Position numbers and translations under genes: made by a program | Notes under the pieces: model-generated | The model's database searches: none | What the model saw: the letters and a program-made list of their open reading frames with translations, nothing else | What the model was told of the DNA's origin: nothing | Shown: in pieces, positions 1 through 64,000 of the stretch | How positions within the stretch are numbered: the first letter of the stretch is position 1 | Layout of the letters: the number at the start of each line of letters is the position of its first letter | Source: Raja brachyura | Taxonomy: Eukaryota | Direction: 5' to 3' | Assembly: GCA_963514005.1 (NCBI GenBank) | Contig: OY740797.1 | Coordinates: 24,800,001 to 24,864,000 of the forward strand | Length of the DNA stretch: 64,000 bases

Positions 1-2010
1 GCAGACGACATATTATTATACATTACAAATTCTCAAATTAGCATACCAAATATATTAAATTGAATAAAGGAATATGGTTCTTTTTCAGGATATAGAATAA
101 ATTGGAATAAAAGCGAAATTATGACGATAAAACCTCAAGAGCCTACACATTTGCTGAAATTCCCTTTTAGAATTGCAACAGAAAAGTTAAAGTATTTGGG
201 TAACCAAATTACTAGAAAATATAAATCATTATTTAATGCAAACTACATGCCTTTAGTAACTAAATTGAATGTGTTGATTAAATTCTGGAAAACACTGCCG
301 ATATACTTAATAGGCAGAATAAATGCTATAAAAATGATCTTCTTACCACAAATACTGTACCTATTTCAATTATTACTAATATATTTACCAAAAAAAAAAA
401 TTAAAAACTAGACTCTGATATTGCAAATTTCATTTGGGACTATAGATCACATGGAATTCAAAGAAAACATCTGTGTAAATCTAAAGAATTCGGGGGACCG
501 ACACTCCCTAATTTGTTGTAATACTATTGGGCAGTGAATATTAAAAATATAATTTACTGGTTGGACAGTTCTGCCCAACAAGTAGACTGGATAAGAATGG
601 AGAAAGAGGATTGTTCCCCCTATAATATAGGAGCGATTCTTCTTTCTCCGATGAAACTGAACAACATAATATATAAGAAGAATCCAATTATTCACAGCAT
701 AATATGAATTTGGAAACAAATAAAATTAACTTTAAAATGAAGAAACTTATCCCTTCTTTCCCCAAAAGTTAATAATCCCTCATTCAAACCATCTATTGTT
801 GATAAAACATTTATCCATTGGGAAAGAATAGGAATGAAAATGATTGGAGATATGTATGAAATCGGAAAACTGCTATCATTCCAACAACTACAACTAAAAT
901 ATAATCTGAAAAGTAACCAATATTTCAAATACCTCCAAATTCGAGATTATTTGAAAAAACCATATACAAGGATATCAAACTCTAACCTCAGATTTATTAG
1001 ATGAAGGAATGAACAGAAAGGCAGAATCAAGCAATTTAATGTCATATTTATATAATATAATTTTAAATGTAGAAACACCAACGGCAGAGGCAATTAGAAG
1101 GGACTGGGAACAAGAGTTATTGATAAAAATCCCGAAAGATGGGAAAAAACCCTATTATATGTACGTAAATGTCCGATTAATGTAAGGCATAACTTAATTC
1201 AATTAAACATTTTACATAGATTATATTACTCGAAAACTAGATTGAATAAAATATTTCCAAACGTTTCCCCCATTTGTGACAAATTTCTAACTCAAAATGC
1301 CACTATAGCACATTCCTTTGTCTCCTGTACAAAACTTCATAAATTTTGTAATGAAATCTTTGGAACTTTTACAAAACTATTCAACACAAAACTGAACCCC
1401 AATACAGAATTGATTATCTTCGGATCAATGGAAGAGGGACGTAAGCTAACTACGTTCCAAGAAGCTTTCTTTAATTATGGTTTAATAACAGCAAAACAAC
1501 TTATACTTAAATTTTGGAAAAACGCATCCACGACAACGTTTAAAATGTGGATTTCAAATATGTCGGAAACGCAACATCTTGAAGAAATGAGATTCCTCCT
1601 ACTACGCAAAGTAGACCAATTCTTAACGATTTGGTCTCCTTTTATCGACTTCTCACAATAATATGGTGCAACATAACATAACCTTAAAAATTAAATGGTT
1701 CAGAACCGGGTGAAAGATATTAAATAGGTATATCTTTCCTAATTTATTTTCCTTTTTTTCCCTCTTTTTTTCAATCTCTTTAGCTTCTTATTTTTTCTTT
1801 CTGCCTCTCTCGCTATACGTTTCTACTCTCTTGTCTATCTATCACGACACTCTCTAATTTCTTCTTTCCATCGCTGCTCTTTAATTATTAAATCAAAAAT
1901 AAGACGTTGTGCAAGAATTGTAACGTGTCTGTATGCATCAGGTTTTTAGGTACCACATTACTGTAGTTACTTCTAACAAAACAAAAAATAATAAATAATA
2001 ATAATAATAA
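1..2010 (+). mobile_element. L1-clade LINE, decayed 3' part of ORF2 plus 3' UTR and A-rich tail (5' end outside window)
   Basis: Starts in the RT motif (gca gac gac ata tta tta tac = ADDILLY). ORF fragments include KYLG, GRINAIKMIFLPQILYLFQ and C-terminal CDK..H..C / WSPF, broken by stops and frameshifts. Pyrimidine-rich 3' UTR, then (AAT)n/A-rich tail at ~1978-2010. Confidence 0.9.
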
Positions 2011-2729
2011 TTCCCAATAGCAAAATGATAAAGAGGGAAAGGAGCTTAGTTTCAAGTTGCAGAAAATTTGGGACGGCCAGAACGGCAAAGGGGACATTTC
2101 GAATAGGACTGGAGCGCATAAATGCTGGAAAACATGCGACAGAAATGCAGGGAATGTTCAGTAAATTTGACAGTGTGATTTGAGAATTAACAATACAGAG
2201 CATACATGTTCTGCTGCGGGCAAGGAAGTCGAAGAAACATGGAAGAAAATGTACTATTTCATTTCAGCAGAATGGCGGATTTCGCCGCAGAATCATAGGG
2301 TCGGTAGGATTTCCTTGGAGAAAAAAGGTGACTACACTAAACTAACAGTTCTGCTTTCCCCAGTGATCCAGTTGTTGTCTCAGTTCTGACCAAAGGCGCT
2401 GTCTGCTCTGCTCAATCGAAGATACTAATTTCAAGAAAAGAGGACAGCTATTTAAAATCGAGTCGCATCGGAATTGCGTTTCACGGAAGGAGCTGAATCT
2501 CCTTTCCCTAAGTTAAGAAGGTAGATTATTGAAAACATTTAATTGAATTACCGATATTTGATTTGAAAGATCAGGGGATGGAAGGCTATGGGGAAATGGC
2601 ATAGAGGGTGGATTAATCACTTGCTGAATGGCGGGGCGGCCTTGAGTGTTCAGATTGCGGAAGATAGATACAAATAACTGGCGTAACTCAGCCGGACAAG
2701 CAGCATTTCTGGAGAGAAGGGAAGGGTGA

Positions 2730-2932
2730 TGTAGATGGTTTTGCATGCAACCAATAACATAGTTACCTCAATACCATTAACCCCGCCTAGTTAACATCAA
2801 TCATAACGCCTTCCCCTTCCTGGATACGGTTCACTAGAAGAATGTAGCCAGTATTTGAGGATGTATGTAATACCTTGTGCTATCATTAAAATGTGTTGAA
2901 CACTTTTAGAGTTTGTAAATTGCTTATTTACA
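2730..2932 (+). repeat. 5' LTR of Gypsy element
   Basis: TG..CA termini; matches 7075-7277 with one mismatch by eye (ctcaAtacc vs ctcaGtacc). Confidence 0.95.
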
Positions 2933-3026
2933 TGGTGTCGGAGCTGGAAGATACTTGCGCCTACCTGTCCATCGGGTTTTATTTCTTTTATTTGATTTGT
3001 GCCTTTTGTGCTTTATCTCTCTGACC

Positions 3027-6000
3027 ATGGCATCCTCGTGCAGAAAGCCCGCGCAGCTTGTCTTTGATGCTGATATTTCTGAGCGCTGGGCTACGTTTGA
3101 AATTGATTTCACCCACTTTGTCAACGTCGCTCACCGCAATGATCCTGACTCCCTCAAAGCCTCCCTCCTACTCAACCTTGTCGGACCTGATGCCATGAAG
3201 AGAGCCAGAACTTTCGTCTATGCTCCAGCGGTCCTGGACGACAACAACGTGGTGGTTACCCCTGCAGAATCTGCCAGTGACCCTGCTTGCCTGCTACGTA
3301 AGTTCAGGGAGATTTGTGACCTGCCCTCAAACCGCATTCTAGAGAGGGCACGGTTCTTTACAAGGAGACAGCTGCCGGAGGAACCTGTTGAATGTTTTAT
3401 TGCCGATTTGCGTTATCTCGCCCAGCGGTGCCGTTTCGGTGACATGACAGACCAGCTCACTAGAGACATTTTAGTAACTGGCATGCGTGACCAGAAGCTG
3501 CGATGTGAGCTTCTTAGGGATCCGGATCTAACGTTAGAAAAAGCCATGCATGCCTGCAGATTGTCTGAGGTCGTTGTATTGCCAGATGATCACCGGGACT
3601 TGAGAGATAAGTCTGTTCACCAGGCTGGATTTAGTAGAGCCCTGCCTCAGAGGGGAAACAATGCTTTTCTGCCGCGTGCCAACCCTGGTCCTGCTGATGT
3701 GCCCCCAAAAAGGTGCCCTAACTGTAACTACATGCACCACAGACGGTCGACGTGCCCTGCCTATGGCAAGGCTTGTAATTTTTGTAACAAACTGAATCAT
3801 TTCGCTTCTGCCTGCCGCTTATTCCGTTCTCGTGGGAGACAGGTACAGATTTCCAGACCCAGTCTAAACATGCTTAAACAATCTGATAGCTGTTCCAACC
3901 CACAGCCCGATGTTGCTGAATCCTATGATGCAGATCCAATTAATTCTCCCGAGGATTCGAATGTGTTTACCCTCCTCCAGGCACCTGGCCAACGTCTTGA
4001 TCCCTCCGTGTCTGTGACTGTCAACAATGTAACCTTCCTTGCGAAGTTAGATACTGGGGCAAAGGTCAATGTTTTGTCAATAAATCTTTTCAACAAGATA
4101 AGGACTAATGAGGCCTTGGTCGCTGACAATGCTACTCTACACGCCTATGGTGGAGAAATTCTCAGGCCTGTGGGGAGGGCCACTTTAACTTGCAGGCTAC
4201 AGAAGGCCACGAGAAACTTGATTTTTTATGTTTTGAACTCTGACTGTGTTACCCTGCTGGGAAACCGTGCGTGCCAAGATCTTGGCCTGGTGTCCTTCGA
4301 CCACACGGTCCACAAAGTGCAACTGTCATTTAACCCGATTGCAGAATACCAGGACCTGTTCAACGATGACCTGGGAAAGTTACCACTGACATACCATATT
4401 TCCATTGACCCAAATGTACAACCCGTGGTCCGCGCACCTCACAGGGTGTCCCACGCCATGAAAGACAGGGTCGAGGCGATGCTTAACAACATGGTCGACA
4501 AGGGGGTGCTAGAAGCGGTCAGCGAGCCCACCGATTGGGTCTCCACCATGGTTGCCACGATAAAGAAAGACAAGAATGAAATACGTGTGTGTATCAACCC
4601 CAAGGACTTAAACCTTGCCATCAGGTGACCACACTACCCCATGCGGTCTGTTGAGGATGTGGCGGCTCAGGTCGGGCAAGCCACCGTCTTTTCGGACCTA
4701 GACGCTAAGAACTCGTTCTGGCAGATCCCGTTGGACAAAGCATCTTCCGACCTGACAACCTTCGCCACACCATTCGGCAGATTCAAATTCCTGCGAATGC
4801 CATTCGGCATCAATTCCGCTAGTGAGGTGTTCCAGCGAACGATGGAGCAGATATTCTCGGGCCTGCCATGTGCCATCATTGTGGATGACATCTTAGTCTA
4901 TGGGAAGGACATTGCCGAACATGACCAGAACCTCCGCCGCGTCCTGGATCGGGCGCGAAAGGCCAACCTGAAGCTGAACCCAAAGAAGTGCCGGTTTCGT
5001 GTCTCAGAAGTCACGTATGTTTGCCACGTTTTCACCTCTAACGGACTAAAACCCGACCCTTTGAAGGCAGCGGCCATCTCTGAGATGGCAGCCCCCACCA
5101 ACGTGCCAGGTCTACAACGTTTCTTGGGCATGGTGAACTACCTTGGGAAGTTTGTACCACATCTCAGTGAGCTGAGTGCTCCCCTGCGGCAGCTGACAAA
5201 AAAGGATATCGCCTGGGTCTGGCTCCCACAGCACCAGCAGGCGTTTGACTGTCTCAAGTCGAAACTGATTAACACTCCGACATTGCGATTTTTTGATGCG
5301 AGTCGCCCCATCACCGTCACATGTGACGCTTCTAAGTTCGGCCTGGGCGTGGCATGCCTCCAATCTGTCGATGGATCGTTACATCCTGTCTCCTGTGCCT
5401 CCCGCACCATGACGGACACCGAGCAGCGGTACGCTCAGATCGAGAAGGAGCTGCTTGCGGTGGTGTTTGCCTGCTCCAAGTTCAGAGACTTCCTGTTTGG
5501 CAGCAGATTTACAGTCGAAACCGACCACCAGCCACTGGTGACAATCCTGAACAAGCCGATTCATGCTGCCCCTGCCAGGCTGCAGCGTATGATGCTGCAG
5601 CTCCAGCGCTTTGATTTCGACATCGTCTACAAGAAAGGCACCGAGATGCACATCGCGGACACGTTATCGCGTGCCCCACGGGCCTCCTGTGCTCGCCACC
5701 CCTACGAAACAGAGGACTTGCTCGTACTGGGCATCAATTTTATTCCCACCAAGCAGCTGCAGCTTTTGGCCGAGCACACCGCTGCCGATCCAGTTTTGCA
5801 ACGGCTTGCGTCTGTGATTAAATCAGGGTGGCCAACACCTGAGCCAACGCTCAGTGCCAATTCTACTGGCCTGGAATGGCCAAATATATTCGAGACCGTG
5901 TTTCTGCCTGCTCCACGTGCAACAGTCTTGCTCCACATCAGCAGCGACAGCCCCTGCTGCAACAGCCCGCTCCTGCCTTGGCCTGATCCTCGCTGGCTGC

Positions 6001-7012
6001 CGACATCTTCGAGTGGCGTGGTAACCACTACCTTGTCCTGGTCGACTCGTACTCAAACTGGTTCGAGGTGGATTTGCTGACATCCCTCACGTCGGAGATG
6101 GTGATCCGGAAGCTGCGGAAACACTTCTCCACGTTTGGGTCCCCTGTCAGGCTGCAGACTGACAATGGCAGGCAGTTTACCAGCCGTGAGTTCAAAAGTT
6201 TTGCTGACAAATGGAATTTTGTGCATTTCACCAGCAGCCCGGAGTACCCACAGAGCAACGGCCTTGCTGAATGGGCCGTCCGCAGCGCCAAGCTTCTGAT
6301 GGAACAAGCGAGACTGTCTAACTCTGATTTGTATTTGGATCTCCTGAACCTCAGGAATGTTTCCAGAGATCCAGCCATGGGGTCCCCTGCTCAGCGTCTG
6401 ATGTCCAGTACAACCAGATCTACCATCCCGATTGCCCAGCGCCAGCTGAAACCTCGGGTGCTGGAGCCTGCCTCTGTGCAGAGACGCATTCAAGAGAAAC
6501 ATGACAGCCAGCGGCGTTCCCACGATCGGTCGTGCAGACCACTCGATCCTCTGTTGCCTGGACAGGTTGTTCGATTGCAAACCGCCAGTGGTCACTCCCG
6601 TCTGGCTACTGTGGTTGGGGTGGCCGACTCACCTCGTTCGTATCTGGTCGACTATGAGGGAACCATCTACCGTAGAAGCCGACAACACCTGCTTGCGGTT
6701 AATGAGCCGAAGCCGCAGGCCCCGGGCCCCTATGCCCCGCCGCTCTCATACCAGCAGCCGCCTCCTGTCCCAGCCAGCGTTCCCTGCTTGCCTCGGTCCC
6801 CATATCGAGCGCCCGGTTCCCCTCTGCGCGGGTCACCTGTTGGCGGTCGCGGTTCTCCCTCTCCTGTTCCTCCAAACCCACCGCCCTTCCCTGGTTCCCC
6901 TGCTGTCTCGGGTCCCCCTGTTTTTTCTGCTCCTCTGGGGGAATGGGGAGGCATCCGTACGCGCTCGGGCCGGATCAGCAAGCCACCTGTTCGTTATGGC
7001 AATTCTGTTTAA
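3027..7012 (+). pseudogene. Gypsy gag-pol polyprotein, interrupted
   Basis: ORF pieces 2955-4628, 4641-6080 and 6068-7012. In-frame TGA at 4626-4628 within RT (LAIR*PHYPM). Internal deletion/frameshift near 5835: after SGWP the FYWPGM..CSTC segment lies in another frame and the preceding zinc-finger region is missing. Confidence 0.9.
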
Positions 7013-7074
7013 TTCTGTTTATTTCTGTTGTAGTGACAACGGTCTGTTTCTTTTAAATTTTCTAAGGGGAAGGA

Positions 7075-7277
7075 TGTAGATGGTTTTGCATGCAACCAAT
7101 AACATAGTTACCTCAGTACCATTAACCCCGCCTAGTTAACATCAATCATAACGCCTTCCCCTTCCTGGATACGGTTCACTAGAAGAATGTAGCCAGTATT
7201 TGAGGATGTATGTAATACCTTGTGCTATCATTAAAATGTGTTGAACACTTTTAGAGTTTGTAAATTGCTTATTTACA
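7075..7277 (+). repeat. 3' LTR of Gypsy element
   Basis: Preceded by the PPT, followed by TSD GGTGA. Confidence 0.95.
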
Positions 7278-7374
7278 GGTGACACTTCAGGTCGAGACCT
7301 TCAGACAGTTTTATTTCTTGAAACAAGACATACCTTGAGGAGATTTCGCAGTGGAGCGGGCAAAATGTGTCGAA

Positions 7375-7590
7375 AAGTACTGCAGATGCTGGTTTAAATC
7401 GAAGGTAGACACAACATGCTGGAGTAACTCAATGGGCCAGAGAGCATCTCTGGAGAGAAGGAATGGTGACGTTTCAGGTCGAGACCCTTCTTCAGTCTCG
7501 AACCGAAACGTCACCCATTCCTTCTCTCAAGAGATGCTGCCTGTCCCGCTGAGTTATTCCAGCATGTTGTGTGTATCTTCGGTTGTATTT
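7375..7590. repeat. Head-to-head inverted pair of a short Penelope-type terminal repeat (hairpin-forming)
   Basis: acacaacatgctggagtaactca...ggtgacgtttc is mirrored by gaaacgtcaccc...gagttattccagcatgttgtgt. The same family recurs at ~2670-2730, 9860-9980, 10665-10755, 33770-33895, 35180-35455, 38935-39060, 44135-44350 and 52250-52345. Confidence 0.8.
7465..7495 (-). ncRNA. Minimal hammerhead ribozyme motif in a Penelope-type repeat
   Basis: Minus strand reads CTGAAGA-AGGGTCTCGACCT-GAAA-CG-TC^ACC: CUGANGA core, stem II hairpin, GAAA, palindromic ACGT mini stem III and GUC cleavage triplet. Confidence 0.6.
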
Positions 7591-8270
7591 CTTGTTTTTT
7601 TGACTCCTACCGTTTTTCCCGAATCGAAAGCGATCTTTTGTTTTAATCCTGTGACAACGGGGAAATGGGGATGGCGCTTATCAACGGGGAATGATAAATT
7701 GGTCCCATCATCCAGGCGCTTTGATGGCGCTTTGCATGTCATACGGCAGTAAAATGTAGCAAAGGCTGGGCAAGGGGTGGAGGAGGAGGGGGCTGAACTG
7801 TTTCGAGAAGGGCTCCATGTACTTGCTTGATACTCCATGAGGACTTAGCTTGCTTAGCATCATGGCGTGTTCAATGGAAAGTATTGGCGCAATGAAAGCA
7901 GGGCGCATCTGCGAAACGTCACTGTATTTTCACAAAGGTCGATCTTGGACAGCATATTCGCGACCATCAGTACGAGGACATTGCTCAATAGATTGCATGG
8001 GCAAAAGCGCAATGGCAGCAATTTCTAGCTGCATTGAATTTCTGTAGTTGTTCAGCAAATGCTTTGTGAAATTTTCGGAAATGTGTGAGCAGCCACTAAC
8101 TTGACCTTTGATCCGCGTCAATGCGCAGAGAGGCATCTCATGCATGAGATGAGCATGAGCAGACTCACTTTCAGGCACACCCACTGAACCTAAGCATACT
8201 CGCGGTATTCCTCTCTCAGTATTTATTCGACACTTGTTTCAGTCGACTGTTCTCTGCAGTTTTGCCGTGC

Positions 8271-8322
8271 ATGATGACACGTGTCTTACTGCAATTGATT
8301 GTTCTTCACGTCAGCTGCGCCG
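8271..8322 (+). CDS. Gene A exon 1, signal peptide MMTRVLLQLIVLHVSCA
   Basis: ATG, hydrophobic core, phase-1 donor G|gtatat; ends 172 bp upstream of the V exon. Confidence 0.75.
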
Positions 8323-11300
8323 GTATATTTTACTCTTAGAGTCAAACCAGACAGTCAAACCGAGACTTAGTTATCAATTTATAAGTTTGCTAACCCTTTA
8401 TCTTTATTTTTTTTCTCGTACAATTTTTTACTAATTTGGTCATTACCTCAGTTTAATCCTAAGCCTTATAGTTTGATTTTTCGTTTCCCGACAGCTGGTG
8501 ACAATGGTCTGTTCAACGTAACACAAGTTCCAGAAGCTGTTTTGATGCGGGGTGACTCGGCAGTGCTTTACTGCATTTATCCAATCTTCTCAGACAACAG
8601 GCCGTTCAAAGTGCATTGGTGGAGAGATGGAGATAATAGATTCCTGGATGAAAGTGCAGACAAAAGAATCCAGTTTTATTTCCTGAGACGCGGAAGCGCT
8701 GTCTTACGGCTGGGAAACGTGACAGCGAAGGACGCGGGGCTCTATTTTTGCAGCTTGACGCGTACCAACGTTTTTAACGGGACTGGCACAAAGCTGGTAG
8801 TTTACGGTGAGTTTTGGGGAGAGGAGTAAGCCAGATCGGTCAACTTCACCAAGTCAAAGTGATAAGCTCAATCACGTTGAAGAAATTGCGCTTTCTTCAT
8901 TATCTGTGTCCTTTGAAATAATATGATTTATGTGATGGGTTGGATAGTGTTTTTGACGCAATTACCAAATAATCCGAATAGACTGATTGAGAGAGTAAAT
9001 GACGCCTTCCACATCTTCTGCTTGACAGAATTATAAAACCTTTTGCGTATATTTTAGATTTGCTTCAACGCAGAGGGAATGGTGTTACTGAAACCAACGA
9101 CACACGGCACAGGTAGTAGAGATTGAAAATATGTACGGTTCCGAATGTGGTACTGATCAAGGAGATTATTTTTTTTATTGATTTATTTGCAGCTGTTATC
9201 TTTTTTTATCTAAAGTGTAAGGAATTGCAAGTATAAGGAATTTCAAGTGTCAGGAATTACAAAATCAGAGAATCATACAACACAACAACTGGCCCGTTCT
9301 GCCCACGTTGTCTCTGCCCACCGTGCTACTTGTATATGTTGATGCTGTTTGCCTGCATTAGGCCCATATCCTTCTATAACTCTTCTGCGTAATTACCGGT
9401 CTAAGGAAATTTAAATGTTGTTATTGTACTGCACCCTCTCCGGTGGTAGATGTTCCAGGTATGCAAAACTTCCTCTTCTCCTTTACATTTTTCCCCTTTT
9501 ACCTAAAAACCATGCCACATAGTCCTTAATTCCACTATACTGAGGAAAAGACCCCGTCTATGCTACGAGTGGCCCCGATATTTAAAACAAAAACGTTTAT
9601 TACGTTACTCCTCTGCTTCCTTCCTTCCATTGAGAATAAACGTAGTTTACCAAATGTCTCGTTATAAAAAGGCCCTCTGTTTCAGTCAACATTCTGGTGA
9701 AACTCTTTTGCACTTGCTCAATTGGTACCATGTTTAACCGTAGTATAAGTTTGGTCACATTTCCGATTGTCCCGGATTACTTGAAATTATATAGGAACCG
9801 TGAAGCGAGTGAATCATTGAGGAACGCATAATTCAAGATCTATCTTGTTACATTTAGTCTGCAGACGGGTCACGACCCGAAACATCACCTATTCCTTTTA
9901 TCCAGAGATGCCTTCTGCGCGCTGAGTTACTCCAGCTTTTTGCCAGGTTTAACCCAGCTACTACAGTTCCTTCCTACACATTGTTGCATTAACGTGTATT
10001 CTCCGCTCACCTTCCAATCGATTGAAATGGCATTAAGAATATATAGATATTGAAAACGGTTTGTTTATAAATGGTGCAAATGTACTTGTAGTTTGTATCT
10101 CAAGCCTACGTTTTGGGCGGGTTACGCAGACGCTGATCACTGTTTGAGTTGTTGTAAATGGAAAGGGTTGATGACTTTTCCACGAATGAATGTCATTGAT
10201 ATCGTGTGGGAGGCCTTAACATTCCATCCAAATTCTTAAGGGAATGTGTTGGTCTGGGATTATTGCTCTCGAAGTAATGCAACTACTTTCTTCTGCGCTT
10301 AACGGAATTCTAAATAGCAAGCTGTTCCCTCTGGTCCAAGTTTACAATATTTTTTCACACAAGGACGCACATTTTTCTGACCTAACTCAAACATATTTTT
10401 GACCTCAAGTTATGCTGAATAAATCTTCTGCTCGATTTATTTATTTCAACAACGATAAAGAATATATTTGTAAAATTGTGATAGTCGAGCTGTTATTATG
10501 GGTTACATTTTGTACAATTATCTCATCAAATTATAATAGAAATCGTGAAGACGTTTAGAAAATTCAAGCTAATACTTTGGTTCTTAATGTCTGTGCATGG
10601 AACAGAGCGCATCATTTACTTGCGCTGCGAGTAGAAACAGAAACGATATGATATTTATGAAGGTACACAAAAGGCTGGAGAAACTCCGCGGGTGCAGCAG
10701 CATCTAAGGAGCGAAGGAGATAGGCCACGTTTCGGATCGAGACCCTTCTTCAGACATTTATGAAGTAAGGTAACTGTTGTATAACAGACCCAAACTGTAA
10801 AATCAGGGCATACAATAAAGAGGCTACAATGAACTTTGATTCAAGTCACGAAAATCACCGGACTGCTGAAATTTAAAAATCGTTTTATTTTCCAGATCCT
10901 CCAACTCCTCTGAGCTTGACCACCATGCTGCCGGAGAATACATCAGTTACTCTAATTTTCGTTTGTAAAACAGCCACGTTCTTTCCCCTTGATCTGAATA
11001 TTACTTGGTACAAAAATGGGTCAGATATGAAACCTAAAATGGAGCCAAAGAAAACACAGACAGCATCAGGACTCTACGGGGCTACGAGTTGCCTGACGGA
11101 GACTGAACATGTGGAGAGCGGAACAGTTTATACCTGCCAGGTGTCTCATATTTCTCTTCCAAATCCAATCAATATCAGCTACACTTTCTACAGCCGAGGT
11201 AAGAACAGCGATATATTTTCAGTATAATTTGGCTACTTAGAACCATGATTACCTCATAAACACAGGCACAGATAATAAATAACAATATTGTTCGTTTAGC

Positions 11301-14300
11301 ACATATAGGACCGTTGACATTTTGTTAGCACAATAATGGGCGATGATAGGACAAACTTTCATTTGTGCGTGTCTCGTGAAATTTCATAGAAACTGTTGCA
11401 TCTTGCATTATGGCCATGGTTAAACCACATACGAAGCACCAGGTCATCACGAGCGAAACAAACTAATACCTAAAATTTACTGCACAGAGTTTCCCGTCTG
11501 ACGCTGGCATTCGATTGTTTAAGAAAGTATATTATGGTTCCAAAAGTCCACGCTATGGTAAGATCAGAAGAACAGGAATCATTGGACTTATATGTTCTGA
11601 GAGACAGGGTCTGCATGCATTTGGGGAGCCATGGACTGATCATGGAGAGTCAAATTTTGGTTTACGTGGATATTCGCGTCTTACGAAATTAAGTAAGGGG
11701 TTTGAAGCGGTGACCGTGAACATTGATCAGGAATTGGGATTCTATGCCTATTTACACTTCAGCGAGTAATTTGACAAGGTACTGGTTGACAAATCTGAAT
11801 GGTTAGTTCGCATTGGATCCAGGGAATTGGATACCAAATTGCCTTGAGGCAGATGGTGATGGCAGAGGATTGATTTTATGGCTAAAGGTCTCGGATGAGT
11901 AGTATGCCACAGGGATCGGTGTTGGGTACACTGTCTGTGTTTTTTTTTAATACTAACGATTTGAATGTGCATGCAAGCATAGTTTGCGGGTAGCACACCA
12001 AATTGGGGTTTGGTGGACTGTGAAGTAGTTTATCAAAAATTACAACGGCATCTTGGTCAAGTCGGCCAATGGGCTGAGGAATGACAATTGCACAGTGTTG
12101 GAGGCAGATACGGTAGTGGCGTTTAAGAAGCTTTTCGACAGGCTCATGGATGTGCGGGGAGTAGATGGATATGGATCATTTACAAGCAGAAGGAATAAGT
12201 TTAATTTGGCATCGTGATGTGCACAAACATTGCGGGCCGAATGTGAGCCAGTGTTACACTGTTGTATGTTTTATGTTCAGCCTCCTCTACACGAACGCAA
12301 AAAGGCCCAGCCAATCCAACCCCACCCTATAACTGAAACCATTTTGACCTGATTATATCCTCGTAATCGACTTTGCGCTGTAAATGCAGTGTTTTGATTT
12401 TTCGTAAAACAAAATAGGACAGACATAAAATAGACGGCAAAGCGATGGTAGGAGTTGTGGGACAGAGAAGCCTAGGCGCACAGGTATATGGTTCCGGCAG
12501 AAGTAGATAGTTGTGACGAAGAAGGCATACAGAACATTTTTCTTCATCAGTCGGTATATCGAGTACACGAAACACACTACAACTGTACTAAACGTGAATA
12601 ATCTGCATTTGTGTACACTTCTTGTCACCCTGCCGTGGAAGGGTATAAACAGTACAAAGGCGATTACGAGGATATAATCAGATCAGAATGGTTTTAGTTA
12701 TAGGGTGGGGATTGGATTGGCTGCAATGACCGCACCTATGCATCTTAAATATATTAAGATCAACCTCATATATTTCTAAAAGCTTCTTAAATATCACTAT
12801 TGTACCTTTGTATCTTCGTATCTTTCTACACTACCACGTCTAGCAGCACGCTTCAGACACCGATCACGCTCTGTGCTAAGTAGTTGCTCGGCATATCTCA
12901 TTTAAACTTTGCCCCTCCAACGTAAACCCACGTCTTTACCCTTTACACCATGAGAAAAGGGATCCGACTGGTAGTGCCACAATTACATGTACTTCCATCC
13001 GGAATCCATTCAGCCTCCATCGTTCGGGAGGAGACAACCTCTGTTCCAACCTCTCCTTATGCCCATTACCCTCTAATCCAGAGAGCATCATGGTTAAATG
13101 CAGCAATGTGGCGCAGCTGGTAGAGATGCAGCATCATAACGCTGGAAACCCTGGTTCAATCCGGACCTCGGATGCTGTTTGCATGGAGGTTGCACTGGAT
13201 GGTTTCGGTGTAATTAAATTAGAGACATTTGAAAATCTCGTCATGGTTACATGATCTGCCAGCATCATTATTGAAGTAAAATAACTGAATTAGAAAACCT
13301 ACGCTAAGATTTCGGTAAATATATTGAGGGCATGCTGTTTTAGGTCCGAATAAGGACCATTGCTTGCACATTAGAGACATTTGTACATAATGGAGAAAGC
13401 CTAACTAGCAAATTATACAATTAATTCCCGTGTGTCTATATATTGGACAAATGTTTTTTTGATGATGTAACAAGACAATTTGATGAATGATTGATGTAGA
13501 TGACGTCAATAAGAAGTTTTGGGGAAAAGATTCGACAAAGCTTCAAACAAAATGTTGGTCATTAAAGTTGTCGCTCATAGGAATAAAGCAAGCAACTAAT
13601 GAATAAACGAGCTTTCAGGAAGGCATACGAAGGAATGTGATGGAGAGAGTAATCAAGAAAAAGCGGGGAATAGGACGTTGCTCTTCGATTATCCGGGTTC
13701 GCTAGGATGGATGTAATAAGGTCCACTAAGTAATCAGTTCACGATTCTTACAAAACTTACAATCAAAGATAAAAGCTGACCGATGTCTGTTGTCATTTGA
13801 TGCAGTTGAAATAAGATCACGAGACAGGACGGAAATTGTTATGTGTGTATCCTTTAAATAAAGACGCGCGGGTATGCCGTTCCAAATCATTGCATATTTA
13901 ATGCAATTTAATAGTACTTCTGATAGGTTGTTATTAACGAATTACCTCAAATTAATAACAATATTCTGTGTTTGGAGGGGATAATGTGAAGCTGCCGCAA
14001 TGCCTAACCCCTCCAGGTAGTTCATTGATATTCTGCAGGAAAGGCGCATTGTCGACTGTGCATTTTGACTGTATCGATTTTCAATAGACAACAGACAATA
14101 GGTGCAGGAGTAGGCCATTCGACCCTTCGAGCCAGCACCGCCATTCAATGTGATCATGGCTGATCATCCCCAATCAGTACCCCGTTCTTGCCTTCTCTCC
14201 ACATCCCCTAACTCCGCTATCTTTAAGAGCCCTATCTAGCTCTCTCTTGAAAGTATCCAGAGAACCGGCCGCCACCGCCCTCTGAGGCAGATGGTCACCG

Positions 14301-15252
14301 TGCCACCCTGAACACAGAGAACATCAATCCGCCTTTGGAAGTGAACTACGAAGTCATACACATCAATATAATGAAGGGCTCCAAAAGACCGATTTTCTAT
14401 CGGCATCCTGGATTTAAAAATAAACAAATTATAGGAATATGTATTTCTGTGTTGTATGATACCTCGTTTGTAACTGCTCAGTCGCAGCGAGCGAAATCTA
14501 CCTTGGATTATCCTCCCACTCTCTTGAATTTAATTTTTAAGGTTCCTGTAGATTTGGGATCGTAATTCACAGCAACATTCAATTTCCATAATTACATTCC
14601 CAATATTCCACGAATATTGCATCGTCTGGAACTCAGCTTTGGGCACGTCAGGGCCGTCATAAACGTAATGACGGCGGGGAAAATTTTCTGGCCTCACTGT
14701 ATAATCACATGATGAAGAGTAAATAAGTGTTTTTATAATTTTCAATTTCTGGATATTCCACAATATGGCCCGTTGTACCGACACAGCTATACATCACTAC
14801 ATGTTGCGCTCTGCAACATGGCTATATACACACCTCGAAATAATTAGTATTGGTTGTAGCCAAATATTTGGGGAGGGGGGGGGGGGGGGGGGGTTTCTGC
14901 ACCTCAATGATGCTTTCATTATATGTCATATGCACACAACTGGGATTGCACAGAAATGGAAAACAGCAACTGCGCTGATGGGCAATGTTCCTGTCTGTTT
15001 ATTTCGCGTCGAAAAGTCAAATTGATATATTTTTTAAAGACAGAATGACGCTGTTGAACTGATTACCTGTCCTATTATATAATACTGTACAGATGTTAAA
15101 ATTTACCACTATTTTTTAAATTGTTTACAGTTTTTGTTGATCCACTTCATAACACGAGTTTTGGTTGCATAAGAGCAGGATTGATACCTATCGCAATCGT
15201 TATTTTCATTGTGATATATAAAGATAAGACTTCGAACCTATTTGATCTCTAG
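8271..15252 (+). CDS. Gene A: non-rearranging VJ-C1 IgSF receptor (NKp30/SIRP-like), Arg-containing TM, short tail; predicted 262 aa
   Basis: Exons 8271-8322 (leader), 8495-8806 (VJ), 10896-11198 (C1) and 15131-15252 (TM plus read-through tail to TAG). All introns GT-AG and phase 1, joined frame open. An alternative or vestigial last exon lies at 17939-18003. Confidence 0.8.
8495..8806 (+). CDS. Gene A exon 2, V-set Ig domain with in-exon J-like strand
   Basis: Acceptor tttcccgacag, donor G|gtgagt. Motifs VTQ..GDSAVLYC, VHWWRDG, SAVLRLGNV..DAGLYFC, FNGTGTKLVVY. Confidence 0.95.
10896..11198 (+). CDS. Gene A exon 3, C1-set Ig domain
   Basis: Acceptor ttttattttccag, donor G|gtaaga. C1 motifs CKTATFFPLDLNITWYKNG, GLY..TS.L, YTCQVSHISL. 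Confidence 0.95.
12308..12723. repeat. ~74-bp inverted repeat pair around a ~270-bp spacer (MITE-like foldback)
   Basis: 12308-12381 is an imperfect reverse complement of 12649-12723 (cagccaatccaa.cccaccctataact.aaaccatt.tga.ctgattatatcctcgtaatcg). No clear TSD. Confidence 0.8.
14085..14290 (-). mobile_element. Short 5'-truncated CR1 3' end
   Basis: Reverse complement of the CR1 3' stem-loop (ggctcgaagggtcgaatggcctactcctgcacc) and 8-bp tail repeat; near-identical copies at ~46757-46997 and ~60972-61192. Confidence 0.8.
15131..15252 (+). CDS. Gene A exon 4, stalk + TM + short tail VFVDPLHNTSFGCIRAGLIPIAIVIFIVIYKDKTSNLFDL*
   Basis: Acceptor ttgtttacag, phase 1; ~20-aa hydrophobic stretch with Arg (AGA 15172-15174). 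Ends IYK at the position where the gene C TM exon ends IYR, but the donor position reads G|ataaga, so the frame runs to TAG. Confidence 0.7.
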
Positions 15253-15440
15253 ATTGTTGTAAAATTAACCAATCGGAATTCAGCAATACATTAGTTTAGT
15301 TTAGAGATACAGCGCGGAAACAAGCCCCTCAGCTCACCCAGTCGGCGCGGAACAGCGATCTCCGCAACCTACACACATTAACGACAATTTATAATTATAT
15401 CAAGCCAATTAACCTACAAACCTGTAAATCTCTGGGGGGG

Positions 15441-17485
15441 GAAAGGAACCAGTAAAAATTGGAAAGAGCCCTGGTTTTCAAGGGAAATTGGACATCTTGT
15501 TCGGAAAAAGAGGGAGATCTACAATATTTATAGGCAGCGTGAAGTAAATGAGGTGCTTGAGGAGTATAAGGAATGTAAAAAGAATCTAAAGAAAGAAATT
15601 AGAAAAACTAAAAGAAGATATGAGGTTGCTTTGGCAAGTAAGGTGAAAGTAAATCCAAAGGGTTTCTACAGCTATGTTAATAGCAAAAGGATAACAAGGG
15701 ATACAATTGGTCCATTGGAGAGACCGAGTGGACAGCTATCTGCAGAGCCAAAAGAGATGGGGGAGATATTGAACAATTTCTTTTCTTCGGTATTCACCAA
15801 GGAGAAGGATATTGAATTATGTGAGGTAAGGGAAACTAGTAGAGTAGCTATGGATACTATGAGTTTCAAAGTAAAAGAAGTACTGGCACTTTTGAAAAAT
15901 ATAAAAGTGGATAAGTCTCCAGGTCCTGACAGGATATTCCCTAGGACATTGAGGGAAGTTAGTGTAGAAATAGCCGGGGCTATGACAGAAATATTTCAAA
16001 TGTCATTAGAAACTGGAATAGTCCCCGAGGATTGGCGTACTGCGCATGTTGTTCCATTGTTTAAAAAGGGTACTAAAAGTAAACCTAGCAATTATAGACC
16101 GGTTAGTTTGACTTCAGTGGTGGGCAAATTAATGGAAAAGCTACTTAGAGATAATATATATAAGTATCTGGATAAAGAGGGTCTAATTAGGAACAGTCAA
16201 CATGGATTTATGCCTGGAAGGTCATGTTTGACTAATCTTCTTGAATTTTTTGAAGAGGTTACTAGGGAAATTGACGAGGGTAAAGCAGTGGGTGTTGTCT
16301 ATATGGACTTCAGTAAGGCCTTTGACAAGGTTCCTCATGGAAGGTTGGTTAAGAAGGTTCAACTGTTGGGTATAAATGCAGGAATAGCAAGATGGATTCA
16401 ACAGTGGCTGAATGGGAGAAGCCAGAGGGTAATGGTGGATGGCTGTTTGTCGGGTTGGAGGCAGGTGACTAGTGGGGTGCCTCAGGGATCTGTGTTGGGT
16501 CCTTTGTTGTTTGTCATGTACATCAATGATCTGGATGAAGGGGTGGTAAATTGGATTAGTAAGTATGCAGATGATACCAAGATAGGGGGTGTTGTGGATA
16601 ATGAAGAGGATTTCCAAAGTCTACAGAGTGATTTAGGCCAGTTGGAAAAATGGGCTGAAAGATGGCAGATGGAGTTTAATGCTGATAAATGTGAGGTGCT
16701 ACACCTTGGCAGGACAAATCAAAATAGGACGTACATGGTAAACGGTAGGGAATTGAAGAATACAGTTGAACAGAGGGATCTGGGAATAACTGTGCATAGT
16801 TCCTTGAAGGTAGAATCTCATATAGATAGGGTGGTAAAGAAATCTTTTGGTATGCTAGCCTTTATAAATCAGAGCATTGAGTATAGAAGCTGGGATGTAA
16901 TGTTAAAATTGTACAAGGCGTTGGTGAGACCAAATCTGGAGTATGGTGTACAATTTTGGTCGCCCAATTACAGGAAGGATGTCAACAAAATAGAGAGGGT
17001 ACAGAGGAGATTTACTAGAATGTTGCCTGGGTTTCAACAGCTAAGTTACAGAGATAGGTTGAATAAGTTAGGTCTTTATTCTCTGGAGCGCAGAAGGTTA
17101 AGGGGGGACTTGATAGAGGTCTTTAAAATTATGAGAGGGATAGACAGAGTTAATGTGGACAAGCTTTTCCCTTTGAGAATAGGGAAGATTCAAACAAGGG
17201 GACATGACTTTAGAATTAAGGGACAGAGGATTAGGGGTAACATGAGGGGGAACTTCTTTACTCAGAGAGTGGTAGCGGTGTGGAATGAGCTTCCAGTGGA
17301 AGTGGTGGCGGCAGGTTCGTTGGTATCATTTAAAAATAAATTGGATAGGCATATGGATGAGAAGGGTATGGAGGGTTATGGTATGAGTGCAGGCAGGTGG
17401 GACTAAGGGAAAAAAGTTGTTCGGCACGGACTTGAAGGGCCGAGATGGCCTGTTTCCGTGCTGTAATTGTTATATGGTTATATGG
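15441..17485 (+). mobile_element. Young 5'-truncated CR1 LINE with open RT frame, inserted into a SINE
   Basis: ORF 15553-17406 (NYRPVSLTS, QHGF, DFSKAFD, GVPQGSVLGP, YADD); (TTATATGG)n tail; SINE halves on both sides. Confidence 0.95.
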
Positions 17486-17938
17486 AAACCAGATATACTG
17501 GAGAAAATAATGTTTGCGAGTTTTATTGGATCGGACACAACGCGGTTAGCTGATCTATAAATATGCCCGCCGCATCTCACTAGGTGCATGGTTTCTCGGA
17601 AGCTAACCTTTGAGCTAGTCACCGATTTGTACATGAAGGGTTGATGCTTGGTGTTGTGGGCCAGGTTGTGGAATAAGGGGTGGAGTCTAAGAAAATGGGT
17701 CGGTGATGCAAAAACTCATTTCGCAATTGATTCTGCTTCGATTCGACAACTTGAAGAGGACTCATATTCTGTAGATTTTTAACTATTGATATCGTGATAT
17801 TAGTTTCACTGCATACATGTATACAAACACAAAAGTAATCAGAAAAATATAACGTTTTATATGCTGCTAGACGTACTGGCTACTACGCTTTGTCTAGGCC
17901 AATAGTGATTTTTTCCCCTTTAAATTACCTTCCTATAG

Positions 17939-18003
17939 GGCCGTGCAGAACATCGAAAGAAAGTACCGATCAGAAAACGGAGGCAAGACGAATTACTGAA
18001 TGA
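17939..18003 (+). CDS. Gene A candidate cytoplasmic/terminal exon GPCRTSKESTDQKTE(ARRITE*)
   Basis: Acceptor ttaccttcctatag, phase 1. After exactly 44 nt (same length and phases as gene C exon 53514-53557) comes a donor-like GAG|gcaaga. Read-through gives TGA at 18001-18003 with AATAAA at 18112-18117. Confidence 0.5.
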
Positions 18004-20626
18004 ATGAATAGACATGTGTAATACTGCAGGTGCATTCGAACGACACTTGGACTCTCCCAATTATTACCTTCGTTTGGCTTTCAAATGTTACTGCAAGTCA
18101 AATTAGAACAAAATAAATTTCCTCGGCTAACATAACTGTTGCAGGCTCATGTATGTACTTGATGATACTTATGGAAGCACTGAGATAGGAACGAAGAATT
18201 TAGAGAAGGGATAGGTCATATGATCCTTCGAACATGCTACGTCGTTCAGTATGATCATGACTGAACTTGCAAAGGCAATGTCCTGCTCCTGTTTTCTCCC
18301 AATGTCCATTGATCCCAGATATGTGTTTCCTTCTGTACGTCTCTACCATGTTATAACAATATGTACTCCATTGTTAATGTATTTAATCATTTTGATTCGA
18401 GTGATTAATGATATAGAGAAATATGTATATGTGCTCAACTCCTAGAGAAGAACGCCGTCCTCATCACAGTCTGAAGTGGATTTTCCCTTATTCTTTGATA
18501 ATGATCCCTGGTACTTATTTCCCCATCAATCGGAACACACTTACTCCATCATATCTTTCCTCGACCGTGGATATTAAAGCATTCTGTGGGCTACCTTCTT
18601 AGGCTTTCATATTTTAACCTAATACCCCAATTTAATCAAATGCGTACGTCAGTCTTGACGCAGTCTACCAGTCTGTTGAAAGTACATGGAACTCACACCA
18701 TCACATGAAGATCTGTTCACAGTCAAATATACAAAAATACACTCAACTCTCAAGGAGAGCAATCAGCCATGTGTATACAACTGCATTGAGACAATGCGTT
18801 TTCTATTGTGGAATCCTCTTGATATGAAGAACATTCTATAATTTGCCTCCTTCGTTGCTTGCTGCGAGTGTATGCTTAGCTCTGCTGCTTTTCATAATCT
18901 ATCGGGATTCAACCAATGATCGTCCTTCTTGTCATTATCACCGAAGTAGAAACCCTCGCATTTATTAAGATTGCACTCCATCCGCCGTGAATCTGTCCTT
19001 TCTCTCAATATGAAGCTTCTCAGCATCCATCTGAGTGCTCATCCTCTCACGCAGTTTGATGCTGTCGATAAACAGCCATATAATACATTTAATTCCATGA
19101 TCTAATTAGCAATATATATCGTGACTAGCTGAAATACCAGCAATGAATTCGATGGTACCCTGCTACTCGATGCCTGCTACTAGGGGTATCAGGCATGTTT
19201 ATTTCCACTCTTTCTTTTCTGTTGGTCAACTAATTGCTGATTACTCTCAGCATGCTAACCTTTAATTTCCTTAATCTGTTCGGTAAGATTTTACTGAAAT
19301 GCTTCAGGGCGTATAAATACACTAAAACGACGGACTCACATATTCTGCTAGTTACTTCCTCAGAAATACGATAGACTTGTCAAGCATGATAGCCGTTTCA
19401 CAAATTGACGTTTACTTTGACCGGTCGCTTTTCCCCATTCTACTTTTAACTCCCTTTGCTCAATTGCTTCCAAAGCTAGTTTGTTAAGTTTTACTTTGGT
19501 GGAGCCTTTTGGATCCTCGAGATTTATTCGTGCCAGTCACCTTCGTTCGACAGACACAGTTTATCCACTAGTATTGGTTTCACTTAGTTCCTCCCCTCGA
19601 CTAGACAAAGTGTTTCTCACATAGATCCAAGGCCATTTAAAATCCCCCATTCAAGCTAATCAAATGGCATATTTAAGTGTCCTGCTATTTCTTTGTTTTA
19701 TTAATTTATAATTCAAATTCTGCATACATTTTACCGTTCCTGACTGTAGGTACTTAAAATGTCCATCATCTATCTTCCCTCTTCACACACACGCACACAC
19801 TCACATACACACACTTATACATATACGCTTTTGCAGTCCGTGGTTAAATATCCATGAGCTTCATCTTGTATTCTACATCCACACTTCTAACTACCCATTA
19901 CCTCGTAGCTGAAGCCTCAAGTTCTCATAATCCCCAATTTGTCTACGTTTTCCAGCCATATTTTATTTCTGCTCTGTGGATGTCTTTGGGCTATATTGTA
20001 GACTTCCTCGCTACTAGTGGAATAGAGAGGAACTGATACACGTGTTTCCATAAATATAGCACTCAGTAGTGAAACTTCCAGATTATGTTCCAAACATTCA
20101 GATTATGTCCTTGTTTTTTTATGTAATTTTCCCACTGTTTCATACCCTGTATTTTAAGTAGTATAAATCATGGAGTATAACCACAATAATGAGATGAAGC
20201 AAAAATGAATAAACCTGTTTGTACAAAGAAAAAAATCGGATATGCCCCTGTGTTCTTGCCTGTTTTGGTGACATTTCTCAAGCAGGATTTCATCAGATCC
20301 TAAGGCTAATTTATCAGAAAGATGACATTAATTTTGCAATTAAATAAGTCAAATTCTGATTTTGCTGATGATTTTTATCATTTATCACCCGATAAGATGA
20401 TTTTCTGATGCCCCAAGTGTTTGCAACAGAACGTGAGTAGCAGTGTCAATTTGGTCACGTGTTAAATGTGTTATTTAAAAGCAGAGTAACCGTTTATATA
20501 TATAGTTGTTTAAAATCTAGTTTGCTCAAATCTAAAATAAAAGTTTGCCCAAATATTTTAGCGATGTTTAATTCTGTATGTTGTATCCCCCCCCCCCCCC
20601 CCCCCCCCGTTGAGTAACGTCGTCAA

Positions 20627-20628
<2 letters not shown>

Positions 20629-20658
<30 letters not shown>
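20629..20658. repeat. (TA)n microsatellite next to a poly-C tract
   Basis: Direct reading of the sequence. Confidence 0.9.
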
Positions 20659-20662
<4 letters not shown>

Positions 20663-21469
20663 CTATATAACGAGGGGAGGGGGTGGAGGTTGCATTCGTC
20701 GCGTTTTTTTAATTCAAACAAAGTGATTATAATGAATCTGGCGTAAACTACGGGTCTCGTGGTCGGTTAGGTGCCGGCATTTTGTAAGGGAGATTCAAAA
20801 CAAGTAAGTGGCGCAAATGTATTTTATGCTTTAAGTATTTAAAGTGTTAAATGTTGGTAAACGTTTGGTCGGTTTTGATCAAAAGGATCATAGATGAACC
20901 CATTTTAATACTGGGATATTTCATTATGAATCTCATTGAAACTTACGAAATAGTGACAGGCCTGGGTAAAATGAGAGGCTGGTGCCACTTATAGACTCTA
21001 GGACCAGAGACCATAGCCTCAGAATTAAAGGAGGTACCTTTAGAAAAGCGACGAGGAGGCATTTCATCAATCAGGGACTGGTGAATCTGTGGAATTCATT
21101 GTTGTGGAAGCCACGTCAATTGAGGTTTTAAGGCGGTGGGTGACATTATTAGAAAGGGTGTCAGGGATTACGCGGGGAAGGCACGAGAACGGTGTTGAGA
21201 GGGAACGATAGATCGACCATGATTGAATGGCTAAGATGACTTGATGGGCCGAATGGCCTAATTCTGCTCCAAGAACTTAAGAACATTATGAACTTATTAT
21301 CACTGGAATCCTATTTTTTCGACAAACGACAACACAGCCATTGAAAAAGTTAAATAACTGAATACGCCATAAGCAATCCAAATCTGGAAGGGAAGAGAAC
21401 AACCCGCTCGATTAAATGTCTTTGAGAAGTATAAAGAAAACAGGGATGAGGTTCAACTGGAAATTAGGT

Positions 21470-21735
21470 TTTAATTTAGTTTAGAGATACAGCGTGGAAA
21501 CAGGCCCTTGGTCCCACCGAATCCGCGCCGACCAACGATAACCCGTGTATCCTACACACTGTGGACATTTATTTTACAGAAGCCAATTAACCTACAAATT
21601 TGCAAGTCCTTGCAATGCGGGAGGAAAGCAGAGCACCGGAGCCGGAGATAACCCAGGGCGTTACAGGGAAAACGTGCAAACTCCGTACAAACAGCACCCG
21701 TAATCAGGATCGATTCCGGGTCTCTGTAAAGCAGA
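21470..21735 (-). mobile_element. tRNA-derived V-SINE/HE1-type SINE
   Basis: Reverse complement of the family at 43548-43830 (gccaattaacctaca..., CR1-like 3' end). Confidence 0.75.
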
Positions 21736-22287
21736 CATTGTCGCTTGGATAATCTGGTATCAAATATCCTTAGCGAGTAGGATTATATAAAATCCCAAGG
21801 CATTATATACATATAGTAAAAACAAGAAGGCAACCAGGGATTGAGTTATGGCCACTCAAGGACAATGGACGACAATTACACCTGGAGCTAGAAAAGTTGC
21901 CTGGGGTATCAAACGTGCACTTCGCATCAGTAGTCACCAAATTGACGCAATTGGGGAAATCGAGATATATGAGATATATGGATATTTTAGAGGTTATAAT
22001 ATAATGAAGGGGGATCCATCCCAGCTTAGTTTTGAGAAGCAAAAGAGGGAACTGTGGGTGCATTGACAGTGATCATTTTACCCAATTCAGGCGACCTACC
22101 AGGGAACCTGCGACAACCCAAGAAACGTCAGCCTAATTGACTGGGAGTCTGGTGTTAATGTGCACCATCACAAGCCACGTTCAGGTCGGTGGATGTCAGA
22201 GCCTGACCAGATGGTATTCTTTCGGAATTTTATAAAACATTCTATGATCTGATTGTACCACGTTTAAAGACACTTTCTGAACACATT

Positions 22288-25200
22288 TATAACCATATAA
22301 CCATATAACCATATAACCATATAACAATTACAGCACGGAAACAGGCCATCTCGGCCCTTCAAGTCCGTGCCGAACAACTTTTTTCCCTTAGTCCCACCTG
22401 CCTGCACTCATACCATAACCCTCCATACCCTTCTCATCCATATGCCTATCCAATTTATTTTTAAATGATACCAACGAACCTGCCGCCACCACTTCCACTG
22501 GAAGCTCATTCCACACCGCTACCACTCTCTGAGTAAAGACGTTCCCCCTCATGTTACCCCTAAACCTCTGTCCCTTAATTCTAAAGTCATGTCCTCGTGT
22601 TTGAATCTTCCCTATTCTCAAAGGGAAAAGCTTGTCCACATTAACTCTGTCTATCCCTCTCATCATTTTAAAGACCTCTATCAAGTCCCCCCTTAACCTT
22701 CTGCGCTCCAGAGAATAAAGACCTAACTTATTTAACCTATCTCTGTAACTTAGCTGTTGAAACCCAGGCAACATTCTAGTAAATCTCCTCTGTACCCTCT
22801 CTATTTTGTTGACATCCTTCCTATAATGGGGCGACCAAAATTGTACACCATACTCCAGATTTGGTCTCACCAACGCCTTGTACAATTTTAACATTACATC
22901 CCAGCTTCAATACTCAATGCTCTGATTTATAAAGGCTAGCATACCAAAAGCTTTCTTTACCACCCTATCTATATGAGATTCCGCCTTCAATGAACTATGC
23001 ACGGTTATTCCCAGATCCCTCTGTTCAACTGTATTCTTCAATTCCCTACCGTTTACCATGTACGTCCTATTTTGATTTGTCCTGCCAAGGTGTAGCACCT
23101 CACATTTATCAGCATTAAACTCCATCTGCCATCTTTCAGCCCATTTTTCCAACTGGCCTAAATCACTCTGTAGACTTTGGAAATCCTCTTCATTATCCAC
23201 AACACCCCCTATCTTGGTATCATCTGCATACTTACTAATCCAATTTACCACCCCTTCATCCAGATCATTGATGTACATGACAAACAACAAAGGACCCAAC
23301 ACAGATCCCCGAGGCACCCCACTAGTCACCTGCCTCCAACCCGACAAACAGCCATCCACCATTACTCTCTGGCTTCTCCCATTCAGCCACTGTTGAATCC
23401 ATCTTGCTATTCCTGCATTTATACCCAACAGTTGAACCTTCTTAACCAACCTTCCATGAGGAACCTTGTCAAAGGCCTTACTGAAGTCCATATAGACAAC
23501 ATCCACTGCTTTACCCTCGTCAATTTCCCTAGTCAAACATGACCTTCCAGGCATAAATCCATGTTGACTGTTCCTAATTAGACCCTCTTTATCCAGATAC
23601 TTATATATATTATCTCTAAGTAGCTTTTCCATTAATTTGCCCACCACTGAAGTCAAACTAACCGGTCTATAATTGCTAGGTTTACTTTTAGTACCCTTTT
23701 TAAACAATGGAACAACATGCGCAGTACGCCAATCCTCGGGGACTATTCCAGTTTCTAATGACATTTGAAATATTTCTGTCATAGCCCCGGCTATTTCTAC
23801 ACTAACTTCCCTCAATGTCCTAGGGAATATCCTGTCAGGACCTGGAGACTTATCCACTTTTATATTTTTCAAAAGTGCCAGTACTTCTTTTACTTTGAAA
23901 CTCATAGTATCCATAGCTACTCTACTAGTTTCCCTTACCTCACATAATTCAATATCCTTCTCCTTGGTGAATACCGAAGAAAAGAAATTGTTCAATATCT
24001 CCCCCATCTCTTTTGGCTCTGCAGATAGCTGTCCACTCGGTCTCTCCAATGGACCAATTTTATCCCTTGTTATCCTTTTGCTATTAATATAGCTGTAGAA
24101 ACCCTTTGGATTTACTTTCACCTTACTTGCCAAAGCAACCTCATATCTTCTTTTAGCTTTTCTAATTTCTTTCTTAAGATTCTTTTTACATTCCTTATAC
24201 TCCTCAAGCACCTCATTTACTTCACGCTGCCTATAATTATTGTAGATCTCCCTCTTTTTCCGAACAAGATGTCCAATTTCCCTTGAAAACCAGGGCTCTT
24301 TCCAATTTTTACTGGTTCCTTTCAACCGAACAGGAACATAAAGATTTTGTACTCTTAAAATTTCCCCTTTAAATGTCCTCCATTTCTCCTCTACATCTTT
24401 CCCATAAAACAAAATGTCCCAGTTCACTCCTTTTAAATCATCTCGCACCTCGTTAAAGTTAGCCTTTCTCCAATCAAAAATCTCAACCCTAGGCCCAGTT
24501 CTGTCCTTCTCCATAATTATATTGAAACTAATGGTATTGTGATCACTGGACCCGAAGTGCTCCCCTACGCATACCTCCACCACCTGTCCCGTCTCATTTC
24601 CTAACAGGAGGTCCAGCACTGCCCCTCCTCTAGTAGGCACCTCTATGTATTGCTGCAAAAAACTATCCTGCACACATTTTACAAACTCCAAACCATCCAG
24701 CCCATTTACAGAATGTGTTTCCCAGTCTATGTGTGGAAAGTTGAAATCTCCCACAATCACTACCTTGTGCTTACTACTAATATCTGCTATCTCTTTACAT
24801 ATTTGCTCTTCCAATTCTCGTTCCCCATTTGGCGGTCTATAATATACCCCTATAAGTGTTGCTACACCTTTCCCACTTCTAAGTTCCACCCAAATAGCCT
24901 CCCTAGATGAGCCCTCCAATCTATCCTGCCAAAGCACTGCTGTAATATCTTCCCTGACTAGCAATGCAACACCCCCACCTCTTGCCCGTCCAATTCTATC
25001 ACACCTGAAGCAACGAAATCCTGGAATATTTAGTTTCCAATCACAGCCCTCCTGCAACCATGTTTCACTGATCGCCACAACATCATACTTCCAGGTGTCT
25101 ATCCAGACTCTAAGCTCATCCACCTTTCTGACAATGCTCCTAGCATTAAAATATGCACATTTAAGAAACCCCCCATCTCTTGTTCTCTGTTTATTTCCTT

Positions 25201-25772
25201 TTTTTTCTTTCTCCTCTTGTGTCCGCGTGCTTCCCTTTTCTGCTTCCTGCCTCCCATTCTGTCTACTAGCTTTTGCTATTTGCATCCCTCGCCCCAACCA
25301 TTCTAGTTTAAAGTCTCCCCAGTGGCCTTTGCAAATTTCCCCGCCAGGATATTGGTCCCCCTCGGGTTCAAGTGCAACCCATCCTTTCTGTATAGGTCCC
25401 ACCTATCCCAAAAGAAGTCCCAATGATCCAGAAACTTGAATCCCTGCCCTCTGCACCAGTCTTTCAGCCAAGCATTTATCCTCCACCTTGCTCCATTTCT
25501 ACTCTCACTGTCACGTGGCACAGGCAGTAATCCTGAGATTGTTACCTTTTTGGTCCTTTTCCTCAACTCTCCTCCCAAGTCCTTAAATCCTCCCTTCAGG
25601 ACCTCTTCCCTTTTTTTACCTATGTCATTGGTACCTATATGTACCACGACCTCAGGCTCCTCTCCCTCTGATTTGAGGATATCTTGGACACGTTTAGACA
25701 CGTCCAAGACCTTGGCACCAGGGAGGCAGACCACCATCCTGGTCTCCCGACTGCGTCCACAGAATCGCCTAT
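22288..25772 (-). mobile_element. Young CR1 LINE: 3' part of ORF1 (SGNH esterase) and complete ORF2 (APE endonuclease + RT) with one nonsense codon
   Basis: ORF 25303-25737 has VVVHIGTND and DGLHLN; ORF 22907-25402 has NARS, SETW, GDFN, SDH and YADD. TGA at 22907-22909 where the sister copy has AGA; 30-bp in-frame deletion near 23530; (TTATATGG)n tail at ~22288-22325. Confidence 0.95.
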
Positions 25773-27892
25773 CCCCAACAGAAATTACCAGAATCGTTAA
25801 ATGAATCTATTATAACGCTTATACCAATAATAGATAAGGATCTGGATGATCCAGGATCATATAGAGCTACAGCTCTTTTAAACACTGATCAAAAAATACT
25901 AACTAAGATACTAGCACGAAGACTAAGGTCAGTGATCAACAAATGAATTCATCCGGATCAAACAGGATTTATACCAAAACGATATTCTTCATATAACTTG
26001 AGAAGATTATTCAATATTATATATTCGGAAAGAGGTATTAATAAAGACCTAGTAATTATTTCATTAGATGCGGAGAAGGCCTTTGACCAGGTGGACTGCT
26101 CTTATCTGTTTTCGGTCATGGAAACTTTTAAGTTGGGAGAGAATTTTATATCATGGTTATATTATTATATGCTAATCCAACAGCTAGAATATTAACAAAT
26201 CAACATGTTATCAACTAAATTTAATTTATCCGAGGCTGTCGACAAGGTTGTCCTTATCCCCACTATTGTTCGCACTTGCAATTGAACCATTAGCTGAAAG
26301 CGTGAGATTACATCCTGAAATATATGGGTACGAAACTAGAGAAACTGAAAATAAAATCTACATACATTACAACAATATTCTTTTAAAAAATCAAAAGAAA
26401 AAATCAAATATCTTGGAATTCACGTAACAAAAAAATATGATTCTTTATTTAAATCTAATTTCCCACCCTTACTGAATAAACTAAATAAGAATATTTTATA
26501 TTGGAAAACATTACCTATTTCAATGTTAGGTAAAATTAATGCAATAAAAATGATTTTTCTTCCACAAATACTATATCTTTTCCAATTGATACCAATATAC
26601 CTTCCTAAAAACTTTTTTTTAAAACGTTGACTCCATAGTCACCATTTTATCTGGGAATATAAGAGTCATAGAATAAATAAAAAACACTTATGTAAATCAA
26701 AAATAAATGGAGGTCTAGCATTGCCAAATTTTATGTTTTATTACTGGGCAGTTAGTATTAAAAATATGAATTTTTGGCTGGATGAATTAGATACACAACC
26801 AATTGGTTAAAAATGGAAAAAGAAGATTGTTCACCTTTTGACATTAGCTCGATTTTATTTGCCAATGCTAAACTAGGTAAGAAAACCTATAAAGGAAACC
26901 CTATAATAGAGAGTGGGATACATATCTGGAAACAACTTAAGAAAACATTAAAATTGGAATGTATGCCACTAGCTCTCCCCATTGTAAATAATGTTACATT
27001 TAAACCTTCAATGATGGACAAATGTTTTTCACAATGGAAAAACTATGGAATTAATAGGATGGGTGTTCTTTACAGGGAAAACTCCTTTCTTTCATTTCAA
27101 GAATTACAACAAATTTATGGATTACATCCAAAAGATTATTTTAGATATTTACAAATCAGAGACTACGTAAAATCAAACACACAGGAAATTAGAAATAGAA
27201 AGGCAGAAATTTTAGATGAATGTCTAAATAAACATCCAACTACAGAAAAATTGATATCATATATTTATAATATTTTATTAGAAAATGATGTACCAATGAC
27301 AGAAACATATAGGCAATCATGGGAAAAACGAATTAGGTCAAACAATTAGACCGGAAATATGGAATGAAAGTTTACAACATATACACCACTGTTCGTTAAA
27401 TGCTAGACACACTTTGATACAATTTAAAGTACTACATAGATTACATTATTAAAAATCAAAATTACATAGATTTTTTTCAAATATACCAGCCATATGCGAT
27501 AAATGTCAATACTTAGAAGCTAATTAACGCACTCATTCACAAACTGTATAAAAATTACTAACTTTTGGGCAGATATTTTTAAGATAATTTCGAATGTTGT
27601 TAATACAAATTTGCTTCCTGACTCAAAATGAATAATATTAGGAACATTAGAAACAGATCAATTAATAACAATAAATCAAAGAATTTTTATCGATTACAGT
27701 TTAATAATTGGGAAAAAACTATATTGAAATTTTGGAAGGGTCCTACATCCCCCACAATCAAAATGTGGGTCACTGCAATGTCGGAGACACTTCATCTGGA
27801 AAGATTAAGACTTGTCCTTCTGGGCAAGTTGGATCAATTCAGAGGGATATGGTCTCCATTTATTGAATATTTAAAGGGTCAAAATGGTTCCG
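25773..27892 (+). mobile_element. Decayed L1-clade LINE ORF2 (RT to C-terminus), cut by the assembly gap
   Basis: DQTGFI, SLDAEKAFD, RQGCPLSPLLF, KYLG, GGLALPNF and WSPF remnants with many stops; same clade as 1-2010. Confidence 0.9.
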
Positions 27893-28092
27893 NNNNNNNN
27901 NNNNNNNNNNNNNNNNNNNNNNNNNNNNNNNNNNNNNNNNNNNNNNNNNNNNNNNNNNNNNNNNNNNNNNNNNNNNNNNNNNNNNNNNNNNNNNNNNNNN
28001 NNNNNNNNNNNNNNNNNNNNNNNNNNNNNNNNNNNNNNNNNNNNNNNNNNNNNNNNNNNNNNNNNNNNNNNNNNNNNNNNNNNNNNNNNNNN
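27893..28092. other. Assembly gap (200 N)
   Basis: Run of N; the round length suggests a scaffolding gap of unknown true size. Confidence 0.99.
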
Positions 28093-28270
28093 GCACTCCC
28101 GCCATAGTTGACGTTTTCTGATTTCAATCACTATATTCGGTGAGGTCTATTTTACTTGGGAAATATCAAATGCAAACTGGCGTAAATTATGGGTGGGAAT
28201 TCAGGAAATGCCTTGACAGAAAAAAACAGTGATATATCTCAGGACTTTATTGAAGGAATAAACCTCATAC

Positions 28271-28552
28271 CGATTCCAGGAAAACGGTGAGTTTCATTGG
28301 TCGGAAACAGGAGAGTGACGTGAGACACGTGGCAACTATAAACCGATCGGCTATCCACTGCATGCAGGAAGCTGGAAGCAAGGTATAATCCCTCGTCGTT
28401 CCGTATTTTAGTGGTATATATTCCAGAAGTGATTTCTTGGTCATCTTTATACCAGGTAAGTTCACAGTTCTCCGGGAAAAACGGAGCAGTTGTGCAGTTT
28501 AGGACCAGGGAGGGAGTGTTCATCTGTGTAATCTCCAAAGGCGTCGGCGACA
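28271..28552 (-). CDS. Gene B exon 3, C1-set Ig domain
   Basis: Acceptor tattgtctacag, donor G|gtatga. Motifs SPTPL, LNCTTAPFFPENCELTWYKD, GLYLASSFL, YSCHVSHVTL. Confidence 0.95.
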
Positions 28553-31500
28553 CTGTAGACAATATAAGACAAATAAGTTAGTACCCCTATATGTTTATTT
28601 AGAAGACAACAGAATCGCTTTCGAAATGGATAATACCATACCTTCTTGGGCGTTCCTTAAATAGTAAAGTATTTCAGCTACGTTGTTGGAAACATATAGT
28701 ACAATAAACCGCCGTTATAACGCAGTGGGACAGAACCACTATATCTGACGTCACCACCTATCACTTTCCCAAACGCCTTAATTCAGTCCATGCGACGAAT
28801 GGAGAAACTATCCGCATGGACGGCTGAGTCTGGGGAGGAGGGGTGAGCCAAGCCTCTGTGAAATAAAGAACAGAGCATTCGGTCATCTCTCTTTGATAAA
28901 GCTACCTCGCCTCCGAGATTTCCTTGTCATGGGGGGATTCTATTTTTTATTGTGCGACACAGTTTTAGTTTATTATCACGTGTAGCGAGCCACAGTGAAA
29001 TGCTTTTTGTTGAATGTTATTCAATCAGCGAAAATACTACTCATAATTGCAATCAAGCCGTCCATATTGTACAGATTCATGATTACTGGAGTGCGTTTAG
29101 TTCTCTAGTTGGTGATTGGACGATTTTGGGTACATGCTGGGCAAACAACGTTGCTACACCAGACAAAGCAGAGTTCAAGGTGGTACAATCAAATGGAAAA
29201 TTGCGTTAATTAAATCGTAAATTTCGTTATTTTTGTATCATATGTAAAATATGCTGAAAGAGAGAAGCAGGTTTATGTAATCGTGAGAGTCTTGTGATTG
29301 AATTGAACTGAATTACCTTTATTGTCATTCAGACCTTTCGGTCTGAACGAAATTTCATGCCTGCAGTCATACATATATAAAAAAATAACAAAAAAGCACA
29401 CAATAAACACAAATTTAAAATCCACCACAGTGAGTTCACCAAACACCTCCTCACCGCAGCTCCAAAGCCAGGTCGTCACTGGAACGTCACTGGAGCACCG
29501 CAGCCCCGCAGCCAGGTCGCCGCTGGAGCACTGCAGCTCCGAAAGTCAGGTCGCCGCTGAAGCTCCGAAGCCGTGCCGGCTCCGCCATTAGGGCCTCAGC
29601 ACAGACGGAGACGGTGACCGGGGACACGACAAGAAAAGTCGCATCCCCCAGAAGGGAGAGGCTAAAACCCCGTTTCAGAATAATTTGCACGTTTGACATA
29701 ATGTGTAGTATCTAGTGTTACGCGGAAAATAAATAAAGTTTTGAGTGAAAAGGGTAGTTATAGGAGCAACAATAAACAAAACTGGGAAACCGTGGGAAGA
29801 TCCGATCAAGTTTGAAAAAGTTCTGCAGAGTTGTATTTAAGATGAACTTTTTAAAGCAGTCTGATGAATTTTAAGATGATAAACGACGAAGACACCTTAG
29901 TTTTAGTGTACATAATAAAGGTAAAAAGGGAACACGGGTGGCAGGCAGCGGGGTGGGGGGGGGGGGGGGGGGGGGAGGGGGGCAGTTAATTTAGAATGTG
30001 GTGATGCGAGCTTACAGTTGTGTCTTATAATGGAATATATCTAGGGACGTCGAGAATCGACGAAACCAAAACATCAAATTAAGAGAGGAGTAGCATGTAA
30101 AGACCTATATGAAGACTGGTGGATGACTAATATTGTGGCTATATTTGAGAAGGCTGCAAGAAAAATCCTGGGAACTGTAAACCAGTCTGTGGTAGGAAGG
30201 CCACTGGAAAGGATTCAGAGGGATAAAATATGTAAGCATTTGATTAAAAAGGAGCCGATCGAGGAGGGGGGGGGGTGATTTAATAGAATGAAATGTTTAG
30301 CAACAGCCATTACTTAACACCAAATAGGACACCATCTATAAAGGCAAAGGAACGTCACCGTTATGCTCCCGTTCACATAACAAAAGCATTATCTCCACAT
30401 CGGTGGGTAAATCGTTGATCTCCATCCCAAACTGATCTATGCAAATACTCTCACCAGAGAATTTCCGGGGATCTTTCACAAGTAGTGATCGGAAATGTGC
30501 TGGAAGCAGAGCTAATCAAACCGTGAAAAATAAATTAAAAAAACACCTGGTGGAAAGCAACTTAAGCGTTCCAAGAAAGAAAGGATGCTTGGGACTGACA
30601 ACTTCGCTTTCCTGGTGGCGGGCACATTATTGATCTCTCCACTGCGACGCAAACTTATTTTCCTCGGTTATTGTAATTTAATGTGGTGAAATGTTTCGTT
30701 TACAAGGACTTGATTCCACTACTCTGGGTAAAAGGCTATGCATATTACAGATTTATTCCGGTCATGATCAGATACCCCTCAATAAATTCACCCCTTACCC
30801 TCCTGCGCTGCAAAGAATAACGTCCTGGCCAGCTTAGGCTCTCCCAATAGCTCAGAACCTCGCGTGGTGGCAACATCGTCGTAAATCTGCTCTATACCCT
30901 TTCCAGCTTAACTACATCATTCGTAGTTGGAGAGTTGGAGATACAATAGGGGCATCTTAGATATTTTTTAAATAGGCAAATACATGGTATGAAATAATAT
31001 GTCTCACACAGAGCGGAGATTTGTTTAGTTTGGCACCATAATCTACACTGGAATTGTGGGCGGAAGGGCCTACTCATGTTCTATGTTTAGGAGTTGTTGA
31101 ATTGATTTTTGAGCAGTTATAAGTTTCGAAAATGATGGGGTGCTTTAGGTATTTGTCGTGTTCGCAATATATGTCACGGTACTTAAACTGGACAAGGTAT
31201 GGGAGCGTGTCTGTGTGTATTCAGTAGTTGTTGATGTGGGATTGAAATGTGCGGTGGGAAGACCGTACTCAGTTGGGTGAATCTTTCTGGCATATTTCCA
31301 CCCAGAAATCGAGTATGACGCTGACGTGCCATTCGTATTGAAGCTTCTGTTCTCCCACTCGACGCTCTGCTGAGTTCCAATGAAACTCAACGTAAATTCA
31401 CGGATAACGTTTTGATTAATATTCTCAATTTGCAATTTAATCATTTGAATTCTGGTACTACATTTATCTCCTTTGTTTACATATTTTGTGACGTTGCATT

Positions 31501-32857
31501 TTTCTCAGATTTTCCCCCGTTTATAATGTAATTTTTGGGTCTTTCACCCACATTAATGCGCCATAACGCACCCCACCTATTCTTCCTGGCTATACCTCTG
31601 AATTTCTTCAACAATTTTCATCGTGAACTTTTGTTAGTTCCGCTATAACGTTCTCGGCGGAAGCTAATTTCTGTAGTCGCAGATATGTTGTGACTCGTAT
31701 TTTATCATTCATTTTCTTTCAAACTATGATTTCCTAAAATCACGATAGAATAGTCTTATACACAGGTTTGCGGTTAGAATATTTCATGCTCACTATTCAC
31801 CAAATGTTTCGTCTAACAGCATACGTTTTGTTAACATTTACTAGTGGGACTAGAAATAGCTACACAAATGATCAAACATGGATATTCTGCAACAAAGAGC
31901 TCAATTCGCGATCCCCCAAGAATGCTCCATCATCTGGATATCACAGGTCTCGACTCTATCGCAATGTTTTTCTGACTAAACGACTGCAGAATATGATGGT
32001 TTACATTTAATTGACTAATATCTGCAATCTTAATCTATACTCCTTTCGCTGGATGCAGTTGAGGGCTCCCTTCGAAAATTAACCCTACACATAAAAATGA
32101 TAACTAAATGGTATGAAATATTGATTGTCCAAAGATCTCATGGTCCAACAATCATGAAAAACCAATTACTTAAATCGTTAGAGCAAAACACCTAGTACAG
32201 ATTGAGAAAAGGTCCGTTTATTGCTACTTTATATCTCTGTTGCACACCATATTTCTTTTTGTATTGTGATTCGAATCAACAAGTAAGACTCACCGTGTAC
32301 AATAATCCTCGTGCCATTGCTTTTGGAACTCTTTCCTTTCCAGCCTCTCACACTGCAATAATAGATCCCGGAGTCACGGAAGCTCACGTCTAACAGATGT
32401 AATTCGGCAGATCCCTTCGGGACATTGTTCATAGTCATCCTCCTGTATGCGGTGGGATCCAAAGTCTCTTCTTGACCGCCTCTCTTCCAGTATACATCCA
32501 CCAGTGCGATCTGACCGAAGATTGGGAAAGTACAGTATAGGGATACATTTTCACCTTTCACTTTCGTTACCTTTTCTGGAATCAGACGCACCCTGAACGA
32601 AGAGGCCCCAACAGTAACTGTCAGAATTAAAAACAAACGTTAAACATGTGAAATGACAATGAACGGATTGATAAAAATCCAAATAGCTGAAATAGCTCGA
32701 CCGAAAAGTAAGAGTTGTCCATCTTATACTTTTCGGGGATTGACCTTTCCCCTGTCATTTTCGTTTAATAGAGAGAAATATATTAACCTGGAAATATATT
32801 AATCATGCGCAGGATCGAGAGACACAGCAGCACGGCAAACATAAACATTCTGAACAT
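28271..32857 (-). CDS. Gene B: non-rearranging VJ-C1 IgSF receptor, 3'-partial (TM/cytoplasmic exons not found)
   Basis: Exons 32857-32788 (leader), 32617-32294 (VJ) and 28552-28271 (C1); GT-AG phase-1 introns, open frame. Confidence 0.85.
29296..29680 (-). mobile_element. Short non-coding retroposon with a LINE-like 3' tail
   Basis: Plus strand begins with (AATTG)-like repeats and tttattgtcatt-[hairpin ttcagacc-tttc-ggtctgaa]-cgaaatttcatg, like the tail of the Rex1-like LINE at ~53876-53945; GC-rich internal repeats. Confidence 0.55.
32294..32617 (-). CDS. Gene B exon 2, V-set Ig domain with J-like strand
   Basis: Acceptor ttttaattctgacag, donor G|gtgagt. Motifs GENVSLYCTFPI, VYWKRG, SAELHLLDV..DSGIYYC, SNGTRIIVH. 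Confidence 0.95.
32788..32857 (-). CDS. Gene B exon 1, signal peptide MFRMFMFAVLLCLSILRMINIFP
   Basis: ATG at 32857, hydrophobic core, phase-1 donor CAG|gttaat, 170-bp intron to the V exon. Confidence 0.7.
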
Positions 32858-32969
32858 AGGCAGTGAAATTCAACGATGTTTGCTCTCTGACAGCGAGTTA
32901 AGCAGTGAAGCTTGTTGGCGACCGTCCTGCAGCAATACCTCGTGGCCCGAATGGTTCTGTTTCACATTT

Positions 32970-32977
32970 TGACGTCA
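32970..32977. promoter_or_regulatory. Perfect CRE palindrome TGACGTCA about 110 bp upstream of the gene B ATG
   Basis: Direct reading. Position fits a proximal promoter, but the 8-mer also occurs elsewhere in the window (e.g. 13501, 28746). Confidence 0.3.
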
Positions 32978-35900
32978 TAGCGCTGAGAAGCACATTCAAT
33001 GTCGCGGAGGACACAGACGTTGCAGATATTATCTAGACAATATTCCACATTTTGTGTGGAAAGTTTTCATTACATGCCGCTTCGCTTATGTCACAAACCC
33101 GGTTAACTTTTACATATGCTTTTTATGATATGGCCAATGGAAAGTAGAATATCAAAGTAACGCAAAGAGAAATACATCAATAGGATTCGTGGAACGTGTC
33201 GAAAGGAAATGCCACGCCAGTCAAATCTAAGAGCGTTACGATACTGCAGCAGTTAGAATGGGAGAGGAAAACCAACGCGTAGAACAAATAATCATGTGTT
33301 GTACATTATCTCTGCCGTGGGAAAAGGACAAATAAGACGTATGGATATGCCGTTGACACAGGGGATAAAGGAAAATAAATACTTTCAAATCCTATGTTAC
33401 TAAATAATTTAGAATTTAGAGAATATGGAAACAGTCCCATCGGAGCACCTAATCCACACCAACCATCGATCTTCCCTTCACACCAGTTCCATGTTATCAC
33501 ACTTTCTCACCCACTACCTGCACGTTAAGGGCAAATTTCAGCAGCCAACAAAGCAACAAGTCTTTGGGATGTAGGAAGAAATCAGAGCACACGTAAAAAA
33601 TCCACGTGGTTACAAGGAGAAATTGCAAATTCCACACAGACAGCACCGAACGCGGTTAGGATGGAACGAGGATGTCCGCCAATGTGAGGCAGCATCTCGA
33701 CCAGTTACCACCATTGAAGAGGTGTATGCGCCCAAGCATTGATGAATTACAATAAGCTGGTCTTCTATGTTGTTTAAGAAGGAACTGCAGATGCTGGAAA
33801 ATCGCAGGTAGACAAAAGTGCTGGAGAAACTCAGCGGGTGCAGCAGCATCTATGGAGCGAATGAAATAGGCAACGTTTCGGGCCGAAACCCTTGTTCGGT
33901 CTTCTATGTTCACAGATTTGTAGAATTGTGATATATATATATATATATTGGATATGATCCTCCGAGGTTCTATAGATTCAGTAATTAATCCAGGATAGTT
34001 CTAAATAGTAAATGTTTAACTTCCGTTTGGTTTCCAATGTTTCTTGGTTAGTTCACGTGGGGATGGGGGGGGGGGGGTGGGGATGGGGGGGGGGGAGGGG
34101 ATCTTGGGAAACATTGTATGAGTCACTTACTTCGTCGGAGATGCGATTTGCATCGTGTCGAATCTCCCCCCCCCCCCCCCCTTTGCGGCCTAACATCCTG
34201 GAGTGGTGCGCCTTTCCTGGACACCGGCCCGGAGCTTCAGCCGCGAGCGCGGCGCGGAGCCGGGGATCCTTTACCGAGGATCGCCAGTAAAAGAGCTCCG
34301 ACCGCGGGGCCTGTGGACTTGAACACCATATAGCCCGCGGTCTCCGGTAAGAAGAGGCCGTCTCGGGAATTCCATGCCGCGGAGTGTTCCAATCCGTGCG
34401 GACTGTGGTGCATGTTCATTTTAAATTTACTTTTTGTGTGTACTGTGCTCTTTTCACTGAATATGGCTGTGTGGTAACTCAAATTTCACTGGACCTTTGT
34501 TAATTAAGTGACAATAAACGCGAACTTGAACTTGAACAGCAAGAGAAAGAGAGGGATAGGATCGCCGCAGAACGAGAAGGTTATATCAAGTGTCATAGCA
34601 AACATGTGCCGCCTTGTAATTCTTGTAGTGCACATCGTGGTGTGTCTGCAAGTGGCTGCAGCTTATTTGGGGTTCCCGCAGACTTTCAATCTTCCGAAAG
34701 CTTTTCAAAATCGGAGCTCAGTGAAAAGAGCACATACAATAGGGATCAGCAGAGACGTGTGAATTGTGACTTGTTTATGATTCGAAAGCAAAACATCGGA
34801 AAAACAGACACTTCTCAATGTGGCAGATCGTGACCAATGAAAATGAAATAATCCTTTATTAAAGAATGAACAGGTGGATTCGGCAAGGTGACCGGTTTTA
34901 GCGTTGCCTTAAAAATATGCGGTGAGTAAGATATCGCGACAGATGAAATACACCGAGGAAATGGCGTGGCAGATGGAGTACCATGAGGGGAAATTGAAAT
35001 TATGCACACCCGTAGACAGACAGTGCACAGGTGCCGATTATATGTTTTAGGGTAAGATATGCGGAAATGTTGATATTCAAAGGTACCTGCAAGTCACCGA
35101 AGTCTATTCATTATTCATTTCCACCAAACAGTGGGGTTCCACAAGCAAGTGGTAAGTTAATGTTAGATACAAACAAAAAGCTGGTAGACAAAAATGCTGG
35201 AGAAACTCAGCGGGTGACGCAGCATCTATGGAGCGAAGGAACAAGGGTCTCGACCCGAAACGTTACCTGTTCCTTCGCTCCATCGATGCTGCCTCACCCG
35301 CTGCGTTTCTCCAGCATTTTTGTCTACCTTCGCTTTTTCCAGCATCAGCGGTGGTTTCTTAAAAACAAAAAGCTGGAGTAACTCGGCGGGACGGGCAGCA
35401 TCTCTGGAGAGAAGGAATAGGTGACGTTTCGGGTCGAGACCCTTCTATAGACTGGTTATAGATAAGGGAAACGAGAGATATAGACGGTGATGTGGAGAGA
35501 TAAAGAACAATGAATGAAAGCTCTGCAAAGCAAGTAAAGATGGTAAAGGAAACAGACCATTGTAAGCTGTTTGTAGGGTGAAAATGAGAAGCTGGTGCGA
35601 CTTGGATGGGGGAGAAATAGAGAGAGAGAGGGAATGCCGGGCTACCCGGAGTGAAATAAATCAATATTCATACCACTGGGCTGCAAGCTGCCCAAGCGAA
35701 ATATCAGAGGCTGTTCCTCCAATTTGTTATTGCTATAGAATTTCAGTACCAGAATGCACTTGCCATCTTACAACAACCTACGGCCTAGTTGAGTCCACAT
35801 CCGGCCTAATTTGTTACAATTTAGTCTATTTACTCCAAAAGTGAACACTTCCTTTAATAGTGCTACGAGGAAGATTCGCCAGATCATCGTGAGATTGCGG

Positions 35901-36009
35901 GGATATCATGACAGGAAGAACGTGGTTGGAAATATAGCTTTCTGTAGGATTTTGGAAGGTTCGCAGAGTCGTGCAGCACGCGAACAGGCCTGTAATAGTG
36001 GTATAGAGT

Positions 36010-36850
36010 CATAGAGCACGGGAAATAGGCCCTTCGGCCCAATTCGTCCACGTTGATCAAGATGCTAATCTAAGATCGCCACATTTACCCGCCTTTTGCC
36101 CAAAATCCTCTGCACTATCCTATTCATGTAGCTATCTACTTGTCATTTAAATGCTGTTATTATACCTGCCCCAACTATCTCCTCTGGTAGCTCGCTTCAT
36201 ACACCCACCTCCATCTGAGTGGAAAAGTTTCCCCTCAGGTTCCTATTAAAGCTTTCCCTCTCACTATAAACCTTTGGCCTCTGCTTCTTGATTCACACAG
36301 CCTGGATAAATGACGGAGCATTCAATCTATCTATTCCTCTCATGATGTTATACACACCCAGAATATCACCCTCGGCCTCCTGTGGTCCTAGTCCGCCCAA
36401 CCTTACCCCATTGCTCAGGCCCTCCAGTCTTGATAACATCCGGAAAACTTCTCTATTCACTATTTCCAGCATAATGACATCCTTCCTGACGCAGGGTGAC
36501 CAAAAGTAGAAACAATATTCAAAATGTGACCTCACCATCGTCTCCTCCGACTTTACCATAACACAAATTATGGACTGAATACGTTGACAACTGAATGAAA
36601 ATATGCCAAAAGCTTTCCTTACTAATGCATCTGCATGTGACGTCATGTACAAGTAACGATGTATCCGCATGCCTCTTTCCCTCTGCTCTATAACTTCCCC
36701 TAGCTTCACTGTAAATGTCCTGCCCTGGGGTAATCTCCCAAAATGCAACAACTCGCAATTGTTTGCATTAAGCTTCATTGGCTATCCCTCAATCCATGTG
36801 CCCAACTAATCAAGATCCTGATGTAATTTTTGATGACCGTCTTCACTGAT
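36010..36850 (-). mobile_element. Old degenerate CR1 fragment
   Basis: ORF 36293-36778 resembles the CR1 RT C-terminus (NANNCELLHFG, FWSP..RKD, IMRGIDR). Confidence 0.8.
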
Positions 36851-36895
36851 TAGTCTATTTAGTTTAGCGGTACAGCGTGAAAACGGGCCCTTTCG

Positions 36896-37926
36896 TACCA
36901 ATGTTACAACATTTTGAGATTTTAAAAATCAAGTCTGCAATTTATCCCATCACATAAAGCATAAAAGAAGTTTAATTTGACATCTAATTCACTTTCATAT
37001 CTTCAGTATTAAGAAAGTTATGACCATTTTCATACTCGGAAATTAGCATCTTGTTCCCCATTGCCTTTCAATTGACTTAACTCAAAAGCTGTGATCTAGA
37101 ACAGTTAAAAGCCCATAACTTTCTTAAAAATTAAGAGAACTCAATGAAATTTTCAGTTATTATAGAATGCAGCATTCTGAAACAAATATGAAACAATCTT
37201 ACTTGGATGACCTGAAATTAAAGCATATAATTAGTTAGTTATCTAATTGTAGGTAATTACAAAATTCAATGAGTAGATCTAAACATCGATCCATTTCTTA
37301 AGAAAACATAAACTTTTTTTTAATTGCCTAAGTGTCCAAATAACATTCACACAATAATCCACAATATAACATAATTTTTAAATCTCATTTTCATGAATTT
37401 CTGGGCCAAATGGAAGGAATTTAGTGCTTAATGCCTGTAAATTAATGGCCATTTAAATCAACTAGCGAGTGGGTTTTAGTGGAATGCGGTGGATTGGAAC
37501 GTTGCAGTTTACGGTGAAGTCAGTATGAAAAATACAGCCGGTTCATACATTTTATTGGACCCCATTTCGCAACATGGAAATGTGATTAAAGCCTCCCTAA
37601 AAACCAACATTTAATATAAAAATAAACTGTACCTTTTTTTCTCCCCTACGCAAAATCCATCCCGTTGTCGGCGCTCACGGCTTTTGAAGGTGATTTTTAA
37701 ATTATTCTAGTTAATAAATAATCTAGCGTAATTTAAAAATACCTTCATGAATGAAATGTCGGAGCGATTTTTCTTCCGCAATGAAATCGCCCGACATGGA
37801 TCGATTTTTCCAGTCTGCAGAAAAACGGCACTTTTAGCCCGCCCCCCTCTGAAAGGCGACAAAGTCACGCACACGGGGAGCGGCAGAACTGCAGCGCTGC
37901 TCAAGGTAAGTTTTGTAACGTACCCA
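36896..37926. mobile_element. Non-autonomous TIR DNA transposon, copy 1 (internally shorter), inserted into a SINE
   Basis: Ends TACCAATGTTACAACA ... TTTTGTAACGTACCCA; flanks cctttcg / actttcg; colinear with 46227-47970. Confidence 0.75.
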
Positions 37927-40900
37927 ACTTTCGCCCACCAATTCTGCATCAACCAGCAATCCCCATACATTAGCACTGTCGCACACACACTAAGGACAAT
38001 TTACATTTAGACCAAACCAATTAATCTACAAAGCTGTACTGCTTTGGAGTGTGGGAGAAAACTAAAGATCTCGGAGAGCATTCACGTGGTCACAGGGAGA
38101 ACGTACACATTCCATAAGACAGCAACCGTAGTCAGGACCGAACCCGAGTTCGTTGGCGCTGTAACGCAGCAACTCTACCACTGCGCTACCGTGCTGACCC
38201 TGTCAAGGATACCAGCTCCATTAATGGCATCTGCAGACATTGTTATCATGCCTTGTTTCTTCTCATCCAAATTGTTGATATAAAACACAAACAGCAATGG
38301 ACCCAGCCCCGATCCATGAACACAGCAAGCCACACAGCCTTCAATCTGCATTTTTTAAGAAAACTTCTTCCTTCCATCAATCAGATTTTCTGCCCATTGA
38401 GCTAGCTCTCCCGCCATCTAGCTTTCCATGGTAACTTGGCATGTAGAACCTTCCATAAAAACATTTTCTCTGGCCTTGCCATCTTCAGCCTTCTAAGTTG
38501 CTTCTTCAAAACTCTTGGTCATATGTGAGACTATATCACCTTCGTAAATACACCAGGTTCAATGTCACCAATCAGCCATTGTTCATAAAGCTGCATATAT
38601 ATCTTACCTCAGAATACTCTCCAGTAACATATCTGCCATAGATGTCAGGCACCTGATAGGGACATCTATGGCACCTATCGTTCCTAGGCTTTTCCTTGCT
38701 TGAAAAACATGAAGATCTGGGAACTTAAGGGCAATCAATGGAAGTGTCTTGTATTACAATAGAGGTGCTCAACGTCCTAACGTGTAAAAGGTAGAGAAAT
38801 CCTCCGGGCCTGATCAGATTTATCCGAGGGCACCGCGGGAAACTGGAGAACGCATTGCAGGGGACCTGACTGGGATATGAGTCATTATTAAATATGGGTG
38901 AGTTGTCGGAAGAATGCAGAGTGGCAATAGTGTACGTAGGAACTGGAGCCGCTGGTTCAAAGCGAAGATGGATACAAAATACTGAAGTAACTCAGCGGAA
39001 CAGACAACATCTCTCGAGAGAAGCAATGAGCGACGTTTTGGGTCGATACTCTTCTTCGCAGGGTTTGGAGTGGAAGGCTCTGAATTGTGGATTACTGTAT
39101 ATCAACGATTTGGATGAGAACATAGAAAGCCGAATTAGTTATTAGATTGCAGATGACTGGTAATTTGGTAATATTGTAGATAACGAAAATGGTTATCAAA
39201 AGTTACAACAGGATCTTGTTCGGTTGGTCAAGTGGGCTGATGAATGGTTAATGAGTTTAATGCAGGTAAGTGTGAGGTTTTGTATTTTTGGAAGTGAAAT
39301 GTGCACAGGACCTTAATATTAAATGGCAAAACGTTTGTGGAGCAGAGGGGTCAAGGTGTGCTGGTACAGTACATAGTTCCTTGAGAGTGGTGTCACATGT
39401 AGACAAGGTGGTTAAGAAGGCTTCAGGCCTTTATCAGTCAGGGTAATGAATATAGAATCTGGGATGTTATGTTATAAATATATAAGTATCTGGGGAGCCG
39501 TTTTCGACATGATAGTGGGGATATGAAATGAACTGCCAGATGAGGTTATTGAGGCTGAAATTACAACATTTTAAGGACATTTGAACAGGACATGGATGGT
39601 TTTGGAGATCAAACATGGGCAGATGGGACATATGCAGATGGGACACCGTGATCGGCATGATGCATTCCAGCCCCTCTGCCAACGTATCTCTCTGTAAAGA
39701 GCTTACTCAACACATCAATATTAAACATCCCCCACTCAGTTTATATCCATGCCCTCTAATGTTGGACATTTCCCACCCTAGGATAAAACTTGTGACATAC
39801 TACCCTATCTATGCCGGTCATATTTTTAAAATAAATACATCTAACGTCTCCTCAGCCTCTGACGTTCCAGAGAAAATAATCCAGGTTTATCCGACCTCTC
39901 CTTGTAGCTGAAACTCTCTAATCCAGGCAACGTTCTGGTAACGTCCTCTGCATCCTCTCCAATGTATTCACGTCATCACTATACTGGGGCAACCAGAACT
40001 GTACGCAATACTAAATGCAGCTAATCAATCCAAAGTAACAAATCACCAGTTGTTCCACACATTGAAATCTTCTCAATTAGCATTCAATTACAGAATTTCT
40101 CGAATTTTATTTTTAGAACCCATGCAGACAAATGTCACGGCCCTATCCACATAAGTCACCTTCGTCATTACATTAAATTCAATCAGACGTGAGCTCCAAT
40201 CGATTCCCAATGACTGACATGAACCTGACATGAACCTCAACAGCTTGTGATTTCCTTGATTACTTCTTTCCTTCAGAAAGAATAGGGCAACATTCGCTAC
40301 TCTTCAGTCATCCGGGAACTCGATTGTGGCTTCAGTGCATACCAAAGTCCTCATCAAAGGCGCTGCAATGTAATCTCCTCCCTTGCCTCCCTCTATAAAA
40401 GGGGGCAGATTCCACCGGACCCTCGGAATCTATGCACCTTAAGGCTTTTGAAGAGAACCAACAACACATCTTTCTTGTTCTCAAAGTGCACTAGCATATT
40501 GTCACCTAATTTACAATATCTCAGGTGAGCCAATCATTCCTCGCCTATACAACGTCATTCGTCCTCCTTACTGGCGTATACTGGTCTTGATTTCTGATCA
40601 GCTAGCCTTTAATAGACTCCACCATGTCCAATGTAAACTTACCCAACAACATCTGCTCACCATTTCATCTCCCCCAATATCTAGATGTATCCTTATTCGG
40701 AGCTATCTTAAAACTTTTGGATTTATGATCAGGGATCCCAAATTACTCTTCCACTGAAACATCAAGCTAATTTCCCAAAGCAAGGTGTAACATGGTCCAG
40801 TTTCGAGTTGGAATATCCACTGACTGTTTCAAGAAACTACCTTGGATACACCTAACCAAGCATGCTCTCTTTAGATCTTCTGCACGAAGGAAGTCACAGT

Positions 40901-42925
40901 CAATAATGGGGATTTGTCACCGATACCAGAAACATGATGTTTTGACATCTTTCTCTAACCTATTTTTCTATGTTCTATGTTTCTATGTAGTAAGACGGAA
41001 AATGCGTGCAGCTTACAGATGTGTTACCTCAAATCTAGAAGCCCTGGTTGAATCTGGCCGCCCGTGGGTTTTTTTCCCGTTCTCCATTTTACCACGTCAT
41101 GAGGTCATAAGCGATAGGAGTAGAATTAAATACAATCCGCCATTCAATCATGGCTGATCTATCCTTTCCTCTTAACCCCATTCTCCTGCCTTCTACCCAT
41201 AACCTCTGACACCTGTATCAATCAAGAACTAATCTCTAACGCCTGTACTAAACACGTGCTTCGCCCTCTTCTTTTTGCGCGAGGCGTGCACAGCCTAACG
41301 TTTGAGGACAACTTTTTCTGTTTGAACTTATTTGATTGTGCACGCCGGGTTGATTGCATTCGTCGAAACAGGGCGGACCACATGAAGGTTGTAATCTCCC
41401 ACCCCACGTGCTCAGTTAATTCACATATATCGAAAAATTGAGAGACATAGGATAATTGGATAAGATGTCCCGTTGTGTTGGTGGGTGATGGAACGGGAGA
41501 GTGAATTTATATGGATTTAGAGAGAATAAACTGGTATTAATGTACAACTTCCTTGACACACGTAGTCGTTGGACCAAACAAACTGCGACGCCAGGTATTA
41601 TTTTGTGACAGTGCATGGAAACGGACGGAATTAAACAGGTCTGCGCACAGATACAACAGTCCAGTTCAACCCAAAGCAGACTTGTTCAATCCATAAGCAC
41701 CAAACGGCAATATATCCATAATGGATTTTAATGCAAACAGGTTAATTTAATCAATGTAATTAAGTTAATTATTCTAATTAAATACCTTTGTTAAACTCCG
41801 GTCATTTTAAATGCGGCTTCACATCATTCCGAATTGCAATTCGAAGTTGAGAACAGTTAAAACTCACTTTAACATTACAATTTGAAGAATAACCGTGCAA
41901 CCAACATGAGCTCGTAATGGAATTAGTTGTGAAACTTTCAACAAAATACCCCATAGCATTAACCACACGACGGTCAACCTGTGTCCAGGTTTGTCAACCT
42001 GGAACATTAATTTGAAGATAAATATGAACAATGCAGTTATTGCTTTTACATTTACTTACTCTAATATAATGTGCAGTTAATCTGTGAGCCTGTGACCCTT
42101 TTAACATCTTAAATATAAGCCTTCCTAAAATGAGGAAAACATGTACTCGGGTGGTCCGCTTCAGTTCATGTAAGGTCTGGTAATTAGATTATATACAGCC
42201 GGTAGTGAATACCTGTTTGTTTAATCGTTGCAGGCGGAGTATAAAAATAAGGACATTTGAATGAGTGAATGATTACGCTGCATACATTCTTTTACTTTCG
42301 TGCGGTCTAATTATTTCCTGACCTGTTCCGGATTGAGCCACGTCTTTAGTTTCCATTCTCCAAAGTCCCTGCAAGTAAGCGCGTAAATGTTCTGTGATTG
42401 CACATAAAGGAAATCATTCTAGCAGATGTAGAGCCAGATGATTGACGCATTCTTTCCGATCAGAAAATTCATTGCCGACTTCGTTCAACTCATCTCAACT
42501 TTAGGCGTGTTTCCTCTGCGGATTTTGTAGGCAGGTACAGCTTTTTTTGCAAAACATAGTTTCAATTTGTGTTCATGGGTGGTTCACTCCAATTACTAGT
42601 ATGTTTCAGGTTGGAATTACATAGGCTCCATTGGGGTAAGGTTATCCTATGAAGGGCTTATTTGAGCCACACGAGATTTCAAGAACAACCCCGTAATTTA
42701 GTTATCATTCTGACTAAATTCTCAATTTTAAACAAAATATAATTAAATGCAGTTAAATTCACAACGTTTCCATAGCGAAATTTGAACCTAGCCCTTACTA
42801 GAGGATGAGCTGAATAAGAATGCGCCAGCCCGATTTGTTTTGTTTATTCCCTGATACCTTCAACACCGACTCCGTGATTAAGTTCATTATCGACAAGATA
42901 CACAGACATCTTCATTGCTAAATAA

Positions 42926-43211
42926 GATCTTTCTGTTCTGGGCATCCTTCGTTACCAGAGTGAGGCCACAGAAACAAATTGGAGGAGTAGTACTTCATAT
43001 TTCGGTATCTGCGCAGATTATTTTTAGGTAGTCTCGGTGTCTGAGTTGCAATTGGCTACACATTTCAGCCATAAACGAACAAAAAGAAAACCTTCACCGA
43101 GTTAATGGTGCAGCAATAATGCTATCGATTCACAGCTCCAGGTATCCGAGCTCAAGCCACGCTTCGGGAACTGTCTGCATGGACATTGCGCATTCTCTGA
43201 GATTTTACCAA
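42926..43211 (+). repeat. Inverted duplication, copy A (partner 50145-50427)
   Basis: About 285 bp matching the reverse complement of 50145-50427 with scattered substitutions. Confidence 0.9.
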
Positions 43212-43270
43212 CGAGGAGGATAATAAATCTGTTACTTCGCCTTATTGAAATAATTATACATTGTTGAATC

Positions 43271-43375
43271 CAGGACTGTGGAGTCGGAGCGGGAGTTGTC
43301 GAGTCGGAGTCGGAGTCGGTGCAATTTTGTTGCTGCTGGAATCGGTAAAAAAGTCCCGACTCCGACATCCACATC
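43271..43375. repeat. Small MITE-like element with (GGAGTC)n arms
   Basis: caggactgtggagtcggag...gagtcggagtcgg ... ccgactccgacatccaca, imperfect inverted arms. Confidence 0.55.
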
Positions 43376-43547
43376 AATTTCAGAGACTACGTAAATCGGA
43401 GAAAATCGCACTTTTTAAACATGCCTCCATAATAATGACATTTTTAATGGATTGGAACCAAATTTAATGAAAACAGACCCAGCATGTATACGGGATTTCC
43501 AAAGTCTAATCGGTATATCTATAGCGCAGCAGTTCTATAAGAATCAC

Positions 43548-43830
43548 GTGTGGCAAGGTGGCGTAGCGGTACAGTTGCTGCCTTAGAGCGCCAGGTTCGA
43601 TCCTGACTGCCGGTGCTGGCGGTAGAGACTTTGTACGTTCTCCCTGTGACCGCGTGAGTTCCCTCTGAGAACTTCGGTTTCCTTCCACACTCCAAAGACG
43701 TACAGGTTGATATGGTTAATTGGTTTGGTTACAATGTAAACTTGTCCCTAATGTGTGTAAGGTAGTGTTAAGGTGTGGTGGTCGCTGGTCGGTGCGGGCT
43801 CGGTGGGCCGAAGGGCCCGTTTCTGTTAAT
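43548..43830 (+). mobile_element. tRNA-derived V-SINE/HE1-type SINE
   Basis: A-box-like GGTGGCGTAGCGGT and B-box GGTTCGATCC, central tttgtacgttctccctgtgacc..ggtttcc..ccacactccaaagac domain, CR1-like 3' stem (gggccgaagggccc). Relatives at ~13100, 15290, 33410, 37930, 44655 and 53100. Confidence 0.8.
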
Positions 43831-46226
43831 TAAAATTCCGAATTATTAATCAGAATTTAACATTCCTTGTCGGACTTCAATCTTCGCACAAGTTTGCGGG
43901 TCTCCATGTTACTATCCAGCAATTAAACACTGTTCCACCATCCTGACACAGATTACATCAAACGTGGCAAGGCCGATACGACCGATGCTATTTGATTGGA
44001 TCTTTATGAAGGATAATAAAATAAATATCACGGAGACAAATATATTTCCAAAGTAAACAGCACGCTTTAACATGAATAGTCAATTTGTACATATTATTTA
44101 CGTAACTTACATTTAAAAAAACCTGTCCAACAATAGGTAGACGCAAAATGCTGGAGTAACTCAGCGGGATAGGCAGCATCTCTGGAGCGAAGGAATGGGT
44201 GACGTTTCTCGTCTAGACCCTTCTTCCGACCTTCTTCGACCCGAAACGTCACCCATTCCTTCGTTGCAGAGATGCTGCGTTTCCCGCTGAGCTACTCTAG
44301 CATGTTGTGTCTATCTTCGATTTTAACCAGCATCTGCAGTTCTTTCCTACACATTATGTTCAGCTATATATACGATCTGCGCATAATACCTGTAATTCGG
44401 ACATTTTAACTAGAACTATGGAAATGACGAGGACGAAACCGGTCTCACGAATCGATGCAAATCTTCAAGATGGACTCATTCGATTTAGTGGGAACATATT
44501 ATCGTTGTTTCAACAGAAATGCAATGGAGTCGCAGAATTCACAATTTGTTAGCCCGACAGCGTTGACAAAAGAGCATGATTTATCCAGTGGCACTATGGC
44601 ATTGTCTTCGTATGGAATGCCAACAGGATTATGTCGACTTCCAAAAAGTTTAGGGTGGCACAGACTATGCGCTGCATCACAGCGCCAGAGACGCGGGCTC
44701 GATCTTAACGACGGGTGATGTCTGCATGTTCTGACTGTCATCGTTGGGCTTTCCCCGGCTGCTCCGTTTTCGTCCCACATCCCAAAAGGATTGCTGGTTT
44801 GCAGGTTAATTGACCTCTGTAAATTGGCCCTGGTGTGTAGAAGAGAAGCAATGTACAAGTGATCGTTGGTTGACGCGCTCGGTGGCCCGAAGGGTCTGTT
44901 TCCACGCTGTATCTAAGATAATCTAAACTAAGATCGGAGCGGTAAAATAAAATAACGAGAACGGGACGGAGCCTGTGCGTGATGCAATAAATAACATTGA
45001 AGCAGAGAGCAAGATATTCTTCACATAGATAACAAGGAAGAGAGTAACTAAATTAAACATTTTGTCCCGGTGCATTATATTATTCATGTGGGAAAAAAGT
45101 GTCAAGGATTATAAATAATTGCTTAGTATCACGGTAGAGGAAACTGGGAACATCGAACAATAATAGCTAAGGAGAAGCTATGACGATAGAAGAACGTTCT
45201 CGGTGGTTTAACTACGAACCAATGGGGTGACTTAGATGTGGCGGGTTCTATTTTGTGCTGAAATAAAATTCCATTGATTTTGAATAGATCTGGGAAAACT
45301 GTAAATGTCATGACATTGTAAAGACAAGAGTGGCACAAATAGGAGGAAACTATTAGCAAGTTATTCTGTCAACTGCTATCGGGACAGTGTTCAAATCCAC
45401 TACTGATTAAAGAGTTGGGGGACAATGATGAAACTATAAGTCTGTCAAGAGTCCGTGGGTTTATGTAAAACACACATATTTTGATACATTTTCTAGCATC
45501 ATTTCACAATGTCGGGAGCAATGTGAATAAAAGGGAACTCTGAGAACCTGTATATGGATATCATGAAGCACTTCATAGTATTCCCTCCAAAGGATATCTG
45601 ATCAAGATAGGAACACGCGAACGTGTTTTCGATATAATTTAGAAGGAAATGGTGCTCTGGTGATTAAGTATCTGAAAAGGGCAATGGGATGAATAGATGA
45701 TTGCCAGATTGACTAACAATGAATGGCGAAATGCCACAGCAAGGTACTCAGGCATAACTATTTTAATCTATAGTATGTCGTGATGGGCTATATAAAAACG
45801 AGGTGATCATATTGAAATATATAAATCCTCCGGGTTGTGGGCAGTCGGGTTTATTGCGGGATCGTACTTTTTAGTTAGGGTTTCTAGAACGAAATTTAAG
45901 GAAATCAAAGGGTGGAACACATATAACAGAAAAGAGAAGGATTTGGGTGGGCGTTATTGAATGTATACACGGCAAAATCTGAGGGGGAAACAAGAGCTTT
46001 GAGGATCGTTTAAGGGGAAAAGAACAGAAAACCGGCGTTTGAAACCAAGATTGGTCCATTCATGGCCTTATCAAATTCTGGAGTGGGAAGGGGGGAGGGG
46101 CAATTTTCTTATTTGGCATCTTATTTTAATTAGATCCTTCCACGAGGACGAAAATCGAGAAATGATCGATGTGCGGGCAGTTTGATGTCCTCAAATAAAA
46201 GAGCCTTCTATTGCCTATATTAACAG

Positions 46227-47970
46227 TAGCAATGTTACAAAATTATGAGATTTTTAAAATCAAGTCTGCAATTTATCCCATCAGATAAAACATAACAATA
46301 AATTAATTTTGACACCTAATTCACTTTCATATCTTCAGCATTAAAAAGGTTATGGCCATTTTCATACTCGGAAATTTGCATCTTGTTCCCTATTGCTTTT
46401 CCATTGAATAAACGCAAAAGCTGTGATCGAGGACTGTCAAAAGCCCATAACCTTCTTAAAGATTAGGAGAACTGAATGACATTTTCAGTTATTATATATT
46501 GAAGCATTCTGAAACGAATATAAAACATCTTACTTGCATGACCTGAAATGAAAGCATATAATTAGTTAATTACCTAATTGTAGTTAATTACAAAATCGAC
46601 CGTTGTGACAGAAATAGTAATAAACACCCAGACTGCCTTGAAAATTCAAAAATGGGATATTCTCAAGATCAGAACTTTAATATTATTGTATTATATGCTT
46701 TAAGTCCGTAACAGATAGGTAAATACATTACAATTTCTATCCATAGAGCAAATCCTTATAGAAACATAGAAACATAGAAAATAGGTGCAGGAGTAGGCCA
46801 TTCGGCCCTTCGAGCCTGCACCGCCATTCAATGTGATCATGGCTGATCATCCAACTCAGTATCCCGTACCTGCCTTCTCTCCATACCCCCTGATCCCTTT
46901 AGCCACAAGTGCCACATCTAACGCCCTCTTAAATATAGCCAATGAACTGGCCTCAACTACCTTCTGTGGCAGAGAATTCCAGAGACTCACCACTCTGGAG
47001 AAGATCAGTTGCTAGCCGGTACATTGGCATATCATAATCAGTAGCATCATCATACTCCTCAGATTTTTAACAATAAGCAACTCTGTACATCTTGTTTTTC
47101 CTCAACTTTTCAATGTTGGCATTGTAAACTACAAGTTTTTGCTCTTCAAACCGACATGACATGTCATTCTACCCATTACTTTCCCATTAAGAATGTCCTG
47201 TAGATTCAATTTCTTAAGAAAAGGATATATTTTTAGATAGCCTAAGTATCCAAATAACAAACTAATTCCATTCACACAAGAATTCACAATATAACAGGAT
47301 TTTTAAATCTCACTGTCATTAATTCATATGCCAGATGGAAGGAATTTGATGTTTAATTCCCATAAATGAATCTAGAAACATCCATTCAATATAATCTTTT
47401 TTTACACAATACATGGGACTAAAACTGATATTTAGTATAAAAATATTGACTATGGGTAGACAATAACAGAACAAATAGACGATTTAGATGATTTTATGAC
47501 GTGATTGTCCCAAAAAAAGAGCATTTAAATCATCTTCGAGTGGGGTTTTCTGGAACGAGATCGATTGCAACGTTGCATTTGCGGTGAATTTTAACCCCAT
47601 ATCGGCAGAAGAAACACTGCCGGTTCGGCCCATATCACATTTTCGCAACGTAAAATTAGATTAAAGCCATCCCAAGAAGCAAGATTTTATGTAAAATATA
47701 CGACATACCCTTTATTTTGTCCCGTCCCTGCGACCCGTCACGTTGTAGGCGTTGAGGGCAATAGAAGTCGCTTTTTATTTTAATCAAATTATTAAATTGT
47801 CTCGCGCTTAAAAAAAAAATCGGGAACGGAAGTCGGATCGATTATTTTTCAGCATCTAGCACCCCGAGGAAATCCGCCTCAGACAGGCAGGAGAAAACTG
47901 GATTTTAATCCCGCCCCCCCCCCCCCCCTCAAAGGCGCCAATGTCGAGCACACGTTATGTAACGTCGCTA
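46227..47970. mobile_element. Non-autonomous TIR DNA transposon, copy 2, with a nested CR1 tail (~46757-46997)
   Basis: TIRs TAGCAATGTTACAAAA ... TTATGTAACGTCGCTA; flanks ttaacag / ttaaaag; long blocks shared with 36896-37926; no transposase ORF. Confidence 0.8.
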
Positions 47971-48098
47971 TTAAAAGGAACGCATTTCTCGGCCATGTCA
48001 TGGGGTGACCGATGTGCTTAGGAGTCAGTGTAGAAGATACCGTGACGATTATTAACCAGACCTCCATCTTTCCCAGCCAGGCCTGCTTCGTCGTCGAT

Positions 48099-48153
48099 AT
48101 GTTTCTGAAAGTGTCACCTTGGACGATGTTTTTCCTTGGAATTTTGAATGCGG
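48099..48153 (+). CDS. Gene C exon 1, signal peptide [18 protein letters not shown]
   Basis: ATG at 48099, phase-1 donor G|gtaaac. Confidence 0.75.
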
Positions 48154-51100
48154 GTAAACTACGACTTCTGTTGCTTTTAATTTATGGTTCTTCAAAATAC
48201 GCAGATATTATAGTTGTACCTTATAATGTCATGCTGAATTGTCCATAAAGTCATGGCTGTTGTATGGGTTCTGGAAAGGAGTGTAATTTACGAAACCTTC
48301 ACGAGGACACAAATAGCGGGCAGAATAATTCGGTTCAATCCATTGTAAATATTTGGTCTGAGTGCAATAAGATTTTTGCCAGCAGTGTTTAATATCCATT
48401 GCTGTATATCAATGACTAAACTGGATTGTGCACCATCTATTGACAGCTGCTGAGAACAGGTCGGGCAAGACGATATCGAATGTTCTACAGAAGCCGGTGA
48501 TCAGTGGCATAAACTTTACCTGTCGGTGTTCCTTCCCCTTCACTGTAAATGTGTCAAACCTAACGGTTTTCTGGTGGAAAGATGGAAATAGAGGCTTCCT
48601 GAAAGAAGATAGCAGGAAAATCTTCATGATAAAGGCAGGAGGCGCCTACCTTCACCTGCTGAATGTCACGGTTTCGGACGCCGGAACATACTATTGTCTT
48701 GCAAAACAAGCGGGCCGAACGGTCGCGGATGGAACAGGAGAGCAACTGATCGTATATGGTGAGCGAACGGTTCTTTAGTTGCAGCTCGAATTTGGATTTT
48801 GCTTCACAAAAGTCTTTAATCCAGAATACAAATGTGCAAAACGTTGGAAAATTATCTAGATTGATTCGTTTGAAAATATAGGTCAGAGGGCATAACAACA
48901 ATGATATTTGAGTTTGTGTATATTGAAGGTAGTGAGTATAAGATGAATACATATATAACGGTTTCAATTTGACACTGAACGCCGAGGCGAGGATCCATCT
49001 GATGTTTTCCTAATGATAATGTTATCAACATATAATCATGTGAATTGAAAGAGCGAGGTTTTTATTTCAACAAAATAATTGAAATACACATTATATTTCT
49101 TTCGTCGAATTAGAGAAACAAGAAATTTTAGTCAAAGCATTCTCTGTAAGCCAGTCAATGTCTGCAACTGTTTATGACTGATTATATTGGGAAGTTTACA
49201 TATTCACAACAGTAATGTGCCTTTGAAGAGGTGAAACTTGAACGTTCATTCGCGCATGTGAGCACAAGAAACAAATGTGCAAATTAGTGCCCTCTTCTTA
49301 AATATCAAGGGAATGCATGTCAAGGGAAAGGGGGGGGGGGGGGGGGGGGGGGGGTCAATTGCGATGAATTACACCTTCGTCTGGGCTCCCGAATTAAAAA
49401 TTATGATGGAATTAAGTAGCGTCGGAACAAATGCTATTGGATGATGTAATCGACTTTTCCCCTTTCTTTTAATTATATTCTTCTCTATTTAGCCGTCCCT
49501 TCTCCTCTGAAGATTGTATCTGTTCGATCTAGAAATGCTGCGACTCATTTCCTGAAAATCCAGTGCAGAACGGCTGCCTTTTACCCGAAAGAATTTAATC
49601 TCACCTGGCATAGAAATGGTTCCATCATCCAATCTGGATTTCGGCATGAACAACATTCAACGGCAGACGGATTGTATGAAGTTAACAGCTCTTTAGATGA
49701 GAAACGGGCAGTCAAAGAAGGAACCGTTTACACATGTAAAATTATTCACCGTTCTATGCTAACTCCAGCAACTGCCAACTACACGGTTCCTCATGAAGGT
49801 AACGTGTCCCACGCATAGTATAATGGATAGTCCACTGGATAATAATATTAATGGTAAAAATAAAATGTGAGGATATTTAAAAGACCGTATCTTCTGCAGC
49901 AAATTAATTTTCCTAGAACTTGTGCAATTTTCATATTTTTTGCCGGAGTAGACAGACGCTGTGCAGTCCATCCAGTCTATGTTGCCTCCCAGAAGATTCC
50001 ATCAATACCGTTCCCGCAGTCGATCGCGCACCCGTAGCCCATTCCCTTTCACGTGATCTACAAGTCCACTCTGATGCCCCCACAAACATCACACGTTCCC
50101 GAGGAATAATGTAAAAATAATCAATTAACTCACCAAGCAGTTCCTTGGTAAAATCTAAGAGAATGTGCAATGTCGATGCGACAGTTCCCGAAGCCAGGCC
50201 TGAGCTCGGATACCTGGAGATGTGAATCAATAGCACTATTGCTGGACCATTAACTCGGTGAAGGTTTTATTTTTGTTCGTTTATGGCTGAAATGTGTAAC
50301 CAATTGCAACTCAGACACAGAAACTACCTAAAAATAATCCGCGCAAATACCGAAATATGAAGTACTACTCCTCCAATTTGTCTGTGGCCTCACTCTGCTA
50401 ACGCAGGATGCCCAGAACATAAAGGTCAGTGTGCGAATGGGAAAGTGATTCTAAATAGTTAGCAACCGGGAAATCCAATAGGCCTTGGCGGACCTCGTGC
50501 ATGTTTTCAGCTAAACGGCCGCAGAATCTACCTTTGTCTCGTTATTGTACGATAGCCCGCGTCAGGAACACTGGATGCTGTAGAGAAGGTGATGGGAGGT
50601 GGGTGAGGGAGGGAGGGAGGGAGGGAGGGAGGATTAAGGGGGGGTGGGGGGTGTCACGCTCACTAAAGAATGAGAGCAGGGTGGAAGTTAGTGGAGTAAA
50701 TAATGCTGCTATACGTTCTGCACAAGTAGCTCCAGCGTAGTTCTCGATGTATTCGAGAAGGAGTTCGGGGATAACGCCAGCGCAGGTTTTGAACAAGCGC
50801 TGTAACCAACAAATGTAACCAACAAAATGGTAGCCAGTAGCTGTGGCTGATGTGAGTGTTCATGCTGCAACTTTAACTTGGAGAAAGTGAGAGGAGTCAA
50901 AAGAGACGTTGTAGAGGGTGACGACAAATTCCTCTAAATATCTGTGGTCTCTTTTCAAGGAAGAAACCGAGGTCATGAGATTGTCCTGCTCCTAACCACT
51001 CTACACCTAGCTTGGGGCTTGGAGGGAGAGATAGATCAGCCATGATTTAATGGCGGAGTAGACATGATGGGCCGAATTGCCTAATTCTCCTATCCTTATG

Positions 51101-52206
51101 ACCTTAATACCCCTCCCCCGCCCGCCCATGCACAGCTCCTCCCAACCCCTCCTCTCTGAAGCCCTCTGCCCCCCACGCCGAGCCTGCTTCTGCACCTCTG
51201 CTCGACCCTAACCTCAGCCCTCACCCCTGTCATGTTTTCACCACCCCCTGACCTCCTTTGCGGTACAGAACGGCCAGTCCTCGACAATTAGTGCTACATC
51301 CTGCACCAGTGCAGAACTCAACTTCACCACTAATTTCCACCCTGCTCTCAAATTCATATGGACTATCTCTGATACCGCTCTATCCTTCCTTTCTCTCTCT
51401 CCATTCGCTCCACCAGCCTCCGCAATCCGAAACATCATCTTCGGGCATTTCCGTCGCCTCCAACCTGATCCCATTATTAATCACATATTTACATCTCCAT
51501 GCCTTTCCGCCTTTTGCAGACTGTTCCGCCACAACTATTGTTCATTCATCCCTTTAAACCCAAACCACCCCATCCCGAGGTACTTTTCTCTACAACTGCA
51601 GGAGATGTAACACCTGCCCCTGTACCTTCTTCCTCGCCTCTATGCACGGACTGCGACAATCTTTCCAGGTTGGACAGCAGTCACATGCACCTTCTCTAAT
51701 CTTATCTACTGCATCCGATGGTCTGGATGCGGGGTCTTGTACAATAGTGTGAAAAGGTGCGGATTCTGCGGCCAACTAGCCGAGCATGCTCAGATCTACT
51801 GGATCTCCCAGTAGCTAAGTATTTGAATCCCCCTTTTCATTCCTACACTGACCTTTCTGCCCGAGGGCCTTGCACAGAGTGGCGAAAGCATATTCGACGA
51901 ACAACACCTCATATTTCACTTGTATAGCATACAAGCCAGCGGCATGAACGTTGAATTCTCTAATTTTAGTAATGCCCACAAGCGCTCACCTCCCTCTCCT
52001 CTCCCTCGCCCTCCCCCCCCCCCCGCCCCCTCCCATTTGCCCCCTTCCTCCTCTAAATGTCGATTTACCAGTCCCACAATTCGCAGCGATGTACCCCCTC
52101 TTGGGATAACGTCGTCCATAACCAACAGTCGGCCTATCAGGGAACCGCCCTGCGTGGGGTCATATCGTGCTAGTCCCGATTTCTCCTGTTTTTTCTTGCT
52201 TCTGCC

Positions 52207-52237
<31 letters not shown>

Positions 52238-55200
52238 ACACACACAATCAGTCTGAAGAAGTGTCCCGACATAAAACTTCACCTCTCCATTTTCTCCAAT
52301 GATGCTACCTGACCCGCTGAGTTACGCCAGCATTTTCAGTCTATCTCTGAGAACTAACTTCTTGGCTCTTGCATTAATTGGGGACTATTCTTGGGGAGAA
52401 GATGTCTGTAATGATTCAATCCTGGCCAGCGTCAGTAACATTAACATCTCCTTAAAGATTTGGTGAACAGAATATATCCAAATGAATGTATTATGTTCCA
52501 CAATTTTCTGTTTCCTAACGGTCATTATGCCACAAAGTTCACTTAAGATCTATTTATTTCACTCCTAATGGCGCCATAAATAGAAATTGTTGCCTTCCAC
52601 GCGGTTCTGGTGAAATCTGTTGAGTGAACATTTGAAATATCTTGCTTTGTTTTCCGCAAAGTCTAATTTGAAATAACTCAATTAAATATAAACATTTGGT
52701 CATCGGTTTAACCTCCCACAGCTGTCGAGGGTTTATCTGCTTCTCTAATCGCTGGAAGTATCGGAGGTGCAGTGTTAATTTTAACGTTCATCGTTATCGT
52801 CGTGATGACAATTATATATAGAGGTATGTTTCTCATCCATTTTTTAACATTGTCATCCCAGTATAGCATTATAATATAATAGTATTGGTAATTACACGAT
52901 TATCTTCATAATAAAGGAAATGAAACATTTCCACGGGCAAAAATTATGATTATAATAAACAGCACCGACTTAACGAAGATATTACATTTTCCATATGACT
53001 AATGTTTGATGATCACATATTTTGAATTCTATGTTTTATTTCGACACATTATCACATAGCAGCCAGCATTTAATTGTACCTATTGGTCAAGATCTGAACA
53101 TCTGTGAACATCTGTGCATTTTGCGGCCGTCGATCATCCGTTCACACTAGCTCTACGTCAACCTACTTTCGCATCCACTCAATACACAGTGGGGGCAATT
53201 TGCAGAGGTCAATTAACCACAAATCCGCACATTCTTGTGATGTGGGTGTATACTGGAACAACGGGTGAAACGGACGTTGTCACGGGGAGAACGTGCCTCA
53301 AACTCCGCATTTACCTGCTGCACCACTGTGTCGTCCAACATTTTGGAAAAAGCGTGGCACAAACAACGTGGTTTAAGCCTTCATACATATGTAGTGAAGC
53401 CGTATATAGTGAAACTCTATCGTGGAATTATCACATGATATTACGTTCTTGGCGTGCTAAAAAGGACACCATGTCGCACGGATATTTATCACTATTATAT
53501 TTTTTCCGAGCAGGTGCAAAGAAGCGTACAGTAAATACAAATCGGACACAAAGTTCGGTAAGGCTAATTTAATAAATGACTATTCCATTTGTGAAATTAG
53601 AGACAGGATTGTGCCTTTGTTGAAACCAAGCCGTTTTAATATAGACCACGTCTTATTCTGTTTGAACGTATTCCCAATCCGTGAAGTTCACAGTACACTA
53701 CACAAAGGAGGACATAAAGAACAATACAAAATGCATTTACAGGAGTTCTCATTTATGATAGATATCATATATATTATTTACACCAGGTGTAGTGAAAGGA
53801 ATATTTTCATTGCACCTTACCGTTTTTGTCCAGCCACAGGCGAGATTCCGGAGTACTGGAGAGTGGCCATGTTGTTTCAAATCAAATCAAATCAAATCCG
53901 TTTATTTGTCATTGCACATCAACTGTACAACGAAATTTCATGTGCATCCCCTTCAATGGTAAACAATAAAAGACACAGGATAAAAAGATTAAAAAAGAAC
54001 AAAACACAATAACACAAACAACCATTTACTCTCACATTTACATTTACTACAAGATCAATGCATGAAATAAGTAATAGATAATAAAAAAAATCACATTATA
54101 TTGCACATTCTAGCAGACAATTTTTTATATGCACCCCGAATTGTGTAGTGTTGCCCGTAGTGTTATCTGTTTGAGTTAAGTTCTCTAATGGCACTTGGGT
54201 AGAAACTGTTAGTTAGTCTGCAAGTGCGGGCCTTCAAAGACCCGTATCGCCTCCCAGAGGGCAGCAGAGTGAAAAGGTGGTTGGCAGGGTGGGATGAGTC
54301 CTCTGTGATGTTTGTCACCCGGCGTAAACATCGGGCCTTGTAAATGTCTTCCAGGGAGGGTAGTTGAGCGTTTGTGATGCTCTGTGCTGTTTCAATAACC
54401 TTCTGTAGTGCCTTCATTCCAGCCACAGTGCAGCTAGCAAACCACACCAGGATGCCATAGGAGAGGATGCTTTCCACGGCGCACTGGTAGAAGGACAGCA
54501 GCAGCTGCTGTGAGACGTTTGCTCTCCGCAGAGTCCTCAGGAAATATAGCCACTGCTGTGACTTCTTTACGAGAGTGATGGTGTTCACTGTCCATGTAAG
54601 GTCCTGGGAGATGTATGTGCCCAGAAACTAAAAGTCAGTGACTCTCTCCACCATGTCTCATTTGATGTAAAGAGGAGCAGGTTCTTCTCTCCTCCTCCTG
54701 AAGTCAATAACCAGTTCTTTTGTTTTGGTTTAGTTGAGTGCCAGGTTATTGTTAGTGCACCAGACAGTCAGTTTTTGGACTTCATCTCTGTAGGCAGACT
54801 CGTCGTTGTTATTTATCAGCCCCACCACAGTCGTGTCATCTGCAAACTTAATGATCCGGTTTGTGCTGTGTGTCGGTGTGCACTCATGAGTGTATATTGT
54901 GTAGAGAATAGGACTCAGCACACAGCCTTGTGGCGCCCGTGTGCTGAGCGTCAGGACTAGGGAGTGATTGGAATTCATCCTGACAGTCTGTGGGCGGTCT
55001 GTTAAGAAGTCCTTGATCCATCTGCATGTGTTGGCATTTACACCCAGGTCAAAGAGTTTGTCCACCATTCTGCTGGGGACGATGGTATTGAATGCAGAAC
55101 TAAAATCTGCAGACAACATCCTCACATATGAGCCGGGGCGCTCCAGGTGAGTCAGTGCAGAATGTAGAGCCATGTTGATGGCGTCTTCTGTTGACCTGTT

Positions 55201-58118
55201 GGCTCTGTATGCAAACTGCTGTTGATCCAGGGTGGGTGGGAGTGAGGATTTAATGTGGGCCAGGACCAGTCTCTCAAAGCACTTCATCACAGTGGAAGTG
55301 AGAGCAACAGGTCTGTAGTCGTTCAAGCTGGTGATATATGTCTTTTTGGGAACAGGCACAATGGTGGCAGTCTTGAAGCATTTAGGGACAGTGCATGTTG
55401 ACAGAGAGAGGTTAAAGATGTCGCTGAATACCTCTGCCAGCTGGTCTGCACAATCCCGCAGTACTCTCCCTGGGATGCCATCTGGGCCAGCAGCTTTCCT
55501 GGGGTTGACGCTGCGGAGTACTCTCCTGACATCCACTGTGCCAGGTCGTCAGTGCTGCATGCGGATGCAGGCGCAGGCTCCGCCTTACTCAGCTCAAAAC
55601 GGGCGAAAAAGTGGTTAAGCTCCTCAGCCAGCAAGTTACTACTGTTGCTGGTGGTTAACCCCCTGTTGCCCTTGTAGTTGGTAAGTTGCTGGATACCTTG
55701 CCAAACACGCCGGGGGTCCCTCTCATTAAAGTGTCCCTCTAGTCTTCTTCCATAGGCTGCCTTTGCCTCTTTGATGACTCTCTTCAGTTTGGATCTGGCA
55801 GTGCTGTACAGTTCATCATTGCCAGGTCCAAAGGCTGAGTTGCGTTCCCTCAGCAGCTTTCTGACATCACTGGTCATCCATGGTTTGCTATTTGGATAAC
55901 ACCTAACCTCTCTTTCGATAGTGACGTTATTGATGCAGTTCTGTATGTAGAACATGACTGTGGATGTGTAGTCTGTTATGTCCTGAATTGCAAAAAGATC
56001 CCACTGGGTGCGCTCAAAGCAATCCTGAAGTTGAGCGGCAACGTCCTCAGGCCAAGTCTTTATGTTTCTCACACTGGGCTTTGTTTTCACGATAAGAGGT
56101 CTGTATGCTGGGGTGAGAAAGAGGGATAGGTGGTCAGACTGGCCGAGGTGAGGGAGGGGAGAGGCTCTGTATCCATCCCTGATGTTGCTGTATATATGAT
56201 CCAATGTATTTTGACCTCTCGTCGGACATGTGACATGCTGGTGGAATTTAGGGAGGACAGTTTTTAGATTTGCCTGATTGAAGTCTCCAGCCACGATGAA
56301 AATCCCATCAGGGTGTGCAGTCTGTAGTTTGTTGATGGTTGTTATCAGGGTGTTCAGTGTTCTTTGTTTAAGCAGGGAAATGGATTGAATCCAAGGCTCA
56401 ATCAGTTGAATCTAAATATAGGTCGGTTAACCACACGTTAGTGGTTGGGAACCGATTGGAAAGACTTCTTCAAGAGAGGATCTACTGACATTTGGAAGAG
56501 AATTGACGAATTGGCGATAGCCGGCACGGCCCAACACGGTTTACTGATGTAATTAAGTTTTCTGAACAGATGACAAAGCAGGGCAGTAGCTGCTGCAAAC
56601 ACGAATCTAAGGAATGCTTGTGATAAAGTCCCTCGTGATAGGTTGATCCAAAAGATCAAGATATACAGGATCCACTGTAACTTGGTGATATTAATTCAGA
56701 ACTGGCTTCTTCAGAGCGACAGAGGTTGGTCGAAGGAAGATCTACCTGAAGGTCTGTGATCAGTGGAATTCCACAATGACCCCTGTTATTTGTGATATAT
56801 ATGTGTGAAAGATACATCTCCTAGACACCTCGTAGACATAAATATAGATGGGTTGTTGAGTAAATTTTCTGAACAACAGAACAGGAGGAGTTGCAGACAG
56901 CGAGAAGGGTTGTCGGAAGATACAGACGGTTATAGATAATCGACAGAAGTGGGTGGAGAAATGGCAGATGGAGCATGTTGGAGTATAACCCGAGCAGTCT
57001 GAGCTGCTGCACTTTGCGATGGCGCATGTAAGGATAATGTCAAGATGCTAAAGTGAATTGATGTGCTGGGAGGTCATGGAGTCCAAGTTCATAGCTCACT
57101 GAAGACGGCAGCACGAAGAGGTAGGTTAGTAAAGATGGCGTATGATATATTTGCCTTCATTGCTACGGCATTGAATATAAAAGTCAAGAAATCATGATAC
57201 AGCTCTCTAAGACTATGGTTAAGCCCCATTTGGAGTTTTCCGTGAGGTTCTGGTAGCCTCATTACAGAAAGCCTTTGGGGGGGGTGCAGAAGAGGTTTAC
57301 CAGAAGCGCTTGGATTACAGAGGTGCAAGTGAACGAAGGGGTTGAATAAACTTGGATAGTTTTTGCTGGAAATTCGGAGCATGAGGGCAGAATTGATGAA
57401 ATGAAAGGCATAGATAGGGTAGACCGTCAGAACCTTTTCCACAAAATAGAAATGTCCAATGCTAGAGGGCATAGCTATAAGGTGTGTGGGAGAATATTTG
57501 ATGGAGGTATACGGGGTAAGTTCTTTACATAGCGATTGTTGTTTGCCTGGAAGGCATTACCGGGTGTGGTGGTGGAGGCAGACAGAATAGTGGCGTTTAA
57601 GAGGCATTTAGATGGACATATGCACAATGAAAAAGGGTTATGGATCATGTACAGATATATGAGATCAGTTTAACATGGCATCGTGTTCAGCACAAACATT
57701 TTGGGCCGAAGAGCGCGTTCCTATGCTGTACTATTCTATGTTCCATATTATGTGCAGTTATCATTTTGATCTGTCCAGTTGCCCCACAGTCGATTAGACT
57801 CTGGAAATTGGTCTTCGTGCGAGAAGGCATTCGACACAAAACGAAAAATATTCGTCCCTCGTTTATTCTTGCCAGTGCATTCCACGCAAAAGCTTCATTT
57901 GTGGTGTAACTAATCTTAAAATGTTCATGAATTTCCAGGAAGAAGGTGAGAACGTTAGCGGTAATCTGATGTACGCCCATTTGGATCTTGTTCGCAGCAA
58001 AGAATATGAGAAACCTGAAGAGCAAGTGGAGAGGCCTGTGTATGCCAAGGTAAAGTACGTTTCACGCTTTCACTCTACACATCTGAGAATACAGATACGC
58101 CTTACTCGGAGAAATTAG
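48099..58118 (+). CDS. Gene C: non-rearranging VJ-C1 IgSF receptor with uncharged TM and ITIM-bearing tail (inhibitory, SIRP-alpha-like signalling); about 330 aa
   Basis: Exons 48099-48153, 48447-48758, 49493-49798, 52722-52823, 53514-53557 and 57939-(58049/58054/58118). All GT-AG, phases 1,1,1,1,0, open frame. The 3' end is ambiguous: stop at 58118 by read-through, or a further exon from 58774. Confidence 0.88.
48447..48758 (+). CDS. Gene C exon 2, V-set Ig domain with J-like strand
   Basis: Acceptor tattgacag, donor G|gtgagc; 312 bp, same as gene A. Motifs [38 protein letters not shown]. Confidence 0.95.
49493..49798 (+). CDS. Gene C exon 3, C1-set Ig domain (absent from the ORF track)
   Basis: Acceptor ttcttctctatttag, donor G|gtaac. 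Hand translation: [43 protein letters not shown]...[10 protein letters not shown]...[26 protein letters not shown]. Confidence 0.95.
50145..50427 (-). repeat. Inverted duplication, copy B (partner 42926-43211), inside gene C intron 3
   Basis: Reverse complement of 42926-43211. Confidence 0.9.
51180..52345 (+). mobile_element. Degenerate Penelope-like retroelement (RT and GIY-YIG remnants, terminal repeat)
   Basis: Remnants reading [17 protein letters not shown] and SNLIYCI..GC..LY; ends in the ctgaagaag..gatgct.cctgacccgctgagttac terminal repeat. An oppositely oriented remnant lies at ~50350-50990. Confidence 0.75.
52722..52823 (+). CDS. Gene C exon 4, transmembrane [34 protein letters not shown]
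   Basis: Acceptor acctcccacag, donor G|gtatgt, phase 1/1; long uncharged hydrophobic stretch. Confidence 0.9.
53514..53557 (+). CDS. Gene C exon 5, membrane-proximal cytoplasmic [15 protein letters not shown]
   Basis: Acceptor ttttttccgagcag, donor TCG|gtaagg, phase 1/0; basic stop-transfer residues. Confidence 0.8.
53876..56357 (-). mobile_element. Rex1/Babar-type LINE, 5'-truncated and frameshifted, nested in an old CR1 within gene C intron 5
   Basis: ORFs 55323-56294 ([12 protein letters not shown]), 54730-55536 ([23 protein letters not shown]) and 54163-54588; (GATTT)n tail at ~53876-53897. Confidence 0.9.
56360..57750 (+). mobile_element. Old degenerate CR1 LINE
   Basis: Decayed CR1 RT-like text continuing from ~53830-53875 across the Rex1 insertion; ends with gggccgaag and a ctatgtt-type tail. 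Confidence 0.75.
57939..58054 (+). CDS. Gene C exon 6, tyrosine-motif exon [37 protein letters not shown](VK)
   Basis: Acceptor atttccag, phase 0. LMYAHL fits the ITIM consensus (I/V/L/S)xYxx(L/V); PVYAKV is ITIM-like. Candidate donors at 58050 (AAG|gtaaag) and 58055 (AA|gtacgt). Confidence 0.85.
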
Positions 58119-59689
58119 ACGTTTTCTTGTCCAATTAACAATAGCAAACATTTGTGCACAGATCGCAATTATGGCTGCTGCTGATAACGAACTGGCATAC
58201 GCTTCCTTGAACACGCCAAGCTCGAAAAAGAATTTGAAACGGCAAAATAAAGAAATAAGTGTAATATATAGCGGGGTGAAAAATAACAACTAAGACCATC
58301 TCATTGTTATTACAATTCCACTATTCCCCATTAATTATGTTTACGTTCGAATGCTTGAGTTGGCATTCCGAATTCCATTTATTGCTTTATTAAGCTTGGT
58401 GCATGTGGTTATCAATTGATTATTTTCTTTCATACCAAATAATTATTTCAAGATTCCGATTAGCGAATGTTAGTGAATTTGATCATTTATACATCCATAA
58501 GCCCTCAATCGCATGACTTGTGGTTTTCAAATGCTAATCGTTTTTATTTCACTGGATTACTCTCGTCAAACTGCCACCATATGCCCATTTCGCGCCGTGA
58601 TATTAGAGATCCCCTTATCACCTCCTCGTTTGATCCACCAATGAGCTAAGGAATTTTAGGCACCAGGTGTCCGTAGTTCCCCATTGCGGGACTCATAGAT
58701 ATCAAATTGAATAGGGTGAAATATTCTGGGACTCAATTCTCTTTGCAACCATTAGGCTTTTTATTTTTTGCAGGGGTGGACTTATATGCATTTGGTCGTG
58801 AACATCGTCTCTGAGTGTACATTATTAATGCCTTGTAGTGGAACCAAACTGGCCTGTATTCTCCATTAGAAAGATACTCAAGATTTGGCATCATCAAAAA
58901 CACTCAGCAAACTAGGCAGCATGTGTGGAAAGTGAAATAGCTTTAATGTTTCACGTCAGAGATTGTTTCATTAGAACTGCAAATGAGAAATTGAAAGATA
59001 TATTTCCAAGTTGCTGGACGGTGGCAATCCATCCCTCTTGCAACATTTTCCGACACCGACATTTACCTTTTTTATCTTTATTTCCCAGTTGCGGCAGAAC
59101 CTCGTGGTTGAAACATGGACCGCTTTTCTTTCCAGGCATGTTATCAAACCAAATGAATGTATATTATTTTTGAATTCACCTCTTTAACATTTGTATATTT
59201 GATTTTAAATTTAAGAAAATCTGCATATCACATACTATTTTAAATGATAATCATGTTGTTCCTTAGACCAGTGGAATGAATGTTTGAAATATTTGGTTTT
59301 CTATTTGAATCAAACATTCTGTAATGTACATCGTGACTTCTAAGCAAATCATGTTTTCAGAATAAAATATTTGCTATCCTTTATCGAAACTTAATTTTGG
59401 AGGACACCTCAGCATTTTTCCTTGTCAATTAATCAAAACATATATGTCAAAATTATGCAGTGTGATTTGTTTCGGAGATATGATTCCAGGTCAAAAGTTC
59501 ACAAGAGGCATGTTCACAACAATATTATTTATGACGCTGCTAAAAACCCAACCTCATTGTCCTTACCAATGGAAAAGTATGAGATAGCCGGAAGTCATAG
59601 AAATACACAACACGAAAAGGCCAATCTAATTGGCATTGCCCATCGGCTTCTTTGTCATATTCCTTCACTGAGACGATTTTATTTCCCCC

Positions 59690-61720
59690 AGTTTCAGGAC
59701 AAAGACACTCCCCGCCCACTCCCCGCCTCGACACACAATCACACAAACACCTTGTACTTCTCGGCCACACACTGTTGACAAACGAACAAACTTTGAGCGA
59801 GTAGACTGGTGCATATTCATGGATACCGCAGCTAACCTGAATGACTACGTCACTCCTGTGACTGACTTCATCAGCAAGTGCACAGAATATTGTGTGCAGC
59901 CGAAGGCAATCCGAGTGTTCCCCAACCCGATTTTAAGCCGCGCCGGGCGATGAAAGGCCCCGCGAACGGGCTGATTCAGGCTGATACCCGCTTGAATCTT
60001 TCAAACGCTAAACTTAAAACTTAAACAAATAAAACTGAAGCAAATAAAGGCAAACAGATGTAGCAACCTTGGAGGGGGTAGAGAGAGAGATGGGGGGAAA
60101 AAACGAAATCATGGTGACGTGAATGAGGGACTTACCTACAAGCCAGCCAGGAAACCCGTTCGACCGGAGCCGTTAATAACTTGACCCATTTAATCCGATG
60201 CCCATTTTTTCCCATCCACGAATACATCCAATTAGTTTAAATAGTAATTGTACCCGCTTCGGTCAGCTTTAAGAAATTCTCCATGAATATCTTCAGTAAT
60301 ACTTGAATGTCAAAATACAATTGGTGACACATCGTGTTAAGACGATGTTAATAGAGATATTTAACAAGCGCTGAACAGTGACACCCCCACTGTCTTGCGG
60401 AAAGTGGAGATTTTAATTGTGTTTTTTTTCACCGAATTGCAAAATCTGGATTACCACACATGGCGGGATTGTCTCCCACCTCTCAAAACATGGGAGGGAT
60501 GGGTCACCACCCCCACCAGGATTACCGCCCATGCCTGCTATCATCTCCGCAAACCCATCAAGGATGCCAAGAGGCAATACCGGGACAAACATTTATCGAG
60601 GTATAATCACTCGAACACACAGATGGTGTGGCATGGTCTGGAAAACTAGGTCAGGCAACATCATTGGTGATAGTGCGATCTTACCCAATGAACTGAATGC
60701 TTATATGCTCGCCCTTCAAACTCCAATGTGCCTCTCCCCAGGGTGACTGTAGCAGAGGTTAGATCAGCCTTCCTGATGGTAAACTCACAAAAAGCAACTG
60801 GACCAGATGGAGTTCCTGGCACTGTCCTTAGTCGCTGCCCGGACCAGCTAGTGGAGTATCCTACTCCGTTCTGAAGTACCCACCATTGTGAGCCGGATAT
60901 CAAATAATGATGAGACAGAGTGCAGGAAGGAGATTCAGAACTTTGTGTCCTGGTGTCGAGACAATAAGCTTTAGACAATAGACAATATGTGCAGGAGTAG
61001 GCCATTTGGCCCTTCGAGCCAGCACCGCCATTCAATGTGATCATGGCTGATCACCCCCAATCAGTACCCCGTTCCTATGTTCTCCCCATATCCGCTGACT
61101 CTGCTATTTTTAAGAGCCCTATCTAGCTCTCTCTTGAAAGCATCCAGACAACCTGCCTCCACCGCCCTCTGAGGCAGAGAATTCCACAGACAACGTCTCT
61201 CAATGTCAGCAATATAGCGATCGACTTCAGGAAGCAAGGTGGTACACATACGCCAGTTTGCATTGATGGTGCCGAAGAAGAGAAGGTCGAAAACTTTGAA
61301 TTCCTCGGAGTCAATGTCACCAACAACTTCTTATTGACCACCATATTGAAGCAACGAGCAAGAAGGTACACCAACGCTTCTGGTTCCTTAGAAGGCTTAG
61401 GAATTTTGGCATGTCCCCTACATCCCTCACCAACTTCTACAGATGCACCATAGAAACCATTTTATCAGGATGCATCACAGTTTGGTTTGCAGCTCCATGC
61501 AGGACTATAAGAAATTGCAGCGAATTGTGGATGCAGCCCAGACCATCATACAATCCAACCCTTCGATTGATTCCATTTATACTTAATGCTGCCTTGGCAA
61601 GGCCAGCAATGACGAGTCGCACCCTGACCACTCCCTCTTCTTCCCGCTCCCCTTTCCCATGGGCAAAAGGTGTGAAATCGCACACCACCAAACTCATGGA
61701 CATTTTCTTCCCAGCTGAAT
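59690..61720 (+). mobile_element. Fragmented old Rex1-like LINE with nested insertions
   Basis: Remnants IRVFPN, IKDAKRQYRDK, KATGPDGVPG and LTNFYRCTIETILSGCITVWF. Confidence 0.7.
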
Positions 61721-61789
61721 CATTCTATCACAACCAGAGAACAGTGGTGAACTATTTACCTCTGATGTCGCTTGGACTATCCTTGACCA

Positions 61790-62650
61790 GACTCCGGATG
61801 AGTAAACGGGGGGTTATTAAGAAAGAAATCAGAAAGGCAACAAGTGGGAATGAAACAATATTTGCAGAGAAGATTTGGGAAACTCCAAAAAGAATGTCTA
61901 TGTATATTAAGGGAAATAGGCTGATTAAGGAGAACATAAGTCCCTTCAAATAACAACTGTTATGTCTATGCTTGGAGCTGCATGAGATGGGCGAAATGCT
62001 CAATGAAAGTTTTTTCCTCTGGGGTGTGGTTAATGTTTTGCCTTTATTTGAGAAGGGCTGCAGAAAGAAAACTTGGGAACTATAGACCAGTAAGCTTGAC
62101 GTTACGGGAGACATTATGGCAGAATACGATTTACAGCATTTGGAAAGGTAGGCATGCATTATGGATAGTTAGCATAACTTGTGTGTGGGAGTATGTGTCT
62201 CACGAAACTGGTTGAGTTTGGTGATTATTTAACGAAGAAGCGAGACGAAAGAAGGTCTACATGGACTTCAGCAAGGCCGTTGACAAGGTTCTGCATGGTA
62301 GGTCATTCTGCAAAGTTAGATCGCATGGGATTCAGGGAAACATAACTAATTAGATAGGCAAAACGCCCATGAGAAAATAGTAAGGGCTGATGGTGGAAGA
62401 TTTTTTCTCGGACTAGAGGCCTATTGCAAGAGAGGTGTCTCAAGGGTCGGAGCAGGGCATATTTGTATTTGTTGTCCACATCATTCATTTGGATAAAAAT
62501 GTGTATGGCTTTGTTAGTAAGTTTGTTAGTATGTTTGCTGATGTCACGAAATGAGGTGGCATCTTAGCTGTGGAGAAGGTTATCAGGACGAGAGCAGGAT
62601 TTTGGTCAACTGGGCATGTGGGCCAAGGAATATGTAACATTTTCGAGACT
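61790..62650 (+). mobile_element. Old degenerate CR1 fragment
   Basis: KKEIRKA, GNYRPVSLT and MDFSKA.DKV.HGR remnants. Confidence 0.75.
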
Positions 62651-63529
62651 TTTCCTATGTATATGAGTGTGCAGGGAAATTAATTATATGGGTTACAGTA
62701 TGTGTAGGTAGATAGCAATTGTACTGCTCATCATGTTCTGTGCAGACATCATGGGCAGCAGGATCTGACCTTGTGCTGTACACAGTGTTCAAATGTTCTT
62801 GTTGAGCCGATGGGACTGCCTCGGTGCTGTATGACTCTGTGACTATATGTTAATGTATAAAGCAAGGTCACCATTGAGGTTTATTCGCATTTTTAGAGGT
62901 GCAACAGATAAAAGCAAAACTGTTGATGTGGTGGACTTTTAGAACGATTTCAATGACAAAATACAGAATGGAAACGGGCCCTTCATTCCACCGAGGCCAT
63001 GCCGTGTATTGATGTCGATCAGAAAGTGTGGGATAAGTAGGGGGAATTGTCGGTTTGTTATCTCCCAAATAAAGAGTGAGAATACGACCGAACATATAAT
63101 TTCAGGTTTGAGATTTAAGATGACAGCAGCAACGTAAATCGGTAAATACAGTGAGGATAAATATTCGTCTCGGCTTTGCAGGAAACCGTGCTCTTAACTG
63201 CCGCTCTGAAATGCGATTCCATCCCATCGTACAATGGATCCCACCTCCAAAGATCGCATTTTCTCCCACGATGAACCACAGGGGCGGAAATCGCTGTCGA
63301 AACATGGGAGGGACACAATTTCTTGGTGCCCGCACTCGCACGCGCCTGAATTCGGAATCTTCGGCCGTGGGACTTGTGGACGGTAAAATCGGGAGCTGAC
63401 CGACTCCGAACTCCAACAACAGCACCTTAGTCCGGGAACCTCACGGGAACCTCTGGGCACCTCACGGAAACCTTGGGTGGGGCACACGGTCCCCAGAGGT
63501 TTCCGTTCATGTTTCCTAAGTGGGACAGG

Positions 63530-64000
63530 GGCTTTCCACGCCACTTCGCTGTCCACGGGGCACCAGTCCTGCTGCTCTCTGACAATGTCAGTCAATTCTC
63601 CAGTCAACTCTTCAGGGGTTTCGCTCAACGCTGGATTTTTCGCCACATTACCAGCAGCCCCGAATACCCGCAGTCCAACGGCCTACAAAACGTGCGGTCA
63701 GAAACGCCAAACAGTTAATGGAACAGTCACACAGGGCCGGCTCCGATGTTATCTCGACTTGCTTAACCTGTGAAACATCTCCCGCGAACCGATTCTGGGA
63801 CCCCCTGCCCAGCACCTCATGTCAAGACAGACTCGCACTACTCTATCTATAGCCAAGCAGATGCTGTAGAAGTTCATGCACTGGCAGCAGTTCAATCCCA
63901 GCTCCAGCAGTGCCGAGATGCTCAGAAGAAACATTCCGACAAGACCAGACCACCACTCAGGCCACTGCCGCTACAGTCCCCGCTTTCGCCCGCGGTGCCG
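63530..64000 (+). mobile_element. Degenerate Gypsy integrase fragment related to the 2730-7277 element
   Basis: RHFAVHGAPVLLLSDNVSQFSS..FAQRW.F.HITSSPEYPQSNGL, then YLDLLNL and G.PAQ.LMS with frameshifts; no LTR seen. Confidence 0.85.

Follow-up and report, generated by a model that had tools for sequence, protein, structure and literature searches.

Judged by its sequence, the window, which is the whole stretch of 64,000 nucleotides analysed here, carries three members of an old, unnamed and non-rearranging VJ-C1 family of sharks, rays and chimaeras, whose products would work most like the SIRP or NKp30 receptors. The three paralogues, gene A and gene C on the forward strand and gene B on the reverse strand, each contain a leader exon, one VJ exon and one C1-set exon, and we consider it probable that they code for type I membrane glycoproteins, germline-encoded receptors from a multigene family that extends across the Chondrichthyes.

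Three genes with a common exon plan

The exons of the three genes were read from the sequence, and the junctions between leader, VJ, C1 and transmembrane (TM) exons were of the AG...GT type and in phase 1 throughout. The V exons matched the Pfam V-set profile with E-values of 3e-8 (gene A), 8e-11 (gene B) and, more weakly, 3e-4 (gene C, which also matched Ig_3 at 3e-7), and the C1 exons matched C1-set at 5e-12, 5e-12 and 4e-9, respectively. A J-like strand was present inside each V exon, namely GTGTKLVV in gene A, SNGTRIIV in gene B and GTGEQLIV in gene C. The paralogues share 34–35% identity in the V and 35–39% in the C1 domain. As indicated by a motif scan and by tblastn with 54 family proteins, the window contains no V or C1 exon of this kind beyond these six; all searches were run exon by exon or with natural homologues as queries. 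Scanning the window for a heptamer-spacer-nonamer arrangement yielded one weak match at 21557, compared to 0.8 expected by chance, and no recombination signal sequence (RSS) flanking any of the three V exons. Neither the open frames of the C1-TM introns nor tblastn revealed a second C domain. The earlier note had proposed this exon plan with phase-1 introns, a lack of RSS at the V exons and a germline-joined VJ unit followed by one C1 domain, all of which agree with the exons, Pfam matches and splice sites reported here. The introns and intergenic spacers are filled by LINE and LTR elements.

Gene A starts with a leader exon at 8271–8322 (ATG at 8271), which codes for a hydrophobic signal peptide and ends in a phase-1 G|GT donor, followed by the VJ exon at 8495–8806 (AG acceptor, GTGAGT donor, phase 1), the C1 exon at 10896–11198 (both ends in phase 1) and the stalk/TM exon at 15131–15252. 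The C1 exon matched Ig heavy chains at 1e-16 and SIRPα/γ at 4e-12 in phmmer searches. The last exon codes for the TM segment FGCIRAGLIPIAIVIFIV, which contains the Arg already mentioned in the earlier note, at a position where the aligned TM segments of orthologues have G or A. The splice donor after this exon is lost by the presence of GAT in place of GGT, and the frame continues to a TAG stop at 15250, leaving a tail of 10 residues. No ITIM-like or fossil tail exon was found downstream. Across both Ig exons, gene A is 86–87% identical (VJ exon 87%) to XP_055505048.1 of Leucoraja erinacea without any disruption, in line with the cartilaginous-fish host assumed before, more precisely a skate. 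Decay of this copy, instead of a role as an activating receptor, is conceivable in view of a LINE located 130 nt past its stop and of the RefSeq model of its Leucoraja orthologue, in which the C1 donor is read through and the TM is not reached.

Gene B is encoded on the reverse strand by a leader exon at 32788–32857 (ATG at 32857, phase-1 G|GT donor), a VJ exon at 32294–32617 and a C1 exon at 28271–28552, whose splice sites were read. The VJ domain was modelled by AF2 with a pLDDT of 88, and its best identity was 61% to a Mobula homologue. An assembly gap (27893–28092) starts 179 nt downstream of the C1 donor and falls within the expected C1-TM intron, which spans 3–4 kb in genes A and C; no exon abuts it and no frame crosses it. 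Searching the reverse strand from 28200 to 18000 for a TM segment or an ITIM tail returned nothing significant. An AT-rich hydrophobic frame at 27621–27680 was considered as the TM of gene B and rejected, with an E-value of about 2 and a position after a stop.

Gene C is complete with seven exons, comprising the leader (48099–48153, assigned from the sequence), the VJ exon (48447–48758), the C1 exon (49493–49798, splice sites read), a stalk/TM exon (52722–52823, phase-1 donor G|GTATGT) and three cytoplasmic exons. Its VJ domain is 52–56% identical to those of Heterodontus and Chiloscyllium orthologues. A juxtamembrane exon of 16 residues at 53511–53557 was the top candidate of a scan for splice sites and frame, with similarity to the segment GGKRTSLNTSQHAD in XP_067905931.1 of Heterodontus; it would join the phase-1 TM exon to the phase-0 exon containing the ITIM. 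The latter (57939–58049) was detected by tblastn to family tails and codes for the ITIM LMYAHL, followed after 23 residues by PVYAK, and the last exon (58162–58293) contains LAYASL, VIYSGV and a TAA stop, with 40% identity to the final 42 residues of XP_067905931.1 by tblastn. Together, the two cytoplasmic segments matched this protein with a joint E-value of 1.7e-7. A previous model had let the gene end at 58118, which is superseded by the orthologue homology supporting a phase-0 splice from 58049 to 58162 and an end of the gene at 58293. The tail thus contains two units of an ITIM and a second tyrosine motif, LMYAHL/PVYAK and LAYASL/VIYSGV. Of the uncharged TM and single ITIM previously ascribed to gene C, the uncharged TM was retained, but the number of canonical ITIMs rose to three (LMYAHL, LAYASL and VIYSGV).

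A family of cartilaginous fishes

Proteins with the layout leader-VJ-C1-TM-ITIM were found in sharks, rays and one chimaera, at least 15 species in total, from the genera Heptranchias, Heterodontus, Scyliorhinus, Carcharodon, Cetorhinus, Chiloscyllium, Mustelus, Mobula, Hemitrygon, Hypanus, Leucoraja and Callorhinchus, which answers the earlier suggestion to look for further chondrichthyan sequences. Searching 1.84 billion proteins with a V profile yielded single-V matches of 224–450 amino acids, with the V domain at residues ~26–126. The score of the family profile drops sharply from 203 bits for the last member to 63 bits for the first outsider, and no bony-vertebrate protein exceeded 63 bits in this search, which was limited by its word index. 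Two C1 domains were present in 0 of roughly 50 homologues examined. For the homologue P0056, AF2 models were confident for both V and C1, and a two-copy complex prediction with residues 22–226 scored 0.01, a value which says nothing either way about a homodimer. The automatic RefSeq names are inconsistent, including SIRPα-like, tapasin-related-like, Ig lambda-like, NCR3LG1-like and CD276 homolog.

Separate V and C1 trees, as proposed earlier, were built from family members only. They agree in placing genes A, B and C each in a separate clade together with shark and ray members (SH-aLRT 95–99), and by this placement the three genes represent three lineages older than the shark/ray split. Because both trees assign A, B and C to the same separate clades, the V and C1 domains have stayed together since before that split. 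Most tails of the family consist of units of an ITIM and a second tyrosine motif. In nine members, distributed over sharks, rays and chimaera, the TM contains an Arg and the tail, 6–41 residues long, lacks a canonical ITIM, one of them having a lone VGYDAL. The coexistence of ITIM-tailed and short-tailed, Arg-bearing members supports the previous description of a diversified family of the paired type.

Comparison with known receptors

The nearest known proteins are SIRPα in overall features, NKp30 in the V domain (26–28% identity), B7-H6 in the V-C1 unit (25%) and Ig and SIRP proteins in the C1 domain, and the family could be assigned to none of them. NKp30 shares with the family a germline-encoded single V of the VJ type and with gene A an Arg in the outer part of the TM, and its layout is matched by RefSeq isoforms without C1 (V-TM-tail) from four species, among them Mobula, Heterodontus and Scyliorhinus. 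Among the V-only structural matches of two lineages, human NKp30 (6yjp_A) showed the top identity (28% over 99 residues and 26% over 101), with Z-scores tied with those of many other V domains. The characterisation of the V domain as NKp30-like in the earlier note therefore holds weakly, by identity, but not by Z-score or in the sequence searches of the PDB, which were dominated by multi-domain Ig proteins and returned PD-L1 as the best single-domain match of the V exon (2e-5). The three genes might alternatively be members of the shark and ray NCR3 (NKp30) family which Kinlein et al. 2021 (Flajnik laboratory) are said to have described from nurse shark (MT914154–MT914161), and the family would then be known, with only the C1 exon in need of comment. 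We regard this as somewhat unlikely, since a C1 exon is present in each of the three genes and in most homologues, the tails are mostly long and contain ITIMs, and NCR3-like was not used for any member in any source naming the homologues found. Moreover, the white shark genes labelled NCR3 by Verissimo et al. adjoin AIF1/PRRC2A on chromosome 19, for which the gene table stops at about 115.6 Mb, whereas XP_041048274.1, the family member of this shark, is encoded on a sequence of 193.5 Mb. Homologues of white shark and catshark appear to lie outside the MHC chromosome, and chromosome lengths by themselves assigned no homologue to an MHC paralogon. In 2023 the same laboratory introduced UrIg as a 'novel nonrearranging (VJ-C1) Ig-like gene', which would be odd if a VJ-C1 NCR3 had been published in 2021. 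Within the window, no marker gene of the MHC class III region (AIF1/LST1) flanks the locus.

An origin as cartilaginous-fish orthologues of the SIRP family (SIRPα/β/γ; human 20p13) is suggested by the nearest protein-language-model clusters of the Atlas, which are SIRPα and SIRPα-like (0.96, 202–204 of 256 features), by the commonest automatic RefSeq name of the family, 'tyrosine-protein phosphatase non-receptor type substrate 1-like', and by the C1 match to SIRPα/γ mentioned above. In SIRP proteins, too, C1 follows a V domain that includes a J-like strand, SIRPα carries ITIM pairs in a tail of repeated ITIM-spacer-tyrosine units, and the activating SIRPβ has a charged TM; the two units of gene C and its sister gene A, with a TM Arg and a 10-residue tail, fit this pattern. 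We nevertheless judge SIRP orthology unlikely: SIRP proteins have two C1 domains, compared to one in the family, with no extra Ig exon in the C1-TM introns; SIRP V domains were absent from the 60 best PDB sequence matches of the V exon, as was SIRPα from the top 50 when the V-C1 model was compared by structure; and the family was found only in Chondrichthyes among the searches made. That the genes code for ligands related to B7-H6 (NCR3LG1) or other B7 proteins instead of receptors appears very unlikely to us, even though the V-C1 ectodomain is the same, B7-H6 (4zso_E) shares first place among the two-domain structural matches and has the top identity (Z 16.7, 25% over 191 residues), PD-L1 leads the single-domain matches and several RefSeq names read 'NCR3 ligand 1-like' or 'CD276 homolog'. 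Tandem ITIM units and short-tailed sister genes with an Arg in the TM are hallmarks of receptors, and B7 V domains are not known to contain the G-x-G-T-x-L-x-V J strand present here. It is equally improbable that the three copies are unexpressed relics in a transposon-rich region. Of the public sequencing runs compared with 47950–53400, three consisted of DNA (contigs crossing introns, no exon-exon joints) and one matched by repeats only, no RNA run was listed as containing the locus, and the lost donor of gene A, the missing 3' end of gene B and the LINE and LTR sequences around the exons would suit decay. However, each of the 14 exons modelled has an open frame, canonical splice sites and a conserved phase, the Cys pair, the Trp and the D-x-G-x-Y-x-C typical of Ig domains are retained, and both Ig exons of gene A are undisrupted relative to Leucoraja.

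Other systems resemble the chondrichthyan family in parts of its layout. PRARP, which Fu et al. 2019 reportedly described from chicken and other bony vertebrates (cited in PMC10751288), and the NITRs of teleosts are non-rearranging, with a V domain containing a J motif, a TM and inhibitory as well as activating forms, and the second domain of NITRs is of the I-type, unlike C1. Ig light chains and TCR share the V(J)+C1 ectodomain, whereas the family has V and J in one exon without RSS, and ITIM tails. When the V-C1 model was compared with the PDB by Foldseek, the best 50 matches were Ig light chains (E ~1e-15, 19–23% identity), a ranking which partly reflects the number of antibody chains dominating the PDB. 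UrIg and UrIg2 of elasmobranchs (Flajnik et al. 2023, 2025; PMC12227049) occur in the same animals and share the single-exon VJ, the split leader, C1-type domains and the lack of RSS. In contrast to the large multigene family described here, with one C1 domain and ITIM tails, each is a single gene expressed mainly in liver and gill, UrIg being secreted with three C domains and UrIg2 containing nine to eleven (PMC12227049). The structural match to UrIg2 (9dmx) reached a Z-score of 14.2 at only 19% identity.

Proposed function and significance

In the receptor family which we propose, a signal peptide would be followed by the VJ-type V domain as the ligand-binding end, the C1-set domain, a short stalk, the TM and the tail. 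The ancestral and commonest tail would consist of one or two bipartite units, each made up of an ITIM (L-x-Y-A-x-L/V) and a second tyrosine motif ~23 residues further on, a spacing that would suit recruitment of the tandem-SH2 phosphatases SHP-1 and SHP-2, as in SIRPα. Gene C would be an inhibitory receptor of that type, and gene A a derived counterpart, in which the outer third of the TM acquired an Arg in place of G or A and the loss of the donor left the short tail. Gain of a TM charge together with loss of the tail is the usual route from an inhibitory receptor to an adaptor-dependent activating one or to a decoy, and gene A may likewise have become either an activating receptor depending on an adaptor or a tail-less decoy. 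The cells expressing these receptors would presumably be NK-like or myeloid.

An active search is under way for non-rearranging genes that combine an intact VJ exon with a C1 domain, as relics of the gene split by the RAG transposon (PMC12227049). Few have been described, namely UrIg, UrIg2 and PRARP, and SIRP is a candidate of longer standing. The family adds a large set, at least 400 million years old, with exactly the minimal VJ-C1-TM chain layout and with both inhibitory and activating-type signalling ends, which has been hidden under at least five unrelated automatic RefSeq names. A full-text literature search, which did not cover the text of Kinlein et al. 2021, returned no paper describing it. 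If undescribed, it would provide shark and ray NK-like or myeloid cells with a receptor family that has a name, the origin of paired receptors with a test case in which gene A displays both mutations, and trees on how antigen receptors arose with new V and C1 sequences. Should Kinlein et al. 2021 already cover it, the gain would be limited to annotating genes that were hidden in a single skate genome. More speculatively, and in our view distinctly unlikely, the family may be the surviving membrane-bound VJ-single-C1 stem lineage of the NKp30/B7-H6/SIRP group, from which NKp30 arose by losing the symmetric phase-1 C1 exon, and would then come nearer, as a structural model, to the pre-RAG precursor (VJ+C1+TM) than UrIg genes with their multiple C domains do. 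For the reading of NKp30 as a C1-losing derivative, we refer to the V-TM-tail isoforms in RefSeq.

Exons and immunoglobulin domains of the three genes

The three paralogous genes A, B and C are real, and the architecture proposed for them in an earlier note, consisting of a leader, a germline-joined VJ exon, a C1 exon and a transmembrane (TM) end, is right with some corrections. In a six-frame scan of the 64-kb window, the motifs described in that note co-occurred as a set in six stop-free stretches only. The first stretch of each gene matched V-set/Ig models of Pfam (3e-8 for A, 8e-11 for B, weaker for C) and the second matched C1-set models (5e-12, 5e-12 and 4e-9 for A, B and C), with C2-type models always well behind. 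As read from the DNA, gene A (+) consists of a leader exon at 8271-8322, a VJ exon at 8495-8806 and a C1 exon at 10896-11198; the corresponding exons lie at 32857-32788, 32617-32294 and 28552-28271 in gene B (-) and at 48099-48153, 48447-48758 and 49493-49798 in gene C (+). All three leader exons have an ATG, encode a hydrophobic signal peptide and end in a phase-1 donor, and each VJ and C1 exon is bordered by an AG acceptor and a GT donor. Motif scan, Pfam matches and canonical splice sites thus confirm three VJ-C1 paralogues where they had been placed, and the proposed phase-1 introns were read directly at both ends of each V and C1 exon. Every V exon is closed by a J-like strand (A, GTGTKLVV; B, SNGTRIIV; C, GTGEQLIV), and no RSS adjoins any of them, as had been claimed; the RSS scan returned a single weak match, at 21557, versus 0.8 expected by chance. 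The genes share 34-35% identity in V and 35-39% in C1.

None of the public runs recorded as RNA contains gene C. The runs that do contain it are DNA, with contigs crossing the exon-intron borders and exon-exon joints absent, so the support for the modelled splicing comes from canonical sites, from phase conservation and from RefSeq models of orthologous genes. One of these runs (X1) yielded two distinct contigs over the leader, intron and V start of gene C (48118-48458), with 7 and 30 differences in 341 nt, suggesting that either a divergent haplotype or a close paralogue is present.

Apart from the family, the window contains retroelements and no other gene. Gene A is closely preceded by a Gypsy-type LTR retrotransposon at 2919-7009 (+), the long open frames of which contain reverse transcriptase, RNase H and integrase domains (Pfam 4e-23 to 7e-31 and 1e-11). 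Two inverted copies of one LINE family, at 15382-17403 (+) and 22391-25402 (-), occupy the spacer between genes A and B, which are convergent, and a single protein segment aligns to both of them, at 16408-16692 and 23102-23386, with near-identical subject sequences. A frame at 61300-61950 (+) that matches Pfam ALKBH8_N (9e-8) may be retroelement-derived.

Transmembrane and cytoplasmic ends

The TM exon of gene C (52722-52823, +) encodes an uncharged TM span and ends with a phase-1 donor. Because the ITIM exon at 57939-58049 (+) starts in phase 0, an intermediate exon is required, and a scan for AG...GT intervals of fitting length and frame gave a candidate at 53511-53557 (+), the product of which resembles the juxtamembrane segment GGKRTSLNTSQHAD of the Heterodontus orthologue. 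The ITIM exon contains LMYAHL, followed 23 residues later by PVYAK, and is joined by a phase-0 splice to a last exon at 58162-58293 (+) containing LAYASL and VIYSGV before a TAA stop. This last exon is supported by homology to the tail of the Heterodontus protein XP_067905931.1, showing 40% identity to the final 42 residues and an E-value of 1.7e-7 for the two cytoplasmic segments combined. The gene end at 58118 assumed previously represents read-through of the donor at 58049, and the spliced gene ends at 58293; the uncharged TM and the ITIM tail stand, whereas the single ITIM and the three-prime limit had to be revised. A stretch of the C1-TM intron of gene C (50316-52499) and the segment 53046-53227 consist of very high-copy repeats, with summed contig word depths that range from 10^3 to 10^6 in each of the four runs versus about 5-20 in flanking unique DNA (100-200 in run X3). 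A LINE fragment at 54733-56411 (-) with a reverse transcriptase match (6e-27) lies within the long tail intron.

In gene A, the stalk/TM exon starts at 15131 (+); the short stalk that it encodes is followed by a TM span containing an Arg residue (FGCIRAGLIPIAIVIFIV). Where gene C has the donor AGA G|GTATGT after the TM, gene A reads AAA GAT AAG; with the donor lost, the frame continues to a TAG stop at 15250, leaving a tail of 10 residues. An ITIM-like exon was looked for downstream and none was found; a LINE reverse-transcriptase ORF begins 130 nt past the stop. If the C1 donor of gene A stays unused, the frame remains open for 10 codons before a stop (11199-11230), and the RefSeq model of the Leucoraja orthologue (XP_055505048.1) reads through the same donor; a soluble V-C1 form would be possible in this case.

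On the minus strand, no TM or tail of gene B was found down to 18000. The only assembly gap, a run of 200 N at 27893-28092, starts 179 nt beyond the C1 donor of this gene, and because the C1-TM introns of A and C measure 3-4 kb, it lies within the corresponding intron or missing sequence. The model of gene B, which is incomplete at its end, places neither an exon nor a reading frame over the gap. A strongly AT-rich stretch abuts the gap (26000-27892, GC 0.28) and may have caused the assembly break.

A probable receptor family of sharks, rays and chimaera

Homology searches were run with single exons or natural homologues as queries. When 1.84 billion representative proteins were searched with a profile built from the V exons of A, B and C, about 20 single-V proteins of 224-450 residues with the V domain at about 26-126 were matched, giant multi-Ig proteins being set aside. 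Their sequences read as leader-VJ-C1-TM-tail. Together with the hits of further searches, they represent sharks (Heptranchias, Heterodontus, Scyliorhinus canicula, S. torazame, Carcharodon, Cetorhinus, two Chiloscyllium species, Mustelus), rays (two Mobula species, Hemitrygon, Hypanus, Leucoraja) and the chimaera Callorhinchus. In the databases they are called 'tyrosine-protein phosphatase non-receptor type substrate 1-like', 'tapasin-related protein-like', 'immunoglobulin lambda-1 light chain-like', 'natural cytotoxicity triggering receptor 3 ligand 1-like', 'CD276 antigen homolog' or 'uncharacterized', and such scattered names are the signature of a family unrecognised by annotation pipelines. 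With a profile of 15 family sequences, in a word-index-limited search, scores dropped from 203 bits to the 63 bits of a teleost CEACAM-like protein, which was the first outsider. The Heterodontus RefSeq protein XP_067905015.1 carries at its N-terminus the LINE-derived segment that aligns to both LINE copies between genes A and B, and this model is therefore probably chimaeric.

Gene A is 86-87% identical to XP_055505048.1 of Leucoraja erinacea, which indicates that the window belongs to a skate related closely to this species but probably distinct from it. In separate trees of the V (48 sequences) and C1 domains (46 sequences), built from family members without an outgroup, A, B and C fall into three different clades alike (SH-aLRT 95-99). 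The clade of A contains Leucoraja, Mobula, Heterodontus, Heptranchias and Chiloscyllium in both trees and Hypanus in the C1 tree, B clusters with Mobula and Hemitrygon within a larger clade including sharks, C is joined by Heterodontus and Chiloscyllium, and the Callorhinchus sequences sit in an A/C super-clade. The separate, mixed shark and ray clades indicate that the three lineages predate the shark/ray split, and the concordance of the trees indicates that V and C1 were inherited together. A single 24-kb contig of Chiloscyllium punctatum contains one gene of the A lineage and one of the B lineage, just as A and B lie together in the window.

In most members, a TM of the 'GC-G-GL' type is combined with a tail of 70-150 residues with one or two tyrosine units, L-[TS]-Y-A-x-L and, about 23 residues on, T-x-Y-[AS]-x-T or a variant of it. 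The TM is distinct in nine members, which represent sharks, rays and chimaera: it has Arg at its start and D-H or N-Y at its end, and the tails of these members measure 6-41 residues and lack a canonical ITIM, with a lone VGYDAL motif in one. Inhibitory-type and activating-type forms therefore extend over the whole range of the family, as expected from the earlier proposal of a diversified family with both kinds of ends. The TMs of gene A orthologues are 52-65% identical to that of gene A and have G or A in place of its Arg; gene A would have reached its activating-type state by a separate route, through an Arg substitution in a TM exon of the inhibitory type combined with loss of its donor. 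At the outer TM edge, most members have a Cys (FGC, SGC or AGC), which is retained in gene A (15166-15171) and replaced by Ser in gene C (52752-52757); it could serve as an interchain disulfide or acylation site. RefSeq lists C1-less isoforms for genes of Mobula birostris, M. hypostoma, Heterodontus and S. canicula, and skipping of the symmetric C1 exon (phase 1-1) preserves the frame.

Relation to known receptors and chromosomal location

AF2 modelled the V and C1 domains of a shark homologue (P0056) confidently, and the V exon of gene B with a pLDDT of 88. Foldseek ranked Ig light chains first for the V-C1 model (E about 1e-15, 19-23% identity), which shows that the model has an antigen-receptor-like layout but also reflects the abundance of antibodies in the PDB. 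In a representative-based structural search, the top two-domain matches were tied between an unnamed checkpoint regulator, B7-H6, Rst/Neph1, PD-L2 and butyrophilins, of which B7-H6 (Z 16.7) was the closest in identity, with 25% over 191 residues; UrIg2 reached a Z of 14.2 at 19% identity. The idea of an NKp30-like V domain is only weakly sustained: NKp30 was the best V-only match of the model (Z 13.9, 28% over 99 residues) and had the highest identity to the V domain of gene B (26% over 101), but there its Z was tied with those of NCAM, VNAR and TCR V domains, and sequence searches with the V exon placed PD-L1 first (2e-5). The C1 exon matched Ig heavy chains (1e-16), SIRPα/γ (4e-12) and MHC α3, and protein-language-model features of the whole protein were nearest to SIRPα clusters (0.96).

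By their defining features, none of these groups accommodates A, B and C. NKp30 is without a C domain and SIRPs have two C1 domains, whereas each of the three genes has one; the V domains of B7 proteins are not known to have the J strand that closes the V exons of A, B and C, and rearranging receptors have RSS, which the VJ exons of these genes lack. UrIg genes have at least three C domains, with UrIg described as VJ plus three C domains, secreted and found in liver, and UrIg2 as VJ plus 9-11 C domains with a TM, found in gill and liver (PMC12227049, PMC10751288). The best reading of the sequences is that the family would consist of pair-forming inhibitory and activating receptors, working like SIRP or NKp30-type receptors with the minimal layout of an antigen-receptor chain. 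Full-text searches of open-access papers, which did not extend to Kinlein 2021 (shark NCR3 family genes), Flajnik 2012/2023, Ohta & Flajnik 2015 and Fu 2019 (PRARP), turned up no VJ-single-C1-ITIM family in cartilaginous fish; an earlier description under another name is a fair possibility, though less likely than not.

In the white shark, the genes to which Verissimo et al. gave the label NCR3 are neighbours of AIF1 and PRRC2A on chromosome 19, the gene table of which ends near 115.6 Mb, and the family member of this species is on a 193.5-Mb sequence. Chromosome 13 of the catshark carries the MHC (gene IDs around 1199755xx-1199765xx), and the family gene LOC119970986 is on a 198.8-Mb sequence. 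The family is thus probably located outside the MHC chromosome in both species.

Follow-up and report, generated by a model that had tools for sequence, protein, structure and literature searches.

A tail-less, arginine-bearing duplicate of a tyrosine-tailed V-C1 receptor gene in Raja brachyura, with recent loss of a transmembrane splice donor

Results

Gene A and its surroundings

The 64-kb stretch of the Raja brachyura genome analysed here (hereafter the window; contig OY740797.1, positions 24,800,001 to 24,864,000, with coordinates below counted from its first base) contains an immunoglobulin-type gene, gene A, whose exons read leader-VJ-C1-TM (TM, transmembrane), with neither a stop nor a frameshift in any of the four. 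The features of gene A and its surroundings are as follows:

2729..7278, +, Gypsy-type LTR element, young (its LTRs differ at 2/205 positions), lying 1 kb 5' of the gene A start codon, not in the sister gene A' (below)
7725..9256, +, tract near-identical to A', running from the proximal promoter through leader, intron 1 and V exon into intron 2 (1538 alignment columns, 95.9% identity)
8271..8322, +, coding portion of the gene A leader exon, same sequence as A'
8495..8806, +, gene A V domain, single exon, VJ-type, open, canonical splice sites (PF07686, E 1e-8)
10896..11198, +, C1-set exon of gene A (PF07654, E 3e-12), open and with canonical splice sites
15131..15223, +, gene A TM exon, 93 nt, starting after AG
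15172..15174, +, AGA codon for Arg where A' has GGA; sixth position in the best TM window of 21 residues
15224..15229, +, dead TM donor ATAAGA after the G at 15223 (GTAAGA in A')
15250..15252, +, stop TAG reached by read-through past the TM donor, peptide DKTSNLFDL
15441..17485, +, intronic LINE fragment 3' of the TM exon, young (97-99% identical to other copies), not in A'
17939..17982, +, gene A exon 5, 44 nt, phase 1 to 0, phases and length as in gene C exon 5
17983..18003, +, exon-5 donor GCAAGA where A' has GTAAGA, with read-through ending at the TGA at 18001; Amblyraja protein model P0007 ends in a similar read-through
18112..18117, +, candidate polyadenylation signal AATAAA downstream of exon 5
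18790..18801, +, tail-loss breakpoint, where similarity to A' stops, 130 bp short of A' exon 6, the first of that gene's Tyr-motif exons
28271..32617, -, V and C1 exons of gene B; the assembly has neither a TM nor a tail exon for it (gap 27893-28092)
48447..58293, +, gene C, comparator of the earlier note, with V-C1-TM intact and a tail bearing Tyr motifs

The gene A V exon ends in a J-like G-x-G-T-x-L-x-V, and the TM exon sequence includes ...FGCIRAGLIPIAIVIFIVIYK. The positions that the earlier note had assigned to gene A (the TM exon, ATAAGA at 15224, the DKTSNLFDL read-through, the exon at 17939-17982 with its GCAAGA, the stop at 18001 and the signal at 18112) all hold. Its comparator had to be exchanged: gene C, with a TM donor of G followed by GTATGT and a 44-nt exon 5 (53514-53557), is a poor yardstick because its V identity to gene A is 36%, and it was too distant to serve as outgroup and was replaced by the true sister.

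A sister gene with an intact tail and a shared V tract

This sister, A', lies 85 kb upstream of gene A. At the three sites in question it has GGA and, at both donors, G followed by GTAAGA (i.e., Gly and GT), which agrees with the earlier suggestions that the Arg is one base from Gly and that both gene A donors are degenerate. A' also has two Tyr-motif tail exons (C17:24734608 and 24738918), both missing from gene A, where the breakpoint falls 9 kb before the assembly gap and a profile of 22 tail units finds no Tyr-motif exon from position 18 kb up to the gap at 27893, in line with the earlier failure to find an ITIM exon downstream. GC sometimes functions as a splice donor; that of gene A exon 5 has nothing to splice to because there is no downstream exon. 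Two other locations for a tail were considered and rejected: the assembly gap or another contig, given that A' exon 6 matches once genome-wide (a strongly diverged copy could escape), and an orphan A'-type tail exon at C17:24885706, which is 70 kb off, beyond genes B, C, and D1. Protein searches returned no full-length gene-A-type protein among their 2 and 10 matches.

Over the promoter-leader-V tract the two sisters are far closer than elsewhere, with 70-81% identity outside it. Their V domains are identical at 101/103 amino acids, and synonymous differences number 3/75 sites in V vs 24/75 in C1 (Fisher p = 9e-6). In the C1 tree, A' clusters with Leucoraja and Amblyraja proteins and A falls outside that group (95/87), whereas in V the two sisters are almost identical; on these comparisons the 1.5 kb tract, at 96%, is the product of gene conversion between A and A'. 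In C1, where identity is 86%, the pair has dS 0.42 and dN 0.089, and the resulting dN/dS, which the earlier note had proposed as a check, is 0.21; gene A differs from the Leucoraja protein at 14 positions and A' at 7, indicating that the C1 of A has evolved faster.

Arginine and missing tails across the family

The pattern of gene A recurs in its family. Among 30 family TM exons on C17 (the census excluded a V match at 16.79 Mb, the stretch 20.23-20.25 Mb, everything past 25.124 Mb, and a pair of degenerate C1 fragments), an intact Tyr tail accompanies 0/10 Arg-TM genes vs 13/20 non-Arg genes (p = 0.001), or 0/7 vs 13/23 with a strict TM window (p = 0.010), p values that are optimistic owing to gene genealogy, as the 10 Arg genes amount to ~7 independent origins. 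The tail was not found in 7/20 non-Arg genes either. In the V tree, 9 Arg genes sit on 9 separate branches, next to non-Arg twins. In other species (sharks and rays), a Tyr motif is found in 1/8 Arg-TM proteins vs 30/48 others (p = 0.017). Databases name the family only automatically, as tapasin-like, SIRP-like, or MHC-like, and a literature search found no paper on it, a weak negative as subscription journals were mostly outside its coverage.

Order of the changes in gene A

Two relatives, organism C (~4% diverged) and organism D (~9.5%), each represented by one contig (depth 3.7 and 30.6), have kept the A of the Arg codon at 15172 and carry G at 15224 with an intact GT donor; the codon was judged by its first base among the differences listed, such that second- or third-base changes are not strictly excluded. 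The Amblyraja model P0007 ends by exon-5 donor read-through; its 3' end is A-like but its C1 and TM are A'-like with Gly, a mixture that blurs its orthology. Because both relatives combine the Arg codon A with GT, and P0007 reads through the exon-5 donor, tail loss and Arg are placed first and TM donor loss last. By this comparison the Arg is old and, of the lesions, the TM donor loss alone is recent. The earlier description of a gene "caught converting" thus gives way to one that converted earlier and acquired a later lesion.

Relation to known receptors

By features, the family is best matched by SIRP (0.96), which is also among the top PDB matches, although SIRP, IgM, and B7-H6 score nearly equally there (51-53 bits). 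Shared with SIRP are an ectodomain of VJ-type V plus C1 (V-set and C1-set by Pfam in gene A), tails of tandem two-Tyr units, and tail-less members with a charged TM residue, which in SIRP-beta is Lys. Mammalian SIRP synteny is marked by NSFL1C and PDYN; with markers judged by Pfam family only, none was found on C17, SEP (NSFL1C-type) matches lying on C4 and C22 and an opioid-peptide match on C5. SIRP differs in its three domains, V-C1-C1, against one C1 per gene throughout the cluster, and SIRP-beta uses DAP12 (PMC12975943), whereas the gene A Arg, sited in the outer TM, is of the FcR-gamma/CD3-zeta type. B7-H6 (NCR3LG1), likewise among the top PDB matches, has the same V-C1-TM layout but is a ligand and not a Tyr-tailed receptor family. 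Its synteny is marked by MYOD1 and KCNJ11, and on C17 we found 0/4 myogenic and 0/18 inward-rectifier matches, such a pair lying on C18.

Cartilaginous fish are known to have multigene activating/inhibitory Ig receptors, namely skate MDIRs and shark NCR3 genes; in contrast to the skate VJ-C1 family, MDIRs are built from I/C2-set domains, and the shark NCR3 genes are linked to the MHC. None of 12 MHC_I matches lies on C17 (they fall on C25, C1218, C352, and C127). Siglec and LILR are paired receptors that are homogenised by gene conversion. In CEACAM (Xenopus and human), too, conversion holds the ligand-binding exon near-identical in inhibitory and activating members with divergent flanks, but activating CEACAM members bear their own ITAM-like motif, and conversion is there linked to opposite orientation (PMC5112662), whereas A and A' are direct repeats; the pair g20121/g20149 is inverted. 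For NKp30 (NCR3), to which the earlier note had compared gene A, PMC6514059 describes a TM Arg that pairs with Asp of FcR-gamma or CD3-zeta, and the V domain is likewise a single VJ exon. That likeness of mechanism stands; the wider one does not, as NKp30 has one V domain only, while gene A belongs to a mostly Tyr-tailed V-C1 family, has an open C1 exon, is not MHC-linked, and is nearest SIRP by features. CD3-zeta-like and FcR-gamma-like TM exons with Cys-x-x-x-Asp are present in the genome.

Discussion

Gene A carries a V domain near-identical to that of a Tyr-tailed member of the same cluster, has a charged residue in its TM, and is without a Tyr-motif tail, as in paired receptors. We therefore read it, at close to even confidence for the account as a whole, as a tail-less Arg-bearing duplicate of A', likely its activating partner, in which recent TM donor loss likely shifts the product to a secreted V-C1 decoy; for the lineage, the earlier idea of an activating-type paralogue that lost its tail is the best reading, with Arg derived and the Tyr exons gone. 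The duplication, the single-base Gly-to-Arg change, the loss of both Tyr-motif exons, the near-identical promoter-leader-V tract, and the Arg-first order are read from the sequences themselves. The Tyr motifs of A' would recruit phosphatases; the ancestral A protein, its TM exon joined to exon 5, would have had a 21-residue tail and an outer-TM Arg pairing with Asp of FcR-gamma or CD3-zeta; and gene conversion would hold its ligand-binding V matched to that of A', as in other paired receptors.

What follows donor loss is the least certain step. The earlier note held that it forces read-through, yet skipping of the 93-nt TM exon is in frame, and in human cancer data donor loss most often leads to skipping, the more readily so for short exons of low GC content flanked by long introns (PMC6071634). 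None of the 11 GT sites in 15131-15440 scores up to the weakest of 26 cluster donors; a cryptic donor at 15211 (271-aa product) was rejected, as it scored below every training donor. With no usable GT near, the TM exon might mostly be skipped and C1 spliced in frame onto exon 5, which would yield a 243-aa precursor lacking a membrane anchor; a fraction of transcripts might instead read through and encode a 262-aa membrane form. Skipping appears at least as likely as read-through.

Were read-through to prevail, gene A would still be a working activating membrane receptor, with the TM exon as last coding exon, a 10-residue read-through tail, and polyadenylation at 17335 or 18112. The frame stays open beyond the dead donor until a stop 26 nt further on, giving a 262-aa type I protein; the donor loss could be harmless because the replaced tail had no signalling motif; and leader, V, and C1 are intact, with the V tract converted recently. 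This version would however require a 2.1-2.9 kb 3' UTR that spans the LINE and runs past the acceptor of exon 5, which is intact. In the human data, intron retention is the least frequent outcome (1917 vs 6873 skips overall; PMC6071634), and on a rough insertion scale the gene A TM scores worst among the 30 of the family. These points make the version unlikely, if still a serious contender.

One observation that weighs against the main account is that, between this species and organism D, the TM exon shows no sign of purifying selection: it differs at 10/93 nt, 9 of them non-synonymous, no different from flanks (p = 0.69) or neutral expectation (p = 0.47). Gene A might instead be a young pseudogene in this species, formerly functional and lately released from selection. 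Among the changes listed for the TM exon and donor after organism C branched off, polarised with A', are 3 amino-acid changes plus donor loss and 0 synonymous changes, counts too small for significance. Young Gypsy and LINE insertions flank gene A, but intact paralogues also carry intronic insertions. Broken paralogues are common in the cluster (frameshifts in B4, g19726, and g19985; exons missing in B, g19706, and g19963), and conversion may equally act on a dead copy. Against this, leader, V, C1, and TM are without stop or frameshift, and an old pseudogene is excluded because of the C1 dN/dS, leaving recent decay rather improbable. Least probable is that an assembly error or a rare allele accounts for the A at 15224 and that the usual gene A is, as in the relatives with G, a spliced Arg-TM form with a 21-residue tail: the base is not within a homopolymer and a second sample of this species (X10 contig) matches the assembly at 198/198 bases (14949-15146), including the lineage-specific change at 15139, although it ends at 15146, before 15224.

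An apparent RNA run of that sample (X11; so taken from its size and a contig confined to the exon), compared over 14900-15432, a span with neither C1 nor exon 5 in which TM-exon skipping would not show, yielded a sole TM-exon contig, spliced, that carries exactly the 11 letters of A'. That the contig is of A' and not of gene A says nothing on gene A silence.

Conclusions

Beyond the reading of gene A as a partner turned decoy, the wider proposal, which we hold more tentatively, is of an undescribed shark, skate, and ray SIRP-like VJ-C1 paired-receptor family of ~30 genes, in which Arg-anchored activating twins may have arisen ~7 times in this genome at three TM positions, each without a Tyr tail and each with its V matched to an inhibitory twin by gene conversion, gene A being a possible next step, a secreted decoy reached via one splice-site change. 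Paired receptors are an already known kind, but the charting of NK and myeloid receptors in cartilaginous fish is still poor. Gene A alone is of modest interest, giving a dated series of tail loss, Arg gain, V conversion, and anchor loss in one gene; the repeated Arg/no-tail pattern across the family is the stronger result. With inhibitory/activating pairs of identical or near-identical V, the cluster would open the pathogen-decoy model of paired receptors to direct test in the most ancient lineage that has adaptive immunity.

Derived states of gene A

Gene A, the leader-VJ-C1-TM receptor gene with an Arg codon (AGA, 15172-15174) in its TM exon, was rechecked in the window sequence, and every feature that the earlier note had listed was found in place.

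Exons of gene A (window positions)
8271-8322, leader exon
8495-8806, VJ-type V exon
10896-11198, C1 exon
15131-15223, TM exon
17939-17982, exon 5 (44 nt)

The closest named protein was from Leucoraja erinacea (87% over V), and a genome search with the V of A returned 32 matches, 32 of 32 on contig OY740797.1 (C17). A sister gene 85 kb upstream (A', a 98% V match) has GGA at the site of AGA, an exonic G followed by the donor GTAAGA after both the TM exon and exon 5 (ATAAGA and GCAAGA, respectively, in A), and two Tyr-motif exons further downstream, while shark and ray orthologues (P0002-P0004) hold Gly or Ala in the same TM stretch together with Tyr-motif tails. These states make A the derived copy in its Arg, in both of its donor changes, and in its lack of a tail. 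The alignment with A' runs out at 18801, leaving 130 bp to A' exon 6, an exon with one match in the whole genome.

Order of events at the Arg codon and TM donor

Contigs from 4 of 21 listed sequencing runs were compared with 14900-15432, including one from each of two related species, organism C (about 4% diverged; 16 differences over some 415 bases at depth 3.7) and organism D (about 9.5% diverged; 39 differences over 412 bases at depth 30.6). The Arg codon's first base, 15172, is unchanged in both, and at 15224 both have G; 15173 and 15174 are absent among the differences listed for either (a secure reading for D and a probable one for C, a further 16 differences, mostly at low-depth or repeat positions, lying outside those listed). 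Since both organisms share these states, the Arg would be older than the two splits, firmly for D and likely for C, and the loss of the TM donor (A at 15224 in the assembly) would thus be younger than the split from organism C. A second Raja brachyura sample matched the assembly at 198/198 bases in a contig ending at 15146, short of 15224. The earlier note had read A as caught in the act of converting to a short-tailed activating receptor: the feature is real and the timing was misread, as the Arg would predate both splits and only the loss of the TM donor would be recent.

The Amblyraja protein model P0007 ends by exon 5 read-through like A, yet carries Gly and splices its TM exon; were its 3' end the orthologue of A's, tail loss would have preceded the Arg, a tentative order given that the C1 and TM of P0007 are A'-like. 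Between A and organism D, 10/93 TM exon bases differ, 9 of them non-synonymous, a pattern that does not differ from the flanks or from neutral expectation, and these changes would count against function.

Predicted products of the present allele

Read-through had been proposed as the forced outcome of donor loss, but skipping of the TM exon is also in frame (phase 1 to phase 1), with a predicted 243-aa precursor lacking an anchor, a stop at 18001, and AATAAA 110 bases beyond. Read-through is predicted to yield a 262-aa product whose tail has 10 residues, and would need a 3' UTR of 2.1-2.9 kb. Scored with a simple matrix of our own (26 cluster donors), 0/11 GT sites in 15131-15440 reached the weakest of those donors. 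In human cancer data, loss of a donor most often leads to exon skipping, particularly of short, low-GC exons within long introns (PMC6071634), and the same may hold in a skate. We infer that skipping ranks above both read-through and silence.

Separately, a young Gypsy-type LTR element (2729-7278; LTRs differing at 2/205 bases) lies 1 kb upstream of the start codon and could affect expression of A. Two LINE copies in opposite orientation (15441-17485 and 22309-25402, 97-99% identical) flank the 3' end, an arrangement that might promote inversion or allow RNA pairing.

Gene conversion between A and A'

From the upstream region through to the 3' end, A and A' align at 70-81% identity, except within 7725-9256, where identity is 95.9% (96-99% in 150-column windows from 7943 to 9293); proximal promoter, leader, and V all lie in this tract. 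V differs synonymously at 3/75 sites and C1 at 24/75 (p 9e-6). The C1 tree places A' with Leucoraja and Amblyraja proteins and A outside (support 95/87), while the V tree has the two genes near-identical and Leucoraja 0.1 away; on these topologies, the duplication predates the Leucoraja and Amblyraja species splits and the V match is younger, A and A' being about 2% apart there compared with 4% for organism C. The same conversion pattern is described for paired CEACAM receptors (PMC5112662). The C1 dN/dS of 0.21 (A vs A') rules out A being an old pseudogene.

Arg TMs and Tyr tails across the family

In 1.0 Mb around both C17 clusters, a TM exon was present in 30 of the 32 loci that we annotated, and Arg lay near the outer TM end in 10/30. 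An intact Tyr tail occurs in 0/10 Arg-TM genes vs 13/20 others (p 0.001; 0.007 when an orphan, frameshifted exon lying 10 kb beyond locus D1 is counted as a tail; 0.010 using only the 7 genes with Arg inside the best 21-residue window), p values that are optimistic because TMs are shared among Arg genes, suggesting about 7 origins. The tail was not found in 7 non-Arg genes, and 2/13 tailed genes are frameshifted elsewhere. Nine Arg genes with a V fall on 9 separate V branches, each beside a non-Arg sister, 8/9 of which are tailed. Among 56 database proteins with C1 and TM (gene models, automated TM window), a Tyr motif occurs in 1/8 Arg-type vs 30/48 others (p 0.017); named Arg-type proteins come from catshark, bamboo shark, horn shark, sevengill shark, stingrays, devil ray, and little skate.

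One paralogue, C3, is a better candidate than A for recent conversion to the activating type, judged from sequence: its Arg sits at the same TM position but arose independently through another codon change (GGA to CGA), and in its first tail exon the Tyr is gone, a stop has appeared, and the donor is dead.

Gene C3 (contig positions)
C17:25,009,000-25,016,400 (Arg-bearing gene at 25,013,245), TM donor intact, V differing at 3 residues from gene C, the Tyr-tailed gene of the window

Elsewhere, g19872 and g19847 have interrupted, frameshifted tail exons with V, C1, and TM open. Within C17:19,808,000-19,923,000, g19847 joins the V-C1 of g19920 (96.5% DNA identity) to a g19872-type Arg TM and reads as an activating-type gene assembled by recombination, and the V protein sequence of g19872 is the same as that of g19813. 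Locus E1 (C17:24,954,000-24,964,000) is a chimera of E-type V-C1 and D-type Arg TM; Leucoraja shares the conserved D1-type Arg TM and its 12-residue tail (P0083). At g19792, two consecutive TM-like exons (C17:19,788,646 and 19,789,919), one without and one with Arg, may be alternative membrane anchors; its tail was not found. At C17:20,119,000-20,152,000, Tyr-tailed g20121 and Arg-bearing, tail-less g20149 form an inverted pair whose 92% identity is confined to V-C1. Gene B (window 27893-32617) has open V and C1 and no TM or tail exon, with an assembly gap about 180 bp after C1. Tandem repeat arrays lie within the cluster at C17:25,022,760-25,027,490 and 25,094,000-25,094,970, and a solitary family V exon at C17:16,788,029-16,788,322 is 3 Mb from the nearer cluster.

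Mechanism and kinship to known receptors

Human NKp30 carries Arg in the TM motif LLRAGF. TM exons that we take, by their likeness, to be those of CD3-zeta and FcR-gamma were both found in the Raja brachyura genome. The outer-TM Arg of NKp46 and NKp30 pairs with Asp of CD3-zeta or FcR-gamma (PMC6514059); by analogy, that of family members would pair with Asp of a putative FcR-gamma or CD3-zeta partner. The VJ-C1 family would resemble SIRP-type paired receptors in mode of working (for SIRP, PMC12975943), but differs from SIRP in domain number and the synteny markers tried, and from NCR3 in domain number and MHC linkage. It is not described in the main-text portions consulted of PMC12227049, PMC6795676, and PMC11599192, and the literature searched yielded no description of elasmobranch VJ-C1 paired receptors with repeated Arg origins. 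V exon conversion in paired receptors is already known; the apparent novelty here is an elasmobranch VJ-C1 version in which the Arg appears to have arisen repeatedly.
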